DNA of 64,000 nt from a virus (taxonomy: Duplodnaviria > Heunggongvirae > Uroviricota > Caudoviricetes). The DNA lies in the IMG/VR virus record IMGVR_UViG_3300012346_000380, positions 160,001 through 224,000 of that record; one strand, given 5' to 3'. The translations under genes and the position numbers were made by a program. The notes below the pieces were generated by a model. It searched no databases and was not told where the DNA came from. It saw only the letters and a program-made list of their open reading frames with translations. Shown piece after piece: positions 1 to 64,000 of the stretch. Positions within the stretch are counted from its first letter, which is position 1; every line of letters begins with the position of its first letter.

Positions 1-1199
1 CCTGATGTTCCATCAATTCCAGAAGTTCCGTTTTCACCTGAAGCTCCTTGTGCTCCATCAATACCTGAAGTTCCATCTTGACCATCAATTCCAGAAGTAC
101 CATCTAAACCATCGATTCCAGATGTTCCATTTTGACCATCAATTCCAGATGTTCCATTTAAACCGTCAATACCTGAAGTACCACTAATTCCAGAAGTTCC
201 ATCTAAACCATCAATGCCTGAAGTTCCTGTTAAACCAGAAGAACCTGAAGTTCCACTAGTTCCATTTATATTTCCAGTATTTGCAGATCCGTATGCATCT
301 AAATTATAACTTATAGTTTGACCTATAGTCCAATTTGGAAATGTTAAAACTGGACTTTGCGATTTTGTTTCATATATTACATTAACTGCAATACCATCAC
401 TGTCATTGTCTATACCACCGCCTGAAGTAATGTCTAATCTTTCCCAACTGTCTATTTTATAAACAGCATAATGATATGGCGTATTTACATTTACTAACGT
501 GATTGTTCCAATAGCTCCGTCAGTATCAATTCTATTAATTAAGAAATTTTCTAAGATACCGTCTCTAACTTTATCAATATCTAAATTTCTAAATTTGATT
601 GTAGTTACTAATTCTGGTTGTGCATTATCAAATGACATTTTACCAAAATTAGTTGGATTTGCACCATTTATATTTTCTACAGAATATCTAGAAACTGGTT
701 GATCTTGTTTGCCATAAGTTGTTGTAGGTGTTCCACCTGTGCCACCAGTACCACCAGTACCGCCTGTTCCACCAGTACCACCTGTTCCATTTCCAGCACT
801 TAAAGATGCAATTGCAAGTCTAGGTAAAATATAAGTTTTAGCTGTAGGATAATAATTGGTAAAAGTTAAAGCTACTTCAACAAACAAATCACCCGTTAAA
901 ATAGTAGATGATTGGCTTTCAGTGATTGTAAAATTTAAATATCCGTGTGTTCCTTCGGCTGTAGTTCCAATAACTAATGGACTTGTAGTTCCAATAGATT
1001 GTGGATGTGAATACTGATATGTTTTTCTACCGACTGAATCGAATAGTGTGACTGTGATTGAGTCTGCTGTTGATAGATTTAATTGATTATTGATATAATC
1101 TTTAAAAACTACCAATTGAACGTCTTGCGCAGTGCCCTGTGAAAAATCTAACGGAGCGTCTATATACAATAAAACGTCATCTTTTGATACGTATGGCAT
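1..1199 (-). CDS. Collagen-like (G-X-Y, GTS-rich) fibre protein, 3' end runs off the window
   Basis: Read manually: ATG at 1199 (MPYVSKDDVLL...), open to the window edge; GTGGTGG linker, then GTS/GID/GLN triplets; missing from the ORF track because there is no stop in the window. Confidence 0.8.
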   Translation of the reverse strand, partial: MPYVSKDDVLLYIDAPLDFSQGTAQDVQLVVFKDYINNQLNLSTADSITVTLFDSVGRKTYQYSHPQSIGTTSPLVIGTTAEGTHGYLNFTITESQSSTILTGDLFVEVALTFTNYYPTAKTYILPRLAIASLSAGNGTGGTGGTGGTGGTGGTGGTPTTTYGKQDQPVSRYSVENINGANPTNFGKMSFDNAQPELVTTIKFRNLDIDKVRDGILENFLINRIDTDGAIGTITLVNVNTPYHYAVYKIDSWERLDITSGGGIDNDSDGIAVNVIYETKSQSPVLTFPNWTIGQTISYNLDAYGSANTGNINGTSGTSGSSGLTGTSGIDGLDGTSGISGTSGIDGLNGTSGIDGQNGTSGIDGLDGTSGIDGQDGTSGIDGAQGASGENGTSGIDGTS

Positions 1200-1224
1200 T
1201 ATGTGGATTTATTTTTTATTTGTT

Positions 1225-1935
1225 TTATATATCACCTTTTCTGATAGCATTAAAAACAACATACTTTAAAATAGGTAAAAGACAATTTTCAAGAGGCATT
1301 TCTCTTTTAACGTCGGCTCTAATACATTGAGTACCAGGATTTAAAACTGTAACCAGGCTTACGTTTTCGCTTAAAGTATGAAGATCATAATTTTCATTTA
1401 AATCATCAAATTCAAATTTTAAATTTTTCCAGTCTTCTTCTATTTTTGAAGGTCGGTTAAAATGGTATGTTAATACTTTTTTATCGTGAGTTATTACGTA
1501 TAAAATAGCGTCTGACCAAATTATTTTTTTAGTAGGAATTGCAGTTAAACTTATAGCGTTTGAGTTAATACGCCATTTATCTCTTAGAAATCGATATAAT
1601 TTTTCTAAGAGTTCAACACTTTCGTCTGAAAGATTTTCTATGATTTGTAGATATTCTGAATTTTCTGGATATTCATATAACAATGACATGTTATCCAAGT
1701 CTAGACCCTTCAAAACTTTCATTCTGTCGTCTAGTATGTTTTTTTCGTATTTGTATTTATATAAATCCTCTAATCTATTTTCTATTTCTATCAAAACATC
1801 ATACAGCTCGTCAGATTTTATCAACGCACTATATTTCTTAAGTGCTGATAAAAGCTTATACTTTTTGTGTTCGTAATCTATAGGTTCTGAGAATAACCAA
1901 TTTGAGTCTAATACATCCATGTGGTATTTATCCAC
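1225..1935 (-). CDS. Hypothetical protein
   Basis: 236-aa ORF in a co-oriented cluster. Confidence 0.7.
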   Translation of the reverse strand: MDKYHMDVLDSNWLFSEPIDYEHKKYKLLSALKKYSALIKSDELYDVLIEIENRLEDLYKYKYEKNILDDRMKVLKGLDLDNMSLLYEYPENSEYLQIIENLSDESVELLEKLYRFLRDKWRINSNAISLTAIPTKKIIWSDAILYVITHDKKVLTYHFNRPSKIEEDWKNLKFEFDDLNENYDLHTLSENVSLVTVLNPGTQCIRADVKREMPLENCLLPILKYVVFNAIRKGDI

Positions 1936-1945
1936 TCACGATCCA

Positions 1946-2551
1946 TTAAATAACTCTACTATAACCTATTTGTTGTTTTTCATAGTTATAATTTGACATA
2001 ATTTTATCCCAGTATTTTTGATATTTTGAATTTTCTGGTTTTAAAATATGTTTAGGTATTTCTACAAAGTATCTGCGAATAGCATCTACTTTTTCAAAGC
2101 TAAATTCTTCACCTTTGTTTTTGAATGCGAAATAAAAATATAATTGTCTTGTGGTACCTTCGAAAGAATCCATAACATTATTAACTTCGTCTAATTCTAT
2201 TTCGAATTCTTCAGACAAAGCTTTAGCTAGTTCAGATAAACAACTTAATTCTTCGCTTAAATGGTGTGATAAAATCTTCTCTCTGCGTTTATTATATTTT
2301 TTACGAACATAATTCAACATATCTTGTTGTGTTTCTTCAGAACATCTATTAAAATTAGGAGTAGCTTTAACTTCTTCCAATTCTGCTTCGTATACAACTT
2401 CTTCTAATTTACATTCTAAATGTAAATGGTTGAATTCAAAATCTCCAGCTTCTATGCGCTGAAGTAATGGGCTTAAACCCTTAAAATAGTATTGTTTCGG
2501 TAATTTGATAGGTGCATAAAAGCGTCTCCACCATGTAAAAGCTCTACTCAT
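1946..2551 (-). CDS. Hypothetical protein
   Basis: 201-aa ORF downstream of an early-type promoter. Confidence 0.7.
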   Translation of the reverse strand: MSRAFTWWRRFYAPIKLPKQYYFKGLSPLLQRIEAGDFEFNHLHLECKLEEVVYEAELEEVKATPNFNRCSEETQQDMLNYVRKKYNKRREKILSHHLSEELSCLSELAKALSEEFEIELDEVNNVMDSFEGTTRQLYFYFAFKNKGEEFSFEKVDAIRRYFVEIPKHILKPENSKYQKYWDKIMSNYNYEKQQIGYSRVI

Positions 2552-2587
2552 ATTATTATATTATAATGTTATGTTATTATGTTATTA

Positions 2588-2628
2588 CAAATATACACAA
2601 AAAAGCCCAAACTAAAAAATCTGGGCTT
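2588..2628 (-). promoter_or_regulatory. Terminator hairpin fused to early (host sigma) promoter; repeated cassette
   Basis: Minus strand AAGCCCAGATTTTTTAGTTTGGGCTTTTTTGTG-TATATTTG; similar copies at ~28347, ~36601, ~52842 and ~62442. Confidence 0.65.
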
Positions 2629-2632
2629 ACTT

Positions 2633-2953
2633 TTATTTTCGTACTTTAACCTTTTCTTTATTAGGTTGAAATATTTTTAATTCGTTTCCTGTGTATTCTA
2701 ATGGATCTACTGTTAATCCCCATTGTAAAATAAACCAGCTTACTTCATTTTCCGCATTTTTAGAACTTAGTTTTAATTCTTGCATAATTCTACGTTTAGC
2801 ATATTCTGCAAATTCTGATTCAGCTGCTTTAGATGTTTTAAATTTAGTAAACCATTTAGGATCATCTATTACATCTTCGTATTTTTTACCGAATGGTTCT
2901 AATTGTTTATTGATGAGCTCTACGAAAAGCTCTCTTTGTTTATCTCTTCTCAT
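2633..2953 (-). CDS. Hypothetical protein
   Basis: 106-aa ORF tightly packed with neighbours. Confidence 0.65.
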   Translation of the reverse strand: MRRDKQRELFVELINKQLEPFGKKYEDVIDDPKWFTKFKTSKAAESEFAEYAKRRIMQELKLSSKNAENEVSWFILQWGLTVDPLEYTGNELKIFQPNKEKVKVRK

Positions 2954-2954
2954 T

Positions 2955-3164
2955 TTAGTTATTTAATAATTCAACTGGTTTAAGAATATCTGAATCTGTG
3001 AGATGGATAAATTTATTAATTTCTAAACTTACCATAACAGTATTGTGTTCTTGATTATTATAATATAATAATACAGTGTCTGGTTTAATTTCACTGTACC
3101 ATTCTAATTTTAGAATATTGTGATACTTTACAACATCTTCTGTATTAATATAAATATAAATCAT
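2955..3164 (-). CDS. Hypothetical protein
   Basis: 69-aa ORF whose start overlaps the clpP stop. Confidence 0.55.
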   Translation of the reverse strand: MIYIYINTEDVVKYHNILKLEWYSEIKPDTVLLYYNNQEHNTVMVSLEINKFIHLTDSDILKPVELLNN

Positions 3165-3850
3165 TATTTTCTAGATTTTGGTTTAACTACTTTGTCAATA
3201 ATACCATATTTAACTGCATCTTCTGCGCTTAACCAAAAATCTCTAGTAGCGTCTTTCATTACAGTATCAGCTGTCTTACCACAATAAGATCCTAAAAGTT
3301 CAAATAGAATTTTGTTAACTTTTTGCCATTCTTTCCAGTCGATTTCTGCGTCTTGAATATTTCCGCTAAATCCACCTGAAGATTGGTGTAACATTGTTGT
3401 TGAAAATCTTAATGAACTTCTTTTACCTTTTGTTCCAGCACCCAATAAAACTGATCCCATTGAAGCTGCCATACCTGTATTTACAGTTGCAATATCAGCA
3501 TTGATATAATCCATAACATCAACCATTGATAGACCTGACTTAACAGAACCACCGGGGGAGTCAATGTGCATCGTAATATCTTCTTTACCTACAGAATCTA
3601 AAAACATTAATTGAGCTTGAACTACAGTTGACATATTGTCATTTACTGGACCAGCAACCCATAAAACTCTTTCCATCATTAATCTAGAAAAAATATCCAT
3701 TTGTACTGCACGTAGTTCACGTTCTTCTAAAATATATGGAGTCATCGATGCATTAACACCTTTTTGGAATGAATCTAAATTTGATGAAGATAATCCAAAT
3801 TCTGATTTAGCGTATCTTTGAAATTCTTGTTCTTTTGGAATGTATATCAT
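3164..3850 (-). CDS. clpP: ATP-dependent Clp protease proteolytic subunit
   Basis: MDIFSRLMMER, IDSPGGSV, catalytic Ser in GMAASMGS, His in MLHQ, RDFWLSAEDAVKYGIID. Confidence 0.95.
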   Translation of the reverse strand: MIYIPKEQEFQRYAKSEFGLSSSNLDSFQKGVNASMTPYILEERELRAVQMDIFSRLMMERVLWVAGPVNDNMSTVVQAQLMFLDSVGKEDITMHIDSPGGSVKSGLSMVDVMDYINADIATVNTGMAASMGSVLLGAGTKGKRSSLRFSTTMLHQSSGGFSGNIQDAEIDWKEWQKVNKILFELLGSYCGKTADTVMKDATRDFWLSAEDAVKYGIIDKVVKPKSRK

Positions 3851-3851
3851 T

Positions 3852-4160
3852 TTAAATATTTTGTTTAATTTGTTTAATCATGTCGCAAGTTTCATATTCT
3901 TCTAATCCTTCGAAATATTCCATTGCTTTACCTAGAGATTTTGACCAATTGTCACCTATATTCTCTAGTATTAAAGTACTTTTGTTATTATAATCATCTA
4001 TAATATAACACAGTACACTTTCTGTTTCAATCAACTCAATACGATTTAAAATATATTGAACTATTCTTCTATAAAACAGATCTACATCGTGCATGGCGTC
4101 GTGTACGTCTTCTATAGAATCATTAGATTGCTTGACCCTGAGAGTTGGTATGTTTGCCAT
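3852..4160 (-). CDS. Hypothetical protein with UvrB/C (UVR)-like C-terminal motif
   Basis: C-terminal AMEYFEGLEEYETCDMIKQI resembles the UVR coiled-coil (EEYE.A..I). Confidence 0.5.
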   Translation of the reverse strand: MANIPTLRVKQSNDSIEDVHDAMHDVDLFYRRIVQYILNRIELIETESVLCYIIDDYNNKSTLILENIGDNWSKSLGKAMEYFEGLEEYETCDMIKQIKQNI

Positions 4161-5028
4161 ATACTTTTATATTAAGATATTCTGATAATAACTCTCTGTA
4201 TTGTTCTTGCGTAGCATCTGATTCAACTAGAGTATTTACATTTTTAATAAAATCTAAACCTTTAACGCATGTTACTTGTTCTAATTTATTATTAACATGT
4301 TGGTGATAGTAGAATAATGGTTTTTTCAAGATCATTTCATATTGAATAGGTGCAGATCCATTAGATTTAATTTTGTCTGCTAATTCAAAATGATGTTGGT
4401 AGAAATGAATATTATCGGCGAAATGTGTGTATGTGCCTAATTCTAAATTTGTGTATGCTTCTTCTTTTAACCAAAGATACATGTGTTGGTGCACGAATGC
4501 AAAGAATGGTGCATCGAATGTAAGACCATAGAAAATATCGTTTGATCTCATTTGAACTTTCATATTCAATTTGTTATCTCTGATAAAGAAATTTAAGTAC
4601 ATTGTACAAACAAAATCTTTATTACCTTCAAATTGATATTTAGGTTGATTTAAGAATGCAATAGCCTGTCTTGTATTTTTATCTTTCTTTAAAGAATCCA
4701 AACACCATGCTAATTGATCATTGAATAATAAGGCACCGTAATTTGAATTGATTTCATTAGTACCTGGATTTGTAATGTTTTTCCAAAAATTAGAAAACTT
4801 ATTGATGTAATCGATATTGGTATCTTTTTGTAAGTACCAAGCTAATTCGCCAGCAAAATATTTAAAGTTAAATTTACGATCTTCGAAATTTGCAATAGGT
4901 CTAGTCGAATCTACGTCTATTTGGCCATAAATTAATTCTTTGACTTTAAGATCTCTAGGTTGTGATATCGAACCTTTGCGTTCGATATCACGTATTAAAG
5001 ATATAAATGTTTCTGAGAAGTTATTCAT
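4123..5028 (-). CDS. Thymidylate-synthase-fold enzyme, probable dCMP hydroxymethylase/methylase
   Basis: NSNYG, RQAI, KDFVCT (catalytic Cys), MRSNDIFYGLTFD with Asp at the ThyA Asn177 position, HFY. Confidence 0.8.
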   Translation of the reverse strand: MNNFSETFISLIRDIERKGSISQPRDLKVKELIYGQIDVDSTRPIANFEDRKFNFKYFAGELAWYLQKDTNIDYINKFSNFWKNITNPGTNEINSNYGALLFNDQLAWCLDSLKKDKNTRQAIAFLNQPKYQFEGNKDFVCTMYLNFFIRDNKLNMKVQMRSNDIFYGLTFDAPFFAFVHQHMYLWLKEEAYTNLELGTYTHFADNIHFYQHHFELADKIKSNGSAPIQYEMILKKPLFYYHQHVNNKLEQVTCVKGLDFIKNVNTLVESDATQEQYRELLSEYLNIKVYGKHTNSQGQAI

Positions 5029-5066
5029 ATAATATTGTATTAATAATGTATTTTAATCTTATACTA

Positions 5067-7076
5067 CTATTTTAGAGAAAGTTTATCAGATCCTTTAATA
5101 TGATTGATTGTATAAACTTTATCTCCAACTTTCATTGTATTATCTAAAATATTATCTGACAATAAATCTTCTACATAATTTTGAATTGCTCTTTTAATTG
5201 GTCTAGCACCAAATTGTTGATCGTAACCGGCTTGAGCTAAAAACACTTTTGATTGCTTTGTAAATTTGATGTTATATCCTTGATCGTACATTCTTTCGAT
5301 AACATCCATCAATTCTAAATCTACGATTGCAATAACGTCCTCTTCTTTTAAATGATCGAATAGAATAATATCATCCATTCTATTTAAAAATTCAGGTGCA
5401 AATTTATTCTTAAGTTCTTTTCTAACGATAGCTTCAACTTTGGCTTTGTTTGTACCAATATTTGTATCACTATCAAATCCAATGCCTGTTCCAAATTCTG
5501 CCACTTTACGTGCACCAATATTAGACGTCATGATTATAATTGTATTAGTAAAATCTACAGTACGTCCTAAAGAATCTGTTAATCTACCATCGTCTAAAAC
5601 TTGCAATAAAGTATTAAATGTATCTGGGTGTGCTTTTTCAATTTCATCAAATAAAACAACAGAATATGGTTTACGTCTTACTGCTTCAGTTAATTGTCCA
5701 CCTTCTTCATAACCAACATAACCTGGAGGTGGTCCGACTAAACGAGATACGTTGAATTTTTCTTGGTATTCACTCATATCTAATCTGATCATAGCATCTT
5801 CAGAGCCATAATAATATCTTGCAAGAGCTTTAACTGTTTCAGTTTTACCAACACCAGTAGGTCCTAAAAACATGAATGACCCGATTGGTTTTCTAGAGCT
5901 AGAAACTCCAGTTCTAGATCTTCTAACAACTCTACATAAAGCATCTACAGCTTCGTCTTGTCCAATAATAAGTTTCTTTAATTCGTCTGCCATTTTCATG
6001 ATGATTTTCTTTTCATCACCATTTAATCTTGTTACAGGAATTCCAGTTATATCAGCTATAACTCCGGCTACATCTTCTTCAGTTACCTTTGTTTTTTTGT
6101 CTCTGATGTTTTGTTCCCACTCTTTGATTTTTGCATCAATTTCATTTTTCTTATTGATTTCAGCATCTCTGTAGAATGCAGCCTGTTCATAATCTTGTTT
6201 GGTTACAGCTTCTACTTTAGCTAATCTAGCATCATCAACTTCTTTTTCTAATTTCTTAACGAATTCAGGAACTTTGATTTCTTGCATGTGAATTTTTGCA
6301 CCAGCTTCATCCATAACATCGATAGCTTTGTCCGGTAATTCTCTTTGAGTAATATAACGTTCACTTAAATTAACACATGCATATAAAGCATCTTCTGTAT
6401 AAACTACAGCATGATGATCTTCATATTTGTCTTTGATTCTTTTTAAGATCTCAACAGTATCTTCACATGACGGTGGATCGATGAAAACTTCTTGGAAACG
6501 ACGCGTTAATGCTCCATCGCTTTCAATATTTTCTCTATATTCGTCTAGTGTAGTTGCACCGATACATTGTACTTGTCCACGTGCCAATGCTGGCTTAAGA
6601 ATATTAGAAGCATCTAAAGATCCTCCAGCTCCACCTGCACCAACTAAAGTATGAATCTCATCGATGAATAGAATAATATCAGTGTTGTCTTTTAATTCCT
6701 CAACAATATTTTTCATTCTCTCTTCAAATTCACCTCTGTATTTTGTACCTGCTACAATATTATTGATATTAAGTGAAATGATTCTTTTATTAAAAAGAGT
6801 TCTAGCTACTTTTTTATCTATAATTCTCTGAGCGATAGCTTCTACTAATGCGGTTTTACCAACACCCGGGTCCCCTAAAATAATAGGATTGTTTTTCTTT
6901 CTACGAGAAAGAATTTGACATATACGGTGTACTTCTTTTTCACGACCAATAATAGCATCTAATTTACCTTCTGATGCCATTTGTGTTAAGTCTTCGCCAA
7001 ATTGATCCAACAACGTAGTTGACTTTGGTTTCTTTTTATTGCCGCCTCTACCGAAACTTTCTTCAATGTTATCCAT
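5067..7076 (-). CDS. clpC: ClpC/ClpA-type AAA+ unfoldase lacking the N-terminal Clp-repeat domain
   Basis: Two Walker A motifs (GDPGVGKT, GPTGVGKT), IDEIH, RRFQ, UVR middle domain, GYVGYEEGG pore loop, GARPIKR; start moved to MDNIEE. Confidence 0.9.
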   Translation of the reverse strand: MDNIEESFGRGGNKKKPKSTTLLDQFGEDLTQMASEGKLDAIIGREKEVHRICQILSRRKKNNPIILGDPGVGKTALVEAIAQRIIDKKVARTLFNKRIISLNINNIVAGTKYRGEFEERMKNIVEELKDNTDIILFIDEIHTLVGAGGAGGSLDASNILKPALARGQVQCIGATTLDEYRENIESDGALTRRFQEVFIDPPSCEDTVEILKRIKDKYEDHHAVVYTEDALYACVNLSERYITQRELPDKAIDVMDEAGAKIHMQEIKVPEFVKKLEKEVDDARLAKVEAVTKQDYEQAAFYRDAEINKKNEIDAKIKEWEQNIRDKKTKVTEEDVAGVIADITGIPVTRLNGDEKKIIMKMADELKKLIIGQDEAVDALCRVVRRSRTGVSSSRKPIGSFMFLGPTGVGKTETVKALARYYYGSEDAMIRLDMSEYQEKFNVSRLVGPPPGYVGYEEGGQLTEAVRRKPYSVVLFDEIEKAHPDTFNTLLQVLDDGRLTDSLGRTVDFTNTIIIMTSNIGARKVAEFGTGIGFDSDTNIGTNKAKVEAIVRKELKNKFAPEFLNRMDDIILFDHLKEEDVIAIVDLELMDVIERMYDQGYNIKFTKQSKVFLAQAGYDQQFGARPIKRAIQNYVEDLLSDNILDNTMKVGDKVYTINHIKGSDKLSLK

Positions 7077-7089
7077 TCTTATTTGTTTA

Positions 7090-7545
7090 TTATTTTGATA
7101 AATTATCTGCCGCATTCACAGCAGGCAAAAGGTCTGGTTTAATTCTTGGTTTTATTCCCATAGATTGTACATATCCAGTAGCTGCGGCAACTAATTTATT
7201 AGAAGCATGCTTTTCATTGCTATTTAGATCAAGATCTATGTTATGTATATTTATACCATTTTCGCGGAGATACATTGCTAGAGAAACTGATTTTTCAACT
7301 TCATTCCACAATTTTGTCCACATATCATTAATTCTGTCAATCTTTTCTCTTTGAAACAAGACATGACATCCAGCTTCTCCGATATGGATCACTACTGTTG
7401 TAACATAAGTTGTATATACGCCTTTATTATGAGAATCACATCCGATATAAATTCTTAAATTTGAATTTTTATTGTTCTTGATGTATTCTTTTAAATATGA
7501 TGCGATTTCAACTTTTTCATACCCTGTTAATTTTTGAAATAGCAT
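7090..7545 (-). CDS. RNase H-like YkuK (DUF458) family protein
   Basis: IYIGCDSH, LWNEVEKS, IDLDLN, AADNL motifs; start moved to MLFQK to avoid overlap. Confidence 0.7.
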   Translation of the reverse strand: MLFQKLTGYEKVEIASYLKEYIKNNKNSNLRIYIGCDSHNKGVYTTYVTTVVIHIGEAGCHVLFQREKIDRINDMWTKLWNEVEKSVSLAMYLRENGINIHNIDLDLNSNEKHASNKLVAAATGYVQSMGIKPRIKPDLLPAVNAADNLSK

Positions 7546-7546
7546 C

Positions 7547-8215
7547 TTAGAAATTTGTTGATTGATCTGTTTTATATTTTTCCGTGAATTCACGAATTTT
7601 GTCTCTAGCTTCTTCTGCTGTATCAACGATTCTAAAAAGGTTTAAATCTTTATCGCTAATCATTCCATTTTCAACAGCAACTTCTTTTAACCATTCGATT
7701 AGGCCTGTCCAATATTCTTTACCAACTAAAACGATTGGATATTTTATATTGTGACCGCATTGAGCAAGAGTAACTGCTTCAAAGAATTCATCTAAAGTTC
7801 CAAGACCACCTGGAAATACTGCAAATCCTTGTGAATATTTAAGGAACATTACCTTTCTTGTAAAGAAATATCTACATTCAACACCAAGATCTACATATTG
7901 GTTCATACCAGCTTCAAATGGTAATTCAATTCCAATTCCAATAGATTTACCACCAACTTCATTTGCGCCCTGATTAGCAGCTTGCATGATTCCAGGACCA
8001 CCTCCAGTAATTACGCCAAATCCTTCTCTACTTATAAGAGCTCCGAATTTTCTGGCTTCTTCATACCATTTACTACCAACTTTAGTTCTAGCACTACCGA
8101 AAACCGAAACACAAGATCCTAATTCATTAAATGTATCAAATCCTTTTGTGAATTCCCCTTGAATCCTCAAGATTTGCCATGCATCTTCTGCTTTTTGTTC
8201 ATTTTTACTTATCAT
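7547..8215 (-). CDS. LOG family nucleotide phosphoribohydrolase (TIGR00730-like)
   Basis: VFGSAR, TGGGPGIM, RKVMF and PGGLGTLDE signature. Confidence 0.9.
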   Translation of the reverse strand: MISKNEQKAEDAWQILRIQGEFTKGFDTFNELGSCVSVFGSARTKVGSKWYEEARKFGALISREGFGVITGGGPGIMQAANQGANEVGGKSIGIGIELPFEAGMNQYVDLGVECRYFFTRKVMFLKYSQGFAVFPGGLGTLDEFFEAVTLAQCGHNIKYPIVLVGKEYWTGLIEWLKEVAVENGMISDKDLNLFRIVDTAEEARDKIREFTEKYKTDQSTNF

Positions 8216-8436
8216 TATTCTTGTGTTACTTTACCTAAGTTAGTAAGAGACCTTTGCACGCATGCATTACACAAAACTCTTACAGAATTTTCACTACATT
8301 TTACATAAACATCACAAGCCCCATTTTCTGGCGCAAAAGCTGCATATTTACTAGTAGCTGGATTTGAATTTTGACAAAGCATCGCATGTTGTCCATCGAT
8401 TTTCTTAGTCTTATAATTGTATGTTAACTCTGCCAT
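8215..8436 (-). CDS. Small Cys-rich hypothetical protein (possible Zn-binding)
   Basis: 73 aa with five Cys including CNAC. Confidence 0.55.
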   Translation of the reverse strand: MAELTYNYKTKKIDGQHAMLCQNSNPATSKYAAFAPENGACDVYVKCSENSVRVLCNACVQRSLTNLGKVTQE

Positions 8437-8437
8437 T

Positions 8438-8698
8438 TTATTTTTTTATTTTAGTAGTTTCGAATTTGTTTTTAATTAATTTGTTTAGAGCAGATCCATG
8501 AGATTCTGATAAAACAAACTCAGTGTAAGTTTCAGCGTCTACGTCTTTATATGAATAGTTGGTACCATTCTTAAAAGTTACTATTAGTATTTTCGAATCT
8601 ACGATATACATAGTCGAGTCTAACGTAGAACTATCATACTCATTTAATTTAACTAGACCCATTATAGGATCGTGATTTACATTTGCATTTTTAATCAT
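8438..8698 (-). CDS. KTSC domain protein
   Basis: SS.L....Y......LIVTFKNG..YSYKDV....Y..F..SESHG pattern. Confidence 0.8.
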   Translation of the reverse strand: MIKNANVNHDPIMGLVKLNEYDSSTLDSTMYIVDSKILIVTFKNGTNYSYKDVDAETYTEFVLSESHGSALNKLIKNKFETTKIKK

Positions 8699-9150
8699 AG
8701 TACATTTATTTTAAGGTTATATTTAAAGATTCGCATTTTGTTTCTTGTTTTTAATCTGGGTGCTAATATAAAACAAATCTTTGACACTAAAAAATCTTTT
8801 AGCAATTATTTTACTATTTATGGGGAAAAATCTTAGCTGGGGGATTTAATTCGCAGGGTTTCAAGCCCTTAGGAAAATTACAGTACTTTCTTTTTTATAC
8901 CATTATAATATATTAGGTCTCTGTCTACTCAGGAAGCCCTTGCAGACCCACATACTTTATTAAATAACGGTGATTTCGCGGCCCTACTCAAATGAGTCTA
9001 AGGACACATATACTTTTTAAAATTGAATGAGAATGAGATTTGGCGCAATGCAACCCCCTTAATAGACCTTACCTTTAGAAGAAACCCATACTTATACAAT
9101 CTGGGCCCAGAAAGGTTTCAAAAAGTTTCAATTATTTTATACTCTTTTTT

Positions 9151-9702
9151 CTAACGCTTAAAGTTTGGTAGAGTAAATTTAGGTATCTGAATACTTGGAG
9201 TAGGCTTAAAGGCCGGCGCGCTTTGCTTTGGCATGTCTGAGACGTTCATGTTGGGCTTAGTCATTTTGGTTTCCGGTCTTTCAGGTCCTTTGGTCCCATC
9301 AGCCACCTTTGGGTTTATACTACTCTGTTTATCTGTAGGGCTTGGCGTTTCTCCTGCGGGTGTTTGACTACTCGAGCCCTTCACTTTGTCCGACATATAA
9401 CTCTGAGCCTTTTTTGATAAAATATCAGAGAAGCCGGTGGTTTCCCGGTTGCCTTCTGGCATACTAACAGGCTCAGGCCCTTTGGCTCCTTTGAGTCCTT
9501 CGGCGCCTTTAGTAACCGGCGGAGTTTTGATCGAGTCAGTTTGGGTACTGATAGGTTTGGCGGCGCCTTTAAGCTCAGAGGACTGTTTACCCACATTTGC
9601 GTTAAAACCTTTAGACGTACCAGATTGGGTTAGTCCTGACGCATCGATTGCGTTGGCGTTCTGATTGGTACCTTTGGCGGCGTTTTGAGCTAAATCTTCC
9701 AT
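9151..9702 (-). CDS. Low-complexity Pro/Thr/Ser/Lys-rich protein
   Basis: 183-aa ORF directly downstream of the AATATATAG late-type motif (9706-9714). Confidence 0.6.
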   Translation of the reverse strand: MEDLAQNAAKGTNQNANAIDASGLTQSGTSKGFNANVGKQSSELKGAAKPISTQTDSIKTPPVTKGAEGLKGAKGPEPVSMPEGNRETTGFSDILSKKAQSYMSDKVKGSSSQTPAGETPSPTDKQSSINPKVADGTKGPERPETKMTKPNMNVSDMPKQSAPAFKPTPSIQIPKFTLPNFKR

Positions 9703-9719
9703 GGTCTATATATTAGGGC

Positions 9720-10440
9720 CCGGAGGCGCGTATTTCCCGGGCCCCAGTTTTTTGGGCCCGGGTTAGTTCGTGTTTTTAGATTTATTTCGGTGGTCTTTTT
9801 CAGGGTACTGAGAGGACCTCGGAGTGACTCTAAGGGCCCTGTCAGGCCCAAAAAGCCGCTTTGACCCAGCTGTGGCACTCAATGCGCTTTGGCTAAAGTC
9901 GAAATTCACTATTACTAATTATTAATTAAGCCATGACCTTTACATATCATCATATAAAAAAGTGGTCTTAATCGCGAATTCCCGTAAAACTCGCAATGTC
10001 CCCGGGCGCATGCGTACCCAGAGCACTTTAAGTCCCAAAGTGCTAATTCGCGTTTTGCGCTAGGCTTCATATTACACTTATGAGCCTCAGAGCCCGTGTC
10101 TACTCTAGCTCGGGTGTGCATGCACTTGCAGGTGTTTACTGTAGCCCTAGACAGTAAATTGCGAAATAGGCTTGCAGGTACGCCGGCTGCGCTGCTGGTA
10201 AGCCTAGAGCCTGTTTAGCGCCGGAGCTACTGGTAGTACTGCTAGATGGCTAGTAGCGCTAGTTAGCTAGTTTAACCCAGTAAGCTTTATGCTAATTAGC
10301 TCCGCAGAGCTGTTTGGCGCCTATAGCTCCCAAGAGCTTGCCAGTAAGCTCTCCAGGAAGCTTGCCAGGAGTTAGTCCCCAGAGCTTACCTGGAGAAGCT
10401 TCCTGGAGCTAAAAATAGTTTGAAAATAAAGGCTTAAATA
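9720..10440. other. GC-rich, palindrome-rich non-coding tract at the divergent strand switch
   Basis: Clearly higher GC than the flanks, dense AGCT/CTAG, perfect 13-bp inverted repeat at 10351-10363/10396-10408, no credible ORF. Confidence 0.6.
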
Positions 10441-10499
10441 TTTTTTATTGTCAACTATTTGTGGTATATTTACATATAACATTAAAACAAACATCCATT

Positions 10500-10943
10500 A
10501 TGAAAAACTCATTTTTTAACTCAGAGAGAATTAGCGCAGTAGACTTTATCCAAGGTCGTCAAGGTCAGTATAGAGCTATTGTTAAAGTGCAAGCTGGATT
10601 TATGACTACTGTAGATGATTTAGGTATCGCTAGTAATTGGGAGTCAGGTGCTCGTTGGAAGACGGCTCTATCTGTATTTAAGTCATTTAAAAAAGGTGCC
10701 TTACAGACTATTGAATTTAAAGCTGATGGTACTAATACTTGGTTAACTGTCTTTGCTAGAGTTGGTAATAAAGTTAAATTAATGGATGAGTCTATGTTTA
10801 TGACTATGTGTGTTGGCGATATTAACCAAGATTGGTCTAATACTAACTTATATAGTCAAACTAATTATTCTTTGGCTGGCGCGAAAACTTGGGCTGATCT
10901 TGCCTTTGTAGCAAATGAAACAAAGGAGCTTGAGTTGGTATAA
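10500..10943 (+). CDS. Early hypothetical protein (copy 1)
   Basis: ATG after the TAAAACAAACATCCATT leader and early promoter; 147 aa. Confidence 0.75.
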   Translation: MKNSFFNSERISAVDFIQGRQGQYRAIVKVQAGFMTTVDDLGIASNWESGARWKTALSVFKSFKKGALQTIEFKADGTNTWLTVFARVGNKVKLMDESMFMTMCVGDINQDWSNTNLYSQTNYSLAGAKTWADLAFVANETKELELV

Positions 10944-10966
10944 TATCTACAACAAAACACAAATAT

Positions 10967-11200
10967 ATGAACAAAAGTTCAAATCGTGGTAGCTATAATA
11001 AATTAAGCTACATCCAAAAGGTCTCTATTATAAATCGCAAATTGCGTATTGGAGATATCGCTAATGTATCAGTAGCCACTGGTTACTCCGCCACTCACGT
11101 CTCAGACGTTGTTGCTGGTAAATACTTTAACGACCGCATCATTAACGAAGCTTATGATGTTACCAGAGGTCGTATTAGCAATGCAGTCAAATTAGGCTAG
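10967..11200 (+). CDS. Small putative helix-turn-helix protein (copy 1)
   Basis: IGDIANVSVATGYSATHVSDVVAG resembles an HTH; basic N-terminus. Confidence 0.6.
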   Translation: MNKSSNRGSYNKLSYIQKVSIINRKLRIGDIANVSVATGYSATHVSDVVAGKYFNDRIINEAYDVTRGRISNAVKLG

Positions 11201-11225
11201 ACCTAGACTGTTCTTAGATTTCTTA

Positions 11226-11260
11226 TAGGGGTACTCTTTTAGAGTGCTCCTATTTTTTTT
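11226..11260 (+). terminator. Rho-independent terminator (second copy at 12271-12305)
   Basis: ATAGGGGTACTC-TTTTA-GAGTGCTCCTAT followed by a T run. Confidence 0.75.
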
Positions 11261-11330
11261 GAAAATAAGTGCTTAAAAGTTTTTTATTGTCAAAAGATTG
11301 TCGTATATTAGCTTATGAAACAAAAAACAA

Positions 11331-11430
11331 CAGGTATGACTTAGATGACTGACATTCAAAACAGAGGTAAGACCTCAACAGGGGCGGTCCTTTCAAAAGA
11401 AGGAGGAAGAGTAGACTCCAACCTGCTTTT
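11331..11430 (+). ncRNA. Candidate small structured early RNA (second copy at 12376-12475)
   Basis: Own early promoter (TATATTAG at 11304); CAGGT/ACCTG closing stem around three hairpins, then a T run; no sizeable ORF. Confidence 0.35.
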
Positions 11431-11486
11431 TATTTTTTTTAAAAAGGAATTGTTCGTAACTTTATGAAAAATAATTGATAAAAGGC

Positions 11487-11517
11487 TTTGGGTTGTCAAC
11501 TATTTGTGGTATATTTA
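11487..11517 (+). promoter_or_regulatory. Bacteroidota-type early promoter TTTG-N19-TATATTTA
   Basis: Close to the Bacteroidota primary-sigma -33 TTTG / -7 TAnnTTTG consensus; the -7 box recurs at 10465, 11304, 12349, 12555, 12781, 13233, 14959, 15214 (+) and about ten minus-strand sites. Confidence 0.75.
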
Positions 11518-11544
11518 CATATAACATTAAAACAAACATCCATT

Positions 11545-11988
11545 ATGAAAAACTCATTTTTTAACTCAGAGAGAATTAGCGCAGTAGACTTTATCCAAGG
11601 TCGTCAAGGTCAGTATAGAGCTATTGTTAAAGTGCAAGCTGGATTTATGACTACTGTAGATGATTTAGGTATCGCTAGTAATTGGGAGTCAGGTGCTCGT
11701 TGGAAGACGGCTCTATCTGTATTTAAGTCATTTAAAAAAGGTGCCTTACAGACTATTGAATTTAAAGCTGATGGTACTAATACTTGGTTAACTGTCTTTG
11801 CTAGAGTTGGTAATAAAGTTAAATTAATGGATGAGTCTATGTTTATGACTATGTGTGTTGGCGATATTAACCAAGATTGGTCTAATACTAACTTATATAG
11901 TCAAACTAATTATTCTTTGGCTGGCGCGAAAACTTGGGCTGATCTTGCCTTTGTAGCAAATGAAACAAAGGAGCTTGAGTTGGTATAA
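11545..11988 (+). CDS. Early hypothetical protein (copy 2)
   Basis: Identical to 10500-10943. Confidence 0.75.
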   Translation: MKNSFFNSERISAVDFIQGRQGQYRAIVKVQAGFMTTVDDLGIASNWESGARWKTALSVFKSFKKGALQTIEFKADGTNTWLTVFARVGNKVKLMDESMFMTMCVGDINQDWSNTNLYSQTNYSLAGAKTWADLAFVANETKELELV

Positions 11989-12011
11989 TATCTACAACAA
12001 AACACAAATAT

Positions 12012-12245
12012 ATGAACAAAAGTTCAAATCGTGGTAGCTATAATAAATTAAGCTACATCCAAAAGGTCTCTATTATAAATCGCAAATTGCGTATTGGAGA
12101 TATCGCTAATGTATCAGTAGCCACTGGTTACTCCGCCACTCACGTCTCAGACGTTGTTGCTGGTAAATACTTTAACGACCGCATCATTAACGAAGCTTAT
12201 GATGTTACCAGAGGTCGTATTAGCAATGCAGTCAAATTAGGCTAG
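12012..12245 (+). CDS. Small putative HTH protein (copy 2)
   Basis: Identical to 10967-11200. Confidence 0.6.
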   Translation: MNKSSNRGSYNKLSYIQKVSIINRKLRIGDIANVSVATGYSATHVSDVVAGKYFNDRIINEAYDVTRGRISNAVKLG

Positions 12246-12589
12246 ACCTAGACTGTTCTTAGATTTCTTATAGGGGTACTCTTTTAGAGTGCTCCTATTT
12301 TTTTTGAAAATAAGTGCTTAAAAGTTTTTTATTGTCAAAAGATTGTCGTATATTAGCTTATGAAACAAAAAACAACAGGTATGACTTAGATGACTGACAT
12401 TCAAAACAGAGGTAAGACCTCAACAGGGGCGGTCCTTTCAAAAGAAGGAGGAAGAGTAGACTCCAACCTGCTTTTTATTTTTTTTAAAAAGGAATTGTTC
12501 GTAACTTTATGAAAAATAATTGATAAAAGGCTTTGGGTTGTCAACTATTTGTGGTATATTTACATATAACATTAAAACAAACACCTATT

Positions 12590-12742
12590 ATGAAAAAAGA
12601 GTTATTAGAATATTGTTACAAAAATCAAAAGGAATATGTTTACGAAACAAACCAAAGAGCATTTGATTGCTTAATTGAGTTAGTAGAGAGTGGTACAGTA
12701 TCTTCTTTTAAAGAGTTGTCAGAGTACGGAATGGAGTACTAA
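12590..12742 (+). CDS. Small early hypothetical protein
   Basis: MKKELLEY..., 50 aa, after the promoter/leader cassette. Confidence 0.6.
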   Translation: MKKELLEYCYKNQKEYVYETNQRAFDCLIELVESGTVSSFKELSEYGMEY

Positions 12743-12815
12743 AAACTTAATCAAAAGTTACTATTCCCAGACAAGGTTCTTATATTTACATATAACATTA
12801 AAACAAACATCCATT

Positions 12816-13169
12816 ATGAACATATCTCTTTCTCCTTCTGAAATTCAAGTTATTAAAAATGCATTAGTTGACTATAAAGAGGCTCTGGTAGGTCAAGGTA
12901 CTCAATACTCAGTTATCTCTGCCCTTCTTATTACTATTGCAGAAAAAGAGGCTAAGGAATCTAATAAGGCGCCTAAGGTTATTGCTAATAAAGAATGGAT
13001 GTTTAACTTCACTACGGGAGGTTGGAATACAGTATGGGCTAAGACTAAGCGTGGAGCTATAGCTCAAGCTGCTAAGGAATATAAAAACTCAAACTTAGTC
13101 CCTAATCCTAATTCATTTAGAGCATCTACTCCATCTGATATGAAAGCGGCATTAAGTTCTTTCTATTAA
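12816..13169 (+). CDS. Early hypothetical protein
   Basis: MNISLS..., 117 aa, after the promoter/leader cassette. Confidence 0.7.
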   Translation: MNISLSPSEIQVIKNALVDYKEALVGQGTQYSVISALLITIAEKEAKESNKAPKVIANKEWMFNFTTGGWNTVWAKTKRGAIAQAAKEYKNSNLVPNPNSFRASTPSDMKAALSSFY

Positions 13170-13268
13170 TAAATTGTTCGTAAGTTTGCGAAAATAATTA
13201 CTTAAATATTTTTTATTGTCAACTATTATACGTATATTTACATATACAAATTAAAACAAACATCCATT

Positions 13269-13649
13269 ATGAAAATTACATCTTTTGACCGCAACACAGT
13301 AAAAAATCTTCGTTCAGATATCGATTCAGCTTTGGCTATCTTATCTAAAAAATACGGTATTGAAATCTCTGCAGGTAATGCATCTTTCACTGCTTCTAAT
13401 GTTACTTATAAAGTGCAAGCTGCAGTTAAAGCTTCTAACGGTGTTACTATGACCAAAGAGGCTACTGATTTTGGTCTTTATGCTAGTCGCACTTTACCTG
13501 GTTTTAAAGTTGGTCAAAGCATTGATCTTCAAGGTAAGCAATACATTATCACTGGTTGGAAAGCCAGAGCTCAGAAAAATCCAGTACAAGTATCACGCGA
13601 TGGTAGATCTTATAGAGTATCTGCTGAGATGATCAAAATGTACAACTAA
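13269..13649 (+). CDS. Early hypothetical protein
   Basis: 126 aa, after the promoter/leader cassette. Confidence 0.7.
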   Translation: MKITSFDRNTVKNLRSDIDSALAILSKKYGIEISAGNASFTASNVTYKVQAAVKASNGVTMTKEATDFGLYASRTLPGFKVGQSIDLQGKQYIITGWKARAQKNPVQVSRDGRSYRVSAEMIKMYN

Positions 13650-13650
13650 T

Positions 13651-13679
13651 TGAAACAAAATAAATAAATCTTATATAAA
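13651..13679 (+). promoter_or_regulatory. Putative middle-class promoter TGAAAC-N17-TATAAA
   Basis: The same bipartite motif with 17-18 nt spacer occurs at about 11 intergenic sites. Confidence 0.6.
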
Positions 13680-13698
13680 TCTTATAAATCTAGATATT

Positions 13699-14832
13699 AT
13701 GGCATTAATTACAACTTTAGGAGCTCCTTTAATCGAACAAAAACGTTCAGAAACCCTTAACTCTCAAGCTATTCGTAGAACTGTAGCTTTTGCAGACATC
13801 AATATTGTTGATGATAAAACTATCGAGTATAAAGGCTCTCGTTTATCAGTTTCAACTGACTTTTTCAAGCAATTACTAAAAATGATTGGTATGAGCCAAA
13901 CATTTGCTGGTAAGTTTGAATCTCTTTTTAATACAGAGACTAAAACAGCTTTTATTAACCGTATCAAAGATGCAATGGCTTCTAATGCTGGTGGTCTTTC
14001 TGAGGTTACATTAATTGTTAATCCTAATACCAAATCAGTTATTGGTCTTGCTAAGAATGCAACTGATATGATTTCAAACGATCGCTTCTTAAATGTAGTT
14101 GACCGTATCTTAGATCAAAATGGTTTAGAAATTTCTAACTGGTCTATTGATCCTATGAAAGGTATGGTTAACATCAACACATTTAATCCTAAAGCGGAAT
14201 TCCAAGTAGCTGGATTAAATGATGAGGTTTTCAAAGGTGGTGTTACTTTTCAAAATTCACCAAACGGAGGCTTTCAAGTTCTTCCTTATGTAAACCGTAT
14301 GTGGTGTACTAATGGCTTAACTACTGCTTTCGCTCAAGAGGCTTACACATTACAGTCTTTAGATGCTGGTACAATGGAGAAGTTCTTCGAGCAATTAAAT
14401 GATCTTCGTAAACGTAACTTTGCACCTTCAATGTTCTCTGACCAAGTTAAGCAAGCTATTGCTACTCCAGCGTCAATCTCTGAATTGCAAAATGGTTACT
14501 ATATGATTGAGAAATTTGCTGGTGAGCGTACAGACAACTGGATTCCTTTAAAAGAAAACATGAATGCATACGCTAAGAATGGTTTTGAGTTTATGTCAGC
14601 TGCTCAAATGAAAGGAGCTAGATCTAATACATCTATTTGGGACTTAGTTAACGGTGTTAACCACTTCGCTTCTCACGGTAACTCTATTATCGATACTAAC
14701 ATGCAAGACTATGATGCTACTCGCTTAATGGTTCAAGCTGGAAATATCTTCGGTAAACAATATGATCACGCTAACCAAATGCCAGACATCTTTAAAGGTG
14801 AATTGGTTCAACACGGTTCATTATTGAATTAA
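13699..14832 (+). CDS. DUF932-like domain protein
   Basis: G.TFQNS..G......V.RMWCTNG motif and C-terminal SIWDLVNGVNHFASH. Confidence 0.6.
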   Translation: MALITTLGAPLIEQKRSETLNSQAIRRTVAFADINIVDDKTIEYKGSRLSVSTDFFKQLLKMIGMSQTFAGKFESLFNTETKTAFINRIKDAMASNAGGLSEVTLIVNPNTKSVIGLAKNATDMISNDRFLNVVDRILDQNGLEISNWSIDPMKGMVNINTFNPKAEFQVAGLNDEVFKGGVTFQNSPNGGFQVLPYVNRMWCTNGLTTAFAQEAYTLQSLDAGTMEKFFEQLNDLRKRNFAPSMFSDQVKQAIATPASISELQNGYYMIEKFAGERTDNWIPLKENMNAYAKNGFEFMSAAQMKGARSNTSIWDLVNGVNHFASHGNSIIDTNMQDYDATRLMVQAGNIFGKQYDHANQMPDIFKGELVQHGSLLN

Positions 14833-14874
14833 TATAAATCTGAGTTCAGGCCGCTTCGAAGTTAAGGCTCAGTA

Positions 14875-14904
14875 AAAAGATCAGCGAAAGTTGATCTTTT
14901 TTTT
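14875..14904 (+). terminator. Rho-independent terminator
   Basis: AAAAGATCAGC-GAAA-GTTGATCTTTT followed by a T run. Confidence 0.8.
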
Positions 14905-14991
14905 CGCTTTTTTGTGAAAATAATTGCTTAAATATTTTGGGTTGTCAACTATTATGTGTATATTTACTCTATAATTAAAACACTAACAGAT

Positions 14992-15189
14992 ATGAAAGTA
15001 CAATTAAACATCGGTCCCTTATTATTAGCATTAGTATCAGGTTTTGTAGCCTTAAACATCTTAAATGGCAATGCTCTTAACTATGTTAAATTCGAGGCTG
15101 TAGAGAATGAATTAGGTTGCGCAGTTATAGCTTTAACAATGTGTGTCCTTTCATTGTTCGTAACTTTTGAAAAAATAACTGACAAATAA
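14992..15189 (+). CDS. Small two-TM membrane protein
   Basis: 65 aa with two hydrophobic segments; early promoter upstream. Confidence 0.6.
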   Translation: MKVQLNIGPLLLALVSGFVALNILNGNALNYVKFEAVENELGCAVIALTMCVLSLFVTFEKITDK

Positions 15190-15246
15190 TTTTTTATTGT
15201 CAACTAAAAGCAGTATATTAGCTCTATAATCATTAAAACATCCACA

Positions 15247-16383
15247 ATGACTAAGCAATCTTACACAGTACACATCTTAGAGGCAGTTCCTAACAGAGAG
15301 CCTAATTTTAATCTTAAATCTATTACCGACCCGGCGGAGCAAGTGTTAATTACACCTGAAAATGCCAAGTATAGTTACGTTGCTCAAAACCAAGGTCGTA
15401 TCATAAATATAAACGGAGTAATGGCTAATGGAGTCTTAAAGATGACCTCATCAGCAGATTACTATGACGCTTATGGTTTAAAAGCCAAAGCCATCAAGGC
15501 TGAACCAACAGCCATCAAGGCTCCTCAGACTATTAACTTAACTAGACTAGATGATCTAAACATTAACCCGGATTTATTCCAACCAATGTTAACAGGAACA
15601 GTAGTAGACAAGTTTGTTAGTCAAGACGGAGGTTTCTTACCAGGTTCTATGATCATGGCAGCTGGATCACCAGGTGTTGGTAAAACCACAGTTCTTTTAG
15701 AACTTATAGTTGCGCTTCACTCCGCCGGGAAAAGAGCACTTTTCATCTCAGCTGAAATGAACCAGATAGACATGGCTCGCTACTTGAAACGTTTCCCAAA
15801 TTGGGGTCAGTTACCAATCTTATTCTTAGCAGACTATGAAGATCCTAAGACAGTAATTGAGCAAACCTTAAACCAAGGTTGGGACATAGTCTTAACTGAC
15901 TCTTACACAGAGGTTAATGACACGGTTAAAGAGGAATCTAACATGTCCCGCGGAGCTACAGAGAAATGGTTCTTAGACCTAATGTCGGCCAATAACAAAG
16001 GCCAAAATGAAAAAGCAATCTATACAACCTTTATCACCATCTTGCAAATGAGCAAAGGCGGAGTCTTTGTAGGTAGTAACAAACTAAAACACATGACTAC
16101 TGCCATGATGGATATTGCCTTTGAAGGAGACAGACGCTATATGGAATTCACCAAAAACAGACTAGGTCAAGTAGGTAAGAAACTTTACTTTGAGATTGGC
16201 AACGGTATCAAATTTGATGAAGCCAGATACACACGAGACCTATTCAATGACGAGCTTGTATCAGAGGAGAAGAAGAGACTAGCTGAGGAAGAAGACGCCT
16301 TTGACAAACTATTTGGCTTTAACACGCCGGAGCCAGAAGCAGATGCAGAACTTGCAACTGATCTGGTAGTCACCCAAGCATAA
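15247..16383 (+). CDS. RadA/Sms-like RecA-family ATPase (no Zn finger or Lon domain)
   Basis: Walker A GSPGVGKT, FISAEM, Walker B LTDS, GSNKLKHM, KNRLG motif. Confidence 0.75.
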   Translation: MTKQSYTVHILEAVPNREPNFNLKSITDPAEQVLITPENAKYSYVAQNQGRIININGVMANGVLKMTSSADYYDAYGLKAKAIKAEPTAIKAPQTINLTRLDDLNINPDLFQPMLTGTVVDKFVSQDGGFLPGSMIMAAGSPGVGKTTVLLELIVALHSAGKRALFISAEMNQIDMARYLKRFPNWGQLPILFLADYEDPKTVIEQTLNQGWDIVLTDSYTEVNDTVKEESNMSRGATEKWFLDLMSANNKGQNEKAIYTTFITILQMSKGGVFVGSNKLKHMTTAMMDIAFEGDRRYMEFTKNRLGQVGKKLYFEIGNGIKFDEARYTRDLFNDELVSEEKKRLAEEEDAFDKLFGFNTPEPEADAELATDLVVTQA

Positions 16384-16694
16384 TTTTGTTTTAATTATCT
16401 CTTTCACCCCGCCGGGATGGAAGAACCAAAGAACTCGGAGTGGATGCCGGGTTTTTGTGGTGTTTGGAGGCCTCGCTAAGCAGGGGTAGTGAACTGCGCC
16501 AGGTGTGAGCGTTGATAGATAGCTACCTAACGTCTGGGATGCGTAAGGGCGGCTTTCTTGAACAAACGCGTATATATTCTAGTTAGTGGGCTTACAGCCT
16601 GACCTGACAGCTTATAATAATTGGTTTTGATAATATTGGATAACATTATCATAAAGACATGTGAGGGCTTGATGTCTTTAAGGGCTTAAAACCC

Positions 16695-16886
16695 TTACTT
16701 TTGAAATTTGTGTGTTTTAGACGGTCTGGATGGTAGAAAGATAATTACTCTGATACCTTGGTTCTCTATATCTGGGTAGATCCTAAAGTCTTGTCTTTGG
16801 TAGTCTCTTTGGATTGGTTTGTATACTGTACATCCTTGTAAGATTAGGATTGCTAGTATGGTTATTAGGTATCTGGTTGGTTTCAA
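16695..16886 (-). CDS. Small putative lipoprotein
   Basis: Hydrophobic N-terminus with lipobox-like LQGC. Confidence 0.45.
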   Translation of the reverse strand: MKPTRYLITILAILILQGCTVYKPIQRDYQRQDFRIYPDIENQGIRVIIFLPSRPSKTHKFQK

Positions 16887-17065
16887 GGTTTAAACTTTTG
16901 GGTTAATAACAGTTCTATTATAGAATGATGTACTGCATAGATGGCTATCTCTTGGTCTGATAGAGATTTTTGGGTTTTTATCTTGTTTGCTATTAAGACT
17001 AAGGTTTCTCTGGTTATACTACCTGTATCTATGAAATTGTTCCATTCTTCTTTTTCTATTCCCAT
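16883..17065 (-). CDS. Hypothetical protein
   Basis: 60-aa ORF. Confidence 0.5.
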   Translation of the reverse strand: MGIEKEEWNNFIDTGSITRETLVLIANKIKTQKSLSDQEIAIYAVHHSIIELLLTQKFKP

Positions 17066-17147
17066 AATATATGTATTTGTCTTTGGGTTGCGTGCGTGAA
17101 AAAGGTCAGCTTTTTGGGCTGACCTTTAAGATTTATTGGGATTTTGG

Positions 17148-17696
17148 TTACTTTGCGTCGATTGTTAAAAGTAATTGTGCTCTGATCTCTATATTGTTAT
17201 CTAGAACATCTGTGTCGAATTCACCTAAGACTGCTGTCTCTTGTTTAGTGATAATGGCTGAGTTTTGCATGCCTTCTAGTTTTCTTGTGTATTTACTAGC
17301 GTCTGTATCATCTGCGAAACCAACGTTGATTACTAAATCTGCTGGGTATCTTACTAGTAATTCTGCTCTGCCTGGTTCGTTAATACCATTTACTTCATCT
17401 TTGATCCATGGTTTGCCCGATAAAGTGGCCATAATATAAACTACTGACTCTTTGTCTTTGATTTGTTTTAAGACTTCTTGCTCTATGATTTTAGCTCCGT
17501 CTTTGTCCGCCCATTTAGACCAAACTTTGTTGATTTCTTCTAAGGTAGCTGCTTCGTCTCCTTCGTATTTGATACGTTCGATTTGTTTTTTAAATGCAAA
17601 TAAGACTTTACCTGCGATACCTTTGGCTCCATAAGAACCTGTCATTTGGTATACCTTTTCATTTACGAATTGTTCGAATAATTGAATATGTTTCAT
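17148..17696 (-). CDS. Leader-bearing protein (putative internal virion protein)
   Basis: N-terminus MKHIQLFEQFVNE. Confidence 0.7.
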   Translation of the reverse strand: MKHIQLFEQFVNEKVYQMTGSYGAKGIAGKVLFAFKKQIERIKYEGDEAATLEEINKVWSKWADKDGAKIIEQEVLKQIKDKESVVYIMATLSGKPWIKDEVNGINEPGRAELLVRYPADLVINVGFADDTDASKYTRKLEGMQNSAIITKQETAVLGEFDTDVLDNNIEIRAQLLLTIDAK

Positions 17697-17712
17697 ATAT
17701 GTTAGTTTTTAT

Positions 17713-18054
17713 TTAATATTCAAATGGTGGTGTTTGATAACTTGATTGCTTAACTGCATACCAAGTTTTATCTACTCTAAAATACCAGAAAGTATCTCCT
17801 TCAATAATATAGTGATCGCCTTTGATTTTTACATCTTTGTAACCACCTCTTGTAAAGTTTTTAGTCACTGGAACGCCGTCATCAAACGTTTTATCAGTAG
17901 ATTGCGCTTTAAATGATTTACCATCAAATTTAGCTAAGTAAATATCTGCTTTCTTACCTTCTTCTTTTTCATCCTTTTGAAATTGCTCCATACCTTCTGG
18001 TAAATTAAGTGCGCTTTCATTTAAGAAATCTTCAAAAAGTTTAATATATTTCAT
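17713..18054 (-). CDS. Leader-bearing protein (putative internal virion protein)
   Basis: N-terminus MKYIKLFEDFLNE; late-type motif at 18079-18088. Confidence 0.7.
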   Translation of the reverse strand: MKYIKLFEDFLNESALNLPEGMEQFQKDEKEEGKKADIYLAKFDGKSFKAQSTDKTFDDGVPVTKNFTRGGYKDVKIKGDHYIIEGDTFWYFRVDKTWYAVKQSSYQTPPFEY

Positions 18055-18092
18055 AATTTAATTTGTTTTTACGTATGCTTTATATATTAAAA

Positions 18093-18118
18093 TAAAAAAG
18101 GACCATTTAGGTCCTTTT
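18093..18118 (-). terminator. Rho-independent terminator
   Basis: AAAAGGACC-ATTTA-GGTCCTTTT with A/T runs. Confidence 0.7.
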
Positions 18119-18141
18119 GATTTATATGTGTTTGTTTAGAT

Positions 18142-18351
18142 CTAAACAAAAAGAGCTTTAACTGCATACATACATGCAGTTTCAATATTTGTTTGAGCGA
18201 TTGAGATTTCTCTAGCATTTTTATCGTCTTTCATGATTTCTAATTTATCGATTAGATTTGCATGTTGTTCTTTTAGGTCTTCGATAATTGGGTTAGCCGA
18301 AGGGTTAAAGTTTCTTTGGACTCTTTTTTGTCCTAATGTTATATTTTCCAT
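18142..18351 (-). CDS. Acb2/Tad1-like helical-hairpin protein (candidate signalling-molecule sponge)
   Basis: C-terminal REISIAQTNIETACMYAVKA resembles the Acb2/Tad1 terminal helix pattern. Confidence 0.6.
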   Translation of the reverse strand: MENITLGQKRVQRNFNPSANPIIEDLKEQHANLIDKLEIMKDDKNAREISIAQTNIETACMYAVKALFV

Positions 18352-18363
18352 AGTTTAGTTTGT

Positions 18364-18789
18364 TTAGTCTTCGAAGACTTCTATTGTTTTTTGCTTCTCT
18401 GTTAAGTTTGACCATTTACCGACGAATTGTGTAGCTTTAACTACTCTATCATCAATCCAATGATAATTTCCACCTCGAGGTTTACCCATTAAAAGTCCAT
18501 GGTATATAAAACCATGTCTTTCCAACCAATCCATTGTGATTTTTCTATGTTCTTCAGTACGCGACGTGAAAAAGGTAATGATGTGTCCTTCTTTAGCCCA
18601 ACCGTTTAAGATTTGTCTTGCGTCTGGGTAAGGTAAAACCATTTTCATTCTTTCTGGCTCTTCATTAGGTACATCATCTGTGATGGTACCATCAATATCA
18701 ATTAAATAATTTCTAATACCTTCTGGTAATGCCGGTGACACTAATTGACCTTCATCTCCAAATTGAGATTGTAAATTTATTGTTTTCAT
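18364..18789 (-). CDS. HAD-family phosphatase
   Basis: DIDGT motif I, FTSR motif II, KP and WIDD motifs. Confidence 0.85.
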   Translation of the reverse strand: MKTINLQSQFGDEGQLVSPALPEGIRNYLIDIDGTITDDVPNEEPERMKMVLPYPDARQILNGWAKEGHIITFFTSRTEEHRKITMDWLERHGFIYHGLLMGKPRGGNYHWIDDRVVKATQFVGKWSNLTEKQKTIEVFED

Positions 18790-18805
18790 TTATATAGTGA
18801 TTAGA

Positions 18806-19348
18806 TTAATGCTTTGCTAAGTGAGTTTTGATGTCCACATCCAAATCCTTTGCTAATTGTTTGATCAATTGAATATTTCGTGTATCATCATCAAAGAATG
18901 AAATATCGGTGTAGCCTTGTTCTATGAACCATTGCATGGCTTGTTGTTTTTTACTAGCTATATCACCTTTGAGTTTTCTTTTAGGATCATTTACGCACCA
19001 AATCAATTCTGGATGGATATGAAAACCAACATGATCCTTCATCCAATCATAAATCATTTTTTCATCATCTCGAGCAGTGATAATACCGATTGCATTTCCA
19101 GCTTTGTAGTTTTTGGCTAAAATGTCTAAGTATTTCTTAATCATTTTACCAGCTTTCATAACTTCTAAAGATTTGAAATCATCAAAGTCTAAAACTTGAC
19201 CTTTTTTACTCTCATATTTGTTGAATTCTTCGGGTGTTAATTCGTAACAAGTTCCTGTTTTTTGATCGCAAACACGAATTTTTGCATCTGTAATGACAAG
19301 TGTATCATCGAGATCAAATATCAAAATCTTTTCGGTTGAAAATGCCAT
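18806..19348 (-). CDS. HAD-family phosphatase
   Basis: DLDDT, ITAR, K and FFDDD motifs. Confidence 0.8.
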   Translation of the reverse strand: MAFSTEKILIFDLDDTLVITDAKIRVCDQKTGTCYELTPEEFNKYESKKGQVLDFDDFKSLEVMKAGKMIKKYLDILAKNYKAGNAIGIITARDDEKMIYDWMKDHVGFHIHPELIWCVNDPKRKLKGDIASKKQQAMQWFIEQGYTDISFFDDDTRNIQLIKQLAKDLDVDIKTHLAKH

Positions 19349-19541
19349 AATCTACATATTTTTAACTATCTATTATATCAAAGTAATGATAATAGTTTCA
19401 TAAAATAGATCTATAAATGGTATTTGAACCTTTGATTATATCCAGTCACATCCCAATTTTATCAGGATGCGACCAAAAATATTTTACAATAGCAAACATG
19501 GTTTGAAGCTATAAATCAAGGGTGAAGATCTGGTGTGTTGC

Positions 19542-20372
19542 TTATTTTGTGATAATAAACATTTGTTGGTCGAAAACGTCTTGATCAAATAGAGCCATTC
19601 TCTTATTATCACCTAAATGGTGAAAGTCTTGTCTGTATTTTAAACCTAATTCAGTCCAATTTGGTGGATAATTAAAATAAGATTTTTCAGATTCATGTAG
19701 TTCATTAGTCAATGACGCTATTCGATTGCCAGTATTTGTACAAAGTTGAGTTAATAAAGATTGCTCAACAAATGTCATTTCAGCAGTAGAATGCTTTTTG
19801 TGTCTAAATGAATATGTTAAAACTTCTTCCCATAATCTAGATACATTTGTAAATTCCTTTCTCATTTCTTCATCACCTAAATAAATAAAAGACATATTCA
19901 TTACGTGATCGTTGTTCCATAGAATATCGAACATTTGAATTAGACCGCTGTATGGCATTTTGTTAGGATCAGCGTACATCTTATTAGATTCAGCTTGAGT
20001 ACCTGCAAATATAAAATGTTTTAATTCAGAAAGTTTTAATTTATCAGTTAAGACTAAAAAATCAATGTCCATCATGATAAATGGTGCTTTGATCTCATTC
20101 ATCACTTTTAATTTTGATGCCGTCCAAAAGATAGTTCTGTTAATATCATCTTGTTTTGACAAGACTTCAGTATTAACTACATGCCATTCTTTTAACAAAT
20201 CAACGCTTTCCAAATAGGATTTAGTGGTTGCATCGCAATAAATGTGAGTCAATGTATCAGGATAAAACTTCTTCCAATTTTTGATTGAGTTCTCCATGCA
20301 CTTTAATTCAAGCGGACTCAAATAAAATGGATCTAGTTTCTTAGAATTTTCTAAAACCCAATATACATTCAT
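19542..20372 (-). CDS. Putative GT-A glycosyltransferase-like protein
   Basis: FWTASKL...APFIMMDID (DxD), NMS, FVEQ, HHLG. Confidence 0.5.
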   Translation of the reverse strand: MNVYWVLENSKKLDPFYLSPLELKCMENSIKNWKKFYPDTLTHIYCDATTKSYLESVDLLKEWHVVNTEVLSKQDDINRTIFWTASKLKVMNEIKAPFIMMDIDFLVLTDKLKLSELKHFIFAGTQAESNKMYADPNKMPYSGLIQMFDILWNNDHVMNMSFIYLGDEEMRKEFTNVSRLWEEVLTYSFRHKKHSTAEMTFVEQSLLTQLCTNTGNRIASLTNELHESEKSYFNYPPNWTELGLKYRQDFHHLGDNKRMALFDQDVFDQQMFIITK

Positions 20373-21340
20373 TACTCTTCATCTTTTTTTACAAAAAGTC
20401 TAAAATTATCTTGAATTTGTTTGATAAATGTAACCATATCATCGTTAATTCTATATGTGCCAACTAGTGGATGAATTAACAACAATTTACCAGGCTCGTT
20501 ATTCTCAACAATACTCATTTCAAAAGGAACGCTAATTACAACTTCATATCCTAAATCATCAGTCACGTCTAAAGTTGTTAAACCGTGCATAGCAGTCCAT
20601 CCTAACCAAACTGTTTCATCACAATATTGTTTAGCGTATGTGTTTATTAATGCGTGTTTATAATATTTAGCATCTTCGAAGAATTTAGTTTTATAAATGA
20701 ATATGCAACTTAAAGACCATTGTGTATTTACCAGCCAATCTTTTACATATTCAGAATCTACTGATAAAGAATCAGCCATGAAATCAATATACTCGTCTTG
20801 TGGTATAGAAGTACATAAATTATCTCTTCTTCCAAAGAAAACTGAAGCCGAATTGTTTTCAACGTTGATAGCAATAGGTCTATCAGATTTTGCAGTATGT
20901 GTTAACACATTTTTGTAAAAATCTATTTTGGTATCACTATAGAAAAACATATCACCATCTACTACTGAAACTACTTCATATTTTTTCAACATTGGATTAG
21001 TAGTAATCATGTATTTAACAGCAAATTGCTTCTGAACTTTGATTATCTGTTCTTTCGCTATCAAGTTTCTAAATAAATGAATAGCAAAATCATAACGCTC
21101 TTCGTCTACAAATAAGTAAATATCAGCCATTTCTAGAACGTCTGTATACATTATTTGACTACACAATGAATGATATATGTATGGTAAATACCACTCGGTT
21201 GACCAAGTTTGATAAACCACTGCAATTTTTTTATCACCTGTGTTTGTGTAAAACTTGCCTTCACCTAAGTCAGGCCAATGTTCAAAACTTATTTTACTAG
21301 ATACGTAAAACTTAGGATCATCTGGTATTATTCTTTCCAT
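20372..21340 (-). CDS. Putative GT-A glycosyltransferase-like protein
   Basis: VVDGDMFF DxD motif, CDE and LIHP in GT-A-like positions. Confidence 0.4.
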   Translation of the reverse strand: MERIIPDDPKFYVSSKISFEHWPDLGEGKFYTNTGDKKIAVVYQTWSTEWYLPYIYHSLCSQIMYTDVLEMADIYLFVDEERYDFAIHLFRNLIAKEQIIKVQKQFAVKYMITTNPMLKKYEVVSVVDGDMFFYSDTKIDFYKNVLTHTAKSDRPIAINVENNSASVFFGRRDNLCTSIPQDEYIDFMADSLSVDSEYVKDWLVNTQWSLSCIFIYKTKFFEDAKYYKHALINTYAKQYCDETVWLGWTAMHGLTTLDVTDDLGYEVVISVPFEMSIVENNEPGKLLLIHPLVGTYRINDDMVTFIKQIQDNFRLFVKKDEE

Positions 21341-21404
21341 TATTAAAAATTATTTAAAATTTATATGTGTATATTTGTTAATGTTTCAGAATATTTATCT
21401 AAAT

Positions 21405-21433
21405 AAAAAAGGTCTCCTTTTGAGAGACCTTTT
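21405..21433 (-). terminator. Rho-independent terminator
   Basis: AAAAGGTCTC-CTTTTGA-GAGACCTTTT. Confidence 0.7.
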
Positions 21434-21452
21434 AAAATTCTATATTAATTTT

Positions 21453-22178
21453 TTACAATGATGGAATGATAGTTTTAGTTGATGTATTAGCATCAGTATA
21501 AACTAATTGTATTTGACCACTACCACCCATGGTTACACTAAATTGTGAATTTAAAGTATTTGCTGGTATAGTAATATAAGATCCAGAATTGAATGTTTGA
21601 CCACTAGCTGTAATACTATTACTCATTGAAATTGGGCTTCCTGATAAACCAGTTGAAGATGCCGAACCTGAATTTGTACCAGAATTATAATACGATGAAC
21701 TACCTCTAAGCCAGATATATTTGTCATAAGCTGTTGGATTATCGATGATAATTACCGCTGTACCAGGTGAAGATATTGGGAATGAAGATCCTGAGATCCA
21801 AGTATATCCAAATGTTGTTCCAACCGGAACTTCAAATGTTGTATGATAATCGTTAGAAGATAACCAAGCCATTGCGTTTGTTGTATTAACAAAAGATTGA
21901 CCGGCTAATTGTGCAACTAAATCTATAAAAGATTGATCTGTTAAATCCACAGATCTTACAAAGTTTAAAGTTGAATATGTACCATCTGGTGTAATTCTAC
22001 TTGCACCTTCAAAGCTTATGATATGTCCAGTTTCTTCTGGTCCATTATACCATTTTAATTCTGTTGATGCAAAATCAAATCCATTTACATTAGATGGTAT
22101 TACTGCTGATATACTTCCAGATTTTTTAGTTCCTGAAATTTCTGAACCAGTATGTTTTGCGAAAGGTCTTGTTGCCAT
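21453..22178 (-). CDS. Ser/Thr/Gly-rich putative virion structural protein
   Basis: Beta-rich composition, late-type motif at 22201-22210, near the fibre gene. Confidence 0.55.
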   Translation of the reverse strand: MATRPFAKHTGSEISGTKKSGSISAVIPSNVNGFDFASTELKWYNGPEETGHIISFEGASRITPDGTYSTLNFVRSVDLTDQSFIDLVAQLAGQSFVNTTNAMAWLSSNDYHTTFEVPVGTTFGYTWISGSSFPISSPGTAVIIIDNPTAYDKYIWLRGSSSYYNSGTNSGSASSTGLSGSPISMSNSITASGQTFNSGSYITIPANTLNSQFSVTMGGSGQIQLVYTDANTSTKTIIPSL

Positions 22179-22222
22179 TTTATTTAAGTATTTTTATATG
22201 TTATATATTTGCTAGTAAGCTA

Positions 22223-22465
22223 TTATTCTTCTGTGATTTCTAATTTATCTCTGTCTTTTTTCTTTAATCTATTTCGTAAAAAGAAATACAAGCCAAAGAA
22301 TACAGCTGATAGGCAATAAAAAATTAAATCCGTAACCCAAAAAGATCCCGTCCACTTCATTACTAAAGCGAATGCTGCGTCGAATCCAAGCGGATTGAAG
22401 AAGGTTGCTATGATCAAACAGATCGAAGCTATGTTCTTGTGTAGTGTTATTTTCCAAGTTGTCAT
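22223..22465 (-). CDS. Small membrane protein
   Basis: Two hydrophobic segments and a charged C-terminal tail. Confidence 0.6.
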   Translation of the reverse strand: MTTWKITLHKNIASICLIIATFFNPLGFDAAFALVMKWTGSFWVTDLIFYCLSAVFFGLYFFLRNRLKKKDRDKLEITEE

Positions 22466-22501
22466 GTTTTAAACTATCGGGGTCCATATTATAGGTTATT
22501 T

Positions 22502-23122
22502 TTAAAACTTAGGAATTCCACCAATCTGAATTGCTCGCTTTCTCCAAACTGCAATAACAGATTCTTTTCTTTCTTCATCAATTTCTTCAGAATCTAAGTA
22601 TTGTTCAATTGTATTTATCAACGGTTCTTTCTTTTTTCTAGACTTTAAAGCCAATCCTTGTAAATTAGCATCAATTTCTTTAGGTAATAAAAGATATAAG
22701 TAAGCTTCTAAGATACCTTGATTTATTAAATTTCTTTCAAGACTATCATCTTCAAGCCATTTACCGTGTTTTTCATTCCAACCATTTTGTGTTAGATGCT
22801 CCATTTCATGACGCATAACATCTATTAAATCAAAATAAATTTCAGACCATTTGTTTGGTAAATCAATTGGATCAATCGTAAAATCAATCCATATTTTACC
22901 ACAAATATCTTTATCGCCTTCATCTGAAAAACCTTGAATATGATAACTAAATCCTTTTTTAAATCTAAGTTTAGCTGTTAATTCAAACTCTAAAAAATCA
23001 AAATCAAATTCTCTTTCAAGTGTTGATGTTTTACGATCTTTTGAAAAAGAATAGATCCATCGCTTCATTATCTGTTTTACACAAATAGAAACAATGGATC
23101 TGTATTTTAAATTAGAGTTCAA
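22502..23122 (-). CDS. Putative zinc metallopeptidase-like protein
   Basis: HExxH motif (RHEMEH) with downstream EIDA. Confidence 0.5.
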   Translation of the reverse strand: MNSNLKYRSIVSICVKQIMKRWIYSFSKDRKTSTLEREFDFDFLEFELTAKLRFKKGFSYHIQGFSDEGDKDICGKIWIDFTIDPIDLPNKWSEIYFDLIDVMRHEMEHLTQNGWNEKHGKWLEDDSLERNLINQGILEAYLYLLLPKEIDANLQGLALKSRKKKEPLINTIEQYLDSEEIDEERKESVIAVWRKRAIQIGGIPKF

Positions 23123-23128
23123 CGACTC

Positions 23129-26100
23129 TTATTTGTTTTTTAAGATTTCAATCTCAGCTTTTAATTCTTGTATAGCTTGAACCAAATAAACTGAAAGTCT
23201 AGCATAATCAACTGTTAAATACTCAGTATCATCGCCAACACCATTCATTTTTAAGATTTCACTTTTGTGAATTAAATGTGGGAATTGAGCTTGTATATCT
23301 TGAGCTATAAAACCAACATCGTGGCCTCTACCCATTTCTTTGATCCAATCAAATTCTACAGGCGTGATATTCATTATTTTATCAAGCGCGTAACCATCAA
23401 TTGGTGTTACATTTTCTTTTAATCTATTATCAGACGTTATACTTGAGAAACCTATAATATTTCCAGAAGCTTCGAATGCACCATTAGTATTCCAAGCAAA
23501 TTGTGTACCTACAAATCTTTTAACAGATATTGGAGTTTGACCAACCGTAGGTGAACCTAATTGAACTGTAGTTCCAGACACATATCCACCTTCGTTATAT
23601 CCAGTTAATCCACTGGCACCTTGAGCTCCTGTAGCGCCTTGAGCTCCTGTAGCGCCTTGAGCTCCTGTAGCACCTTGAGCTCCTGTTGCACCTTGAGCTC
23701 CTGTTGCACCTTGAGCACCTTGAACAGAAACACCTGAAGTACCGCTAGCGCCTTGAGCACCTGTAGCACCTTGCGCTCCCGTTGCACCTTGCGCTCCTTG
23801 AAGTCCAGAAGTTCCAGCTACACCTTGAGCACCATTTACACCTGATATACCTGAAGTTCCTGAAGTTCCTGAAGTACCATTTACGCCTTGAGCACCTGTA
23901 GCACCTTGTGCTCCATTCACACCGGAAGTTCCACTAGCACCTTGTGCTCCTGTAGCACCTTGAGCACCATTTACACCAGAAGTTCCAGCAGCTCCTTGAG
24001 CACCCGTGGCACCTTGAGCACCTGTTGCGCCTTGAGCACCTGTTGCGCCTTGAGCACCTTGTGCTCCATTAATACCTGAAGTTCCACTAGCTCCTTGAGC
24101 ACCTTGTGCTCCATTAACACCAGATATACCAGAAGTTCCGTTAGCACCTTGCGCTCCATTAACACCAGAAGATCCAGAAGTTCCGCTTGTTCCTGAAGAA
24201 CCATTAGTTCCTGAAGTTCCAGCAGTTCCACTCGAACCAGATGTTCCAGCAGTTCCACTTGAACCACTCGAACCAGAAGAACCAGAAGTTCCTGAAGTTC
24301 CACTAGAACCCGAAGCTCCTTGTGCTCCATTTATACCCGATATACCAGAAGTTCCTGAAGATCCAGACGTTCCACTTGAACCCGAAGTCCCTGCACTACC
24401 AGAAGTTCCGCTTGAACCAGAAGTTCCAGCAGTTCCACTTGAACCAGAAGTTCCTGAAGATCCAGATGTTCCACTTGAACCATTAACACCTTGTGCTCCC
24501 TGTGCACCTGTTGGACCTTCGGTAGCTCCTAATGATGAGATCACGTATGAATAATCAGAAATACCTTCAGTGTAAAATTTAATAGTTCTATTAGTGCTAT
24601 TGTCGTTAGTTGCATAAATTTGTACAAGAACTCTATCCGTTGGATCAACATAATGAGACGGTATGAATATATCTTGATACATGTCAACTGGAATTGTATC
24701 ATCAGTGTCCCACCCGATTAACGCCGGTGTTGTTGTTCCCCATACTGCAATCGGTGTTCCACTTGAATCTGTATGTGTTATTTTTAAATATATTTGAATA
24801 TCATGACCTACCGCTCCTTTAGTAAAGTGCATTTTAAATTGTTGAATTCCGCCGGGCACAACAGCAACGCCTAATCCAGATGGTGTAATAAATTGTGTGA
24901 CTAATACATCACTTTGAAGAGAAGTTAAATTTGTAGTTACTACTTGTTGTGCAGCAGCCGTCGGCATCGTTGCTAACTCGTTAAGATCATTTACTCCACC
25001 ACCATTATTAACGACAATAACAGATTCATTCATATAGAATATTTGACCTACACTAGATCCAGCTTCTCCTGTTGCACCTTGTGCTCCATTTACACCAGAA
25101 GATCCAGAAGTTCCAGATGATCCAGAAGAACCAGAAGTTCCATCTTGTCCTGCAGCACCTTGCGCTCCATTAATACCAGATATTCCCGATGTTCCACTTA
25201 ATCCTGAAGACCCTGATGTTCCATTTAAACCATCAACGCCTGAACTTCCATTTGAACCTGAAGTTCCGGCAGTTCCACTAGAACCATCTGTTCCTGCAGT
25301 TCCACTTGAACCTGAAGATCCAGAAGTTCCATCTTGTCCTGCAGCACCTTGTGCTCCATTAATACCAGATATTCCTGATGTTCCACTCGTTCCTGCTATT
25401 CCACTTGAACCTGAAGTTCCAGCTGTTCCACTAGAACCATCTGTTCCTGCAGTTCCACTTGAACCTGAAGTTCCATCAGTTCCACTTGAACCAGAAGTTC
25501 CTGAAGTTCCAGAAGTTCCAGCTGCACCTTGTGCTCCATTTATACCAGATATTCCCGATGTTCCAGAAGTTCCAGCTGCGCCTTGTGCTCCATCAATACC
25601 TGAAGTTCCAGTAGCTCCTTGAGCTCCGTTTATACCAGAAGTTCCCGCTGCACCTTGTGCTCCATCAATTCCGCTTGTTCCATTTTGACCAGCTGCACCT
25701 TGTGCTCCATCAATTCCGCTTGTTCCATCTTGACCTGCAGCACCTTGTGCTCCATCAACACCTATAGTTCCACTAATACCACTAGAACCTGAAGATCCAT
25801 CAGTACCTGAGGTTCCGTTAGTTAAACCAGAAGAACCGCTTGTTCCTGTAGTTCCACTTGTTCCAGCTGCACCTTGTGCACCTTGTAAACCAGGAGAACC
25901 TGCAAAACCTTGTGCTCCTCTAGCACCTGATGTTCCACTTGTTCCAGAAAGACCAATGCCACCTTGAGCACCTTGAGATCCTGTTGCACCTTGAGATCCT
26001 GTTGCACCTACTGCGCCTTGTGCTCCTTGAGCACCTCCACCTCCACCACCGCCAGTAGCTTCACTTAAATCCCAATAGTATTCTGTACCATTTACAGTTT

Positions 26101-26338
26101 GACGACTACTTAAAACAGGTGTTTTACCTAAATCAATATTAGGATCAATAATACCTTGATCTCCATGACCTAGAATTTCATAATTTTTAATAATCTCACC
26201 AGTTAAGGCTAAATTATAATTCATTTCTTCATGAGTCAATGCTCTACCTAATAATTCCTTAGATAATTGAATATATGAACCATTAGCACCTCTGTGCAAT
26301 CCATGTGAGAATGTATATTCGCTAATTTTTTTAGACAT
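23129..26338 (-). CDS. Collagen-like tail fibre with C-terminal intramolecular chaperone (peptidase S74)
   Basis: Two long G-X-Y tracts (GTS, GSS, GAQ, GAT) around a globular domain; C-terminal SDNRLKENV...GFIAQD...VDYARL..QAIQEL. Confidence 0.85.
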
Positions 26339-26365
26339 TTTATATGTTACTGTTTTTTATATTTA

Positions 26366-26953
26366 TTATAAATTATCGAACAAATCTATCAACGCATCTT
26401 TTGCATTTTTAGTATGTGTTGAACCGTTCTTAATATACGTTACGTTATTACTTCCAAAAAGACCTTGAATATAACCGCAATCAATGTATTGCATAGTTAA
26501 ATTACCATTAGCATCTTCTTCAACTTGAATGTAAACGTCTGTATATAATTTATCCCAAATGTTTACCAACTCGTTGTATTTTGGTAAATACATTTGATTT
26601 AAAGTATCTAAGATAGCTTGCATTTCATTAGGATATTTCTCACTATTAGGCGCTTTGTATCTTTTAAGAGTATCGTCAAATGAAATTATAAAATTAGAAC
26701 CGTTTATATCTGTAACAATACTCGATATTTGATATAATTTCATGTTTGAACATTCTGCTGCATTTTTAAATTGAGCAGGTGTTAAACCAGACAAAGACAC
26801 TGAGTTTAAATTAACACCAATGCTTGAATTCTTATTAGAAAATTCTTTGTAAATTAATCTAGCGTCAACTACTTTAATAATACCAGACGAATTGTTTGGA
26901 ATATTATTAACTGCTTCACGTGCATAGATTAAAGAAATTTTATCACTTACCAT
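26366..26953 (-). CDS. Hypothetical protein
   Basis: 195-aa ORF in the late operon. Confidence 0.65.
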   Translation of the reverse strand: MVSDKISLIYAREAVNNIPNNSSGIIKVVDARLIYKEFSNKNSSIGVNLNSVSLSGLTPAQFKNAAECSNMKLYQISSIVTDINGSNFIISFDDTLKRYKAPNSEKYPNEMQAILDTLNQMYLPKYNELVNIWDKLYTDVYIQVEEDANGNLTMQYIDCGYIQGLFGSNNVTYIKNGSTHTKNAKDALIDLFDNL

Positions 26954-27347
26954 TGTTTAAGAAATTTGTTACGATATATGTTACAAGACCACCTAAACCT
27001 GTTAAAAGAGCCCAAAAAACTTTAGTGATTGAAGTTTTCCATTTAACTAAATCATTATGCTCTTCAATAATTTTATCCATTTTGGTTTCTAATTCTTCTT
27101 GAGATTCTCTGAATTCAGTATTTTTCTTAGTTTCAACTACAATACCATCATAAGGATTCAGCAATTTCTGCTTTAGATCTGAAATGCTAGCTTTCATTTC
27201 ATTTTGATTTTCCATTAATTGTTTAATGGCACCTTCAATTTGGATATAAGATGGATCCTCCATTTTACGACGAAATGATTCAAAAGCTTTGTATAAGCCT
27301 TCAATTAATTCTTTAGGAGTTTGGTCTGGGTTTTGATTTTCAAACAT
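26943..27347 (-). CDS. Coiled-coil protein with C-terminal TM helix
   Basis: Heptad-like region followed by VFWALLTGLGGLVTYIV. Confidence 0.6.
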   Translation of the reverse strand: MFENQNPDQTPKELIEGLYKAFESFRRKMEDPSYIQIEGAIKQLMENQNEMKASISDLKQKLLNPYDGIVVETKKNTEFRESQEELETKMDKIIEEHNDLVKWKTSITKVFWALLTGLGGLVTYIVTNFLNNGK

Positions 27348-27356
27348 AAATAAAAA

Positions 27357-27396
27357 CGGTCTTTTTAGTCATATTATATATCGACTAAAAAGACCG
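27357..27396. promoter_or_regulatory. 14-bp perfect inverted repeat with the late-type motif in its loop
   Basis: CGGTCTTTTTAGTC-ATATTATATATC-GACTAAAAAGACCG. Confidence 0.6.
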
Positions 27397-27417
27397 CTTA
27401 ATTATGTAAGTGTAAAT

Positions 27418-27753
27418 TTATTTATCTTGTCCTTCGGTAGAGTGACCGTAGTGTGCTAAGTATTCAGCTGGCGACATGCCATGTAAAGCAGCTTGTGCTA
27501 ATAAAATATCTGGATATGTTCCATTTAGGCGTCGTACACCTGTTGCAGTTTGTGACCAAGTTCCGTATTGTAAAACAGGATCTTGTTGTGTAAGTGGTAT
27601 AATGCTTCCTTCAGACTCAGCGCCTGTGCTTGTAGTTGGTACTTTACCAGCTCCTTGTATAGTTCCTACAACAATATTTGCCATTGAAGATGGATTGAAA
27701 GGAGTTTGATACTCAGCGATAAAGTCTTCTAAGTTTTTAACGTGTGTTTTCAT
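27418..27753 (-). CDS. Leader-bearing protein (putative internal virion protein)
   Basis: N-terminus MKTHVKNLEDFIAE; late-type motif at 27757-27765. Confidence 0.65.
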   Translation of the reverse strand: MKTHVKNLEDFIAEYQTPFNPSSMANIVVGTIQGAGKVPTTSTGAESEGSIIPLTQQDPVLQYGTWSQTATGVRRLNGTYPDILLAQAALHGMSPAEYLAHYGHSTEGQDK

Positions 27754-27768
27754 GTTCTATATATCTGA

Positions 27769-28323
27769 TTAAAGTCCTTTAAATTCTGGAAAACTCTTAG
27801 TACTTTGGTTGTCTCTTTCAGTATAAATCTTATAAGCTTTCTTTTTATCAGAAGCACTTAATTTATCATATAAAGCTACAATGTTTTTCTCACTAGCAAC
27901 ACCTGATTTCCAAACGTCATGTGAATCAGAATAATTGTAATAAGTATCGTGTGATTTCCAAGCCAATTCCCATTGTTCTAATGGACTCAAAGACTTTTTA
28001 ATTAACTCAGTTCTAATCTCTTGTTGAGATTTCTTTTTCTTGTTCAAATACAATTCCCAACTGCCTCTCATTGAACCTATTTTAAAAGCATGTAAAATAT
28101 CTCCAGTTGATAATTTAATTTCAAACTTAATACCTTTGGCATCATCAGATTGGTCTGCAATGGACCTAATCCATTTATCATCAAATGTCGGTGTAGCGTG
28201 TTTAACTGTAAGTTTTACATCAGCCACAAGATCTTCGGGTGAACCCCAATTACCTTTCTTTGGATTTTGATAATCACTATATGTTTGATATGCTTCAAAC
28301 GTCATTACTATTTTATTGCTCAT
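27769..28323 (-). CDS. Hypothetical protein
   Basis: 184 aa; early promoter cassette upstream. Confidence 0.65.
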   Translation of the reverse strand: MSNKIVMTFEAYQTYSDYQNPKKGNWGSPEDLVADVKLTVKHATPTFDDKWIRSIADQSDDAKGIKFEIKLSTGDILHAFKIGSMRGSWELYLNKKKKSQQEIRTELIKKSLSPLEQWELAWKSHDTYYNYSDSHDVWKSGVASEKNIVALYDKLSASDKKKAYKIYTERDNQSTKSFPEFKGL

Positions 28324-28395
28324 AATTGTTTATTTTAATTACAGTACAAATATACTAAAAAAAGCCCAAACTAAAAAATTTGGGCTTAATTATTT

Positions 28396-28941
28396 TTATC
28401 CTAAATATAATTCTTCAAAGTGTAAAAGATCTAATCTCTTATCGATGTCAATTAATTGTAAAGCATTTAATAAATCTGAGTATTCCGCTACAGATTCAGT
28501 TTGAATACCTCTAAATTCTTGTAAGAAATCAAATGTGGCTAAGTCACTTGTAAATAAAACTTGAGAATCAGCTATGTATTTTTTATATAAATCATACTCT
28601 AGATTATATGATCTTTCGATGATTTCTGGTAAATTACCAAAATCTGTATGCGTTTCTACTTTAGGTACAACTGGTAAAACATTCCAGTCCACTAAATATT
28701 TTTGTAATTTTAAAGCGTGTTCTAATTCATTAGCAGATTCTTTTGTAAAGAATACAGCAGCTTTCTTGTAACCTGCACCTAAACACCAATTTGCAGCGGC
28801 ATTGTAGAAATAATGTGCGGTGTATTCGTCACCTAATCTTTCTGTTAGTAATTTAACTGAATCTCCGGATAAAACAACAGGTTGTCTCAAGCCGTTGTTT
28901 ACGTTTGGCGCAACAGCATTTTCATTAATTGATTTAATCAT
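28396..28941 (-). CDS. ftn: Ferritin
   Basis: Ferroxidase-centre pattern E...YFY, E..EL.H, E, Q..S in a four-helix bundle (DEYTAHYFY, ESANELEHA, LEYDL, FLQEFRGIQ). Confidence 0.8.
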   Translation of the reverse strand: MIKSINENAVAPNVNNGLRQPVVLSGDSVKLLTERLGDEYTAHYFYNAAANWCLGAGYKKAAVFFTKESANELEHALKLQKYLVDWNVLPVVPKVETHTDFGNLPEIIERSYNLEYDLYKKYIADSQVLFTSDLATFDFLQEFRGIQTESVAEYSDLLNALQLIDIDKRLDLLHFEELYLG

Positions 28942-28945
28942 GTCT

Positions 28946-29698
28946 TTATTTTAAATTTTTAATAACTGCATCGTCTGCTTTAATTTCACCCATTGGTATT
29001 TGTAAATTTTTAACCAACATTTGTACGAAATCAACAGCTGCATCTTTTTCTTTAAATGAGAATACATCAGTCGACGGTCTTTTACCGTATTTGATAAACA
29101 TGTCATTGAAAAGTGCAATAGCATCTTTAGCATGTCTAAGGCTTACTGTAACCTCAAAAGCTTCATTAACTAATGATTCTTTAACACCTACTTCTTTTAA
29201 AGATTTAACTTGTTTACCTTTCTGCTCACCACTATCCGCAGCAAACCATAATAAACCGTCTTTGATTAATCTTTTGTAAAGTTCAGCTTTAACAATTTCA
29301 AAATTGATAGTGTCAGATGAATTCTCCCAAGTTTCTTCTACATAGTCTGGATCAATCCAACCAAATCCTGATTTAATGTTTTTAACCATTGTTTTGTAAT
29401 CAGTTTCAAATTGTTTTACGGCAGCTTCAGTAACAACAGCTTCATATACAGTACCTTGCACCTCTTCAGCCTTATTAAATTTCTTAGCAGATTTTTTAAT
29501 CTCATTTAATTTTTTAATAATACTATCAAGTACACCAGGATCTACGTCATTACCTGCCTTTGCGCTATCATAAAAATTCATTAGATTTTTAGATACTAGA
29601 TATAAATCATTTCCAATCACATCAGATGGTAATCTGTAAAATGATTCTTGTATAGATTCTTCACCATTGAATTCTTCGAATAGTTTAATTTTCTTCAT
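28946..29698 (-). CDS. Leader-bearing multi-segment protein (putative internal virion polyprotein)
   Basis: MKKIKLFEEF leader; internal EAVVTEA and ESLVNEA sites. Confidence 0.65.
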   Translation of the reverse strand: MKKIKLFEEFNGEESIQESFYRLPSDVIGNDLYLVSKNLMNFYDSAKAGNDVDPGVLDSIIKKLNEIKKSAKKFNKAEEVQGTVYEAVVTEAAVKQFETDYKTMVKNIKSGFGWIDPDYVEETWENSSDTINFEIVKAELYKRLIKDGLLWFAADSGEQKGKQVKSLKEVGVKESLVNEAFEVTVSLRHAKDAIALFNDMFIKYGKRPSTDVFSFKEKDAAVDFVQMLVKNLQIPMGEIKADDAVIKNLK

Positions 29699-29749
29699 GT
29701 TTTAGTAAATCTTTTTCTTTTATTTAAATAAATATAAACTATATATCTC

Positions 29750-30319
29750 TTATTTGAATTGTTCTTTTAATTTGTACTTTTCGATAGTTGCTTTTAAAAC
29801 TCGAATATAATTAGGATCTTCTGCATAACTTGCTGACAAATATTCAAAATATTCTTGTTCAGATTTAATAGAACCTAAGTATCTTGATTGATAAAATGCA
29901 TAATCATACACAGATTCTTTCCACGATTCATAATATGCATGGTTATTTTGAGTTCCATCTGCTGTCGTAACTCTTTGCTTAGCTTCTTTCATACCAAACA
30001 AATTATTATTCTCAACAAAGATGTTAGATTTCCAGTGACCTGTCTCAACAATCGATTGAGCCATTGGAATCCAAGCAAATTTAATGTTCAAACCTTTCAT
30101 CATAGCCACTAATTTTTGGCTATTAAAGCTATCTGATTTTTTAATCAAGACTACTTTTTCATATTCTGTCAAACCATTAACAGCCTTATCGATACCTAAT
30201 CTGTAACTGTAAAATGAGGTTAAACTTATGGCTAAAACACCTAGCGATGCTGCTTTAATATATGATTTTAATTTTAAAGACTTGAAAACTAATTGATTTT
30301 TATCGTACTTATATAACAT
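29750..30319 (-). CDS. Glucosaminidase (GH73/FlgJ-like) peptidoglycan hydrolase with N-terminal TM segment
   Basis: AQSIVETGHW, NNLFGMK and YAEDPNY motifs. Confidence 0.85.
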   Translation of the reverse strand: MLYKYDKNQLVFKSLKLKSYIKAASLGVLAISLTSFYSYRLGIDKAVNGLTEYEKVVLIKKSDSFNSQKLVAMMKGLNIKFAWIPMAQSIVETGHWKSNIFVENNNLFGMKEAKQRVTTADGTQNNHAYYESWKESVYDYAFYQSRYLGSIKSEQEYFEYLSASYAEDPNYIRVLKATIEKYKLKEQFK

Positions 30320-30339
30320 AATTTAAGATTTCGTTAAAC

Positions 30340-30531
30340 TTATTTTATCATTTGCTGTGCAAATCTGGCTTCTTGTAGCCTTTTGATAAATTCTTTTTTC
30401 TCAGGCGTATCTTCAGTCCATAGAGAAGATACTTTGAATTTTTTAGCCCACTTATTAAACTCTTTGGATTCTTGTGGTTGCTTTGCTTTTTTAATTAGAG
30501 TCTTTTCCATTTTCTTCTGATTTAGATTCAA
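30340..30531 (-). CDS. Small basic hypothetical protein
   Basis: 63-aa ORF; true start may be the second Met. Confidence 0.5.
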   Translation of the reverse strand: MNLNQKKMEKTLIKKAKQPQESKEFNKWAKKFKVSSLWTEDTPEKKEFIKRLQEARFAQQMIK

Positions 30532-30671
30532 TTACTAAATATTTAATACCACTTTCGGTTTGTTTAATGGTTCCGATTTTAAATAGTGCTTCTACTATTC
30601 CTGGTCCATTTGTCATTCCTTGTTGTTGAGCCATTAAAAGTAATGTTTGCTCCATATAAATTTCTTTCATA

Positions 30672-31019
30672 TTAACAGTATTCTAAAGATTCTTCACCAA
30701 TCATATTCCACAATTCTAAATCATAACGACTATTTTTCTTACAAGCTGCGCTACAAGCTCTTTTAAGTACTTCGTAAGTTTCGCTTTTAATTTCAGTAAA
30801 ACCAAAACCAGCAACCATAAAATATCTGCGATCATAGTTAATTACATCACCAACAGAAACTGAAGGTGCATTCTGTGGTTGAAACATATTCTGACCGTAG
30901 TGAAATACTAAGTCTAATACACTAAACACATCGCCTGTAATTTCTGAAGTAGGAACTTCTACGTTACGATATTGGCCATCGTTAAATCTGAATTGTTGAA
31001 CTTGGATGATTGTATTCAT
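30672..31019 (-). CDS. Hypothetical protein with YodL-like SVSVGDVI motif
   Basis: PSVSVGDVI...YFMVAGFGF; early promoter upstream (~31044). Confidence 0.55.
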   Translation of the reverse strand: MNTIIQVQQFRFNDGQYRNVEVPTSEITGDVFSVLDLVFHYGQNMFQPQNAPSVSVGDVINYDRRYFMVAGFGFTEIKSETYEVLKRACSAACKKNSRYDLELWNMIGEESLEYC

Positions 31020-31125
31020 TTTGTTTATCTTTTAATTACATAGTAAATATACCACTAATTATTCAAATAAAAAAATTATTTAGCGTTTATTTTTCAATTA
31101 TTTTTCAATTGATTGATAACCAATA

Positions 31126-32856
31126 CTAAACTGCCTTAATTCGACTCTTAATATCTTTAGGAATACATCCAGGTTTGCTAATTAAGCTTCTAAAACAAGC
31201 ATCTAGCACATAAGTTACAGCCCAATCTTCTTTACTTCTCACAGAACGACCAACACCTTGTAAAAAACTTACACTAGTTTTCCAATCATACCAATCTGGC
31301 ATGTATTGCATCTTAGCTTTGATATGAGGACTATTCAAAGATGGATATGGTACCTTAAAGAAGACTTGGAACCTACTTGTATCATCTTTTAAGTCTAACC
31401 CTTCTAAGATAGATGGCCCAATAAGTATTCCATCGGTTGATTTTTTAAACGTCTCTAATGCGCTTGCTTTTGATTTGGAGTCATCATAAGCTATTAATCT
31501 TGAACTAATTGCGCTGTTTTCTAATATTTTTTGCGTGAATTCATAAGAACCTGAGTGGATAACGCCTCTTTGTCCAATATGTTTAGAAGCTATTTTGTCC
31601 ATGATGGCTAAAACCTTGTCAAAGTTTTGATCCTTTTCTTTCATAGACATTTTATGACGGTTAACAAAAACAATTGGTGACTTTTCATAACTAAAATCAT
31701 TAGTCAATCTAATAAACCTTGCGTTTTCAATGCCCATAATTCTCATATAAGAAGCCGGATCACCAATAGTAGCACTCATAAAGACTTTAAATTCTGCCTT
31801 TGCATGTAAGTGCTTTCTAATCATCCATTGTTCTTCAATACATGTAAATTTAGCCTCTTCTCTGTTTTGATCTATAACCATTTTATCTAGACCAACTTCA
31901 GCTATAATGTCTATGTAATCATCAAATTTGCAGTAAACATCTTTGATTCTATCAAGAGCCGTCATTGCATTTTGCCAATCTTTAGGCACTGCATTACTAT
32001 TAAATCTTTTTTTGGCTGCAGTTTTAATCTCTTGGTTCATGGACATATATTGACCTAGATATTGCTTTAAGTAACCCATGGCCTCGAAGATCTTTTTCTT
32101 ATCACGTTCATTTAACAACATCAAAACAACACTATCGATTCTGTTTTTGGTAACTTTAGGCTCTGAGAAACCCCATTTAACTAAGAAAGAGTTAACCGTT
32201 TGGATTCTTGAAGAAACATCTGAATCAATACGTGGACTAAAATGATTTTGAACAATCTCATCTACTTTATGCGCTTCATCAAAAAAGACAAAGTCTCTTT
32301 GTGCAAACGGTGAGCCGCCATCATCAGCCTTTTTATCTTCTACATAATTTCTTTGTAGCAGCCAAAATGCATAGTTAAGTAAACAAACTCTGTGGTTAAT
32401 TGCACGTTCTCTATTTTGTAAGTAATCACAGCTGCCATAACAATCAAGTTTAGAAGCTTGCTCATATCCCATACCCTTTAAACGACAATCACCTAATGAA
32501 AATGGTAAATTGTTAACAGAACATTCATAATTATCTGCACCTTTAACTGAAGGCCAATGTAATCCTAATCTGTAAAAATCTGATTCATATTGATCTTGTA
32601 ATGATAAATCACTCGTAATCAAATAACCTTGTTTGTCAAAACTTGATAAAACCAAACTTGAAGCCATGGCAATAATAGATTTACCAGTTCCTGTAGGTGC
32701 ATCTATAACAATGGTGGCTTTTGGATCTTCAAAGTATGTTTTACAAATAGCCGTGATAGTTTCTCTTTGGCCTGTACGAAATTCAAAGCCTTTGCCAAGC
32801 TTTTCTTCCTTTATAATCTGATCTAATTTCTCGTTGATTTCTTCTAGCACGTTCAC
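31126..32856 (-). CDS. DinG/XPD-family SF2 helicase
   Basis: Q motif FRTGQ, APTGTGKS, DEAH, SATI, EGLD, QGVGRSVR; Cys cluster for Fe-S. Confidence 0.9.
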   Translation of the reverse strand: MNVLEEINEKLDQIIKEEKLGKGFEFRTGQRETITAICKTYFEDPKATIVIDAPTGTGKSIIAMASSLVLSSFDKQGYLITSDLSLQDQYESDFYRLGLHWPSVKGADNYECSVNNLPFSLGDCRLKGMGYEQASKLDCYGSCDYLQNRERAINHRVCLLNYAFWLLQRNYVEDKKADDGGSPFAQRDFVFFDEAHKVDEIVQNHFSPRIDSDVSSRIQTVNSFLVKWGFSEPKVTKNRIDSVVLMLLNERDKKKIFEAMGYLKQYLGQYMSMNQEIKTAAKKRFNSNAVPKDWQNAMTALDRIKDVYCKFDDYIDIIAEVGLDKMVIDQNREEAKFTCIEEQWMIRKHLHAKAEFKVFMSATIGDPASYMRIMGIENARFIRLTNDFSYEKSPIVFVNRHKMSMKEKDQNFDKVLAIMDKIASKHIGQRGVIHSGSYEFTQKILENSAISSRLIAYDDSKSKASALETFKKSTDGILIGPSILEGLDLKDDTSRFQVFFKVPYPSLNSPHIKAKMQYMPDWYDWKTSVSFLQGVGRSVRSKEDWAVTYVLDACFRSLISKPGCIPKDIKSRIKAV

Positions 32857-32904
32857 ATATTTAAGTCTAATTTATACGTGAATCTTGTGAAAAGTTTATT
32901 GCAT

Positions 32905-32933
32905 AAAAAAAGGAACCAGTTAGATTCCTTTTT
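32905..32933 (-). terminator. Rho-independent terminator
   Basis: AAAAAGGAA-CCAGTTAGA-TTCCTTTTT. Confidence 0.55.
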
Positions 32934-32942
32934 GATTTCTTT

Positions 32943-33119
32943 TTAGGCCGGGCCACCAACTCCGAACCAAATCCAATCAGACTCTTCGTCGTCTTCGTTT
33001 AAAATAGAAATAAAATCGAATTGCTCGATAATAGCTTCTACAGTTTCAACAATTGGACCTTTTGTCTCTTTGGGCTCGATCTCAGAAGTGATGTCGACTT
33101 CTGGGATGAACTTTTCCAT
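32943..33119 (-). CDS. Small acidic protein (58 aa; not in the ORF track)
   Basis: Read manually MEKFIPEVDITSEIE...DWIWFGVGGPA; promoter motifs at 33163-33193. Confidence 0.5.
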   Translation of the reverse strand: MEKFIPEVDITSEIEPKETKGPIVETVEAIIEQFDFISILNEDDEESDWIWFGVGGPA

Positions 33120-33195
33120 AAAAGATTTAGATATTTTTTGTAGAGGATTAGAGGTTCTACTGTTTATATATTAATCTTTTTTAGAAAGTTTCAAA

Positions 33196-33627
33196 TTATT
33201 GTTGCGTTTCTTTGATTTTATCATCAATAAAATCAGTTAAATCTTTTACTGAACCTCTAAAAGCTCTAATATCTACCATTCTTTGATCTTCGCTTGGATT
33301 TCCAACGAATGTGTCTGAGTCTTTTGCTTCTAAAATTACATCATTATCAAATTTAATAGTTGGAGAAGGTGAGAATTGAGTTCCACCGTCTTGAGCTTCT
33401 AAACCATAAACGTCTTTTAACGTTTTAATAACTTTAGATTTATAAGACTTGTCTTTTAAATGAAAGTAAGTAACACTGTCATTAGGTTGATCAAGTATGC
33501 CTTTAACATAGTGTGATAATTCTTTTGCAATATATTCAGCAGCATCTCCTGCCACATTTCCATTGTATTTTGATTCTTTAATTTCCAATTCATCAACGAA
33601 TTGTTCAAATAATTTAATGTGTTCCAT
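33196..33627 (-). CDS. Leader-bearing protein
   Basis: N-terminus MEHIKLFEQFVDE. Confidence 0.7.
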   Translation of the reverse strand: MEHIKLFEQFVDELEIKESKYNGNVAGDAAEYIAKELSHYVKGILDQPNDSVTYFHLKDKSYKSKVIKTLKDVYGLEAQDGGTQFSPSPTIKFDNDVILEAKDSDTFVGNPSEDQRMVDIRAFRGSVKDLTDFIDDKIKETQQ

Positions 33628-33636
33628 TGTTTTCTA

Positions 33637-33945
33637 TTATGATTTAAATTCTTTTAATAAAGAATCTGCTAAATTAGATGCGTTTACTCTGAAGACAATT
33701 CCTGCAGCATGATGCGATTTATCCCATTCCATACAGTCTCTGAAAAAATCCATGTTGTTAAACACTGAATCGATCCATCCAGCTGATTCTTCTTTGGTAT
33801 ATGCGTCTAAAGTTTTACTATCAGGTATAAAGCTGATATAAGAACCTTTAGAGTCTTGGCTTCCCATTATTGTAAATGTAAATCCATTAGATGAAAATTT
33901 ACTAGCTTCATTAATGAATGATTCAAAGTTTGTTGTGTGTTTCAT
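33637..33945 (-). CDS. Leader-bearing protein
   Basis: N-terminus MKHTTNFESFINE. Confidence 0.7.
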   Translation of the reverse strand: MKHTTNFESFINEASKFSSNGFTFTIMGSQDSKGSYISFIPDSKTLDAYTKEESAGWIDSVFNNMDFFRDCMEWDKSHHAAGIVFRVNASNLADSLLKEFKS

Positions 33946-34232
33946 TATTTCTTTTTAAGTTCTTTTCCAAATTCTGTTAAAGCGCCATTATCATCCATAA
34001 CTCGAAAGTGTTCTCTAGAATTACCTTTAGTTAATTCAACGTGTAATCCTGGATTCATACCTCCAAGATCTTTTGGTGCCCATAATCTTACAACTGTCCA
34101 AGTTCCAGACTCTGATTTTAAAGTAACTTTATCCCATGTTGAGATTCCAGTTTCTTCTGTAAATTTTTTGGTTAATTTATCTCCAATTTGAGCTTCATTA
34201 ACAAATTCTTCGTATAGTTTTATGTGTTTCAT
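33945..34232 (-). CDS. Leader-bearing protein
   Basis: N-terminus MKHIKLYEEFVNE. Confidence 0.7.
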   Translation of the reverse strand: MKHIKLYEEFVNEAQIGDKLTKKFTEETGISTWDKVTLKSESGTWTVVRLWAPKDLGGMNPGLHVELTKGNSREHFRVMDDNGALTEFGKELKKK

Positions 34233-34238
34233 ATCTTA

Positions 34239-34787
34239 TTAATTTTTTGGCCACATCATCATTGTTCCTGGATCATTCCAAGAAAACCACCAACCTTTTT
34301 TCTCTACAGCATCAACTACATTCTTAAGTACGCCATTTTTATATTTAGCACTTTTGTTGTAGTAATCAAATATTTTGTTACCGCTTAATTCTTCTCCATT
34401 ATCTCCAGCAATCCAAATACCGTCAGTATCTCCACGTAAAAATTCTTCAGAAGTTCTAACATGTTTGATTTTGTATTTAGTTTCCATCATATCCATGATT
34501 TCTTCTCTACTAGCATCTTTAGCTTCATTAAGAGATTCTCCTAATGTTATATTGCTTTTTAATGTTTTTACAAAACATGAATCAATATTTCCAATTACAG
34601 TTGACGTATAATCATCAAGAATATCATAAAACACTTTTGCTTTCGTGAATGATACTTTAACTACAGATCCCCATCTTTCGTCATCACCGGGCGCAGTTAT
34701 AAACGATACAGGTTCTCCAATTTCAAATTGTGCTGGAAAGTTTACTTCTTCGTTTATGTATTGTTCAAATAATTTTACCTTTTTCAT
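34239..34787 (-). CDS. Leader-bearing two-segment protein
   Basis: MKKVKLFEQYINE; internal ESLNEA. Confidence 0.7.
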   Translation of the reverse strand: MKKVKLFEQYINEEVNFPAQFEIGEPVSFITAPGDDERWGSVVKVSFTKAKVFYDILDDYTSTVIGNIDSCFVKTLKSNITLGESLNEAKDASREEIMDMMETKYKIKHVRTSEEFLRGDTDGIWIAGDNGEELSGNKIFDYYNKSAKYKNGVLKNVVDAVEKKGWWFSWNDPGTMMMWPKN

Positions 34788-34789
34788 AA

Positions 34790-35371
34790 TTAAAAATCTT
34801 TACGTGAAGCTACGCTTTTTTTGTTTTTATCAAAGAATGCACCTAAGATACCAATTTGTGCAACACTAAAAGTATGTTCTCCACCATTAACTTTATCTTT
34901 AATAAAGATCATTGGTTGAATTTCAAATTGTTTGTTTGGTGTAAATTTTGCATTTAAGATAGCTTTACTAGCGCTTAATAATTCTTCCATATCTTCAGAT
35001 GTAAAAGGAATATCAAAATAGTAGATTAATCCTGTTGAAGAATCTAATGATGGTTTTTCGTCAGCCTCATTAACAATCGATTCACCAATAGCTTCTTGTG
35101 CAATCATTGCTTGAATAACATCCGCTGAAATCCATCCGGCTGCTTTAAAGAAATCATGAGCTAAATTCATCACTTTCTTTTCATCTCCGTTGGTAACTTC
35201 ATTGTCTTTACCATCTTCGTTGTTAAGATTCCATTCTTCAACCTCGTCTTCAACAGCTCTTGCTACTTTAGACGCAGATGTTATTTTTGTAGATTTTTCA
35301 TGGTAATCTGCCCAATATTTAACGTTTACTGACTCATTAATAAAGTCTTCAAATCCTTTTACGTTTTTCAT
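34790..35371 (-). CDS. Leader-bearing two-segment protein
   Basis: MKNVKGFEDFINE; internal ESIVNEA. Confidence 0.7.
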   Translation of the reverse strand: MKNVKGFEDFINESVNVKYWADYHEKSTKITSASKVARAVEDEVEEWNLNNEDGKDNEVTNGDEKKVMNLAHDFFKAAGWISADVIQAMIAQEAIGESIVNEADEKPSLDSSTGLIYYFDIPFTSEDMEELLSASKAILNAKFTPNKQFEIQPMIFIKDKVNGGEHTFSVAQIGILGAFFDKNKKSVASRKDF

Positions 35372-35673
35372 TATGATATGTATGTGTTTAGTTCGTATTT
35401 ATCACCCATTCCATATATTGAAATTCCAAGGGCTTTCTTTTGTTCTTTACCATCTTTAAAAAGAGTGATAGTAAATCTGTTTGTAAAACCATCACCTGGT
35501 TTTCTAGGACCCATGCCAATTTTAGTGGCAGTTTCTTCTTTGTCATATTCATATCCTTGTGATTCAGCATATTCTAATGCAGCCTCAACAGCCGATGTAT
35601 AACTTCTGTGGTAAATTTGGTAACTTGATTTCTTTTCAGTTACAAATTGTTCAAATAATAAAGTATGTTTCAT
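35371..35673 (-). CDS. Leader-bearing protein
   Basis: N-terminus MKHTLLFEQFVTE. Confidence 0.7.
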   Translation of the reverse strand: MKHTLLFEQFVTEKKSSYQIYHRSYTSAVEAALEYAESQGYEYDKEETATKIGMGPRKPGDGFTNRFTITLFKDGKEQKKALGISIYGMGDKYELNTYIS

Positions 35674-35674
35674 A

Positions 35675-36097
35675 TTATTTACCTAGTGCTTTTTTAACTT
35701 CTTTAACAAATTTAACTGCTCTATCAGCTGCATCTTTCATAGATTTTGCTGTAGCTTTTCTAAATTTGATTTTTAAACGAGTTTCATAAGATACTTGTTT
35801 TCCTGGTTCGTATAAAGACTGTGTGAAAACTTCCATTTTACCATCTTTGTAAATTGCCATTCTAAAATAATTAGAATTTTCTACATAACCATGAGACCAC
35901 TCAGTTTTTGGTTCAAATGAAACCAAAAGCATAATTGTATCATTACCAAAAACACCTTTACTTAAAGAGATATAACCTGGGTTTTCTTTTTCTAAAGCAT
36001 CTTTTAATATAGCAGATGCTTGTACAATATCTGTAGTTCCATCATCAAAGATTAAGGCTTCATTTACGTATTGTTCAAATAATTTTACTTTTTGCAT
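35675..36097 (-). CDS. Leader-bearing protein
   Basis: N-terminus MQKVKLFEQYVNE; late-type motif at 36119-36127. Confidence 0.7.
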   Translation of the reverse strand: MQKVKLFEQYVNEALIFDDGTTDIVQASAILKDALEKENPGYISLSKGVFGNDTIMLLVSFEPKTEWSHGYVENSNYFRMAIYKDGKMEVFTQSLYEPGKQVSYETRLKIKFRKATAKSMKDAADRAVKFVKEVKKALGK

Positions 36098-36125
36098 GAT
36101 TTAAGTTTATTTTATAGTCTATATA

Positions 36126-36578
36126 TTATTTTATTATTAAGTAATTTAAAACTTGTTCCCAGTTTTCAAAATTAGGTTGACCAAACTGAATCCATTGACC
36201 TTTGAATTCTGCAGCACCATTATTAGGTCTATCATCAATAAGATAATCACCCATTAAAAGATCCTTTCTGTGAGAAAGTATAAGTCTTTTGTGTGCTAAT
36301 TTACCCATGTGTTTTTGAACCCAACGTCTTTTAGAACTCCAAGACTCTGCATTTGACCATGGCGCTGTGCTTAAAAAGTAAACTTCGTACTGTTCCATAA
36401 GTATTTTAACAGCATCTAGAGCTCCTTCGATAGGCTCTGGATTCTCAAACAACTCTTTATCTACTGATGTTAATCTTCCTAAGTGTCTAACAGCATCTGG
36501 TCCGTGTCTTTCGATTGCGTGAGCTTCTAAATCAACCATTACTCCGTCTAAATCGATATAAACTATTTTCTTGTCCAT
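36126..36578 (-). CDS. 5'(3')-deoxyribonucleotidase (NT5C, HAD family)
   Basis: IDLDGV, LSTAPW, K..WV, HRKDLLMGDYLIDD; start moved to MDKKIV. Confidence 0.85.
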   Translation of the reverse strand: MDKKIVYIDLDGVMVDLEAHAIERHGPDAVRHLGRLTSVDKELFENPEPIEGALDAVKILMEQYEVYFLSTAPWSNAESWSSKRRWVQKHMGKLAHKRLILSHRKDLLMGDYLIDDRPNNGAAEFKGQWIQFGQPNFENWEQVLNYLIIK

Positions 36579-36666
36579 CTTCTTGTTTTTAATTATAATG
36601 TAAATATACAAAAAAAAGCCCAAATAAAAAAATATTTGAGCATTTATTTTAAAAATTTAATGATTT

Positions 36667-37386
36667 TTATGAATTGGCCTTAATCCATTCTTTACCAATA
36701 CGGTTTTGTAATGGTTTATTAAGTAATTTATTAATAGCGCCTGCCATTTTATCAAAGTGTTCAGTTCCAGAGACTGAATTGTCAACAATGATTAAGTTAT
36801 CTCCACCAAAAATAGTTTGGAAGTGACCTATATTGTTTTGTACATTCTGCCAAATTTCTTTAACCATTTCTTCAGGTAAAGATCTTGATCTAGCTGCATT
36901 TCTTTGTAATGCAACTTCTAATGAAGTATTAACAAAAATCATATAACAATCATAACCATAAGCTTCAATTGCTCCTTTTTTAGCTGCAATTTTCTTATAA
37001 TCATCGCCTGTACCATCAATGATCATACCTAATCTACCTTCTAAGTATAATTTTTGCTTTAAAGTAGTAACTCTTTTAGCTTTACCTCTTGGCGAATCTT
37101 CACCAGATGTTAATTCTGTGAATTTCTTAGGGTCCATAGTAGCTAAATCCTTTGGATCAACTCCCATGTTCTTTAATTGTACTTCAAATGCTTGATCTGA
37201 ATTAATAACTTTAAGACCGTTTCTATATGAAATGCTTTGAATACCATTCTCAGGTACACCAAACAATTCTTCAGCAGCTCTTGATTTACCAGAACCTGGT
37301 CCTCCAGCCATGAAAAATGCCTTTAAGATATTTTTATCGTGCACACCTTCATTAATAAACTCTTCAAATAATTTAACTAGCTTCAT
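36667..37386 (-). CDS. Zeta-toxin/AAA_33-like P-loop kinase with leader
   Basis: MKLVKLFEEFINE leader; AGGPGSGKS, INSD, IIDGT, RNAARSR lid. Confidence 0.75.
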   Translation of the reverse strand: MKLVKLFEEFINEGVHDKNILKAFFMAGGPGSGKSRAAEELFGVPENGIQSISYRNGLKVINSDQAFEVQLKNMGVDPKDLATMDPKKFTELTSGEDSPRGKAKRVTTLKQKLYLEGRLGMIIDGTGDDYKKIAAKKGAIEAYGYDCYMIFVNTSLEVALQRNAARSRSLPEEMVKEIWQNVQNNIGHFQTIFGGDNLIIVDNSVSGTEHFDKMAGAINKLLNKPLQNRIGKEWIKANS

Positions 37387-37940
37387 TTTAATTTACCGTA
37401 TATTCTTTTTGTAATTCTTTTACCAGCTTTTGATAAAAATCTTGTGTAATAGCCATTTTCAGTGAATTCTGGCTTTTTATCTAATCCAACGACATCTTCA
37501 ATCATTTCTTTGTCTGTAATAACGGGAGCTTTGGCTTGACTCAATAACTCTTCCATTCTTAAAGAAGCTTCTATAAACCACCCTTTAGTATTAACTAACT
37601 GTAAAAGTTTTTTAACAATATCGGATTTAGCTTCTTTTTTACCATTAGTACCTAACAAAGCTATTTTATTGCCCCATTTAGTAGGCTTGTATATGATAAA
37701 AGCATCTGCTTGATGATCTGAGTCTACATCTTTTAAGGCAGTTGCTTTGTATTTTGCTTGCATTTCTTCCCAATCATCAGCTGATAAATCCATACCAGCA
37801 TCTAAATATGTTTTAGTGTACATAGCCCAAATTGATTCCATGCCTTCTTTGTCAATCTTCTTAAGATCCATGTCGACCCACTTATTAGAAGGTATTTCGA
37901 ATTCATTTAAGAATTGTTCAAATAATTTAACTTTCTTCAT
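37383..37940 (-). CDS. Leader-bearing protein
   Basis: N-terminus MKKVKLFEQFLNE. Confidence 0.7.
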   Translation of the reverse strand: MKKVKLFEQFLNEFEIPSNKWVDMDLKKIDKEGMESIWAMYTKTYLDAGMDLSADDWEEMQAKYKATALKDVDSDHQADAFIIYKPTKWGNKIALLGTNGKKEAKSDIVKKLLQLVNTKGWFIEASLRMEELLSQAKAPVITDKEMIEDVVGLDKKPEFTENGYYTRFLSKAGKRITKRIYGKLK

Positions 37941-37941
37941 A

Positions 37942-38292
37942 TTATTGAGGTAATCTTACCATTGTATTTCTTGTTTCACTCTTGTCTGTGTTTTTTACAA
38001 AACCATGATCTTTGTAAAACTTTTCTAATCTAGATGTTGAAGTGGCTCCAAAATCTTTAGAAGGTGTTAAGTATATTTTTAAACCTTTAGAATCAGCGTA
38101 AGTGTTAATTTGTTTCATGATTTCTGAACCAATACCTTCACCTCTTTTATCTTTTGGAATAACTATTCTTGACAACTCTAAAAATTTACCATTGTCATAA
38201 AGATCTAAGTCAATGCCATATTTGTCTTCTAAGTCTCTTAAAACAAATTGACCTTCATTGATAAATTCTTCGTATAATTTAATGTATTGCAT
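37942..38292 (-). CDS. GNAT acetyltransferase with leader
   Basis: MQYIKLYEEFINE; acetyl-CoA motif RGEGIGS and FYKDHGF. Confidence 0.8.
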   Translation of the reverse strand: MQYIKLYEEFINEGQFVLRDLEDKYGIDLDLYDNGKFLELSRIVIPKDKRGEGIGSEIMKQINTYADSKGLKIYLTPSKDFGATSTSRLEKFYKDHGFVKNTDKSETRNTMVRLPQ

Positions 38293-38293
38293 A

Positions 38294-38662
38294 TTACTCT
38301 ACCTTTCCATCATTACCATCCATTGCATCATGAACAGCGTTTAAGTTTTCTAAAGAAACAGTTAGTTGAGAATACATCCAAGATTCTAATTGTTCACCTT
38401 TAGTCATTCTGTCCTTGATCATATTTGCATAGTCTGCAATTCTTTCAAGTTGACCTAAAGTCATTTCATTTAATTCAGCCAAAGTATCTCTACCTTCAGC
38501 TTCAGCCAATGATTCCTGTGCTGCTTCCCATCCTTCTTCATCTGGATAATCTTCATCACCTGGTTTTGCCGGAGCTTCACCTCTTTTTCTTTTTGCATGA
38601 ATATTAGCCCAAAGACCTTTCTTTTCATTTGCAAAATCATCAAAATTAGTTACGTGTTTCAT
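38294..38662 (-). CDS. Leader-bearing two-segment protein
   Basis: MKHVTNFDDFANE; internal ESLAEA and ELNE. Confidence 0.65.
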   Translation of the reverse strand: MKHVTNFDDFANEKKGLWANIHAKRKRGEAPAKPGDEDYPDEEGWEAAQESLAEAEGRDTLAELNEMTLGQLERIADYANMIKDRMTKGEQLESWMYSQLTVSLENLNAVHDAMDGNDGKVE

Positions 38663-39201
38663 TATAGATTAATCTTTGTTTTTGTACCATCTGGTTGGGA
38701 ATAGACTATATATTTAGGTTTAAGCTCCTTTTTAGTATCGTCTAGCATTTCAATGTATTTCTTACCTAAACCAGATTTTAAATAAGCAACTGTCATGTGT
38801 GGGTGATAGTCTGGATAATCTGTTGTGTGTGGTAATTTACTAAGTTCAGCATTACAATCGTGTAAGCTTGGACCTTCTACATCGTATTTCAACACATCAA
38901 ACTTTTCATTTTCAAAAAGAGATGCATTTGTAATCGTACAATTGCCAAAAACAAAGTTTTTAGCTATATTTTCAATCACTTCAAGTTTTACATCATCATG
39001 TAAGCCATAAAGTAATGTGCAATGCGGTTCAGTTTCTAGGCCAAATGTAGCATCTTTAGGATCTATAAAGACATCTTCTTCGTCTATTTGTTTATGTAAG
39101 TTTTCCATTTCAGGAAAATCAAAGTACAACATAGCACAACCATAATCATACACTTTTTTCTTTTCAGTCACGAATTCTTCGAATAATTTTATATGTTTCA
39201 T
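38662..39201 (-). CDS. 2H phosphoesterase (T4 57B/Acb1-like) with leader
   Basis: MKHIKLFEEFVTE; two HxT motifs, EPHCTLLYG and YHPHMTVAY. Confidence 0.75.
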   Translation of the reverse strand: MKHIKLFEEFVTEKKKVYDYGCAMLYFDFPEMENLHKQIDEEDVFIDPKDATFGLETEPHCTLLYGLHDDVKLEVIENIAKNFVFGNCTITNASLFENEKFDVLKYDVEGPSLHDCNAELSKLPHTTDYPDYHPHMTVAYLKSGLGKKYIEMLDDTKKELKPKYIVYSQPDGTKTKINL

Positions 39202-39213
39202 CTTTTAAATTTA

Positions 39214-39513
39214 TTATGCACCAAAATCTAAGTCAAGTGTATCATCCTTTTCATCATCATAATCTCCGGTTAAATCAACATCTTCTAAATCTATACCTTC
39301 AACTTTAATCTTCGGTCTAAAATGACCATCTCCGTCAAAATATGCTTTAAAGCTTCTACCAGAACCTACAGCACCGCACCAATGCATAAAAGCAAACATT
39401 TTTAAAAAATCATCTGCCGTTGATTGGTCAATATTAGAAATAGTTACATTTAAGGTAACTGTTCCGTCTTCCGCTTCTGTTAAGAAGTTTTCAAATAGTT
39501 TAATGTGTTTCAT
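39214..39513 (-). CDS. Leader-bearing protein
   Basis: N-terminus MKHIKLFENFLTE. Confidence 0.7.
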   Translation of the reverse strand: MKHIKLFENFLTEAEDGTVTLNVTISNIDQSTADDFLKMFAFMHWCGAVGSGRSFKAYFDGDGHFRPKIKVEGIDLEDVDLTGDYDDEKDDTLDLDFGA

Positions 39514-40277
39514 TATTTCTTGTTTTCTTTTTTATCGTAATATTCCCAAACCTCATCTAATTGTTTAGGATCTGCTAACCAGCTTTCCCACCAGCCTCCA
39601 CCTTCTTCTTCAACTAAAGAACCATCTTTTAATTTACGATATTCTTTTTCTTTAACTGCAATTTTAAAAGTTTTTGGTGTAAATGGAAATGATTTAATAT
39701 AATGCATACAACCAATTTGTTCTTCGCTGCCCTCAGTTATACTAACATGACCTGTAAAACCATAATCTTTTCCTTCAGGAATCCATACGATTGAATCTAA
39801 GTAATATGGTTGACCTTCTTTACCTTCTTTGAAAACCGAACTAAGTCTCATATTTTGAAAAGTTCCAGTGCCTTCTTCAGCGTCTTCGTATATTGAACAA
39901 TCTGACCATTCTTCGTCTGTTCCCATGATTCCTTCTCCAAGTGGCTCCTGCGCTAATAATTTCTGTAACACTTGAACAATAACTGCACTCGTAAATGGAG
40001 CTGAGCCACCGCTTTGACCAGAATCAGCAAATTTCTTTACTAATGCCATTACTTCAGGCACAAACTCTTTAATAATTGGAGTCCCACCTTCACCTTTACC
40101 TTCAGCATTTTTCATCATAAGATCCAATTCAAATTGAGCCTTATCGACTAATCCTTCATTGATAGAATCAACAGAGATCATCTTAACACCTTCGTGTAAG
40201 AATTTAATTAGCTGAAATTTAACTTTGTTTTCGATTGATTCTGCTAAGAATTCTTCGAATAATTTAACTGTTTTCAT
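39513..40277 (-). CDS. Leader-bearing protein
   Basis: Start moved to MKTVKLFEEFLAE; internal DSINEG. Confidence 0.7.
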   Translation of the reverse strand: MKTVKLFEEFLAESIENKVKFQLIKFLHEGVKMISVDSINEGLVDKAQFELDLMMKNAEGKGEGGTPIIKEFVPEVMALVKKFADSGQSGGSAPFTSAVIVQVLQKLLAQEPLGEGIMGTDEEWSDCSIYEDAEEGTGTFQNMRLSSVFKEGKEGQPYYLDSIVWIPEGKDYGFTGHVSITEGSEEQIGCMHYIKSFPFTPKTFKIAVKEKEYRKLKDGSLVEEEGGGWWESWLADPKQLDEVWEYYDKKENKK

Positions 40278-40288
40278 AGGTTTATTTA

Positions 40289-40615
40289 TCAAGATTCTAA
40301 ATCTAATTCTCCTAGTTCATCGTCAGAGTATTTAGAGTCTTCTTTTACTTTATTAATTTGCTCACGAATTTCAATCATTCTCATCTCAAACTCAAACAAT
40401 TCGTTAGCATTCATTTTACCTTGTTTGTGAATTTTTTTAGCCGCATTAAATTCAACCTTAGCTCTAGATAAAGCTTTGTTTAACTCTACTAATATTTTAT
40501 CTAAGGCTTGTTCTTCTAATTTCTTTTCTGTAACTTTAGGTTTAATAGGCTCTCTATTAATAGTAAATTCTATAGATTTAAAAAGAGAACAAAATTTATC
40601 TAATGTGCTAGCCAT
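40289..40615 (-). CDS. Hypothetical coiled-coil protein
   Basis: 108-aa ORF. Confidence 0.6.
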   Translation of the reverse strand: MASTLDKFCSLFKSIEFTINREPIKPKVTEKKLEEQALDKILVELNKALSRAKVEFNAAKKIHKQGKMNANELFEFEMRMIEIREQINKVKEDSKYSDDELGELDLES

Positions 40616-40626
40616 AATGCTATAGT

Positions 40627-41019
40627 TTATTTTTTATAATCAGCGTATGACTTTTCTTCAGTAAGTGTAGAACCAGTTAAAGCATCGATTTTCTTTTTAA
40701 CTAAATTTCTATCGTCATTAGTCCAATAAACTGCTCGAGCTAATTTAATAAATTCATCACCAAAATCATTACTTCTTTCGCAATCTCTAATGTCATCTTC
40801 AATGTTCCAAAGTTTTAAATTAACATCGTACATTTCTTGATAGGCTGTGTGAATTTCTGGGTCTTTACAATCGCTTATAATTTGTACAACAATAGGTGTT
40901 AAAATCTTCCATTCTGTATTTAGATTTGCTACTTTAGCGGGATCTGTGATTTTTTCTAATTTGATCTTTAAGATTGTGTGTTTATCTAAGATCTCTCCAT
41001 TTGAAACTTCAATTTTCAT
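40627..41019 (-). CDS. DUF6165-like protein
   Basis: IEVSNGEILDK.TIL.IK, N..LW.IEDDIR, AR.VY.TND.R, EEKSY. Confidence 0.7.
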   Translation of the reverse strand: MKIEVSNGEILDKHTILKIKLEKITDPAKVANLNTEWKILTPIVVQIISDCKDPEIHTAYQEMYDVNLKLWNIEDDIRDCERSNDFGDEFIKLARAVYWTNDDRNLVKKKIDALTGSTLTEEKSYADYKK

Positions 41020-41040
41020 TATAGTAAATTTTTATATAGT

Positions 41041-41913
41041 TTATTTATTCTTCTTAATCCAAGAAATTATGCTAGTCGAAGGTGTCCAACCTAATTCTAT
41101 TGTTGCCATTTTAATATCTGCGCATGACTGATATGGTTCATTTCTCTTTGGTATAAATTGAATTTCACCACCAAAAGCTTCAGCTACTTCTAAAATACTT
41201 AGCTCTTCACCAGAACCTATATTTAAAATAAAGAAATTGTCTCTACTCATGGCCATAATTAAAGCTGCAACTACATCTTTAACATAAACATAATCTCTGG
41301 TTTGTGAACCATCTCCTGTGACAGTAATAGGTTCAAAATCATTGTATTGCGTCATGAAACGAGCCACGGCTGGAGCATAAGAACCAGATGTTGGTTGTCC
41401 TTCTCCAAAAACATTAAAGAACCTTAAACAAGCTGTAGTCAAACCTTTACCATGACAGTGCGCTAAATGATTTTCAGCTCTCCATTTATATTCAGCGTAA
41501 GGTGACATTGGATTCACAGGTACACCTTCGTGTGTTGGTATAATAGAAGGATCACCGTAAACTGCAGCTGTTGAAGCCATAACTATTCTTCTAGCATTAA
41601 TATCAGCTGCCCAAATTAGTAATCTTTTAGTGGCTGATAGAATATTAGCTTTGTATTTAGGTGCATTAGATAAAGATTCTTCAACTGAGGTTGTAGCTGC
41701 TAAGTGATAAATGGCATCTATGTTCTGTAAATTAGGAAAATCATCGATAGTTAAATCCATTTTATACAAAGTGGCTCCTTCTGGCATATCTGTAAATCTA
41801 CCGGTTGATAAATTGTCTAAAACCACTACAGTTTTACCAATATCTACAAGTCTTTTGACTAAATGATGCCCAATAAAGCCACATCCACCTGTTACTACTG
41901 TTATTTTGTCCAT
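41041..41913 (-). CDS. NAD-dependent nucleotide-sugar epimerase/dehydratase (extended SDR)
   Basis: TGGCGFIG, HLAA, YAEYK, RFFNVFG, GDGSQTRDYVYV. Confidence 0.9.
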   Translation of the reverse strand: MDKITVVTGGCGFIGHHLVKRLVDIGKTVVVLDNLSTGRFTDMPEGATLYKMDLTIDDFPNLQNIDAIYHLAATTSVEESLSNAPKYKANILSATKRLLIWAADINARRIVMASTAAVYGDPSIIPTHEGVPVNPMSPYAEYKWRAENHLAHCHGKGLTTACLRFFNVFGEGQPTSGSYAPAVARFMTQYNDFEPITVTGDGSQTRDYVYVKDVVAALIMAMSRDNFFILNIGSGEELSILEVAEAFGGEIQFIPKRNEPYQSCADIKMATIELGWTPSTSIISWIKKNK

Positions 41914-44144
41914 GTTTTAATTTTTGTAATCACATCAGAACCTGATATTGATTTTGTACATTCAAATTGTTTTTCTGTTGCTTCATGCTTAGGACACCAG
42001 TTCCATTTGTTTTTATCAAAGTGATCCCATTCCCAACATGAATTACAAACAGTTTTGTCTATAATTCTTAAAGTTTTATCAGTAAACTCGCAAATTTCTG
42101 GAGTAAAACCACTGATTAAAACTATCTTAGCATTTAAAGACCATGCGAACCAACTTAAACCGCTTGAAATACCCATAAAATAGTCAGCGTGTTTGATATA
42201 GTTTGCAATTACTTGTAAATCTGATGGTAATCTTTGAGCTCCTTTAGGATAAAAGTTACCCATGTAACCATTCTCTTCACTTGAAGCTATATAAACTTTA
42301 TAGCCTTGGCTTTTATGCCAATCTACTATTTCTTGCCAACCTGTTGGATTATTCCAGTATTTAGCTTGCGCTGTACTTTGAGTAGCAATGACAATATATT
42401 TGCCAGCGACTGGTCGACCTAGATCTAGAAAAGAAAGTTTTGGTCTAATTTCTCCAATAGGTTCTAAACCAAGTGCATCTGTTGCAATATCGCCTAAGTA
42501 AATCTTGCGCCAATCTCTAGGATTTTTATCCTCAAACCAAGCGGGTCCTTGACCAACATTTGCCATGTGCACTCCTATTTCATAAGTAGCATCACAGCTT
42601 GGTGTTTGAGTCCCTGGTTGCATAGCGTAGATGCCTTTTTTATTGTAGTATGTCCAATCAAATAGCCAATTCTTATAGGTTAATAAGTTAACTTTACTTA
42701 ATTTGTGTTCTTCTTTAAAAGCCACAACAGCTTCTATAAAAGCTAACGTATCGCCAAGAGAAGAGCTACCAAATTCTATATTAACAACTCCATTAGTTAG
42801 ATCTTGCGTCCATGTTTCTGGTTCTGAACCTTCAAACTGAAAATCAATTTGCCAAGGCATAAAGAATTTTTCGTATGGCGCTCCCCAGTGATTAGGCTCT
42901 AAATTCATGGAGCACAAAACTTCTTGAGTGCGCGCGTTTTTAAAGCTAACTTGGCATTTTTTATCTGAGTCGTTATAGAATTTTATACCTCTGTTTATTT
43001 CTACGTGCCATTTTTTTGTGTCTTGCATAGCTATCGGTCTTCTAGCCTTTGGGCTAGCTAATAATTTTTTATATAAGTATTGGTGTTGCAGCGCAAATTC
43101 TGAGTTTGAGTCTCGAGCTACTCTAGGTTTTTGATTAAAACAAAGTCCAATAACGGATTCAGCGTCTTTACTAGCAACGCCTGTTAAATGTGTTAGTGTT
43201 TTGGTCCATTGGTCACCATACTGTGGTAAGTTAAAAGCCATGGTTGGTATACCAAGAGATGCGGCCTCTGCTAAAACTATCGGGTTGCATTCCCAGTTTG
43301 ATGTGAATAGCATTAGATCGCTCATTTGTAAGAGCGTCGATGTATCTTCGCGTTCGCCCCAGACTTTACAGTTAGGTGGTAGGTCATTCATAAGTGGTTG
43401 CCAGTACTCAGAGAAGTTTGAGGCTTGGTTACCAACAAAATGAAATTGGTATGTGTGGCCATATTTAGCATACAACGTGCGTGCGATGTCTATGGCGTAC
43501 TTTTGGTTTTTACCTTGGGTCCATAAGCCTATATTGATAATATGAAATTCTCCTTGGGTACGGTAACCAAAATCTCCTAAAATCTCCTTGCGGTCTTTGA
43601 GAATAACAGACTTAGATTTAGTCCATGGAAAAGTAATCAGAGACTTAGTAACATCTATGTCTTTAAATGTTTTTAATTCATGTTCAGGTGAAACCATTGC
43701 AAAACCGTCGGGCAGAATCTTCTTCATTGTCGAAGGATTAAACCAAATGTTGTGGCAAGTTTCTACAATTCTCCATGGATGTTTAGTATCGTAGAGCTCT
43801 TGTTGTAATTCAATTGGAAATGGATTAAAACCATCAAAGCCTTCTGGAATTTCATCGATGTGAATAATATCAATACCACATTCATAACATAAATCTACTA
43901 ATTTAGATTTCTTTTCAATTTGAATTTCTTTTGATTCAGCTAAATCTCCAAGTGAAACAAAGTGATCCTTGTCTAATAGCTTTTCAATTTGATCTCTTTG
44001 AACTGTATAAGCATCTGAATATTTGGTCCATTCAGCTACATAAATTTCATGCTCAGTCCATTCTTGCATTTCTTGAATACGTCTAAGTAAAAAAGCTGGC
44101 ATGCCTCCTGTGGATAAATGAGGTGCTAAGTATAAAATCTTCAT
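41901..44144 (-). CDS. Fusion of GT4-like (GT-B) domain and TibC/Aah-like protein O-heptosyltransferase domain
   Basis: N-half PHLSTGG, KNQ, ECNPIVLAEA; C-half SSLGDT, QSTAQAKYWNNPTGW, GISSGLSW, ISGFT and Cys cluster CNSCW...WCP.H...FECT. Confidence 0.75.
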   Translation of the reverse strand: MKILYLAPHLSTGGMPAFLLRRIQEMQEWTEHEIYVAEWTKYSDAYTVQRDQIEKLLDKDHFVSLGDLAESKEIQIEKKSKLVDLCYECGIDIIHIDEIPEGFDGFNPFPIELQQELYDTKHPWRIVETCHNIWFNPSTMKKILPDGFAMVSPEHELKTFKDIDVTKSLITFPWTKSKSVILKDRKEILGDFGYRTQGEFHIINIGLWTQGKNQKYAIDIARTLYAKYGHTYQFHFVGNQASNFSEYWQPLMNDLPPNCKVWGEREDTSTLLQMSDLMLFTSNWECNPIVLAEAASLGIPTMAFNLPQYGDQWTKTLTHLTGVASKDAESVIGLCFNQKPRVARDSNSEFALQHQYLYKKLLASPKARRPIAMQDTKKWHVEINRGIKFYNDSDKKCQVSFKNARTQEVLCSMNLEPNHWGAPYEKFFMPWQIDFQFEGSEPETWTQDLTNGVVNIEFGSSSLGDTLAFIEAVVAFKEEHKLSKVNLLTYKNWLFDWTYYNKKGIYAMQPGTQTPSCDATYEIGVHMANVGQGPAWFEDKNPRDWRKIYLGDIATDALGLEPIGEIRPKLSFLDLGRPVAGKYIVIATQSTAQAKYWNNPTGWQEIVDWHKSQGYKVYIASSEENGYMGNFYPKGAQRLPSDLQVIANYIKHADYFMGISSGLSWFAWSLNAKIVLISGFTPEICEFTDKTLRIIDKTVCNSCWEWDHFDKNKWNWCPKHEATEKQFECTKSISGSDVITKIKTWTK

Positions 44145-44146
44145 AA

Positions 44147-45769
44147 TTAATTTTTAAATTCTCTATATTGTGATTCTATGGCTGAAATTCCACTTAATTG
44201 TGTAGCCATTGATTCTTCAAACATACCTAAATTAAACTTGGCAAAGAATATATCGTTTAAGAATATATCTGCGCCGTCCCATGTTGCATGTTTGTATCTG
44301 TCTATTAAATATCTTCTAATTTTCTGTGGAAACATAATCATCTGAGCACCTATGATTCTATTAACCAAATGAGTGTCTTCTATTTTCTGTAAGGTTTCAC
44401 TTTGTAAACCATCGCCTTCTAATAAAAACCTAGAACCAAATGAAAAATAAGAAATGTCATTCTTAACAATCGATTCAGCAGCTTTGTCTATTTTTTGTAA
44501 TGCTGTTTTCAAATCAACTTCTAACATAGCATCACCTTCACAGACAATAAAAAAATCTGTATCTTCTGTAAAGTGTTCGATTGTTGCATCAGCAAAAGCT
44601 CTAAAGGCGCCATAATGTCCTGGTCTAATTGGTATAGAGTCGTATTGATCTGGTCTAGTAAAAGTTTCTCTTGGTGGTGTTTCAGTCCATCGCTTATTCC
44701 AAACTTGAATATACTCAACTCCTATACGTGATAATTCTGAAATTGACTCTATAGATTTTGTTTGTCTGTCTTGATCTAAATCATCTTCTAATAACAAATG
44801 AACTAGTTTGATTTTAGCCTTGACATTATAATGTGATAAAACAGCTTCGAATACTTGATCTACTGAAGGATGACATTCAAATGTTGGTTTTCCTTCTAAA
44901 CAATAAACTTGCGGTGGCACACCATGAATAGATCCATGCACTTTAACATTATATTTCATGTTAGATGAACAAAACAAATCACATGAGCCTTTTACATATT
45001 GATATTTGTAAGCTTGTGAACCTTGTCTGTAAGGTGCTCTTAGTTTTGGATCAATTGAACTACCTAATTGAATAAGATTAACATCTGTAGTTCCTGCCAC
45101 ATGTAAAATACCTGAGTCCATTGTAACTACGCACATGGCTTGATTATTCATCATCCATCTTAATTCAGCCACGTCATTATCTGGATCATCTAACAAATTA
45201 ACACCGTATCTAATATGTAAATCCATTACTGGTTTGTCAACGTTAAAGAAACCTTGTTCTTTACCACTTCTACCAACTGCCACAACTGGAATTCCTGCGT
45301 CGAATAATTTGTCTATTAAAGCTTGCCATTTTTCTTGAGCCCAAGTTCTTGATTCCCAAGTATATGTTGGATGTATCATCACATAGGAGCTGACTGGCAG
45401 CTCACGTTTTCTTTCAATATACAAATCAGTTTCCATTTCTTGTTCAGTCAGGGCAAATCCCTGTGATACGGCATGAAATTGTCGGATGTCCATGTTAGAA
45501 TATCTCCACTCTATGGTTTCACCGTTATGTAATTGATATGATTTACCAACAAGTGGCATAAACATTCGATGCACTTTACGAAAGTGATTTAGATCTGTTG
45601 ATTCTGGTCTAGAAATATGTGAAAATGAAGGATGGCCTTCAAATAAGTAGGGATGGTTTGTTATGATATGAACCTCTTCATTATCATAAGCTTTTGCTAT
45701 CTTTTTACAAGCTGGAATTGCAGCAATTGTATCTCCAAGTGCAAGCGTATCAATAAAGACTCCTATCAT
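44147..45769 (-). CDS. Two-domain glycosyltransferase (GT9-like plus GT-A/GT25-like)
   Basis: ALGDT, MDSGILHVA (GT9 DSG..H), Cys cluster; C-domain GHYG..., CEGDA. Confidence 0.7.
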   Translation of the reverse strand: MIGVFIDTLALGDTIAAIPACKKIAKAYDNEEVHIITNHPYLFEGHPSFSHISRPESTDLNHFRKVHRMFMPLVGKSYQLHNGETIEWRYSNMDIRQFHAVSQGFALTEQEMETDLYIERKRELPVSSYVMIHPTYTWESRTWAQEKWQALIDKLFDAGIPVVAVGRSGKEQGFFNVDKPVMDLHIRYGVNLLDDPDNDVAELRWMMNNQAMCVVTMDSGILHVAGTTDVNLIQLGSSIDPKLRAPYRQGSQAYKYQYVKGSCDLFCSSNMKYNVKVHGSIHGVPPQVYCLEGKPTFECHPSVDQVFEAVLSHYNVKAKIKLVHLLLEDDLDQDRQTKSIESISELSRIGVEYIQVWNKRWTETPPRETFTRPDQYDSIPIRPGHYGAFRAFADATIEHFTEDTDFFIVCEGDAMLEVDLKTALQKIDKAAESIVKNDISYFSFGSRFLLEGDGLQSETLQKIEDTHLVNRIIGAQMIMFPQKIRRYLIDRYKHATWDGADIFLNDIFFAKFNLGMFEESMATQLSGISAIESQYREFKN

Positions 45770-45815
45770 AGTTATAACATTTATATGTTATTTATATAAA
45801 AAAGCTGGGCTTTGT

Positions 45816-46274
45816 TTATTCGAAAGAGTCTAAAATAATTTGTAAATCTGTGTAGCAATCATCTATATGTTTGTAAATAGATTTTTCTTTGATACAAGTT
45901 TCACTAAATTTATAAATGTATTTGTTTGATTTTAAATCTTTAAGAGCACACATGATTTTATATTTTGGCTTCTTAGATAATAAAGATTTAAGGTGAGTAA
46001 CAGACCATGTCTGTGCTTTGGCTTTACCAACAACAGCATAATCTACTTTAACCATGGCGGTTAATTGGAAATCTGGATTGTCTAACGTAGCAAAATCATA
46101 GTATTGCTTGAATCCATTTTTTATAATAAGTAAACCATAGTAAACTGAATCGCTTGACTCTAAAACCTTTTTCAAGGAATCTGAATCAAGCGATTCTGTT
46201 AAATAAAATGGTGGTAAGTTAACTTGAATTTTTTCTAGAACATTAAGCTCCTGTAAATCCTGTTGGTCTTGCAT
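45816..46274 (-). CDS. Hypothetical protein
   Basis: 152-aa ORF. Confidence 0.6.
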   Translation of the reverse strand: MQDQQDLQELNVLEKIQVNLPPFYLTESLDSDSLKKVLESSDSVYYGLLIIKNGFKQYYDFATLDNPDFQLTAMVKVDYAVVGKAKAQTWSVTHLKSLLSKKPKYKIMCALKDLKSNKYIYKFSETCIKEKSIYKHIDDCYTDLQIILDSFE

Positions 46275-47013
46275 CGTCTTCTAATTTAATATTTCTCTTT
46301 TCAGAACTTTTATTAATTAATCCTCCTTTAACTTCATTTCTTTTAGCAAGATATTCATTAAGATCATCTTCATTTTTGATAACCTTTGCGTATGTTTCCA
46401 CTGAAGGTTCTTCTTCAACAGTTAAACCTAAAATAGATTCAGCTGATTCTTCAGAACTAATTCCATGTAAACCAGAATCATCTGGTCCATAATTTCCTTT
46501 AGGTCCTTCTAAAACCTCTGAAGAAGGTGATACGATTAATGGCTCATTAACTTCAATGTCTTTTAATTCCTTTGTTTTTTCAGGTTTAATGTAATCAACT
46601 AAAGATTTAATAAAACCTAATGCAACTAAAGGTAAAATAGCTCCTGAAACAAAAGATAAAATTCTCTTTTGATATAAAGGATCTTCTTCAACTAAGTTGA
46701 ATAATTGAACCCATGAATCATAACCATTTAAATTTTTGAATGCGTAATACATGTTACCTTGCATTTGCATTAAAGTAATGGTGATGAATAAGGCCCATAC
46801 TAAGCTTTTATTCATTTTATCTAATGCAATTAAAGATGCAAGAGATGCTGCAGCTCCAACTTCAAACGCAATAGCTAAAGAAACTGCCAACCAATATGGG
46901 TTTGACATACTAAAGAAATCTATAACGTGAATTGTTGAAATTATTGAAACTATTAAGTATAGCATCACAAAGGTAGAGATTACAAATCTATTAACCAAAG
47001 TTTGTTGTGTCAT
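46243..47013 (-). CDS. Multi-pass membrane protein with acidic C-terminal tail
   Basis: Four TM segments; start moved to MTQQTL. Confidence 0.7.
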   Translation of the reverse strand: MTQQTLVNRFVISTFVMLYLIVSIISTIHVIDFFSMSNPYWLAVSLAIAFEVGAAASLASLIALDKMNKSLVWALFITITLMQMQGNMYYAFKNLNGYDSWVQLFNLVEEDPLYQKRILSFVSGAILPLVALGFIKSLVDYIKPEKTKELKDIEVNEPLIVSPSSEVLEGPKGNYGPDDSGLHGISSEESAESILGLTVEEEPSVETYAKVIKNEDDLNEYLAKRNEVKGGLINKSSEKRNIKLEDDARPTGFTGA

Positions 47014-47197
47014 TGTCTTCTGTATTTTTTTTACTATAAGGCCACATTTCGTTCCAGTCTTTTTGTCTTTCACTACATCCGCAATCTTCTGCTCCTAATG
47101 CATTTGCAACCTTTTTGGCAACTTTATCCAAACCTGTAGCTTTCGTGAACTTTGCTACAGTGTCACCGAATCCTTCAGATTTTTCTTCAATTGGCAT
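46991..47197 (-). CDS. Small hypothetical protein with CGC motif
   Basis: GFGDTVAKFTKATG...DCGC..RQ..WN. Confidence 0.65.
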   Translation of the reverse strand: MPIEEKSEGFGDTVAKFTKATGLDKVAKKVANALGAEDCGCSERQKDWNEMWPYSKKNTEDNDTTNFG

Positions 47198-47469
47198 TAT
47201 TTTTCTAATTTTTTTATCTCTTGATCGATTTCAGTTTGACGTTGCACATCTAACATTTTTCTGTCAGTTGCTTGGATCATTCTTTTTTCTGCTTTCAAAC
47301 CTTCGATTTGAAGTTGTTTTTGAGTAGGCAGAGAATCAATAACAGTTAAATGTTTTTTAACTTTGGTTAGTTCTGAGTCAATACTACAAGATTTCACATA
47401 CGTTAAAAACAATAAAACGATAATTACCTTAATGCCATGTTTGGCTAAAAAATTGTTTAATTTATCCAT
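47197..47469 (-). CDS. Small membrane-anchored coiled-coil protein
   Basis: N-terminal TM ending in KSC; late-type motif at 47491-47500. Confidence 0.6.
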   Translation of the reverse strand: MDKLNNFLAKHGIKVIIVLLFLTYVKSCSIDSELTKVKKHLTVIDSLPTQKQLQIEGLKAEKRMIQATDRKMLDVQRQTEIDQEIKKLEK

Positions 47470-47502
47470 GATTAGATTTTTTATTTTTTTGTATATATTT
47501 GA

Positions 47503-48237
47503 TTAAAGTTGTTTAAATGCCGCTAATCTTTCTTGGAACAGTTTAAAATAGATTTTAATATCTGCTTCGCTTAATTTAAATATTTGTGGACATGATTCTG
47601 GTTCACTTGCAATCCAAATTTCAACGCCTCTTGGTCTAATACCAGTTCTTTCCCAATAAGCTATAACATAAGCTGAAGCTTGTATAAAATAGTCTTGGAT
47701 CCAACGTTCTTCTTTTGGCTTTCTAGAATTCTTATAGTCAATAACAACAACCGTATCATCTATCAACTCTGAAACATTATCTACAGTACCTGCGTAACCG
47801 CCAGCTTTAACTGACCACAAAAACTTTTCAGCTGCTAAAACCGTCTTAACTCTATCGAAAAAATAACTAGAATTGTTGTAGAACTTCATAAAGAATTCAA
47901 AGCCTTGATCGATATAGGTTTGATCAAAGTCTGTAATTTCTTTATCGTTTATCATCAAAGTTTTGAGCATTGCTAATCTGTCTTCTTTAGAACCTTTAAG
48001 TGGTTTATAAAGCTCAATTAATCGGTGCATGACAGTTCCTCTGTTCATAGAATTGGTAGAAATGCGATTAGCTTCTTCTTCACCAACTTTAGCTTTCCAT
48101 TTGTCTAAGCCTGATTTGTCTGATGTTTGACCGAGAACTGCGGTCACTGACGGAAATGTGCCAAGAATTTTAGAGCCTTGACTTACTTGATAGTGTCTAA
48201 TACCATCTATCTCAACTCTTTTAATCTTTTCTTTCAT
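47503..48237 (-). CDS. PD-(D/E)XK exonuclease
   Basis: PSVTAVL, RGTVMH, E, AGTVD, IDYKNS, Q..AY; start moved to MKEKIK. Confidence 0.85.
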   Translation of the reverse strand: MKEKIKRVEIDGIRHYQVSQGSKILGTFPSVTAVLGQTSDKSGLDKWKAKVGEEEANRISTNSMNRGTVMHRLIELYKPLKGSKEDRLAMLKTLMINDKEITDFDQTYIDQGFEFFMKFYNNSSYFFDRVKTVLAAEKFLWSVKAGGYAGTVDNVSELIDDTVVVIDYKNSRKPKEERWIQDYFIQASAYVIAYWERTGIRPRGVEIWIASEPESCPQIFKLSEADIKIYFKLFQERLAAFKQL

Positions 48238-48692
48238 TAAGCCGCCAATTGTTGTACTGTTGCTGTAAGCCAAGCCCAAGGTACATATTTAAAAGCTAAC
48301 CAAGCAATGCAAACTGCTATAACTGTTACAGCTGTGCTTGTAACAAATTCACCAAGTTCTACATAATCTCTTTCTGGCCAAAGAATAATTAAATACGAGT
48401 TTGAACCTTCAATTTTTTGAATTTCAGGAAATGAACTATCAGCCATACCATATTTCATTAAGATATTGGTTAAAGGACCTAATTGACCTAACACATAAGA
48501 TTGTTGCATTAATTCAGGTTGTGTTAGCAATTCTTCTTTAAGATTAATAACCGTGTAAATTCTACCTAAATTATCAACTCTTAAACCTTCTGCTTCTATT
48601 TCAGTTTTTAAAGATATTGCTGCTTTGCGGTACTTATAAAGCAATCTTAGTTCTTTAAAGAAGTTGTACCAGTATGAGAAAATATTAATCAT
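48237..48692 (-). CDS. Hypothetical membrane protein
   Basis: 151 aa with C-terminal TM; middle-type promoter at 48711-48739. Confidence 0.6.
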   Translation of the reverse strand: MINIFSYWYNFFKELRLLYKYRKAAISLKTEIEAEGLRVDNLGRIYTVINLKEELLTQPELMQQSYVLGQLGPLTNILMKYGMADSSFPEIQKIEGSNSYLIILWPERDYVELGEFVTSTAVTVIAVCIAWLAFKYVPWAWLTATVQQLAA

Positions 48693-48740
48693 ATAAAATA
48701 TATTTTAGTTGTTATATTTATTTAAATCATTTTGTTTCAT

Positions 48741-48771
48741 AAAAAAAGCTCAATTCTAAGAACTGAGCTTT
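48741..48771 (-). terminator. Terminator closing the tRNA/ncRNA operon
   Basis: Minus strand AAAGCTCAGTTC-TTA-GAATTGAGCTTTTTTT. Confidence 0.75.
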
Positions 48772-48775
48772 AGTG

Positions 48776-48848
<73 letters not shown>

Positions 48849-48850
48849 AT

Positions 48851-48920
48851 TTGGGTAGGTCAGACGCGTTCTGCCTACCGAGACCTTGTCGTTGACTTTC
48901 GTCAGAGCGGACCAAGACAC
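48851..48920 (-). ncRNA. Candidate structured RNA in the tRNA-Gly leader
   Basis: Minus CTTGGTCCG...TGAC-GAAA-GTCA...CGACAAG, then the GGTAGGCAG/CTGACCTACC hairpin. Confidence 0.4.
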
Positions 48921-48935
48921 TTTTTAATAATAAGC

Positions 48936-49070
48936 AGGATGGGCTTTTATACGTGCTCTACCAACTGAGCTACTCTGAACGTGCCACTTAAGGCTGTGTT
49001 CAAAGGCCGGATTCGAACCGACGACCACGAGGTTAACAGCCTAGTTTTTATGGATTGCTGGAACCATCCT
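48936..49070 (-). ncRNA. CAGCAA cassette A: circularly permuted tRNA-Asn(GTT)-like RNA
   Basis: AGGATGG/CCATCCT closing stem; order is anticodon arm (CT GTT AA), T arm (GTCGG TTCGAAT CCGGC), acceptor 3' strand, 17-nt linker, acceptor 5' strand, D arm. Confidence 0.8.
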
Positions 49071-49086
49071 TGTATAATTAATAAAC

Positions 49087-49143
49087 GGAATACACATTGG
49101 TTTGAGTAAAAGTCAAAGTTTGTAAATTTGCTGTAGGTATTCC
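49087..49143 (-). ncRNA. CAGCAA cassette B: isolated tRNA-Lys(TTT)-like anticodon stem-loop
   Basis: GGAATAC/GTATTCC stem, CTA-CAGCAA, TTTGA-CTTTTAC-TCAAA. Confidence 0.65.
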
Positions 49144-49153
49144 AATAATTTTC

Positions 49154-49293
49154 AGGTTTCTATTGTTTTGACCAGCGCGTCTACCAATTTCGCCACACTC
49201 CAATTTGATTTAAATTTCGTTGGAGAGGTAGGACTCGAACCTACACGTCTTTCGACACCGGTTTCTTATAGAATTAATTGCTGTAAGAAACCT
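49154..49293 (-). ncRNA. CAGCAA cassette C: circularly permuted tRNA-Leu-like RNA
   Basis: AGGTTTC/GAAACCT stem; ACCGG, long variable arm GTC-GAAA-GAC, GTAGG TTCGAGT CCTAC, CTCTCCA, linker, TGGAGTG, Leu-type D arm GGCGAAATTGGTAGACGC, CTGGT. Confidence 0.8.
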
Positions 49294-49302
49294 TTAATGT
49301 TT

Positions 49303-49467
49303 TTATTTTACAGTCGTTGTATCAACTGTAACAGTGTCTACTTGTGCAGAATCAACCTGAACTGCTGTAGAATCAGCTGTTTCAGTTTTTGAAGTTGCTC
49401 CATTACCACAAGAAGCGATTGAGATTGTTGCTACGATAGCTGCGATTGCTAAAAATACTTTTTTCAT
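49303..49467 (-). CDS. Small Bacteroidota-type lipoprotein (54 aa; not in the ORF track)
   Basis: MKKVFLAIAAIVATISIAS-C-GNG lipobox; DS/DT-rich tail. Confidence 0.75.
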   Translation of the reverse strand: MKKVFLAIAAIVATISIASCGNGATSKTETADSTAVQVDSAQVDTVTVDTTTVK

Positions 49468-49503
49468 TTTTAATTTGTTTTAGTTTTAAATTTAATTGTA
49501 AAG

Positions 49504-49532
49504 ATTATACCCTTAAAGTTGGCTTTGTTTCA
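49504..49532 (-). promoter_or_regulatory. Middle-type promoter TGAAAC-N17-TATAAT heading the lipoprotein-ncRNA-tRNA operon
   Basis: Exact motif and spacing. Confidence 0.6.
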
Positions 49533-49536
49533 AAAA

Positions 49537-49713
49537 TTAAGCCTCTTTGTTTTTCTCAGAAACATCAACTCTTACTGCTTGAGCTAAAGCTTTAATATCT
49601 TGCATTGCTTTACGAACTCTGGTTCCAGCTGCTTTGTTTCCTTTTTCGAAAAATTTAGTTGCGTCTTCTTTGATTGAGTTAAGAATCTCTTCGATCTGAT
49701 TTAAATTTTGCAT
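49537..49713 (-). CDS. Histone H1-like (Hc1-family) nucleoid protein (58 aa; not in the ORF track)
   Basis: Read manually: ...KEDATKFFEKGNKAAGTRVRKAMQDIKALAQAVR..., with the KF.EKGNKAAG.R.RK signature. Confidence 0.8.
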   Translation of the reverse strand: MQNLNQIEEILNSIKEDATKFFEKGNKAAGTRVRKAMQDIKALAQAVRVDVSEKNKEA

Positions 49714-49752
49714 GTTTTTTAATTTTTTAATTAATAATTATACTGGTAAAAT

Positions 49753-49786
49753 AAAAAAGGTTTCATCGTTAAATGAAACCTTTTTT
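49753..49786 (-). terminator. Terminator after tRNA-Ala, overlapping a middle-type promoter (49737-49765)
   Basis: AAAAAAGGTTTCAT-CGTTAA-ATGAAACCTTTTTT. Confidence 0.7.
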
Positions 49787-49787
49787 G

Positions 49788-49861
49788 TGGAGATGACAGG
49801 AATCGAACCTGCGACCCTCTGCGTGCAAGGCAGATGCTCTAGCCAACTGAGCTACATCCCC
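49788..49861 (-). tRNA. tRNA-Ala (TGC)
   Basis: GGGGATG/CATCTCC acceptor with G3:U70, TCTGC-CTTGCAC-GCAGA anticodon arm, GGTTCGATT T loop. Confidence 0.95.
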
Positions 49862-49938
49862 AAGAGAGTTAGGACCTGAGACTTCTGCTATCTAGAATTT
49901 CTGCTGCTCCGTCCATACTCTTAGTCTTTTAAAAAAAC

Positions 49939-49994
49939 AGGATGCTATGTTTTGCTTTTCCATATAAAGTTTTTAAATTTGCTGGAAGCATCCT
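49939..49994 (-). ncRNA. CAGCAA cassette D: short payload with a weak hairpin
   Basis: AGGATGC/GCATCCT stem, TTC-CAGCAA, ATTTAAAAAC spacer like cassette B, CAAAACATA 3' linker like cassette C. Confidence 0.6.
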
Positions 49995-50005
49995 AATGTA
50001 TGTGA

Positions 50006-50179
50006 TTAACGTCCTGTATCTGATCCGTAACCTGAAGTTCCAAGATCTGGTCCAACGTAAGAACCTCCGCCGTAAGATGAACCACCACCATTTGGTTTGT
50101 TTCCACCTTTGTTGTTTTTACCTTTGAAGATAAAATAAGCAACTGCGGCTACTGCGATAATAATAATTGCTGTTATCAT
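50006..50179 (-). CDS. Small N-terminal-TM, Gly-rich protein (57 aa; not in the ORF track)
   Basis: MITAIIIAVAAVAYFIF KGKKQQGG...; late-type motif at 50211-50220. Confidence 0.6.
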   Translation of the reverse strand: MITAIIIIAVAAVAYFIFKGKNNKGGNKPNGGGSSYGGGSYVGPDLGTSGYGSDTGR

Positions 50180-50224
50180 GATTTATAAATATTTTTATTA
50201 ATGATATAACTTATATATCTGCAA

Positions 50225-50842
50225 TTATTTTTGTTTCAAACTTTTTTTAAGCCATTTGATTGGCATTATTTCTGGATAACTTTTTAATGGTCCTTCTTTT
50301 CTTTCAGGATGCCATTGCACACCTAAATAAATGTCTTCTTTGCCTATAAAAGCTTCTGTTAAACCATCTAACGAAACATAAATAACTTTTAATTCATCGC
50401 TTAGATATGAACAATATTGATGGTGTCTTGAATTAACCATGAAAATATCACCAGTTTCCGTGCTTTTGATCCAATGATAATGTGATTTTTTCTCGTGGTG
50501 ATCATCGTCATCTTTAAAATCATCAGCTTGGTGATCTTCAACTATTAAATTATCTATGTCTTTGACTTCTCCACCTAAAAAATAATTTAAGAGCTGCATA
50601 CCTCGACAAACACCTAAGATTGGCAATCTTTCTTTTATAGCTTGACTTATTAATCCAATTTCAAATGCATCTCGATTTTTATTAGCACCAATATCTGGTC
50701 CTCCGCATAAAACTAAAGCTCCTTCGATAGAATCATCTTTATTTAAAATTTTAATTTCAAAATCTTCACCTAACCAATTTAAATAGTTTTGTATCTCTAT
50801 TTTACTTTTTGGTGGTGCTAGGCTTATTTTGGGTTTTGACAT
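50225..50842 (-). CDS. Class I glutamine amidotransferase / peptidase C26
   Basis: LCGGPD, GVCRGMQL nucleophile, NSRHHQ, GVQWHPE. Confidence 0.9.
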   Translation of the reverse strand: MSKPKISLAPPKSKIEIQNYLNWLGEDFEIKILNKDDSIEGALVLCGGPDIGANKNRDAFEIGLISQAIKERLPILGVCRGMQLLNYFLGGEVKDIDNLIVEDHQADDFKDDDDHHEKKSHYHWIKSTETGDIFMVNSRHHQYCSYLSDELKVIYVSLDGLTEAFIGKEDIYLGVQWHPERKEGPLKSYPEIMPIKWLKKSLKQK

Positions 50843-51080
50843 CTTTGGTTTCTTTGATTACAACAGCTCTGATTCTATCAAATAATTTTTCTAAATCTTC
50901 AGCTGAATCTACTGACCATTTCTTTGTCTTTAAAATAAAGAAACATTCATTATCTCTATCTATTCCTAAACTTGAAACGGCTTCTATTTCTAGAAATTCA
51001 TATTCATCTTCACTTGATAAACAATTAGCGTCTTGTGAGAACTTAAATGCAGCCTCTTCTAATATTAATCCTTGTTCCAT
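50802..51080 (-). CDS. Hypothetical protein
   Basis: 92-aa ORF. Confidence 0.6.
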   Translation of the reverse strand: MEQGLILEEAAFKFSQDANCLSSEDEYEFLEIEAVSSLGIDRDNECFFILKTKKWSVDSAEDLEKLFDRIRAVVIKETKDVKTQNKPSTTKK

Positions 51081-51082
51081 AA

Positions 51083-51283
51083 TTATTTTACATTTGGTTT
51101 TTCAATAACTCTTAAATATGACTCTTTGTCTTCTAAACAATCTTCACAATAAGGTGAATAATATTCGTCTGTGTCATGATCTACACCTCTGTGCTTTTTT
51201 CTGGCTACAGTGTACATTTCATTTGTTGCAAATTCATCTAAACAATTTGAACAAACTTTGGTTGATGTGCTTCTCTTTTTCAT
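51083..51283 (-). CDS. Small zinc-finger-like protein
   Basis: CSNC...CEDC. Confidence 0.6.
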   Translation of the reverse strand: MKKRSTSTKVCSNCLDEFATNEMYTVARKKHRGVDHDTDEYYSPYCEDCLEDKESYLRVIEKPNVK

Positions 51284-51286
51284 AAT

Positions 51287-52579
51287 TTAAAAGTTTCTTT
51301 CAGTTTCGTAAATTGCTTTAATAGTTGGAAATCTTAAACTAATTCCACCGTTTTGATTGTGTGATTCTTCGAAGTATTGAATAGTTACTTGTTTGCCAAG
51401 AATTGCATCTGGGTTTTCTTTATATAATCTTCTTTGTTCAAGACTAAATCCAGATCCAACGTCAACTCTGTAACCTTTATGCTCAATTACAATATTACGC
51501 ATTACATCTTCTTCAACTTCTTTACCGTCTACAATAACTCTAAATGGACCGTTCTGTACATCTATTACTACGTATTCAGCATCGTAAAACTGTTTTACTT
51601 TAAGTACATCGTTGCTTCTTTTGCCTTGATATGGTGCATCTTTGCGTAACATAAGTCCTTCCCAAGCATTTTCTTTGGCTAATCCAATATAATAGGTTAG
51701 CATTCTCTCGTCAATTAGTAATTTTTGCTCTAGATAACCAATGTTTTTAAATTCTCTTTCAAAGAAAAGATTGTCTAATTGCACGTTTCTGATTGAAAAA
51801 CTTGTTGTACCTTCTTTGTTAACGAATTCTTCTAATGTTAAAATATCAAACATGTAAAAGAAAGGATTTTCAATCGTGTGATCTTTGCGTTTAATTTCTT
51901 TAATGATACCTTGAAAATTCTCATTACCATTTTCGTCTAACATACAAATTTCGCCATCAATGACCATATTTTTAAGGCCTAATGAAATGATCTCAGCATC
52001 TAAATTTTTAAGAGTCATGAATTCATTACCAGCTCTTGAAAAATACTTAGGCTCGCCATTTTCATCAATGATACAGATACAACGACAGCCATCTAATTTA
52101 CGACTCACATACCAATTATCTTCATTAAGGTTAACCTTCTTAGCCATTTTCTCATCAAAAGAATTAGCTAAAGCAACGTCAAATGTTGGAATCAGCCCAG
52201 GAATCACTTTGTTGATCATGGACGCAGTCGCTCTTGTCTTTAAGTTTCTGTCTATGATGTTGAAGATAAGCTCCTCGTGTCTCTTATTTGCAGCCACAAA
52301 GCCATTTACTGCGCTAATTGCATTATGGCCAGTTAGATGCCTAGAATTTAGATCATTTAATATATCAAACAAAGAAGAATAACCATAACTTGAAAGATGA
52401 CTAAGCTTCTTACAGTTTTCTGAAGTTACACCATATTGTTTGAATGTATTGTATGTGTATTCTAAAGCCTTTCTAACAGATTCATTATCTGCATATTTCT
52501 CAAGCACTTTTAATTTGTCTGTGTTTGAATTGGTAGAATTTTGAGCATCTATAAACTCTTGTATTTCGTCTAAGTACAT
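51287..52579 (-). CDS. lig: ATP-dependent DNA ligase
   Basis: KLDG motif I, IDGE, FDI, EGLMLR, LKVK, VGSG, LRFP. Confidence 0.95.
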   Translation of the reverse strand: MYLDEIQEFIDAQNSTNSNTDKLKVLEKYADNESVRKALEYTYNTFKQYGVTSENCKKLSHLSSYGYSSLFDILNDLNSRHLTGHNAISAVNGFVAANKRHEELIFNIIDRNLKTRATASMINKVIPGLIPTFDVALANSFDEKMAKKVNLNEDNWYVSRKLDGCRCICIIDENGEPKYFSRAGNEFMTLKNLDAEIISLGLKNMVIDGEICMLDENGNENFQGIIKEIKRKDHTIENPFFYMFDILTLEEFVNKEGTTSFSIRNVQLDNLFFEREFKNIGYLEQKLLIDERMLTYYIGLAKENAWEGLMLRKDAPYQGKRSNDVLKVKQFYDAEYVVIDVQNGPFRVIVDGKEVEEDVMRNIVIEHKGYRVDVGSGFSLEQRRLYKENPDAILGKQVTIQYFEESHNQNGGISLRFPTIKAIYETERNF

Positions 52580-52590
52580 ATATTTTAAAA

Positions 52591-52818
52591 TTAGTCTATT
52601 ACAATTACTTTTGATTCATGTCTTGGCATAAGAAGTGGTGAAGCTATAATTTGATTGACATTTTCATAAATAGCTTTAACTTCATCTTCTGTTGCATTTT
52701 TAACTTCAACCGTGATAGTTGAATATCCATCTTTAATCATTCTAAATTTTACATTTGGGAATAATGATCTAAGTTCTTGTGCTTTTTTAAGTCTTGATTT
52801 CTTTGTAAAGTAATACAT
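52591..52818 (-). CDS. Small early hypothetical protein
   Basis: 75 aa after an early promoter cassette. Confidence 0.6.
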   Translation of the reverse strand: MYYFTKKSRLKKAQELRSLFPNVKFRMIKDGYSTITVEVKNATEDEVKAIYENVNQIIASPLLMPRHESKVIVID

Positions 52819-52909
52819 GATTTGTTGTTTTTAATTATATGTAAATATACACAAAAAAGCCCAAACTAAAAAATCTGGGCTTACTTATTTTTAAAAGTTA
52901 CGAACAATT

Positions 52910-53599
52910 TTACAAGAATGTAACTTCATTTGTTTCTGGATTCCAGTCAAACGTAACTGGCTTATTCACATAGTCATATCTCTCATTTAAAATAGAAGCA
53001 TTAAAGAAATGAGTTCCATTGTGAAACTTGTAGCCGTATCCGCCGTGGATATGACCAAATACGTGTATTTTCGGAGGTTGCTCATCTACTTTTTCTCTTA
53101 ATAAGGCACAGCCTAAGTGTGGTTCATTATATGGAGGCCCACTCATATCTAAATGATCTTGCGGTGGTCCATGTGTAATTAAAATATCTGTGTTTTTTGG
53201 AATTGCTTCCCATTTTGCCATCAAACCAGGTCCACCTTTAGGTAAATTAAAGGCCCAACTGTAAAATTCAGGTTGCCAAGGACTACCATAAAGCTTAATT
53301 GCTTTATTTGTTATTCTAACCCAATCATCTTGTAAATAATCAATGTTCTTATAAGAATTAACTATTTCCATGGCTCTGTCTGGATTATTTTCAAACATTC
53401 TGTCATGATTACCTGCAATAAAGATTTTATAATCGTATTGTTCAAGTGAATCAAACCAATCACAAAAGTCTGTAATATCTTCTGCATTTCTACCAGAATT
53501 CATTAAATCGCCTGCGTGAATTAACAAATTACCACCTGGTAAATCATTACTGATTTCTCGGTGCTTAGTGTGCGTATCTGATATTAATGTGATAATCAT
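52910..53599 (-). CDS. Calcineurin-like metallophosphoesterase
   Basis: SDTH, HAGD, AGNHD, THGPP, FGHIH. Confidence 0.9.
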   Translation of the reverse strand: MIITLISDTHTKHREISNDLPGGNLLIHAGDLMNSGRNAEDITDFCDWFDSLEQYDYKIFIAGNHDRMFENNPDRAMEIVNSYKNIDYLQDDWVRITNKAIKLYGSPWQPEFYSWAFNLPKGGPGLMAKWEAIPKNTDILITHGPPQDHLDMSGPPYNEPHLGCALLREKVDEQPPKIHVFGHIHGGYGYKFHNGTHFFNASILNERYDYVNKPVTFDWNPETNEVTFL

Positions 53600-53955
53600 T
53601 AGTCGTGAATAGTTTTGAATGTTACAAATTCCATGGCCTTATGAGCTTCATGTAATCTTTTTAAAGCTGATTTTTCAGAAACTGCTCTACCAGATGGAGT
53701 TTTGATGTGCGTAATACCTCTTTGATTTAAATCATCAGTATTACCCCAAAGTAAATAATATTCTGGCTTTAAAGTTCCAGCTCTCCATGTTTTGTATACG
53801 TAGCCTTCGAATCTATCACCCCATTTACCTTCGTCAGGTTTCATAAAGCATTTAACTAAAGCTACTCTTTTACCTGTACCTTTATAATCTTCAGCTCTTT
53901 CAATTTCGAGTAATACTTTTACTTGGCCTAATGCGTCGTGCATAATTGTTTTCAT
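53599..53955 (-). CDS. Hypothetical protein
   Basis: 118-aa ORF. Confidence 0.6.
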   Translation of the reverse strand: MKTIMHDALGQVKVLLEIERAEDYKGTGKRVALVKCFMKPDEGKWGDRFEGYVYKTWRAGTLKPEYYLLWGNTDDLNQRGITHIKTPSGRAVSEKSALKRLHEAHKAMEFVTFKTIHD

Positions 53956-53956
53956 A

Positions 53957-54298
53957 CTATCTTATATTTAAAGTTTTGCGATAGTTTACAGTAGCTCTGC
54001 AAATAATATCTAATCTTTTATTTGGATCCATTTCTAAGATTCTTTCAGTACATTCAACAAATTTACCAGGCATCCATGTTAATTCTCGTTGAACCTTTTT
54101 AGTTTTGTTTAACTGATAGATTGTAAAAATGGTTTTACGAGTTCTCCAGTGTTTTGTTGTGTATTTACGGCGAACATATCCGCTCTCATAACTCATGTAA
54201 TCTGTGTTTGTCAATGGATCATGAAAACATTGAGTTCCATTGTTTGCTTGAGTTTGAGAAGTAACTTCAATTAATCTAAGTGCTTGTGTCTTTGTCAT
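53957..54298 (-). CDS. Early hypothetical protein
   Basis: 113 aa after the early promoter at ~54323. Confidence 0.6.
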   Translation of the reverse strand: MTKTQALRLIEVTSQTQANNGTQCFHDPLTNTDYMSYESGYVRRKYTTKHWRTRKTIFTIYQLNKTKKVQRELTWMPGKFVECTERILEMDPNKRLDIICRATVNYRKTLNIR

Positions 54299-54365
54299 AA
54301 CTTGTTTGTTTTAATTACTCTGTAAATATACACAAAACATTTGACATAAAAAAATATTTAAGCTT

Positions 54366-54842
54366 TTATTTTACGTCTTTTAATTCTGTTCTTAGTCTTC
54401 CAATTGCAGATTCCAATGTATTATAAACTGGAACGTTATATCTGCTACAAACAATGTCCACATTACCTTTACGCCAAAATCCATCTGGGCAACATACGAT
54501 CATTTTACCAGATTCGGCATATAAACCAAGCTCTAATAGACTAATTGGACTCTTGGTTTCTGGCGAAAAGTACATGAAAATAAGATTACACTCATCTAAT
54601 TTATTCATTTCCCAATTTACTTGTTCACTGAATTGCGGATTAGATTCTTTTTGTTCCCAGGAACTATCCCAATCATCTCTTCGGGGATTGAAAAAGGTTA
54701 AATCATTACGATCTTTAAATAGTTCAGGAATTACTGCCTGCCAATCTTCGGCTTTACCCATTTCAATAGAACCTGCTAAAAATACTTTAACACTTTTATC
54801 GGAATATACTCTGTTTTTTGGTTCTGGTTTAATTACTTCCAT
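54366..54842 (-). CDS. Nucleoside 2-deoxyribosyltransferase-like protein
   Basis: VFLAGSI, FNPRR, QVNWE, SPISLLELG, RKGNV. Confidence 0.85.
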   Translation of the reverse strand: MEVIKPEPKNRVYSDKSVKVFLAGSIEMGKAEDWQAVIPELFKDRNDLTFFNPRRDDWDSSWEQKESNPQFSEQVNWEMNKLDECNLIFMYFSPETKSPISLLELGLYAESGKMIVCCPDGFWRKGNVDIVCSRYNVPVYNTLESAIGRLRTELKDVK

Positions 54843-55167
54843 TTTGTGTAGCTTTAAGTTCTTCTATTTCTTTTTGCCAAGCTCTAATATCATACGCGTC
54901 CTTTGGATCTTGACATGGAGATTCTTTAATATATTTCTCCAGCTTTTCAATTCTAAGTTGTGTTTCTGACTTGGCTTTTTTCTCTCTTTCTAAATGCTCT
55001 ATAATTGATTTTTCTAATTCATTAAATGCTTTTAAAAGCGTAGGATTTGTCTGTGCATCATATCTAAATTTAGCGTCTTGAAAATTCTCAAGTGGCGTAG
55101 TTGGATATTGCCAATTCCAACGAAAGAAAGCTCCAGCTGCATCAAAAAATGCTTTAACTTTATTCAT
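54829..55167 (-). CDS. Hypothetical protein
   Basis: 112-aa ORF coupled to the NAMPT stop. Confidence 0.6.
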   Translation of the reverse strand: MNKVKAFFDAAGAFFRWNWQYPTTPLENFQDAKFRYDAQTNPTLLKAFNELEKSIIEHLEREKKAKSETQLRIEKLEKYIKESPCQDPKDAYDIRAWQKEIEELKATQNGSN

Positions 55168-56636
55168 TATGCCAATTTTAAACGTTCACGAATTTCAGTA
55201 AGAGTAGTTTGGTTTTCAAATTGACCATTCAAATAGATGGTTTTTAACATTCCTTTGTTCTCATCATACCAATTAACTTGGTCAAACAATGTAATCTCTC
55301 CATCTTCATTTTTTGCAACTCTTAATAAACCTTTTGCAGATTTTTTAACTCCATCGTCAGTGATTGGATCTTTGAAGATTTCTCTACCAACTCCATCAAC
55401 TTCAACATAGGTTGCTTTCATTGCAAAACCAAATGTATCTCTTGTGTTGAATTGATATGTAAAACTTCCAACGCCTAATACAATGTTTGTACTTGCAAAA
55501 CCTTTTGCTTCTAATCTTTTAAAGATTTGTTCAGCACGATCTAATGTAATTGAATCTCCGTAGATTGCTCCAATATGAGAGTCTAAAACTTTGTAACCTT
55601 GTTCGTTGATAGTTCCACCAAATACATCCCAAAGTAATTCAATAACACCTTTACCTTCTGGTGTTGTTGGATCAACATACTCGTCATTATGAATACCACT
55701 ATATCCACAAATAATATGAACTGGATCACCAGAGTCAGGTCGGATAACTACTTTACCATCTCTTGCTAAAATCTCTTCTTTAAGAGTAACAATATGTTCA
55801 GTACAAACTTTCCATAAATCCCAAGTATCTGATACGATTGAAAGAATTCCTGTTGGATATGTTTCCATCAAGTTTCTAAATGTTCCAACTTCATCTTCTT
55901 TAGATCCAGCACACATAACTGAGTGTTCAGTTGCGTTTACAGAACCTGCTACAAATTCAGTTTCATTGTAGAATTTTCTTGCTCCAAAGATTGCTGGTAA
56001 ACTGTCAGAACCAGAGAAACTTGTTAAGTGACCAAGACCTGAACTAATAGTTGCATCGATAGAATCTAAACCTCTCATTGAGAAATCATGTGCTTGCCAA
56101 TCTACAAACCAACCTTTTTCAGCATCAGTTTTTTCTTGCCATGATGTAAATAATTTACGGTAAGCATGTGCAATAGTCGCTGAAGTCATTGGTTTCCATA
56201 ACAAGTTAGAAATAACTGTTTCTAAGTAATTTGTAATCCAATAGAAACCTGGATGTGTATTGTAAATTGTCAAAACCGGAGTCTTCATTGGAACTAGGGT
56301 TCCTTCTTCGAGAGTTTTAACTATAATTGGCAAATAACCTAAATCATGTAAAGCTTCAAAGTGACTAACGTCATAGTCAGTATTTAAGTACATTGACAAT
56401 TCACGTTTCATTTCACCACAAACTTCATCTTTTGGCTTTGAAAAGAAATCTTTATCAAAAGCTTCGTGAATTTGTTTGATTACCATTTGTTGTCCAAATG
56501 ATACTAATTGGTCGCAACCTTTAGGTGCATACTTATTACTACGTGGAGTAAAATTTGAATAGACTAAAGTTGTTCCTTTAGGATATTGTTGGTGATGTCC
56601 TGTTTTGTAACCGTCGGTAAGAAATAATGGATTCAT
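55167..56636 (-). CDS. nadV: Nicotinamide phosphoribosyltransferase (NAMPT family)
   Basis: TDGYK..H..QYP, HDFSMRG, ATEHSVM, SIVSDTWD, IRPDSGDP, IYGDSIT, TRDTFGFAMKAT, KKSAKG. Confidence 0.9.
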   Translation of the reverse strand: MNPLFLTDGYKTGHHQQYPKGTTLVYSNFTPRSNKYAPKGCDQLVSFGQQMVIKQIHEAFDKDFFSKPKDEVCGEMKRELSMYLNTDYDVSHFEALHDLGYLPIIVKTLEEGTLVPMKTPVLTIYNTHPGFYWITNYLETVISNLLWKPMTSATIAHAYRKLFTSWQEKTDAEKGWFVDWQAHDFSMRGLDSIDATISSGLGHLTSFSGSDSLPAIFGARKFYNETEFVAGSVNATEHSVMCAGSKEDEVGTFRNLMETYPTGILSIVSDTWDLWKVCTEHIVTLKEEILARDGKVVIRPDSGDPVHIICGYSGIHNDEYVDPTTPEGKGVIELLWDVFGGTINEQGYKVLDSHIGAIYGDSITLDRAEQIFKRLEAKGFASTNIVLGVGSFTYQFNTRDTFGFAMKATYVEVDGVGREIFKDPITDDGVKKSAKGLLRVAKNEDGEITLFDQVNWYDENKGMLKTIYLNGQFENQTTLTEIRERLKLA

Positions 56637-56637
56637 A

Positions 56638-56784
56638 TTATTTGTTTTTAGATTTTCTTTTTTTCATTAATTTTTTTGCTTGATAGCTGTCGAATTTTTC
56701 ATGACTGCTAACGTGTTGAAATGCAACGTAAATAAACGCAATGCATACAATAACGACTGGTATTAAAAAGTATAATGCTTCCAT
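56638..56784 (-). CDS. Small membrane protein (48 aa; not in the ORF track)
   Basis: MEALYFLIPVVIVCIAFIYVAF...KSKNK. Confidence 0.5.
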   Translation of the reverse strand: MEALYFLIPVVIVCIAFIYVAFQHVSSHEKFDSYQAKKLMKKRKSKNK

Positions 56785-56787
56785 AAA

Positions 56788-57030
56788 TTACTTATAAAAT
56801 GTTTTTAAATAAATTGCTTGTTGTCTGATACCGAATTCTCTGGTAAGAACATTGGCTGGTACTTCATCTGCCATAAAATAATTTAAGCCTTTTATCATTT
56901 TGACAGCATCAAACTTTCTTTCTCGACCTTGAATCATTCCTTCAGGATCTGCTAATTTGTTAATTATAAAAGCTAAATGTTGTGGAGTTTCACATTTATT
57001 AACCTCTTGCCATGTTTCTAGTTCAGTCAT
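56788..57030 (-). CDS. Early hypothetical protein
   Basis: 80 aa, LTREFGIRQQ motif; early promoter at ~57056. Confidence 0.6.
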   Translation of the reverse strand: MTELETWQEVNKCETPQHLAFIINKLADPEGMIQGRERKFDAVKMIKGLNYFMADEVPANVLTREFGIRQQAIYLKTFYK

Positions 57031-57128
57031 AACTTCTTTGTTTTAATTAGATATGTAAATATACGTAAAATTATTTAAATATAAAAGCATTTAAGCAATT
57101 ATTTTTATAAAGTTACGAACAATCATAC

Positions 57129-57581
57129 TTATACCAATTTAGCTAAGATTTCTTTAACGGTTCCAATATCTGCACGTCCTTGGTATTTTTTATTAAATTC
57201 ACCGATAGATTTACCTTGTAAGGCTTGTGGATTTGTAATAGTAACTGATAAATCTTGTAGGATTTCCTTTAAAGCCAATGTGATTTCATCAGATGTCATT
57301 TGAGCTGGCATGTATTTTTTCAAGACTTCCATTTCATCTCTTTCCTTGTCAACAAGTTCCTGTCTACATGCAGTTTCATACATTTTAATGGATTCCTCGC
57401 GTTGTTTGATTCCTTTATTAATGATTTTAATAATCTCATCATCAGTAGCAACCCAAGTTCCGTTGCTCTTAAAAGCATTTGTGATTGCTGCCTTAATACT
57501 ACTTAATGCCGCTTTAGCTGTAATATCCTTTGCTTTGTATGCAATGATATAATCTGCATCTATTTTTTCTTTAATTGTCAT
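57129..57581 (-). CDS. GatB/YqeY domain protein
   Basis: AYKAKD, IKQREESI..Y....R.ELV.KE..E..VL.KYMP.QM, GRAD. Confidence 0.85.
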   Translation of the reverse strand: MTIKEKIDADYIIAYKAKDITAKAALSSIKAAITNAFKSNGTWVATDDEIIKIINKGIKQREESIKMYETACRQELVDKERDEMEVLKKYMPAQMTSDEITLALKEILQDLSVTITNPQALQGKSIGEFNKKYQGRADIGTVKEILAKLV

Positions 57582-57587
57582 CTTTCT

Positions 57588-57797
57588 TTAGTTTTTTCTA
57601 ATTCCTGTTACCATAACGTATTTAAACGTTTTATCTATGAAATTAAAAGTATGTTGAACAAATGTTACTTCATACGTTTTAAATTCGCCATCGAATTCCA
57701 TTGTTATTGATTCATCAATTAATGGTTTTTCTACTTCACAAATAAAATCACTTTCACAAACACCTTTGTTCATTAGGATAAATCTACACTTTGTCAT
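57588..57797 (-). CDS. Hypothetical protein
   Basis: Probable real start MTKCRF; the longer ORF overlaps the upstream gene. Confidence 0.5.
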   Translation of the reverse strand: MTKCRFILMNKGVCESDFICEVEKPLIDESITMEFDGEFKTYEVTFVQHTFNFIDKTFKYVMVTGIRKN

Positions 57798-57813
57798 TGT
57801 CTTTTTATTTGGT

Positions 57814-58347
57814 TTAATAATCACTTGAAGAACTTGAATCGTATGAGCTTCCTGAGTCATAAGAAGATCCTGAGTCATAAGAACTACTTGAGTCGTATGA
57901 ATCTGAACTGCTAGATGAACTATCATCCCAACTTCCACCAGCACCTCCACCAGAGAAATCTCCACCTCCAAAACCTCCATCAAAACCAGAATCTGAATTA
58001 GAATCTGTATTTGAATTAGAATCGCTGTCATTCAGCGCATCACCAACAATAGCGCCAAAGATATCGCCTCCAACTGCAGCACCAATTAAGGTTGAATCAG
58101 TTACAGCTGCAACTGCCATTGAAGTTAAAAAGTCAGATTCATCTTCTCTAGCTTTTTTACGGGAACGTTCATAGATTTCATCACGACGAATGCGTTCTGC
58201 TTCTACAATTTCTCTCATACGTTTTTCTTTATCAATAGGAGTAGGAGTAGTCTTAGAAGTTCCTCTAAGAGTGTAATATGATTCTTTCATTTGTACACCT
58301 TGAGGTTCTACTTCTTTAATTCCAAATAATCTTTTAATCCAGTTCAT
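57814..58347 (-). CDS. Protein with Gly/Ser/Asp low-complexity tail
   Basis: GFGGGDFSGGGAGGSW and (SYDSGS)n tail. Confidence 0.7.
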   Translation of the reverse strand: MNWIKRLFGIKEVEPQGVQMKESYYTLRGTSKTTPTPIDKEKRMREIVEAERIRRDEIYERSRKKAREDESDFLTSMAVAAVTDSTLIGAAVGGDIFGAIVGDALNDSDSNSNTDSNSDSGFDGGFGGGDFSGGGAGGSWDDSSSSSSDSYDSSSSYDSGSSYDSGSSYDSSSSSDY

Positions 58348-58348
58348 T

Positions 58349-59407
58349 TTATTTGTTTTTAATAATTTCTTTAAAATATGGTTTTCCTTGTTTGTCGTAA
58401 TATTTTACTTTACTCTCATCGTAAGGTTCAATTTCTGAAAGCTTTACCCAGCCGGCACCTTTTGTGTTGTGCGTTCCACCACTCCAATCTCCGTAAATTT
58501 CAACTTCACCTTCTCTAATCCCAATTACTGTAAATGAGGCAGCATCAACTGGATAATAGACTAAGTCACCTAATTTAGGACTGTATGGAACTTTACTTTG
58601 CTCAACATCTACATTTCCTTTAGAATTACTTAGTAATCCAGCTAAAAAGAATGGATCTTGTGTAAAAATAGGAGTATAGATTTCTTGCCATTTGTTTCTG
58701 GTAAAAGTTCCATTTTCATTAGTAGTGGTTACTTCTACTTTACCAATCACAGCTCCTCTTTTCTTACGAAAATCGCAATCATTCCAATTGATTCCTTTTT
58801 GGAAAATCAATTCTTGCATTTGATCAGTCTTAACACCGTGAAGTTCTTTAGTACTATATAGACTTTGAGCAACTGAAGAGATACTGTTTCTTACAGCGTC
58901 TTGTTGTCTCCAAATAAAATAGTTTTTAACTTCATCAATGAATGGAATTTGAAAAGCTCTGGCGTCAAACATTGCAAGTTTAAAGTTTTGAATATCGTCA
59001 ACATCTAACATACCTTCAATATCATTTCCTTCCCATGTTGCTCTCGCCATTCTCAATTGATTGAATTTAGCAGTTGCCATAGAAGCTGCAACACTTACCA
59101 TTTTCTGTAGATTGTTGTCAAACCAAGCATGAGTTCCTAAGTCATCGAAGTCTGTTAAGACTAAACTAATCTCGTCTGATTGAACATAGCCAAATTTAGC
59201 GCCTTGGATATTCTTACAAAGATATGCTGTCGTTTCATTCATATCGTCAATAAGTCCTTGGTCAAATGGTCGTTGTAAGCCTTTTGTGTAAGTGTGAAAT
59301 GCTTTTCCGTCAATGCGGATAATTGTGAATGTTCTTCGTGGAAGTTTGATTCTGGTTCTATCTTCATAGAACTCTTTCATGCGATCGCCTAATGCATCGT
59401 TTTTCAT
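58349..59407 (-). CDS. thg1: tRNA(His) guanylyltransferase Thg1-like protein with C-terminal extension
   Basis: RIDGKAFH, YVQSDEISL, FDAR, WRQQDA.RNSI, GINWND. Confidence 0.9.
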   Translation of the reverse strand: MKNDALGDRMKEFYEDRTRIKLPRRTFTIIRIDGKAFHTYTKGLQRPFDQGLIDDMNETTAYLCKNIQGAKFGYVQSDEISLVLTDFDDLGTHAWFDNNLQKMVSVAASMATAKFNQLRMARATWEGNDIEGMLDVDDIQNFKLAMFDARAFQIPFIDEVKNYFIWRQQDAVRNSISSVAQSLYSTKELHGVKTDQMQELIFQKGINWNDCDFRKKRGAVIGKVEVTTTNENGTFTRNKWQEIYTPIFTQDPFFLAGLLSNSKGNVDVEQSKVPYSPKLGDLVYYPVDAASFTVIGIREGEVEIYGDWSGGTHNTKGAGWVKLSEIEPYDESKVKYYDKQGKPYFKEIIKNK

Positions 59408-59479
59408 AATATATGTTATTGTGCAACCTTCGTTAGTTGGATGCTAGTTAATGTTATTCTTTAAAGGGAATAACTGACC

Positions 59480-59698
59480 TTATTTTAAAAACCAGTCAAA
59501 TGCTGATTTAATAATTGTGAGATTTACTTCTTGAAAGATAAACCATTTAATCCAAGCTAATGGCCAAAAGATAAAATCCATAAAGGCCCAAAAACCACTT
59601 GAGTGAATTTGGTAACCAATCATCGCAGTTGGCAGTGAAAAGATAATATTTGGAATTGAAATTGGTCTAAAAGAGTAAGTTACTTTTTTGTTTGACAT
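59480..59698 (-). CDS. Small membrane protein
   Basis: Hydrophobic 72 aa; middle-type promoter at 59715-59743. Confidence 0.6.
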   Translation of the reverse strand: MSNKKVTYSFRPISIPNIIFSLPTAMIGYQIHSSGFWAFMDFIFWPLAWIKWFIFQEVNLTIIKSAFDWFLK

Positions 59699-59742
59699 CT
59701 TAAAATTGTTTTATATTATATGAATTAAAATAATAAAGTTTC

Positions 59743-60048
59743 TTAGATATTGAAATAATCTTTAACTCTCTCGATAAACGTTGGTTTACTTTTAAAAGTT
59801 GAAGCATATTCATACAAAAATAATCTTTTCTTAACGTCTGATAATGAATCGAAATTTTGCCAATTTGAAATTATATCGGCCATTTCACAAATACCAACTG
59901 TTTTTGCAGATTCTACAAGTTGTTCATAAACCTCTAAGTCAGTTGCTGTTGTATATTCACCTAATGTTGTAATTTTAGGTGGATTAGCTTGTCTTTGACC
60001 TTGTTTGTTTAGCATATTAGCTGCTACGATTGCTGAGTATGGAAACAT
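59743..60048 (-). CDS. Early hypothetical protein
   Basis: 101 aa after an early promoter cassette. Confidence 0.6.
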   Translation of the reverse strand: MFPYSAIVAANMLNKQGQRQANPPKITTLGEYTTATDLEVYEQLVESAKTVGICEMADIISNWQNFDSLSDVKKRLFLYEYASTFKSKPTFIERVKDYFNI

Positions 60049-60116
60049 AATTTCTTTGTTTTAATTAGATATGTAAATATACCAAAAACATTTGACATAA
60101 AAAAATATTTTAACAT

Positions 60117-60389
60117 TTATTTTTTATGCCACAAAACTTCTGTAACTGGTTTCTTTCTAGCGCTTCTAAAAGTGCCATAATTATCTTGAATCATAATCTG
60201 TAACTTTGCATATAATTCATCAAACGCTTCCTGTTTTTCTTTAAAGGAATATTCTGTAAAGAAACAGTTTTCTGTATCTATTAAAGCTGTTGCTGATCCT
60301 TTAAAGAACTGCTGATAAATATACAATCCTTCTGGATAATGTACAATTGAAAATCTTTTTCTGATCTTTTTTAACAATTTTGCTTTCAT
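60117..60389 (-). CDS. Hypothetical protein
   Basis: 90-aa ORF. Confidence 0.6.
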   Translation of the reverse strand: MKAKLLKKIRKRFSIVHYPEGLYIYQQFFKGSATALIDTENCFFTEYSFKEKQEAFDELYAKLQIMIQDNYGTFRSARKKPVTEVLWHKK

Positions 60390-60496
60390 GTCTTATTTTT
60401 AAATTATTTTATTTACGATTTTTAAAGAAATCTAAAATCCTATCGCTAAATGAAAGTACAAAAGCGATAACTATTACGGCTGCTATTAAACTCATT

Positions 60497-60670
60497 TTAT
60501 TTGTTTTTAAGTTGTTCTAATTTTTCTTCAATTAAATTTTTTTGATAAATTAAATGAAGTCTGTTAGCTTCTTCTTTTATGAAATTATTTGCTATATCTT
60601 ATAATTCTTTTGTATCTTCATTCCATCCAATACTTACAATGCATAATGCTTGTTCTAATGTTATTGTCAT
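60497..60670 (-). CDS. Mini-ORF (57 aa)
   Basis: MTITLEQ...LKNK between junction repeats. Confidence 0.55.
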
Positions 60671-60697
60671 ATCTTATTTGTTTTTAAATTATTTTTA

Positions 60698-61048
60698 TTA
60701 ATTTGAATAATCAATACAGACTATTGTATCGTTATAAATACCAAAATTTTCTTTTTTAGTTTCCCCATTTCTAACATCAGAGAAGTGATCTAATTCTTCG
60801 TCTGTAAGTTCTCTTCTAATGGGTTTGCAATATTTCTGTATTTGAATTAATCCAAAAATGCTACAATATAATGAAGGCGCTATTTTATTTTTTTGTTCTT
60901 CGATACATTTAAATGTTTTATAATAGTTGCGCTCATACCAATTTGCATAACATCCATTTAAAAAATTAAAATGACTATAAGAATGATTGGGTATTTTAAT
61001 GACATAGTTTCCTATTTTAAAAACTATTCTTGTCACACCGCGTTTCAT
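60698..61048 (-). CDS. Hypothetical protein with kinase-like motifs
   Basis: G.TR.V....YVIK, E, ENFG...IDY resemble a minimal kinase-like fold. Confidence 0.5.
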   Translation of the reverse strand: MKRGVTRIVFKIGNYVIKIPNHSYSHFNFLNGCYANWYERNYYKTFKCIEEQKNKIAPSLYCSIFGLIQIQKYCKPIRRELTDEELDHFSDVRNGETKKENFGIYNDTIVCIDYSN

Positions 61049-61051
61049 ATC

Positions 61052-61261
61052 TTATTTGTTTATAAATGTTTCGTTGTAGTATTCTTCTGCTGTTCTGCAA
61101 TTAATTTTTGCATCAACTTCAAATTGGTATGTACTTCTTCTATAGGCATCAATAATCTGTTGCTTTTCCATTTCTTTGGCTTCTTTAGTTATACCTTTTT
61201 TTATTAATTCTAAAGAAACATCAAAAGGTATTTTTGTTAATAACCATTCTACTGCTGTCAT
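61052..61261 (-). CDS. Small MTAVEWL-type phage protein
   Basis: MTAVEWL...AKEMEKQQIIDAY...AEEYYNETF. Confidence 0.65.
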   Translation of the reverse strand: MTAVEWLLTKIPFDVSLELIKKGITKEAKEMEKQQIIDAYRRSTYQFEVDAKINCRTAEEYYNETFINK

Positions 61262-61264
61262 ATC

Positions 61265-61375
61265 TTATTTGTTTTTAAATTGACCAAAAAACATACCTAT
61301 AATCACACAAAATATCAATATTATAATAAGTTCGTAATTATGCAAAACTTGTGTTTTTATTAAATATTCTTCCAT
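61265..61375 (-). CDS. Mini TM peptide (36 aa)
   Basis: MEEYLIK...IIGMFFGQFKNK between junction repeats. Confidence 0.5.
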   Translation of the reverse strand: MEEYLIKTQVLHNYELIIILIFCVIIGMFFGQFKNK

Positions 61376-61378
61376 ATC

Positions 61379-61474
61379 TTATTTGTTTTTAAAAATTCTA
61401 TCAATTAAAAATTCTAATATTGGCATTATGAAAAACAATATTATCAATGCTATTCCACCTCCTAAACCTCCCAT
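61379..61474 (-). CDS. Mini TM peptide (31 aa)
   Basis: MGGLGGGIALIILFFIMP...IFKNK between junction repeats. Confidence 0.5.
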   Translation of the reverse strand: MGGLGGGIALIILFFIMPILEFLIDRIFKNK

Positions 61475-61477
61475 ATC

Positions 61478-62416
61478 TTATTTTTTAAATTGTTCTTTAA
61501 CTAAAAATTCGTAATGTAAAGGGAGATGCATACTAAGACTATGAAACATATCCATAATTTCTTCCTCACTATATCTTTCCTCTTGTTTTTCAAAACCATA
61601 CTTCTCAAGTAATCTTATAGCTTGCGATTCATTATTACATTCAAGACACATTTTAATGTGCTGTAGTAATCCGTATTCGAGTGTTTCTTCATTTACAAGA
61701 ATTTGACCCACTTCTAAAATATCGGTTTGTTCTTCCGCACTATACTTATTCTTGTCTTGTTCTTGTTGCCATTTAGCACCTGCTATAAAACCTTCATTGA
61801 AAATTGGAGCTTTAGTTTCTTTTGCATAGACATTATATCCATTTGCCTTATTAGCAGCTTCTTCAAGTGTTTCTTGTTTAGGTTTTTCTTTTAGACAAAT
61901 ACATTTTTTTGATAATGATTTACTACAAGATTCTATTTGCTTACATTGTGGATTATTTAGTAGCCAATCTTCTTTTGGAATGATGATTTCATAAGAATAA
62001 CTATCATCACTCCACCATACTTTAAACGTTTCAATCTCCTCACAACTCGGATTTTTCACAAACCATTCAAGAAACTCGTCATCAATAGCCTGTACACCAT
62101 CTTTGATTAAGTCTTTATCTGTTGTTAGGATGATTTTTTTGCAAGAGTCTAAAACATAGGTGAAATTAACACATCTTGCAAGTCCTTGATTTCGTTCTAT
62201 TTCGATTACCTCTAAAATATCATTTTCATCATCGATAACCCAATCTCCCTCTTTAATTTCTTCATTAGAAGTGATGCAGATGTGTTGGTTTTGTGTTCCA
62301 CTTCCAAAATTTTCTGTAAACTCTGGATTGTTAGAAGTAATACCTAATTTGTTATTTGATTTAATTAAGTAAATTCTACTCGGTTTCTCTGTTGGTAATA
62401 CATGTATATTTTTCAT
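61478..62416 (-). CDS. Modular hypothetical protein
   Basis: MKNIHVLPTEKPSR, KIILTTD.DLI.DGVQAIDDEFLEWF, KQETLEEAA, GAKWQQE, repeated YS.EE. Confidence 0.7.
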   Translation of the reverse strand: MKNIHVLPTEKPSRIYLIKSNNKLGITSNNPEFTENFGSGTQNQHICITSNEEIKEGDWVIDDENDILEVIEIERNQGLARCVNFTYVLDSCKKIILTTDKDLIKDGVQAIDDEFLEWFVKNPSCEEIETFKVWWSDDSYSYEIIIPKEDWLLNNPQCKQIESCSKSLSKKCICLKEKPKQETLEEAANKANGYNVYAKETKAPIFNEGFIAGAKWQQEQDKNKYSAEEQTDILEVGQILVNEETLEYGLLQHIKMCLECNNESQAIRLLEKYGFEKQEERYSEEEIMDMFHSLSMHLPLHYEFLVKEQFKK

Positions 62417-62493
62417 AATTTCTTTGTTTTAATTAGATATGTAAATATAAACAAAAAACTCCAGACTAAAAAATCTGGAGTGTTAAAATTATG

Positions 62494-62727
62494 TTAAATT
62501 TTACCTAGTTCTAACTGAAACAAATCCTTGTCCCTTTTCCAAATCTTTTCAAGTCTTTTCATCTCTTTAATAAAAGTTGGATGATTCTCTGGATTCATTT
62601 TACCATATTTAGATTCTAATGTATCAAAGGCAGTAGTTCTCATCGTGGTCCATTCCTTCATGCAACCTGAACATATTCTTCTGTTATCGAAGATATTCTT
62701 TTCTTTACATCTAATACAGGTTCTCAT
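62494..62727 (-). CDS. Small zinc-finger-like protein
   Basis: CIRC...CSGC. Confidence 0.6.
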   Translation of the reverse strand: MRTCIRCKEKNIFDNRRICSGCMKEWTTMRTTAFDTLESKYGKMNPENHPTFIKEMKRLEKIWKRDKDLFQLELGKI

Positions 62728-62909
62728 TCCTCTTCTGGCATTAATTCACTTAGACCAGTCAATGAACCACAGTTTTTACAAGAGATATAAACCTCATTGT
62801 AAGTTTCTTCTGTGTCATCGTCAATTTCTTCTGAAATATGATATTCAAACATTTTATTTGAACCACATATACCACAAATTACGTGGATTCTAGGATTCGC
62901 TATTGCCAT
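62724..62909 (-). CDS. Small zinc-ribbon protein
   Basis: CGIC...CKNC. Confidence 0.6.
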   Translation of the reverse strand: MAIANPRIHVICGICGSNKMFEYHISEEIDDDTEETYNEVYISCKNCGSLTGLSELMPEEE

Positions 62910-63087
62910 CTGGTAAACCTTCTATAATTGTAAACATAATCGGAAACGAATAAATTAATCGATTTGTTTCACCATGTTCTCCTGCCCAAAAACAATATGC
63001 GTTGTGACTAATTGTCATTTCTCTACATTCAATGGTGTGTTCGTGCACATGACCATTAACATTACATCTTACTTTGTATCTTCTCAT
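62890..63087 (-). CDS. Hypothetical protein
   Basis: 65-aa ORF. Confidence 0.5.
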   Translation of the reverse strand: MRRYKVRCNVNGHVHEHTIECREMTISHNAYCFWAGEHGETNRLIYSFPIMFTIIEGLPDGNSES

Positions 63088-63091
63088 ATCT

Positions 63092-63667
63092 CTATTTTAA
63101 AATGGTTTCTAATGTTGCTTTATATGCTGATGTCTTATAAGGATCGTTGTTATTTTCTTTAATAATTCCAACGAATAATTCTCTGGCCTTTTCAATGCCA
63201 TAATATTTTAAAACTAGAGAGCCTGCTGCAGGAACTGTGATCGGCATTTTTTCACTGTGCTTCTCGCAAATTTCATCAACTATCCCCTTTAATTGTTCTT
63301 TATAAGTTGGCTTTAATTCATCTAACGCCTCTTCTAACATCTCAGAGAAACATGTACCTCCATTATAGAATTGTCCAATGAATGAAATACTTCCATCCTC
63401 GCTTCTACTAAGCTTCATGAAATAATCTTCATCATTTGACTCTTCATGATCGATTACTCTATAAAGTTTCTCTCCGTGAATAAAATACTCTTCAGGTACT
63501 CTTTCACGTTTATATTCATATTCATTAAAGTTTTCTCTAAAGTCTTCTTGCCAATCCTCGCCTAATTCAATATTATGACGTGTTGCAATTGCTCTGCAAG
63601 TTTCCTCTAGAGTTCCAGTTAAACGTACTGGATATAATCTACCTGTGTGAAATTCTGTTTGACTCAT
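63092..63667 (-). CDS. Hypothetical protein
   Basis: 191-aa ORF. Confidence 0.65.
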   Translation of the reverse strand: MSQTEFHTGRLYPVRLTGTLEETCRAIATRHNIELGEDWQEDFRENFNEYEYKRERVPEEYFIHGEKLYRVIDHEESNDEDYFMKLSRSEDGSISFIGQFYNGGTCFSEMLEEALDELKPTYKEQLKGIVDEICEKHSEKMPITVPAAGSLVLKYYGIEKARELFVGIIKENNNDPYKTSAYKATLETILK

Positions 63668-63669
63668 CG

Positions 63670-63954
63670 TTATACTACTCTAAATTCTGTGTTACTAATT
63701 CTTTCGGTGCTTCCGTCATGTTCGATTGCAAGCCTTCTATTTAACATGTCGATAAAATGACGTTGTGCTTTATTATCTGGCCTAGTATCTGGGTCAATAA
63801 ATTTTAAAAACACATCGACTTGTTCTGGTCTAAAACCTCTCATGAAATTTGGATTGTATATTTCAGAGTTTGTTAATATTCTAATCGAACCGTGAGCAAA
63901 TAAATATTGAACTGCCTCATCTACTAATCTTGTAGTTTTACCAGTTTGTCTCAT
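63670..63954 (-). CDS. Hypothetical protein with truncated P-loop-like start
   Basis: MRQTGKTTRL; 94 aa. Confidence 0.55.
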   Translation of the reverse strand: MRQTGKTTRLVDEAVQYLFAHGSIRILTNSEIYNPNFMRGFRPEQVDVFLKFIDPDTRPDNKAQRHFIDMLNRRLAIEHDGSTERISNTEFRVV

Positions 63955-64000
63955 TACGTGTGTATTTTTTTATTAACTAAACTACATAAAAATTCTGTGA

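Follow-up and report, generated by a model that had tools for sequence, protein, structure and literature searches.

A common N-terminal leader on 25 otherwise unrelated proteins of an uncultivated T4-related phage resembles a capsid-targeting sequence

Introduction

Why do unrelated neighbouring genes of a phage begin with the same few codons? The question is raised by the 256-kb genome of an uncultivated T4-related phage, in which 25 otherwise unrelated proteins carry a common 13-residue N-terminal leader. A sequence-only reading of 64 kb of this genome (hereafter the window, meaning the whole stretch analysed) had proposed a portable packaging tag for effectors delivered with the DNA. [quoted passage not shown] The internal proteins of these phages are diverse and have only the CTS in common, and one of them, IPI*, is an injected anti-restriction protein (PMC9026906, PMC3012670).

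Results

The leader is N-terminal, portable and heads unrelated bodies

All 18 ORFs named in the sequence-only reading are present on the minus strand, each opening with M-K-x-(I/V)-K-L-(F/Y)-E-x-(F/Y)-(I/V/L)-(N/T/A)-E (Table 1), and no further ORF in the 64-kb window carries the leader. Fourteen of them form the near-contiguous array that had been described, from 33196 to 40277, whose sole break is a leaderless NT5C gene. The count of about 18 holds for the window, not for the genome, where seven more lie outside it; nor is the leader peculiar to the window, since it is clade-wide on at least 143 cargo families.

A scoring matrix was trained on IMG/VR leaders only and is thus independent of the present genome. 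In a scan of the genome, 25 of the 331 genes score 16-40 bits at their N-terminus; the next best N-terminus scores 0.0 bits, and none of 66,258 internal positions exceeds 10.6 bits. The leader is always found at the extreme N-terminus. When it was removed and 24 of the 25 bodies were compared (omitting the leader gene at genome positions 122080-122889, found later), no pairwise BLASTP hit fell below E 0.009, in agreement with the earlier claim of unrelated bodies. Conserved leader residues are encoded by mixed synonymous codons (TTC/TTT, TTA/CTA/CTT, GAA/GAG, ATT/ATA/ATC), which argues for selection on the peptide and not on a DNA repeat.

Table 1. Leader genes and expression signals in the window. 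Next, residue following the leader; a hyphen within a motif marks the putative cut.
Feature	Position	Strand	Leader	Next	Details
Leader protein, 182 aa	17148..17696	-	MKHIQLFEQFVNE	K	39.9 bits; body without known family; leader-bearing relatives in 7 further IMG/VR loci
Leader protein, 113 aa	17713..18054	-	MKYIKLFEDFLNE	S	Body without known family
Late-type box, example	18080..18088	-			25 nt upstream of 17713..18054
Late-type box	27374	-			[ATG]ATATATA[AG] match
Leader protein, 111 aa	27418..27753	-	MKTHVKNLEDFIAE	Y	16.3 bits; adjoins collagen-like fibre genes
Late-type box	27757-27765	-			3 nt upstream of 27418..27753
Leader protein, 250 aa	28946..29698	-	MKKIKLFEEFNGE	E	Internal leader-like site ESLVNE-A, residue 177
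Late-type box	29739-29747	-			Upstream of 28946..29698
Late-type box	33164	-			[ATG]ATATATA[AG] match
Leader protein, 143 aa	33196..33627	-	MEHIKLFEQFVDE	L	C-terminal 44 residues fused to another N-terminal part in a close relative
Leader protein, 102 aa	33637..33945	-	MKHTTNFESFINE	A	23.9 bits
Leader protein, 95 aa	33945..34232	-	MKHIKLYEEFVNE	A	39.6 bits
Leader protein, 182 aa	34239..34787	-	MKKVKLFEQYINE	E	Internal site GESLNE-A, residue 86; first ~105 residues common with relative L078, remainder replaced
Leader protein, 193 aa	34790..35371	-	MKNVKGFEDFINE	S	Internal site GESIVNE-A, residue 100; no counterpart in relative L078
Leader protein, 100 aa	35371..35673	-	MKHTLLFEQFVTE	K	
Leader protein, 140 aa	35675..36097	-	MQKVKLFEQYVNE	A	
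Late-type box	36119-36127	-			21 nt upstream of 35675..36097
NT5C-type 5'-nucleotidase	36126..36578	-			Pfam PF06941, E 1.3e-16; the array's only leaderless gene
Early-type cassette	36599..36642	-			Hairpin with T-run, then GTATATTTACA; ahead of NT5C gene
Leader protein, 239 aa	36667..37386	-	MKLVKLFEEFINE	G	P-loop kinase body
Leader protein, 185 aa	37383..37940	-	MKKVKLFEQFLNE	F	Body without known family, weak GNAT lead only; 98% identity to counterpart in relative L078
Leader protein, 116 aa	37942..38292	-	MQYIKLYEEFINE	G	Small GNAT acetyltransferase body; Pfam Acetyltransf_7, E 2.2e-7, 31.6 bits (cut-off 27)
Leader protein, 122 aa	38294..38662	-	MKHVTNFDDFANE	K	Then conserved box KGLWANIHAKRKRGE
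Late-type box	38706-38714	-			Upstream of 38294..38662
Leader protein, 179 aa	38662..39201	-	MKHIKLFEEFVTE	K	2H phosphoesterase body (Acb1-like), two HxT motifs
Leader protein, 99 aa	39214..39513	-	MKHIKLFENFLTE	A	Acidic body; phrog_10928, function not known
Leader protein, 254 aa	39513..40277	-	MKTVKLFEEFLAE	S	Second site SINE-G, residues 38-41, then Tad3 domain

Conserved leader positions correspond to functional T4 CTS residues

The T4 sequence on which the earlier comparison was built is correct: in NC_000866, IPII and IPIII begin MKTYQEFIAE, and IPI begins MKTFKEFTST. The leader of the ORF ending at 27753 is indeed the nearest of all to that of IPII and IPIII. Mutagenesis of the T4 CTS assigned targeting to residues 4 and 7 and processing to residues 8 and 10 (PMC9026906), and the four columns most strongly conserved in the leader correspond to these residues (F/Y 97%, F 96%, I/V/L 94% and E 100% of 314 unique leaders). 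E13 is invariant in A1 too. Conservation ends directly past Glu13; 54% of leaders continue with A, S or G. All cargo of a lineage carries that lineage's version, MKTYQEFIAE in T4, MKYI(K/L)EYEEFxxE in LR756500 and MKHIKLFEQFxNE in the present clade, which fits one common receptor per phage.

Head machinery and a recurrent cleavage-like motif

The genome encodes a fusion of an S77 (gp21-type) prohead protease with scaffold, together with gp23, gp20, gp17, gp18, gp2 and gp4 homologues. A leader is also borne by an acidic protein of 112-134 aa encoded between the portal and protease genes here, as in 18 of 20 relatives, the interval that holds genes 67 and 68 in T4 (PMC5694885); a further leader gene lies directly beside that of the large terminase. 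The box KGLWANIHAKRKRGE of the 38294..38662 protein also occurs in T4-like cyanophage genes located between terminase genes.

The closing residues of the leader, (I/L/V)-N-E and then A/S/G, are found again at the capsid N-terminus (a conserved MA(N/Q)LINE-A), at the protease-scaffold junction, where R164, N166 and E167 are invariant (R-V-N-E), and in cargo linkers. Within leader proteins the motif occurs at 34 sites against 8.5 expected, an enrichment of about 4-fold, and often as a leader-like copy such as SEFVNE-S; no such enrichment was found in the remaining proteome.

Distribution and mosaicism

The at least 143 cargo families come from more than 119 IMG/VR loci, all from one clade of T4-like phages of roughly 250-300 kb. 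Each of the 45 leader contigs of at least 60 kb is a 21-87% fragment of such a phage, and the protease-scaffold fusion was found in 29 of them, including every one of at least 130 kb. The leader is absent from the nearest cultured phages, pT24 and PAU, which counts against a CTS. Homologous bodies exist both with and without it; L103:3481-3852, for example, consists of a leader and a domain 74% identical to a leaderless protein (MSK start) of the present genome. Array content varies between close relatives, and mosaic genes show that recombination occurs there.

Expression signals

As had been suggested, a late-type box, [ATG]ATATATA[AG], lies directly ahead of several leader genes (five in the window, eight in the genome). 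It is found in 57 copies on the coding strand against 2 on the opposite one, and it also precedes structural genes, namely those for tail tube, sheath, protease-scaffold, portal and capsid, which speaks for a CTS. Against it, no gp55-type late sigma factor was found by sequence, and for the array's three most upstream genes no promoter box turned up nearby. Copies of the early-type cassette stand ahead of about 24 genes genome-wide, mostly small. Two of these are leader genes, a point against a CTS; that the only leaderless gene of the array has a cassette of its own is a point in its favour. A Shine-Dalgarno site precedes only 5 of 331 genes.

Cargo

More than 90% of bodies belong to no known family, and only 2-4 of the 25 resemble known anti-defence proteins. 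The clearest is a Tad3 homologue (Pfam Tad3, E 8e-19), whose residues 45-249 match the solved Tad3 9b7d_B at E 2.5e-35. In 20 members of its family (59-84% identity) N40 and E41 are invariant, forming with residue 39 an invariant INE just ahead of the stretch matched by solved Tad3; in cultured-phage sequences the match begins only at residue 39 or 100. Two features of this family speak against a CTS: it is unusually conserved (524 relatives, 58-96% identity in the best 120), and Glu13 is replaced by D or a different residue in many of its leaders. The Acb1-like body scores 28.3 bits with Pfam Acb1 and 30.1 with 2_5_RNA_ligase2 (cut-off 27 each). Its AF2 model has a pLDDT of about 50 at residues 1-20 and 84-94 elsewhere, with the leader disordered and outside the fold; Foldseek matched it to Usb1, phage Acb1 (9q2g, 7t27) and a poxvirus cGAMP PDE at E 2e-5 to 3e-4. 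The kinase body is AAA_33 / zeta-toxin-like, or polynucleotide-kinase-like in PHROGs, and no solved relative was found by sequence. NUDIX, HD, nucleotidyltransferase and ATP-grasp types were also seen, which could equally act in the cytoplasm at a late stage of infection, a further point against a CTS. Cargo pI (median 5.2, only one third above 8) is near the genome background and counts against a CTS, IPII and IPIII of T4 being described as basic (PMC9026906).

Discussion

We consider it likely that the leader, as a CTS-type tag, does for this clade what the CTS does for T4, marking proteins for entry into the prohead and for cleavage. On this reading the phage would probably carry in its head, and inject, a large and exchangeable stock of proteins, relatives of known immune inhibitors among them. 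Of the proposed portable packaging tag, portability stands and the likeness to the T4 CTS is borne out by sequence (residue match, gp21-type protease, head-module gene); delivery with the DNA and effector roles we infer. The evidence as a whole is correlative and drawn from sequence. The prohead core would be one polypeptide, the protease-scaffold fusion, onto which the aromatic part of the leader (F/Y7, F10) would dock a new protein. After shell closure the protease would cut behind Glu13 (P3 I/V/L; P2 mostly N; P1' mostly A/S/K) and at similar sites within some cargo, and the freed bodies would remain in the head and exit with the DNA at infection. There the Tad3 homologue, the Acb1-like 2H phosphodiesterase, the GNAT and the kinase might act on host defence or metabolism before phage gene expression. 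Because the leader is short and self-contained, any gene acquiring it could join the packaged set, which would explain the turnover of the array between close relatives.

The leader might instead be a propeptide for the head protease or prohead on bodies that are not injected effectors, being either assembly, core or DNA-condensing parts that are degraded or retained in the head, or zymogen-like enzymes kept inactive until late cleavage. The conserved acidic protein between portal and protease, internal cleavage-like sites that recall scaffold processing, the wealth of bodies without known family and a Tad3-like protein conserved in the manner of a core gene would all agree with this. However, at least 143 unrelated families with turnover in close relatives are ill-suited to essential assembly parts, and no structural role is plausible for those several bodies that are enzymes or homologous to immune inhibitors, so that we regard this as unlikely.

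An address other than the head, namely a degron or adaptor-binding helix for the ClpCP protease that would time the removal of accessory proteins, or a docking helix for another partner, would leave unexplained why the leader agrees with the T4 CTS position by position at its targeting and cleavage residues, why its invariant Glu precedes small residues, why the motif returns at the start of the capsid protein, at the junction of protease and scaffold and in linkers of the cargo, and why the gene between portal and protease bears the leader. The exposed, disordered peptide of the AF2 model does look degron-like and two leader genes have early-type cassettes, but we hold this reading to be quite improbable. 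That the common start is a translation-initiation or recombination element encoding a functionless peptide seems barely credible: codons vary freely while amino acids are fixed, conservation reaches codon 13 and stops at the invariant Glu, and leader-like peptides recur within proteins. It draws on the mosaic genes, which show recombination in the array, and on a host type apparently without Shine-Dalgarno use, in which A-rich starts could aid initiation.

The CTS-type tag that we favour shares with that of T4 a short N-terminal MK start, two aromatics three positions apart and an (I/L)-x-Glu end, on unrelated small proteins of a phage with a gp21-type protease and a scaffold core. It differs in having 13 residues rather than 10 (an extra I-K-L) and a P2 that is mostly Asn, and in heading 25 genes per genome against three in T4, with a clade-wide total of at least 143 cargo families. 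Unlike T4 internal proteins, most cargo proteins are neutral or acidic, and enzymes as well as relatives of Tad3 and Acb1 are found among them; a further difference is the fusion of protease to scaffold, and another the internal sites of some cargo. T4 Alt is a head-packaged, injected enzyme trimmed by gp21 at ITE-6 and LTE-619 (PMC5694885). In the T4 record an IP-type CTS is absent from the start of Alt, gp67 and gp68, whereas the small acidic protein at the gene 67/68 position here, in the same portal-protease interval, bears the leader of the cargo. The phiKZ-like giants (SPN3US, phiKZ) pack dozens of proteins into their heads and have a gp21-related protease that cuts after x-x-Glu (PMC5694885, PMC7411985). 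Their ejection and inner-body proteins are likewise directed by a propeptide, but one of about 100 residues or more with no single short common tag, and their protease is S80, not S77. Lastly, one cargo is clearly homologous in sequence to Tad3 (9b7d), here with a leader and a 41-residue N-terminal extension ending in the invariant INE, and another has the 2H fold and HxT motifs of Acb1 (7t26, 7t27, 9q2g) and, unlike Acb1, bears the leader.

Leader genes of the genome

The sequence-only reading had named 18 ORFs of the window as sharing an N-terminal leader. All of them are present, each beginning with the 13-residue consensus M-K-x-(I/V)-K-L-(F/Y)-E-x-(F/Y)-(I/V/L)-(N/T/A)-E, and 14 are grouped, as was claimed, in an array at 33196-40277 whose sole interruption is one leaderless NT5C nucleotidase gene. 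The genome-wide leader scan that the same reading proposed was run with a scoring matrix made from the leaders of other IMG/VR contigs only. This gave 16-40 bits at the extreme N-terminus of 25 genes, which separate cleanly from the remainder: the next-best gene of this genome scored 0.0 and the highest of 66,258 internal positions 10.6 bits. Seven of the 25 lie outside the window; one of these abuts the large terminase gene and another sits between the portal and protease genes. The further claim that the sequences following the leader are unrelated held when 24 leader-stripped bodies were compared. Moreover, synonymous codons vary at the conserved leader residues and therefore it is the peptide that is conserved.

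A 426-aa protein encoded elsewhere in the genome starts MKTLLNYTEFLIE|K (the bar marks a cleavage-like position). It scores 0 with the clade matrix, its N-terminus resembles the T4-type capsid-targeting sequence (CTS; MKTYQEFIAE), and it may be a divergent 26th member.

Positions of features discussed in the text (window coordinates unless marked genome or given with a locus)
Feature	Position	Strand	Evidence
Tad3 homologue	39513-40277	minus	9b7d_B, E 2.5e-35, residues 45-249; PF25185, 68 bits against a cut-off of 27
2H phosphoesterase	38662-39201	minus	two HxT motifs; Pfam Acb1, 28.3 against a cut-off of 27
Small GNAT	37942-38292	minus	Pfam
Zeta/polynucleotide-kinase-like P-loop kinase	36667-37386	minus	Pfam, PHROGs
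S77 protease-scaffold fusion	genome 51569-53383, outside the window (L001:100-1914)	minus	PF03420, 46 bits
GTATATTTACA cassette copies	36599-36642, 28345-28390; boxes 2586, 52840, 54321, 57054, 60072, 62440; ~16 more elsewhere in the genome		
426-aa protein	genome 86205-87485, outside the window		
Collagen-like protein	23129-26338		
Paired 77-aa ORFs	10967-11200, 12012-12245		
HNH-type endonuclease genes of relatives	L078:5326-5997, L103:3855-4382		
T4 gene 57B and ipI	NC_000866, L004:18592-19411		
S-CAM4 box-bearing gene	L159:4001-4426		

Resemblance to the T4 capsid-targeting sequence

In T4 (NC_000866) the internal proteins IPII and IPIII begin MKTYQEFIAE and IPI begins MKTFKEFTST. Capsid targeting rests mainly on IPIII residues 4 and 7 and processing on residues 8 and 10, with Asp at position 10 abolishing processing while targeting is kept (PMC9026906). 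Across 314 unique leaders, the two targeting positions align with columns that are F/Y in 97% and F in 96%, and the two processing positions with columns that are I/V/L in 94% and Glu in 100%; these are the four best-conserved columns of the leader. As a motif, the (I/V/L)-x-Glu leader end agrees with the processing requirement of gp21, the T4 prohead protease, and is a candidate site on that basis. Conservation stops immediately past Glu13, the last leader residue, and the residue that follows is A, S or G in 54% of leaders. In an AlphaFold2 model of the 2H phosphoesterase, residues 1-20 have a pLDDT of ~50 and the rest 84-94, and therefore the leader is predicted to be a free extension outside the fold.

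The likeness does not extend to the charge of the cargo. T4 IPII and IPIII are described as small, basic and DNA-associated, whereas the bodies here are not basic (median pI 5.2; 33% above pI 8 against 26% in the genome background).

The T4 Acb1 gene (57B) directly adjoins ipI. Its product begins MMEFKDFST, resembling the IPI leader without the (I/L)-x-E end, and this N-terminus may be a relic of a CTS.

Head proteins and cleavage-like sites

One 604-aa protein has an S77 (gp21-type) prohead protease as its N-terminal domain and a coiled-coil scaffold as the remainder; its gene adjoins those of the gp23 and gp20 homologues, and the protein collection contains 3,659 relatives of this fusion. 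The scaffold part bears seven (Y/H/S)(I/V/L)AE repeats, and R164, N166 and E167 (R-V-N-E) are invariant at the protease-scaffold junction; related prohead proteases are known to self-cleave C-terminally (PMC5694885). Between the portal and protease genes, in the slot where T4 has genes 67 and 68, this genome and 18 of 20 relatives encode an acidic leader protein of 112-134 residues, some versions of which (MKIIKTFEEFTSS...) come near T4 IPI.

The leader end, (I/L/V)-N-E followed by A, S or G, turns up again at this protease-scaffold junction and in the capsid protein, whose conserved N-terminus reads MA(N/Q)LINE|A. Homology of MAQLINE|A to the T4 gp23 cleavage site LTE|AEI was considered and rejected: BLASTP pairs MAQLINE with the extreme gp23 N-terminus and aligns LTE|AEI with a capsid region lacking such a motif. 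MAQLINE|A is therefore regarded only as a conserved candidate site. Within the leader proteins the motif was observed at 34 sites against 8.5 expected, some of them repeating the leader's second half (SEFVNE|S, ESLVNE|A); in the proteome beyond leader and head proteins it is not enriched.

The phage and its relatives

The genome is 256,444 bp long (the window being bases 160001-224000), with terminal repeats and 32% G+C, and its minus strand carries 309 of the 331 called genes. T4 homologues comprise gp23, gp20, gp17, gp18, gp2, gp4, gp43, gp44, gp46, gp47 and UvsW. By capsid protein the nearest record is the uncultured 462-kb phage LR756500 (52%), followed at 33-38% by Lak phages, Tenacibaculum phage pT24 and Sphingomonas phage PAU. 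The leader was looked for in pT24 and PAU and is absent from both, and megablast with 12 kb of array sequence found no match among cultured phages. LR756500.1 (462 kb) has its own version, MK(Y/F)I(K/L)EYEEF(L/I/V)xE, at the head of at least 12 ORFs. A Shine-Dalgarno-like 4-mer precedes only 5 of the 331 genes and the 20 nt ahead of start codons are 52% A genome-wide; scarce Shine-Dalgarno sites and A-rich starts suggest a Bacteroidota-type host.

Elsewhere in the window is encoded a 1,069-aa protein, probably a tail or head fibre, in which collagen-like G-x-y repeats (G-T-S and G-A-Q) make up most of the length; its middle part is globular and its C-terminal region resembles a fibre-chaperone domain. 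Its gene shares a late-box cluster with the leader gene closest to the T4 CTS (27418-27753). The paired 77-aa ORFs, ~1 kb apart, share an identical stretch of at least 14 residues around YFNDRIINEAYDVT and look like a local gene duplication.

IMG/VR was searched with a degenerate DNA pattern for the leader, and the match counts are lower bounds. More than 119 stretches match, many with 2-11 leader ORFs, giving at least ~357 ORFs altogether. Among the matches listed, all 45 source contigs of at least 60 kb are rated 21-87% complete, and therefore belong to genomes of roughly 250-300 kb; the protease-scaffold fusion is present in 29 of these 45, including every contig of at least 130 kb. The 313 unique leader proteins among the matches listed fall into 143 body clusters, 96 of them singletons, and Pfam assigns few of the cluster representatives (Tad3, NUDIX, zeta-like kinase, Acb1/2H, HD, nucleotidyltransferase, ATP-grasp, GNAT). 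A full-text literature search for the leader motif returned nothing but noise.

Portability and turnover of the array

In one relative the leader heads a domain 74% identical to a leaderless protein of this genome that starts MSK, and the alignment begins exactly past the leader. Likewise, Tad3-like sequences of cultured phages match the Tad3 homologue only from residue 39 or 100 on. The earlier proposal of a portable tag is thus borne out by the unrelated bodies, the at least 143 cargo clusters, the homologous body with and without the tag, and the disorder of the leader in the AlphaFold2 model.

The array was compared with that of one close relative, whose genes on either side share 85-97% identity with those here. 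An additional leader gene and a gene for an HNH endonuclease are present in the relative, and one gene of the array is missing from it. In another gene the second half is replaced beyond its internal site, and a mosaic gene has only its last 44 residues in common with 33196-33627. HNH-type genes lie within the leader arrays of two relatives and are absent from the window; their product begins MKHKHHI(I/V)PKHMGGS. It is possible that this endonuclease drives cassette exchange.

Expression signals

The coding strand of the genome has 57 copies of the box [ATG]ATATATA[AG] and the other strand 2, and the box precedes the tail tube, sheath, capsid, protease-scaffold and portal genes. Of the 8 leader genes that it directly precedes, 5 lie in the window, in agreement with what had been read there. 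A promoter box was sought near the three genes at the upstream end of the array and none was found, and phmmer with T4 gp55 found no homologue of that late sigma factor. As a motif argument, the distribution of the box and of the cassette described next fits late expression of most leader genes.

A strict Bacteroidota-type promoter pattern (TTG, 17-21 nt, TAnnTTTG) showed no enrichment on the coding strand (12 against 25) and was therefore dropped in favour of a second, empirically found cassette of ~45 nt: a G+C-capped hairpin (e.g. CCCAAATTTTTTAGTTTGGG), a T-run and then GTATATTTACA(G/T)A. Genome-wide, ~24 genes, mostly small and of unknown function, have this cassette ~20 nt upstream of their start. 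The leaderless NT5C gene is the only one of the array with a copy ahead of it, and outside the array two leader genes have one. The cassette looks like a terminator plus early promoter unit and is reminiscent of the T4 promoter-early stem-loops, which flank mobile gene cassettes.

Cargo proteins

Pfam gives no family for 14 of the 18 window leader proteins, and PHROGs none for 13 of the 19 scanned. A clear assignment is a homologue of Tad3, the type I Thoeris inhibitor, recognised by profile and by alignment with the solved protein. In this family the N-terminal Glu13 is often lost and (I/L/V)-N-E at residues 39-41 is invariant, immediately preceding the part that aligns with solved Tad3; the protein is probably made with a 41-residue propeptide.

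In the family of the 2H phosphoesterase, H60-C-T and H135-M-T are invariant. Foldseek with its model matches Usb1, phage Acb1 and poxvirus cGAMP PDE, and by sequence alone the alignment with solved Acb1 is weak (E 0.37). The protein has the 2H fold with two HxT/S motifs, as does Acb1, a fold that cannot tell Acb1 from LigT/Usb1-type RNA end-processing enzymes.

For the kinase body a solved relative was sought by sequence and none was found. For 37383-37940 the ESM Atlas gave no more than viral clusters of hypothetical proteins and a weak indication of a GNAT, and an R2K-type ATP-grasp enzyme is among the leader proteins outside the window. The other leader bodies of this genome have no recognisable family.

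The 38294-38662 protein carries, after its leader, a box KGLWANIHAKRKRGEAPAK with up to 89% identity to hypothetical proteins of ~70 T4-like cyanophage records. In Synechococcus phage S-CAM4 the gene with this box sits between the small and large terminase genes, and its product begins MRDYKELKELCE|A, likewise with an L-x-E end.

Conclusions

Taken together, these data make it likely that the leader is a CTS-type tag which targets proteins to the prohead and marks them for processing, and that the protease-scaffold of the clade recognises it. A gene acquiring the leader would join the packaged, and probably injected, protein set. More tentatively, we hypothesise that in a globally distributed T4-related jumbo clade every leader ORF may encode a protein that enters the head, is trimmed and reaches the host together with the DNA, so that the injected proteome would be legible in the sequence itself. 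On this view the cargo families, at least 143 in number, would amount to an inventory of first-strike effectors. Among them would be preloaded inhibitors of signalling immunity (Tad3 against Thoeris and an Acb1-like enzyme against cyclic-nucleotide signals), both acting before phage transcription, and two-part cargo cut in the head.

Should the tag function as it does in T4, it would single out the particle-borne proteins of an abundant uncultivated phage group. Hundreds of unannotated genes would become a defined list of candidate injected proteins, and that list ready ground for new anti-defence functions. Tad3- and Acb1-type inhibitors would also, for the first time, be seen to enter the cell preformed instead of being made there after infection, which would alter when the contest with Thoeris and CBASS is expected to take place. 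Moreover, the tag with its matching protease-scaffold could become a second, orthogonal protein-packaging system beside the T4 CTS of phage engineering.

The internal proteins of T-even phages are diverse and defence-related, with only the CTS in common (PMC3012670; PMC9026906). The principle is therefore already established, and what we describe extends its scale, distance and cargo type and is not a new mechanism. The present case contributes scale, with 25 leader genes per genome and cargo families that number at least 143; its evolutionary distance from T4, together with residue-level agreement with T4 mutagenesis; the internal processing-like sites in the cargo; and cargo of the Tad3 and Acb1 types.

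What the first reader, a model, noticed from the sequence alone, without database searches (positions are those of the whole stretch)
48936..49994. Array of ncRNA cassettes with a shared closing stem + CAGCAA scaffold carrying interchangeable tRNA-derived payloads
Seen: four minus-strand elements share one architecture, namely a 7-8 bp stem, 3 nt, invariant CAGCAA, an A/T-rich spacer, a payload, and the complementary strand. The stems differ in sequence yet all pair, as expected for covariation: A AGGATGG/CCATCCT (48936-49070), B GGAATAC/GTATTCC (49087-49143), C AGGTTTC/GAAACCT (49154-49293), D AGGATGC/GCATCCT (49939-49994). The payloads are tRNA parts: permuted tRNA-Asn, a Lys anticodon hairpin, permuted tRNA-Leu-like, and a weak hairpin. 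Cassettes C, B and A lie between a promoter (49504-49532) and tRNA-Gly plus its terminator; D precedes tRNA-Ala. Established: bacterial and phage YrlA Y RNAs join a terminal Ro60-binding stem to a tRNA-like domain in permuted order, and host anticodon nucleases (PrrC, RloC, PARIS AriB) cleave tRNAs during infection. Inference: this is a modular phage tRNA-mimic display system, either Y-RNA-like adaptors for one RNA-binding protein recognising stem+CAGCAA, decoys for anticodon nucleases, or precursors for tRNA repair or reassembly. I cannot assign the CAGCAA scaffold to a family I know.
Basis: partly seen in the sequence, partly recalled or inferred. Interest (0 to 1): 0.95.

Follow-up and report, generated by a model that had tools for sequence, protein, structure and literature searches.

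The report
Phage Ro60-like protein's tRNA-mimic RNAs
Four small RNA genes in a 256-kb freshwater phage share one conserved "handle" and carry imitation tRNA parts; the same handle flanks the phage's gene for a Ro60-shaped RNA-binding protein here and in very different phages, so they are probably that protein's partner RNAs, a pairing I found in no paper or RNA catalogue.

Summary
Elements A-D on the minus strand share one build: a 7-bp closing helix, 3 nt, invariant CAGCAA, an A/U-rich connector, a payload, the 3' strand, then G. The payloads are a permuted tRNA-Asn body, a Lys(UUU) anticodon hairpin, a permuted tRNA-Leu body and a small hairpin. Orthologues in related phages keep the helices through compensatory changes.

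The elements belong to a very large family. One loose pattern hit at least 120 IMG/VR stretches, mostly inside tRNA arrays. In 90 of 101 matches the two unconstrained stem positions also pair (chance about 14%).

The same genome holds two more handle RNAs, E and F. They start 16 nt after the stop of a DUF2828+DUF7788 gene whose model matches only full-length Ro60 structures at the top.

RNA and gene travel together. 25 of 38 RNA-bearing IMG/VR records hold the gene, against 1.4% of cultured phage records. The RNAs abut the gene in 10 of 12 IMG/VR loci and in phages of Mycobacterium, E. coli, Campylobacter, Listeria, Staphylococcus and Fusobacterium.

No Rfam family reaches threshold (YrlA 34.5/69; Dictyostelium Class I 30.2/41.5).

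Best reading: Y-RNA-like partners of a divergent Ro60. Binding is not shown.

This scan has noted the same family on more than 130 other genomes. I found no publication on it.

The parts
48936..49070 (-). Element A (135 nt, plus a 3' G at 48935). Handle: 5' strand 49064-49070, CAGCAA 49055-49060, 3' strand 48936-48942. Payload: Asn(GUU) anticodon hairpin 49030-49043, T arm 49006-49022, acceptor helix 48999-49005 / 48973-48979 closed by an 18-nt loop, D arm 48955-48970.
   Evidence: The MFE fold gives exactly these helices (z -2.7). Rfam YrlA scores 34.5 bits, E 2.6e-5, below the gathering score of 69. Mycobacteriophage Faith1 carries an element of the same build next to its DUF2828 gene.
49087..49143 (-). 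Element B (57 nt). Handle GGAATAC-CTA-CAGCAA with 3' strand GTATTCC. Payload is a 5-bp, 7-nt-loop anticodon hairpin look-alike for Lys(UUU) at 49101-49117.
   Evidence: The hairpin sequence is identical in phages whose neighbouring exonuclease is only 55-76% identical, while the stem changes on both sides.
49154..49293 (-). Element C (140 nt). Handle AGGTTTC-TTA-CAGCAA with 3' strand GAAACCT. Payload is a permuted class II tRNA-Leu(UAG)-derived body: anticodon stem 49258-49262 / 49171-49175, variable arm 49246-49257, T arm 49228-49244, capped acceptor 49221-49227 / 49196-49202, D arm 49177-49193. The handle takes the place of the anticodon loop.
   Evidence: In the 91% relative, the anticodon stem, variable arm, D stem and acceptor all change on both sides. 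The local alternative hairpin that MFE folding prefers is not kept there.
49939..49994 (-). Element D (56 nt). Handle AGGATGC-TTC-CAGCAA with 3' strand GCATCCT. Payload is a short CTTT/AAAG hairpin plus a second AGCAA.
   Evidence: This is the best match to Rfam RF01414 (30.2 bits, gathering score 41.5). Orthologues read AGGATAC/GTATCCT and AGGATAT/ATATCCT.
49504..49533 (-). Sigma-70-type promoter-like site (TTGAAA, 18 nt, TATAAT) upstream of the 54-aa ORF, C, B, A and tRNA-Gly.
   Evidence: 11 of 12 matches. This is a consensus match only.
49303..49467 (-). 54-aa ORF with a lipoprotein-like signal, lying between the promoter and element C.
   Evidence: and the translation read.
48775..48848 (-). 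tRNA-Gly(GCC), 87 nt downstream of A. It is followed by the terminator hairpin at 48745-48771.
49787..49861 (-). tRNA-Ala(UGC), 77 nt downstream of D.

Best explanation
A-D are genes for small stable RNAs that work like Y RNAs for the phage's own Ro60-like protein. That protein is DUF2828+DUF7788, 475 aa, at genome 12758-14185 on the minus strand, outside this window.

The shared handle is the protein-binding module. It consists of the 7-bp terminal helix, NUN-CAGCAA on the 5' side, an AAA-rich 3' connector and a 3' G. It is analogous to the terminal stem plus CGAA bulge through which Y RNAs bind TROVE-type Ro60.

The variable payload projects from the particle. It is either a full tRNA elbow (A, C) or a bare anticodon hairpin (B), and it presents a tRNA look-alike to proteins that recognise tRNA.

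The most likely job is tRNA-directed RNA surveillance or counter-defence during infection: tethering or baiting tRNA-processing enzymes or anticodon nucleases at a ring that can thread RNA ends.

Shown: the elements, their covariation, the family's breadth, the genomic linkage to the gene, and the predicted Ro60 fold. Inferred: binding, the role of CAGCAA, and the downstream function.
For: (1) Same genome: E (12684-12741) and F (12433-12681, 249 nt) carry the same handle and start 16 nt after the DUF2828 stop. They are followed by a terminator. This gene-E-F order, with covarying stems, is kept in five relatives.

(2) Fold: the AlphaFold model has pLDDT 75 and pTM 0.70. The 13 best Foldseek matches in the PDB are all full-length Ro60/TROVE chains: Thermus phage phiLo, Xenopus, Deinococcus and human, with E 4e-9 to 1e-5 and TM 0.5-0.6 for most. 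Isolated vWA domains follow only after these. MIDAS residues DxSxS..T..D are invariant in 12 homologues. A profile search of PDB sequences puts TROVE proteins first, weakly (E 0.03).

(3) Co-occurrence: 25 of 38 IMG/VR records chosen only by the RNA pattern hold DUF2828. So do 5 of the 6 complete ones, and the sixth record's RNA match was a false one with 5 of 7 pairs. Pseudomonas phage Milchi, found only by RNA similarity, also has the gene. The base rate in cultured phages is 709 of 50,697 records.

(4) Adjacency: handle RNAs lie on the gene's strand within a few hundred nt in 10 of 12 IMG/VR DUF2828 loci. The same holds in Mycobacterium phage Faith1, which has three including an Asn-type tRNA mimic. 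It also holds in E. coli phage garuso (Felixounavirus), Campylobacter F372, Listeria LMTA-57, Staphylococcus S-CoN_Ph1 and Fusobacterium FNU2.

(5) Analogy with tested systems: TROVE Ro60 binds a 5'-3' stem flanking a bulge with CGAA / GNCGAAN0-1G. YrlA joins that stem to a permuted tRNA-like domain (PMC4201824, PMC12135203). A matches the YrlA model over its tRNA part.

(6) Expression hint: in two metatranscriptome runs from different studies, short exact contigs over A/B/C have 3-30 times the word depth of the flanking coding regions.
Against: No binding or expression experiment exists.

A-D lie about 195 kb from the protein gene.

The handle differs from the proven Ro60 site (CAGCAA, not CGAA), and the protein is not TROVE by Pfam.

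13 of 38 RNA-bearing records lack the gene, though all but one of those are fragments at 4-62% completeness. Aeromonas PX29 and Milchi have the gene with no RNA found within 1.5 kb.

Phages rich in tRNA genes could carry both features for separate reasons. Loci without tRNAs, such as this genome's E/F and Faith1, argue against that.

The RNA-library evidence is from contigs only. The depth over A is inflated by universal tRNA words, and D is not clearly raised.
Confidence: 0.6

Rival explanations
1. Free-standing decoys or sponges. The RNAs act on their own as baits for host anticodon nucleases (PrrC/RloC, PARIS AriB, colicin-type) or for tRNA-modifying enzymes. The handle only stabilises the ends, and the Ro60-like protein is not the partner.
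For: Payload hairpins have canonical 7-nt anticodon loops. Of about 48 canonical loops among 124 distinct small elements, 39 are CU-NNU-AA: UUU 15, UGU 10, UCU 6, GCU 3, GUU 2. These are the ANN decoders that include the known Lys, Asn and Thr targets (my own knowledge of PrrC and PARIS). B's Lys hairpin is sequence-invariant across distant relatives. The phage has normal tRNA-Lys, Asn and Leu genes, so the mimics are not needed for decoding.
Against: This does not explain why CAGCAA and the 3' G are invariant across phages of six phyla while the stems vary. It does not explain why the RNAs abut DUF2828. It does not explain members such as D, E and the 249-nt F, which carry no anticodon-like loop. 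It is compatible with the best explanation as the downstream role of the particle.
Confidence: 0.14
2. The handle is bound by a host protein (or another phage protein) common to many bacteria. The closeness to DUF2828 reflects co-regulation in an RNA-metabolism module rather than direct binding.
For: The handle is conserved in phages of very different hosts. Dictyostelium Class I RNAs have a similar stem plus CUUACAGCAA and were pulled down with an RRM protein (PMC7919456). Neighbouring genes differ between phages: a sigma factor here, RtcB near the Listeria gene.
Against: The only gene that travels with the RNAs in every lineage sampled is DUF2828. There is no RRM, TROVE or RtcB in this genome. 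A model search of 156 Bacteroidota genomes gave no convincing cellular copy.
Confidence: 0.12
3. Processing or insulating spacers of tRNA operons. These would be hairpins that guide RNase cleavage between tRNAs and have no function once released.
For: In IMG/VR the small elements sit in tRNA-sized slots, 4-11 nt from the neighbouring tRNAs and on their strand.
Against: E, F and the Faith1, Staphylococcus and Fusobacterium copies are not between tRNAs. Payloads are conserved and structured, including whole tRNA bodies with compensatory changes. Ordinary tRNA pairs in the same arrays need no such spacer.
Confidence: 0.07
4. Working tRNAs of unusual form (permuted or armless), or decayed tRNA pseudogenes.
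For: A and C derive from tRNA-Asn and tRNA-Leu. The small elements have a 7-bp end helix and an anticodon-like hairpin.
Against: The acceptor helix is closed by a loop and no CCA is encoded. In C the anticodon loop is replaced by the handle. There is no bulge-helix-bulge at the ends. ARAGORN and the Rfam tRNA model do not call them. Decay is excluded by conservation with compensatory changes.
Confidence: 0.04

Closest known systems
Ro60 (Rsr, TROVE+vWA) with Y RNAs, especially the tRNA-mimicking YrlA (Rfam RF02553; Chen et al. 2014, PMC4201824) and Thermus phage phiLo Ro60 with Yrl1/Yrl2 (PMC12135203)
   Same: A ring-shaped HEAT+vWA protein (predicted here) has its gene flanked by small RNAs. 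Each RNA is closed by a 5'-3' helix next to a conserved single-stranded motif. Some RNAs carry a permuted tRNA-like domain (T arm, capped acceptor, D arm), exactly as in A and C. Several different RNAs occur per genome.
   Different: The protein is DUF2828+DUF7788, not Pfam TROVE (12-17% identity to solved Ro60s). The motif is NUN-CAGCAA instead of GNCGAAN0-1G / CGAA. Many members carry only an anticodon hairpin or unrelated payloads. Most copies are scattered in tRNA arrays far from the gene. YrlA scores below threshold. Binding is untested.
Class I RNAs of dictyostelid social amoebae (Rfam RF01414; Kjellin et al. 2021, PMC7919456)
   Same: About 55-60 nt long. A short helix joins the 5' and 3' ends. 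A conserved motif ending in ACAGCAA sits directly after the 5' strand (C has UUACAGCAA). The remainder is variable, there is a 3' ..CUG end, and there are many paralogues.
   Different: These are reported only from Dictyostelia, with their own promoter element and an RRM protein partner. The best phage score is 30.2 bits against a gathering score of 41.5, and nine other loci holding phage family members gave no match. Homology is unproven and could be convergence.
T4 rnaC and rnaD (species 1 and 2 RNAs)
   Same: Stable small RNAs of unknown function encoded inside a phage tRNA cluster. rnaC ends in a T arm plus acceptor.
   Different: They have no terminal helix plus CAGCAA handle. They are a different family.
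Permuted tRNA genes of Cyanidioschyzon and some archaea
   Same: The 3' half is encoded upstream of the 5' half.
   Different: Those mature through a circular intermediate into normal tRNAs. Here the acceptor stays capped and the anticodon region is joined to the handle.

Membership tests
YrlA / bacterial Y RNA (RF02553) | Reaches the Rfam gathering score | tested here: not met
   A scores 34.5 bits against 69. The Faith1 homologue scores 21.7.
YrlA / bacterial Y RNA (RF02553) | tRNA-like domain in the order T arm, capped acceptor, D arm, joined to a terminal helix | tested here: met
   Met for A and C, with elbow nucleotides kept. B and D lack this domain.
YrlA / bacterial Y RNA (RF02553) | Ro60-binding helix with the GNCGAAN0-1G (CGAA) motif | tested here: not met
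   The handle has NUN-CAGCAA. No CGAA bulge sits at that place. The motif definition is from PMC4201824 and PMC12135203.
YrlA / bacterial Y RNA (RF02553) | Encoded next to a TROVE-domain Ro60 gene and bound by it | tested here: inconclusive
   There is no Pfam TROVE. E and F abut a protein with a predicted Ro60 fold. A-D are 195 kb away. Binding is not testable here.
Ro60 / TROVE protein (for the partner gene) | HEAT-repeat ring plus C-terminal vWA domain with MIDAS | tested here: met
   The top 13 Foldseek matches are full-length Ro60 chains. DxSxS..T..D is invariant. This rests on a predicted model with pLDDT 75, not a solved structure.
Ro60 / TROVE protein (for the partner gene) | Matches Pfam PF05731 | tested here: not met
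   One search finds none. The protein matches PF11443 and PF25043 instead.
Dictyostelium Class I RNA (RF01414) | Reaches the Rfam gathering score | tested here: not met
   D 30.2, C 22.1 and B 19.0 bits against 41.5. Nine loci holding other family members gave no match at E 0.05.
Dictyostelium Class I RNA (RF01414) | Short terminal helix followed at once by the 11-nt motif CCUUACAGCAA | tested here: inconclusive
   The helix and CAGCAA are always present. The three bases before CAGCAA are UUA in C and E, CUA in B, and UUC in A and D.
Dictyostelium Class I RNA (RF01414) | DUSE promoter about 60 nt upstream; dictyostelid genome | tested here: not met
   This is a phage genome with sigma-70-like promoter matches.
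tRNA (RF00005) | Cloverleaf in normal order with a free acceptor end | tested here: not met
   ARAGORN and Infernal call only tRNA-Gly and tRNA-Ala in the window. A scores 16.9 bits as tRNA.

The most novel reading that the evidence does not exclude
DUF2828 proteins and CAGCAA-handle RNAs form a second, undescribed branch of Ro60/Y-RNA particles, common in phages of most bacterial phyla and in giant-virus bins. Their interchangeable tRNA-part payloads bait host tRNA-targeting defence nucleases or tRNA enzymes. The unexplained Class I RNAs of Dictyostelium are eukaryotic members of the same RNA family, possibly with a DUF2828-type partner.
Probability: 0.12. Interest if true: 0.92.

Novelty: new variant of a known kind. 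Interest (0 to 1): 0.78.

Why it matters
Ro60 and Y RNAs are a long-studied but still poorly understood RNA-surveillance system. Here a sequence-divergent Ro60-like protein comes with its own RNA family of at least hundreds of members. The RNAs have a simple recognisable handle and modular tRNA-derived payloads.

The pairing occurs in tractable phages: mycobacteriophage cluster L, Felix O1-type coliphages, P100-type Listeria phages and Campylobacter phages. In those genomes the RNAs are unannotated or overlapped by small ORF calls.

This makes several questions directly testable. What do Y-like RNAs do in infection? Do tRNA mimics counter tRNA-cleaving defences? How does a Ro-type ring read its RNA? 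It would also correct the annotation of many phage tRNA regions.

Tried and rejected
- **Rfam, whole window:** at gathering threshold only two tRNAs are found.
- **Dictyostelium Class I as a general fit:** nine loci holding other family members gave no match, so the likeness is partial.
- **Pfam families in this genome:** TROVE, RRM_1 and RtcB are all absent.
- **Host RRM protein (RbpB) as partner:** the CLIP paper gives no matching motif, so I dropped this idea.
- **Cellular copies:** model R1 on 5 plus 151 Bacteroidota genomes gave only 25-30-bit hits at about the rate chance predicts. The one look-alike, L138, sits between G+C-rich flanks. The family was not found in the genomes searched. 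Only 36-150 candidates per genome were scored, so this is weak.
- **T4 rnaC/rnaD:** a different build.
- **Leaders before tRNA-Gly and tRNA-Ala:** no fold better than shuffles.
- **MFE fold of C:** it prefers a local hairpin that relatives do not keep.
- **Read laying:** it gave contigs only, so it shows no ends or strands. D is not clearly above its flanks. The peak over A includes words shared with all tRNAs.
- **Papers not held:** Avesson 2011 and the supplements of Chen 2014. I therefore could not see which phage RNAs Chen et al. listed, or what the Class I pull-down protein DDB_G0281243 is.
- **Searches for a description:** searches for DUF2828, anticodon-loop decoys and phage YrlA found no account of this family.
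Full report
**Setting.** The window is bases 160001-224000 of a 256,444-bp virus record with direct terminal repeats. It is 32% G+C and carries 27 ordinary tRNA genes, all on the minus strand. Public runs that hold the stretch are freshwater metagenomes from 15 studies, six of them RNA libraries. The host is unknown. An Hc1 histone-like gene between the elements has its closest cellular relatives in Bacteroidota.

**The observation.** Read on the minus strand, the four elements are as described.
- Each begins with a 7-nt strand (A AGGATGG, B GGAATAC, C AGGTTTC, D AGGATGC), then 3 nt, then CAGCAA.
- Each ends with the exact complement of the first strand, followed by G.
- A carries an Asn(GUU) anticodon hairpin, then a T arm, an acceptor helix closed by an 18-nt loop, and a D arm. 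It aligns to the phage's own tRNA-Asn.
- C is the same permutation of the phage's tRNA-Leu(UAG). It keeps the long variable arm, and the handle takes the place of the anticodon loop.
- B holds only a 5-bp, 7-nt-loop Lys(UUU) hairpin. D holds a 4-bp hairpin.
- A promoter-like site (TTGAAA, 18 nt, TATAAT) at 49533-49504 precedes a 54-aa ORF, then C, B, A, tRNA-Gly and a terminator. D lies 77 nt before tRNA-Ala.

**More than chance.**
- A relaxed genome-wide scan gives 8 matches against 2.5 in shuffles. Five of them are A-D plus a fifth element, E, all intergenic on the transcribed strand.
- Related phages were found through the neighbouring exonuclease and amidotransferase genes, at 99% down to 53% identity. 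They keep the elements with compensatory stem changes: B goes from GGAATAC/GTATTCC to GGGATAC/GTATCCC, and D-like copies read AGGATAC/GTATCCT and AGGATAT/ATATCCT.
- In the 91% relative of C, the anticodon stem, variable arm, D stem and acceptor all change on both sides. The local alternative hairpin that MFE folding prefers is destroyed there.

**A very large family.**
The contigs range from 28 to 54% G+C.
- Stem positions 6 and 7 were left free in that pattern. Both pair in 90 of 101 matches, where chance gives about 14%.
- The elements sit inside tRNA arrays in tRNA-sized slots, on the tRNAs' strand, 4-11 nt from their neighbours. In Pseudomonas phage Milchi one sits unannotated between tRNA-Asp and tRNA-Lys.
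- On 93 distinct members aligned to a model built from this phage's clade, 99.8% of stem cells pair and 117 cells are changed on both sides. The covariation score is 0.50 against 0.10 in shuffles (0 of 500), and slid controls pair at 28-43%. That alignment is fitted to the model.
- Family consensus: WGGNNNN, NUN, CAGCAA, about ten G-free A/U-rich bases, the payload, an AAA run 3-5 nt before the 3' strand, NNNNCCW, G (part of this is fixed by how members were found).
- Payloads are often anticodon hairpins with loops CU-NNU-AA: UUU 15, UGU 10, UCU 6.
- The same loci also hold 58 distinct long members with permuted tRNA bodies like A and C.

**The protein link.** My own work had reached the family and its tRNA-array setting when this scan's earlier notes named a DUF2828 gene as a companion. 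I tested that here.
- The genome has one DUF2828 gene (PF11443 plus PF25043, 475 aa, genome 12758-14185, minus strand).
- E (12684-12741) starts 16 nt after its stop codon.
- Two bases after E begins F, a 249-nt RNA with the same handle (TGGATCG, GTA, CAGCAA, closing CGATCC). A terminator follows.
- The gene-E-F order is kept in five relatives at 69-87% protein identity. Both stems covary: E reads TGGTTCC, AGGTTCC and AGATTCC; F reads ATCG, AACG, ATGG and ATAG.
- An AlphaFold model built on 12 homologues has pLDDT 75 and pTM 0.70. It has an all-helical N-terminal half and an alpha/beta C-terminal domain.
- Its 13 best PDB matches are all full-length Ro60/TROVE chains, with E 4e-9 to 1e-5 and TM 0.5-0.6 for most. 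Isolated vWA domains come only after them.
- The MIDAS residues are invariant.

**Linkage across phages.**
- Of 38 IMG/VR records picked only by the RNA pattern, 25 hold DUF2828. Of the six complete ones, five do, and the sixth had a false RNA match. The other negatives are fragments at 4-62% completeness.
- In cultured phages the gene is in 709 of 50,697 records.
- In 10 of 12 IMG/VR DUF2828 loci, handle RNAs lie on the gene's strand directly before or after it.
- Mycobacterium phage Faith1 has three after gp55, the middle one an Asn-type tRNA mimic like A.
- E. coli phage garuso (Felixounavirus) has four.
- Campylobacter F372 has two.
- Listeria LMTA-57 has three.
- Staphylococcus S-CoN_Ph1 has three, overlapping small annotated ORFs.
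- Fusobacterium FNU2 has one.
- Aeromonas PX29 and Milchi have none within 1.5 kb of the gene.

**Expression.** Only assembled contigs of RNA libraries could be laid. In two runs from different studies, short exact contigs (117-138 nt) over A/B/C have word depths of 580-2869 and 1918-7762. The neighbouring coding regions have 126-259 and 385-846, and the tRNAs are at similar levels to the elements. This is a hint that the array accumulates as stable RNA. It says nothing about ends. The peak over A is inflated by words shared with other tRNAs, and D is not clearly raised.

**What it is.** Known Ro60 proteins bind Y RNAs through a terminal 5'-3' helix flanking a bulge with a conserved motif: GNCGAAN0-1G in bacteria, CGAA at nt 8-11 of the phiLo Yrl2. 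YrlA adds a permuted tRNA-like domain (PMC4201824, PMC12135203). The present RNAs have the same logic with a different motif, and they accompany a protein of the same predicted fold but a different sequence family.

I therefore read A-D as Y-RNA-like partners of the phage's Ro60-like protein. The handle would be the binding site. The tRNA elbow or anticodon hairpin would be a displayed module that engages tRNA-recognising proteins.

The setting is tRNA-rich phages and the payloads favour ANN-decoding anticodons, so a role in tRNA surveillance or in countering tRNA-cleaving defences is the most likely function. That step is inference.

**Rivals.** The rivals, scored in the report sections, are: free decoys, a host-protein partner, mere processing spacers, and odd tRNAs or pseudogenes.

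**Comparison and novelty.**
- No Rfam family reaches threshold. YrlA matches A's tRNA part at 34.5 of 69 bits.
- The Dictyostelium Class I model matches D at 30.2 of 41.5 bits, with the same layout of short end helix plus ..ACAGCAA. Nine loci holding other members gave no match. Class I RNAs are reported as unique to dictyostelids (PMC7919456), so I treat the likeness as a lead only.
- I found no paper on DUF2828 as an RNA-binding protein or on this RNA family. Jumbo-phage surveys mention only TROVE proteins (PMC7824862). Mycobacteriophage annotators already call the gene 'Ro-like RNA binding protein'.
- This scan has noted the same family on more than 130 other genomes. Those notes gave me the DUF2828 lead, which I checked independently on this genome and on fresh loci.
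- I rate it a new variant of a known kind.

Noticed in passing
outside the window: genome 12433-12741 (L044:34-342, minus strand): Two further handle RNAs lie directly after the DUF2828 gene. E is 58 nt with three AGCAA repeats. F is a 249-nt RNA closed by a 6-bp handle helix. Its payload matches no Rfam family at E <= 1, but it has conserved blocks and some covarying helices in five phages.
   Followed up: partly
L177:13784-14014, also L221 and L219 (IMG/VR contigs labelled GVMAG): Perfect tandem repeats of 76 nt (64 nt in L219). Each unit is a complete handle element (AGGATAC, ATC, CAGCAA ... GTATCCT, G) plus TAT. These bins are labelled as giant viruses, and no tRNA was found in the loci.
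   Followed up: partly
IMG/VR loci L143-L262: 58 distinct long handle RNAs carry permuted tRNA bodies. They include a recurrent type with a Tyr(GUA)-like hairpin plus a T arm, capped acceptor and D arm (for example in L165, L170, L174, L182, L216, L222, L229 and L257).
   Followed up: partly
L285:4341-4497 (Listeria phage LMTA-57): An annotated tRNA-splicing ligase (RtcB-type) gene lies 1.3 kb downstream of the DUF2828 gene and its three handle RNAs. This recalls the rsr-yrlBA-rtcBA operon of Salmonella.
   Followed up: no
L286:3010-3099 and 3229-3357 (Staphylococcus phage S-CoN_Ph1): Two annotated small 'hypothetical protein' CDSs overlap the three handle RNAs that follow the DUF2828 gene. 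They are probably mis-called.
   Followed up: no
outside the window: genome about 14494-15093 and 20212-20949 (L280:7495-8094 and 13213-13950): A sigma-70-family gene sits directly upstream of the DUF2828 gene. A PolyA_pol-head protein (the CCA-adding enzyme type) lies 6 kb further up.
   Followed up: no
window 48849-48935 and 49862-49938 (minus strand): Leaders of 87 and 77 nt lie between A and tRNA-Gly and between D and tRNA-Ala. The first is G+C-rich with a GAAA-capped hairpin and has high depth in the RNA libraries. Neither folds better than shuffled sequence.
   Followed up: partly
window 49537-49713 (minus strand): A phage-encoded histone H1-like Hc1 protein (Pfam E 3e-22) lies between D/tRNA-Ala and the C-B-A array. 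Its closest cellular relatives are in Bacteroidota.
   Followed up: partly
bioRxiv 10.1101/2020.04.05.026054 (literature): One of the four proteins pulled down with the Dictyostelium Class I RNA DdR-21, DDB_G0281243, is of unknown function. Whether it is DUF2828-like could not be checked with the tools at hand.
   Followed up: no

What the first reader, a model, noticed from the sequence alone, without database searches (positions are those of the whole stretch)
49087..49143. Minimal tRNA-Lys(UUU) anticodon stem-loop displayed on the scaffold: candidate anticodon-nuclease decoy
Seen: a perfect 5-bp stem and 7-nt loop, TTTGA-CT TTT AC-TCAAA, with canonical Y32-U33-anticodon-A37 geometry and no other tRNA parts. 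Established: tRNA-Lys(UUU) is the target of PrrC and of PARIS AriB. Inference: a decoy or competitive inhibitor RNA, or a donor of anticodon loops. Cassette D has a similar size and spacer, but its hairpin (CTTT-ATATGGA-AAAG) is less convincing.
Basis: partly seen in the sequence, partly recalled or inferred. Interest (0 to 1): 0.75.

Follow-up and report, generated by a model that had tools for sequence, protein, structure and literature searches.

The report
Phage RNA displaying lysine-tRNA anticodon arm
A 256-kb phage encodes a 58-base RNA that carries only the anticodon hairpin of lysine tRNA on a conserved "handle" shared with the partner RNAs of a Ro60-like phage protein. The same design recurs in many phages, so it is probably a bait for proteins that recognise that hairpin, such as bacterial tRNA-cutting defence enzymes.

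Summary
On the minus strand, 49143-49086 is a 58-nt cassette. It has a 7-bp closing stem, CUA-CAGCAA, and an inner hairpin (49117-49101) with a 5-bp stem and the 7-nt loop CUUUUAC.

Alone the hairpin is weak, and it is not significant as a fold. Comparison shows it is selected:
- The 17 nt are invariant in five orthologues whose flanks and handle vary.
- Other phages carry CUUUUAA on at least seven different complementary stems.
- Sister cassettes carry the exact anticodon loops of Tyr, Asn, Ser(UGA) and Arg(UCU) tRNAs.
- 7 of 39 cassette clusters have such a hairpin, against 0.11 expected.

The handle marks an RNA family encoded beside a DUF2828/DUF7788 protein whose model matches Ro60 over its whole length. 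The phage also encodes an Rnl1/kinase/phosphoesterase tRNA-repair set.

My best reading is a Y-RNA-like RNA that docks on the Ro60-like protein and displays a tRNA-Lys anticodon arm as bait. The most likely target is a host anticodon nuclease. That function is inferred, not tested, and there are no expression data.

I found no description in the literature. Earlier agents of this scan noted the same design on other phage DNA.

The parts
49086..49143 (-). Cassette B, the finding: a 58-nt CAGCAA-handle RNA with a tRNA-Lys anticodon-arm payload
   Evidence: Sequence. Covariance model R1 scores it 48.2 bits, E 3e-10 in the genome. Positional orthologues lie between cassettes A and C in related phages.
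49137..49143 (-). Handle, 5' strand (GGAAUAC)
   Evidence: Pairs with 49087-49093. Six of 7 handle pairs show changes on both sides across 54 family members (the members were chosen for pairing).
49128..49136 (-). Conserved single-stranded motif CUA-CAGCAA next to the 5' handle strand
   Evidence: U9 and CAGCAA are invariant in alignment A2. The same motif defines Rfam RF01414, which gives only weak hits here.
49101..49117 (-). Anticodon-arm mimic: 5-bp stem UUUGA/UCAAA and 7-nt loop CUUUUAC (loop 49106-49112, 'anticodon' UUU 49108-49110)
   Evidence: 17/17 identical in five orthologues. The A38 version is the genuine anticodon arm of tRNA-Lys(UUU) in 103 bacterial genomes. The loop CUUUUAC occurs in a tRNA-Lys gene of a related phage.
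49087..49093 (-). Handle, 3' strand (GUAUUCC), followed by the conserved G at 49086
   Evidence: C63 and G65 are invariant in A2.
49154..49293 (-). Cassette A: same handle, with a circularly permuted tRNA-Leu(UAG)-like body as payload
   Evidence: Handle GGUUUC/GAAACC. Its variable arm is identical to that of the phage's tRNA-Leu(tag).
48936..49070 (-). Cassette C: same handle, with a tRNA-like body and a CUGUUAA (Asn) loop
   Evidence: Rfam YrlA scores 34.5 bits, below the gathering score of 69. Handle found.
49938..49994 (-). Cassette D: minimal handle RNA, upstream of tRNA-Ala
   Evidence: R1 61.1 bits. RF01414 30.2 bits.
48775..48848 (-). tRNA-Gly(GCC), at the end of the presumed A-B-C transcript
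   Evidence: ARAGORN and Rfam.
48745..48771 (-). Terminator-like hairpin closing the unit

Best explanation
Cassette B is a small non-coding RNA of about 58 nt. It belongs to the 'CAGCAA-handle' family, which I read as the Y-RNA-like partners of a phage Ro60-fold protein (DUF2828+DUF7788, genome 12758-14185, outside the window).

Proposed steps:
1. It is transcribed on the minus strand with cassettes A and C and tRNA-Gly. It is probably cut out by the enzymes that process the neighbouring tRNAs (inferred).
2. Its 7-bp closing stem and the single-stranded CUA-CAGCAA motif form the handle that docks on the Ro60-like protein. This is inferred from gene-RNA adjacency in many phages.
3. Its variable module is a 17-nt copy of the anticodon arm of tRNA-Lys(UUU), in the C38 form also found in a related phage's tRNA-Lys (shown).
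4. The particle therefore presents a bare anticodon arm as bait or competitive ligand for a factor that reads tRNA-Lys anticodon loops. The most likely factor is a host anticodon nuclease used in anti-phage defence, so that real tRNA-Lys is spared or the nuclease is held on the Ro-like particle (inferred).

Layered confidence: family member with a selected tRNA-Lys anticodon-arm mimic, about 0.85. Docks on the Ro60-like protein, about 0.6. Nuclease bait, about 0.35-0.4. The single figure given for this explanation refers to the whole chain including the bait step.
For: Shown:
- The hairpin and handle are at the stated coordinates.
- The hairpin is invariant in five orthologues with diverged flanks.
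- The Lys loop sits on at least seven different complementary stems and in many different handles.
- Other cassettes carry the exact loops of Tyr, Asn, Ser(UGA) and Arg(UCU) tRNAs.
- The enrichment over shuffles is strong.
- In a scan that left the three anticodon bases free, 7 of 8 matches with a perfect handle had the hairpin, against 2 of 107 without a handle.

Link to the protein:
- Handle RNAs lie directly downstream of the DUF2828/DUF7788 gene in most of 80 loci.
- They lie directly upstream of it in 4 of 11 contigs retrieved by the RNA motif alone.
- They also follow it in Felix O1.
- The protein model (pLDDT 77) matches Ro60/Rsr and phage phiLo Ro60 over its full length; the top 13 PDB hits have E from 5e-8 to 6e-5.

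Context:
- The phage encodes a T4 Rnl1-type ligase, a second RNA ligase, a P-loop kinase and a phosphoesterase. This is the enzyme set that reverses anticodon-nuclease cuts in T4 (established knowledge; review PMC7824862).
- AriB recognises the anticodon stem-loop of tRNA-Lys (PMC11464382).
- A Felix O1-type Ro60-like protein (Bas63 gp130) counters the Ppl defence (bioRxiv 10.1101/2024.10.10.617714).
- PrrC cleaves anticodon stem-loop analogues in vitro (own knowledge, not checked here).
Against:
- Binding to the Ro60-like protein is inferred only from the shared handle. B lies 196 kb from that gene.
- The hairpin is thermodynamically marginal.
- Several anticodon nucleases prefer modified anticodon loops, which a 58-nt RNA may lack (own knowledge).
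- Bas63 gp130 worked against Ppl from a plasmid without phage RNAs, so anti-defence activity of the protein does not require such RNAs.
- The host and its nucleases are unknown.
- The phage already carries its own tRNA-Lys and repair enzymes.
- The loop is the phage-type C38 variant rather than the common bacterial A38 form. This fits a non-cleavable inhibitor but weakens the idea of a simple copy of the host target.
Confidence: 0.4

Rival explanations
1. Adaptor rather than decoy. As Y RNA tethers Ro60 to PNPase, the anticodon arm would recruit a tRNA-binding enzyme to the Ro60-like particle, or hold it there. Candidates are lysyl-tRNA synthetase, an anticodon-loop modification enzyme, or the phage's own kinase/ligase repair enzymes.
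For: Y RNAs act as tethers, and YrlA is handled by tRNA enzymes (PMC4201824). phiLo Ro60 with its Yrl RNAs assembles with host PNPase (PMC12135203). The repair genes lie about 5 kb from the Ro-like operon. Sister cassettes carry whole tRNA-like bodies.
Against: The payloads span tRNAs read by unrelated enzymes (Lys, Tyr, Asn, Ser, Arg). Seryl-tRNA synthetase does not read the anticodon (own knowledge). No partner has been identified.
Confidence: 0.25
2. Damage sensor. The bait is meant to be cut, and cleavage of the displayed loop changes the particle or produces an RNA end that switches on a phage response such as repair.
For: tRNA fragments signal to the Rtc repair operon, which also encodes Rsr and YrlA (PMC7790460, listed). 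The phage has repair enzymes.
Against: No regulator or signalling domain is linked to the cassettes. The C38 variant could equally be a form that resists cutting.
Confidence: 0.1
3. Processing intermediate or tRNA-part donor. The handle would be a cut-and-join signal, as in permuted or split tRNA genes, and B would supply or regulate anticodon arms.
For: Cassettes A and C are circularly permuted tRNA-like bodies in the same handle. The phage has two RNA ligases.
Against: Minimal cassettes with no hairpin at all use the same handle. B holds no other tRNA part. The handle is conserved next to a Ro60-fold gene even in phages with no permuted tRNA body nearby. RtcB is absent.
Confidence: 0.05
4. 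The hairpin is a chance feature or a decaying remnant with no role of its own. Only the handle matters.
For: Its folding energy is weak and single-sequence significance is absent. Many family members have unstructured interiors.
Against: The 17 nt are invariant while the flanks vary. The stems covary under a constant loop. The loops are exact anticodon loops far more often than chance allows.
Confidence: 0.03

Closest known systems
Bacterial and phage Y RNAs of the YrlA type bound by Ro60/Rsr (Rfam RF02553; Chen et al. 2014, PMC4201824; phiLo Ro60-Yrl, PMC12135203)
   Same: - It is a small RNA whose 5' and 3' ends pair.
- It has a variable module that mimics tRNA.
- The family is encoded beside a ring-shaped Ro60-fold protein with a vWA domain.
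- It is present in phages.
   Different: - The protein is DUF2828/DUF7788, which the TROVE profile does not detect.
- The handle motif is CAGCAA, not the YrlA Ro-binding helix or the GNCGAA motif.
- B has no T arm, D arm or acceptor, only an exact anticodon arm, which is the one part YrlA lacks.
- RF02553 does not match B.
Class I RNAs of dictyostelid amoebae (Rfam RF01414; Kjellin et al. 2021, PMC7919456)
   Same: - It is about 60 nt long.
- It has a short covarying stem joining the ends.
- It has a conserved ..UUACAGCAA motif just after the 5' strand.
- Its interior is variable and A-rich.
- Cassette D and most family members show the conserved AAG start and CUGU end.
   Different: - It is phage-encoded.
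- B scores only 19 bits and D 30.2 bits, against a gathering score of 41.5.
- B ends CCGU rather than CUGU.
- The known protein partner of Class I RNA is an RRM protein (Rnp1A), not a Ro60-like protein.
- No anticodon-arm payload is described for Class I RNAs.
- Homology is not shown.
Phage-encoded tRNAs that neutralise tRNA-cutting defences (T5 tRNA-Lys against PARIS, PMC11464382; T5 tRNA-Tyr against retron Eco7, cited there)
   Same: - Both are phage RNAs built on the anticodon stem-loop of tRNA-Lys or tRNA-Tyr.
- The anticodon-arm sequence decides the interaction with the nuclease.
- Both sit inside phage tRNA arrays.
   Different: - Those are complete, functional tRNAs that replace the cut host tRNA.
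- B cannot be charged or decode. It could act only by binding.
T4 Pnkp + Rnl1 repair of PrrC-cut tRNA-Lys
   Same: The presumed target is the same, namely damage to the tRNA-Lys anticodon loop. This phage carries the matching enzyme types.
   Different: That system is enzymatic repair after the cut. B is an RNA mimic that would act before or instead of the cut.

Membership tests
CAGCAA-handle RNAs next to DUF2828/DUF7788 genes (not in Rfam; model R1 built here) | A 6-7 bp stem joins the 5' and 3' ends; its structure is conserved but its sequence is not | tested here: met
   GGAAUAC pairs with GUAUUCC. Six of 7 pairs covary across 54 members (the members were selected for pairing).
CAGCAA-handle RNAs next to DUF2828/DUF7788 genes (not in Rfam; model R1 built here) | N-U-N-CAGCAA directly after the 5' strand, and a conserved C-N-G at the 3' end | tested here: met
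   B has CUA-CAGCAA and ..C-C-G. These columns are invariant in A2. R1 scores 48.2 bits.
CAGCAA-handle RNAs next to DUF2828/DUF7788 genes (not in Rfam; model R1 built here) | The genome also encodes the Ro60-fold DUF2828/DUF7788 protein, with family members adjacent to it | tested here: met
   P0001 lies at genome 12758-14185 with cassettes E and F directly downstream. B itself is 196 kb away, in a tRNA/RNA cluster.
Y RNA / YrlA (RF02553) | Matches the curated covariance model, including the Ro-binding helix | tested here: not met
   There is no RF02553 match over B even at E up to 10. Neighbouring cassette C reaches 34.5 bits against a gathering score of 69.
Y RNA / YrlA (RF02553) | A tRNA-like domain with T arm, D arm and acceptor-like stem | tested here: not met
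   B holds only a 17-nt anticodon arm.
Y RNA / YrlA (RF02553) | Partner protein is a TROVE-domain Ro60 | tested here: inconclusive
   The Pfam TROVE profile finds nothing in the genome, but the model of P0001 matches Ro60 structures over its full length.
Y RNA / YrlA (RF02553) | Physically bound by the Ro60 protein | not testable with these tools
   This needs immunoprecipitation or a gel-shift assay.
Dictyostelid Class I RNA (RF01414) | Reaches the Rfam gathering score | tested here: not met
   B scores 19 bits, A 22.1 and D 30.2, against 41.5.
Dictyostelid Class I RNA (RF01414) | About 60 nt, terminal stem, 11-nt motif with U3, C6, C9, A10 and A11 conserved, CUGU 3' end | tested here: inconclusive
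   Length, stem and the CAGCAA part are met. B ends CCGU, whereas D ends CUGU. The design is the same; common descent is not shown.
tRNA (RF00005) | Cloverleaf with acceptor, D, anticodon and T arms | tested here: not met
   ARAGORN and Rfam find nothing at B.
tRNA-Lys(UUU) anticodon arm (as a mimic) | 5-bp stem; 7-nt loop with C32, U33, UUU, A37; A31-U39 closing pair | tested here: met
   The sequence shows these features. The A38 form of the same 17-mer lies inside tRNA-Lys(UUU) genes in 103 of 117 bacterial matches. The loop CUUUUAC is present in a related phage's tRNA-Lys.
Anti-defence RNA decoy of an anticodon nuclease | Binds or is cut by the nuclease and relieves defence | not testable with these tools
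   No host, nuclease or assay is available here.

The most novel reading that the evidence does not exclude
Phages use a modular 'bait display' particle. A Ro60-fold DUF2828 protein holds interchangeable small RNAs by a common handle, and each RNA presents the bare anticodon arm of a tRNA that host defence nucleases attack (Lys, Tyr, Asn, Ser, Arg). The particle would either soak up or report those nucleases.

The handle is built like that of dictyostelid Class I RNAs. If this is shared ancestry, it would give those orphan eukaryotic RNAs a candidate protein partner and function.
Probability: 0.3. Interest if true: 0.9.

Novelty: new variant of a known kind. Interest (0 to 1): 0.8.

Why it matters
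The purpose of the tRNA-like parts of bacterial Y RNAs has been unclear since 2014. Here the mimicry is reduced to one defined element, an exact anticodon arm whose identity changes from RNA to RNA. This points to a reader of anticodon loops as the partner and makes the question testable with short synthetic RNAs.

If the bait idea holds, it adds an RNA-based counter to tRNA-cutting defences (PrrC, RloC, PARIS, retron Eco7) alongside replacement tRNAs and repair enzymes. It would also assign a role to a Ro60-like protein family found in 710 cultured phage records. One member of that family is already reported to counter a defence system.

Tried and rejected
I did not pursue it by other means.
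- The Pfam TROVE profile gave no hit in the genome. A sequence search of P0001 against PDB gave only spurious repeat-protein hits. Only the fold search showed the Ro60 likeness.
- RtcB is absent from the genome.
- A DNA similarity search of the region against cultured phages returned only tRNA matches.
- No Rfam family reaches its gathering score over any cassette, or over the long handle RNA F.
- Felix O1 has four handle RNAs, but none carries an anticodon-arm payload. The model coliphage group therefore does not offer this payload.
- The protein atlas gave only viral DUF2828 clusters, so I could not test whether dictyostelids encode the protein.
- The literature holds nothing on DUF2828 with RNAs, nothing on anticodon-arm decoys, and no mechanism for Ppl.
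- I considered that non-tRNA bacterial copies of the 17-mer might be chromosomal cassettes. None has a handle.
- I rejected the chance-hairpin reading and the working-tRNA reading; see Rival explanations.

Full report
**What is there.** The window is part of a complete 256,444-bp phage genome with terminal repeats and 32% G+C. All features discussed lie on the minus strand.

Positions 49143-49086 read as follows:
- a 7-nt strand GGAAUAC
- CUA
- CAGCAA
- a 10-nt A-rich spacer
- the hairpin UUUGA-CUUUUAC-UCAAA (49117-49101)
- a 7-nt spacer
- the complementary strand GUAUUCC
- a final G

ARAGORN and Rfam find tRNA-Gly (48775-48848) and tRNA-Ala (49787-49861) but no tRNA at this place.

On its own the element is unimpressive. 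It folds at -3.7 kcal/mol with z = -0.77, and the inner hairpin is worth about -0.7 kcal/mol. The case therefore rests on comparison.

**The scaffold is a family handle.** Four elements in the window share the same layout: A 49154-49293, B 49086-49143, C 48936-49070 and D 49938-49994. Two more lie at genome 12685-12740 (E) and about 12428-12680 (F). Each has a closing stem, three bases, CAGCAA, a variable interior, the complementary strand and a G.

A and C hold circularly permuted tRNA-like bodies. C gives a sub-threshold YrlA match of 34.5 bits against a gathering score of 69. A carries the variable arm of the phage's own tRNA-Leu(UAG). B, D and E are minimal, at 56-59 nt.

E and F follow directly after a 475-residue gene with Pfam domains DUF2828 and DUF7788. 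The TROVE profile does not detect this protein. However, its AlphaFold model (pLDDT 77) matches Ro60 structures over the whole chain. The top 13 PDB hits are all Ro60/Rsr, including Deinococcus Rsr, Xenopus and human Ro60 and the Ro60 of Thermus phage phiLo, with E from 5e-8 to 6e-5.

**The RNA and the protein travel together.**
- Eighty IMG/VR loci encode relatives of the protein, and nearly all have a minimal handle RNA right after the gene. The closing stem differs in sequence but always pairs. The members were picked for pairing, so only the covariation counts as evidence, not the percentage paired.
- A covariance model of the handle (R1) finds 1-7 copies in 29 of 32 related phage records.
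- Contigs retrieved only by an RNA motif carry the protein gene 35-40 nt from a handle RNA in 4 of 11 cases, although these are fragments.
- The protein family occurs in 710 cultured phage records.
- In Felix O1 the gene is again followed by handle RNAs between the first tRNA genes.

**The inner hairpin is selected and is an anticodon arm.** Positional orthologues of B lie between A and C in relatives. Across five B-type cassettes the 17-nt hairpin is identical, while the spacers and even the handle differ.

I sorted 84 distinct model hits by their best inner hairpin. This revealed a sub-class with a 5-bp stem and a 7-nt loop starting 9-11 nt after CAGCAA, with loops of the form CU-NNN-A-N:
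- CUUUUAA on stems UUCAA/UUGAA, UUUGA/UCAAA, UCAAA/UUUGA and UCUA/UGGA
- CUUUUAC (the B group)
- CUGUAAA and CUGUAAU
- CUGUUAA
- CUUGAAA
- CUUUAAC
- CUAUAAA

Four of the ten distinct loops are letter for letter the anticodon loops of this phage's own tRNA-Lys, Tyr, Asn and Ser(UGA). P is about 8.5e-9 by base composition, or 0.004 even when CU...A. is taken as given.

Seven of 39 interior clusters have such a hairpin, against 0.11 in dinucleotide shuffles, with a maximum of 1 in 300 shuffles. The stems covary: 4 of 5 pairs change on both sides. These sequences were selected as hairpins, so that count is only supporting.

An independent scan of IMG/VR required the handle motif, the A31-U39 pair and CU...A. 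but left the anticodon free. Their loops were Lys in five (new stems and handles), Arg(UCU) in one and Ser(UGA) in one. Of 107 matches without a handle, only 2 had a hairpin.

The A38 version of B's 17-mer is the genuine anticodon arm of tRNA-Lys(UUU) in 103 of 117 matches in bacterial genomes, including Saprospiraceae and other Bacteroidota. The C38 version was never inside a bacterial tRNA, in 0 of 5 matches. A related phage does have a tRNA-Lys(UUU) gene with the loop CUUUUAC. B therefore copies a phage-type tRNA-Lys anticodon arm.

**Setting.** The cassettes sit inside tRNA arrays on the tRNA strand, often within 5-10 nt of tRNA genes. In the window, A-B-C, a structured spacer and tRNA-Gly end at a terminator-like hairpin at 48771-48745. 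Release by tRNA-processing enzymes is thus plausible but not shown.

About 5 kb downstream of the Ro60-like operon the phage encodes four enzymes:
- a calcineurin-type phosphoesterase
- a P-loop kinase
- a T4 Rnl1-type RNA ligase
- a second RNA ligase

This is the enzyme set that heals and seals anticodon-nuclease cuts (established for T4; reviewed for jumbo phages in PMC7824862). This phage evidently meets attacks on tRNA.

**Mechanism.** By analogy with Ro60-Y RNA particles, the handle would dock the RNA on the Ro60-like ring and the variable module would engage a second factor. In those particles the terminal stem binds Ro60 and the rest of the RNA tethers other proteins (PMC4201824, PMC12135203).

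Here the module is an exact anticodon arm, so the second factor should be a reader of anticodon loops. Several points favour a host anticodon nuclease:
- tRNA-Lys is the classic target of PrrC (own knowledge) and of PARIS AriB, which recognises the anticodon stem-loop (PMC11464382).
- tRNA-Tyr is the target of retron Eco7, as cited in that paper.
- Phages are known to answer with variant tRNAs.
- A Felix O1-type member of this protein family (Bas63 gp130) counters the Ppl defence.

Against this:
- That protein acted without phage RNAs.
- Nothing is known of the host here.
- The hairpin is weak and would lack tRNA modifications unless it is modified.
- I have no expression data.

I put the bait-for-nuclease reading at about 0.35-0.4. 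An adaptor role for another tRNA-binding enzyme is at about 0.25. The sensor and processing-donor readings rank lower.

**Comparison with known families.** B is not a YrlA: it gives no model match and has no T arm, D arm or acceptor. Its partner is not a TROVE-profile protein. It works like a Y RNA but fails the membership tests.

Its handle is built like dictyostelid Class I RNAs, which are about 60 nt with a covarying terminal stem, a ..UUACAGCAA motif and an AAG start and CUGU end (PMC7919456). It scores below the Rfam threshold, however, and descent is unproven.

I found no paper describing DUF2828-associated RNAs or anticodon-arm decoys.

Earlier agents of this scan reported the family, and anticodon-arm payloads, on other phage genomes. 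Those notes agree with my results, but I do not count them as evidence.

**Verdict.** The decoy function is plausible and testable but unproven.

Noticed in passing
Genome 4018-7632, minus strand (outside the window; locus L303:4018-7632): An RNA end-healing and sealing cluster: a Metallophos phosphoesterase, an AAA_33 P-loop kinase, a T4 Rnl1-type ligase (PF09511), and an Rnl2-type ligase with a PHA02142 OB domain. It lies about 5 kb downstream of the Ro60-like operon.
   Followed up: partly
Genome about 12428-12680, minus strand (L001:4429-4681): Cassette F is a handle RNA of about 250 nt (GGAUCGG-UA-CAGCAA ... CGAUCCC-G) followed by a terminator. It has a structured interior and no Rfam match. 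Long forms also follow the gene in more distant relatives such as L050, L061 and L079.
   Followed up: partly
window 49154-49293, minus strand: In cassette A the 5' handle strand GGUUUC can pair either with the distant 3' strand GAAACC (49156-49161) or with a nearby GAAACC inside the tRNA-Leu-derived part. The single-sequence fold prefers the nearby one. This could be an alternative-pairing switch.
   Followed up: no
window 48851-48920, minus strand: A structured spacer with two hairpins lies between cassette C and tRNA-Gly and ends at the tRNA 5' end. It has no Rfam match.
   Followed up: no
L156:1501-1562 (minus) and L179:536-594 (minus): Two odd payloads. One is a Tyr-like arm with an 8-nt loop, CUUGUAAA. 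The other has the loop CUUUAAC, whose 'anticodon' UUA would read the stop codon UAA.
   Followed up: no
L133, L137, L142, L175 (records G030, G024, G029, G023): In a lineage whose Ro60-like protein is 48-49% identical, a D-type cassette lies 35-40 nt upstream of the gene. It carries the Ser(UGA) loop CUUGAAA or, after one base change, an alternative 4-bp/4-nt hairpin.
   Followed up: partly
window 49537-49713 and 49303-49467, minus strand: Two small ORFs lie between the two RNA units: a 58-aa lysine-rich, histone H1/Hc1-like protein and a 54-aa lipoprotein-like peptide with a signal sequence and Cys. I read these from the translated sequence only.
   Followed up: no
L163 (record G032, 1-13000) and L164 (G022): Related phages pack 35 tRNA genes with 7 handle RNAs into 13 kb, and 29 tRNA genes with 4 handle RNAs into 5.4 kb. 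L164 has two Tyr-loop cassettes but no tRNA-Tyr gene within that stretch.
   Followed up: no
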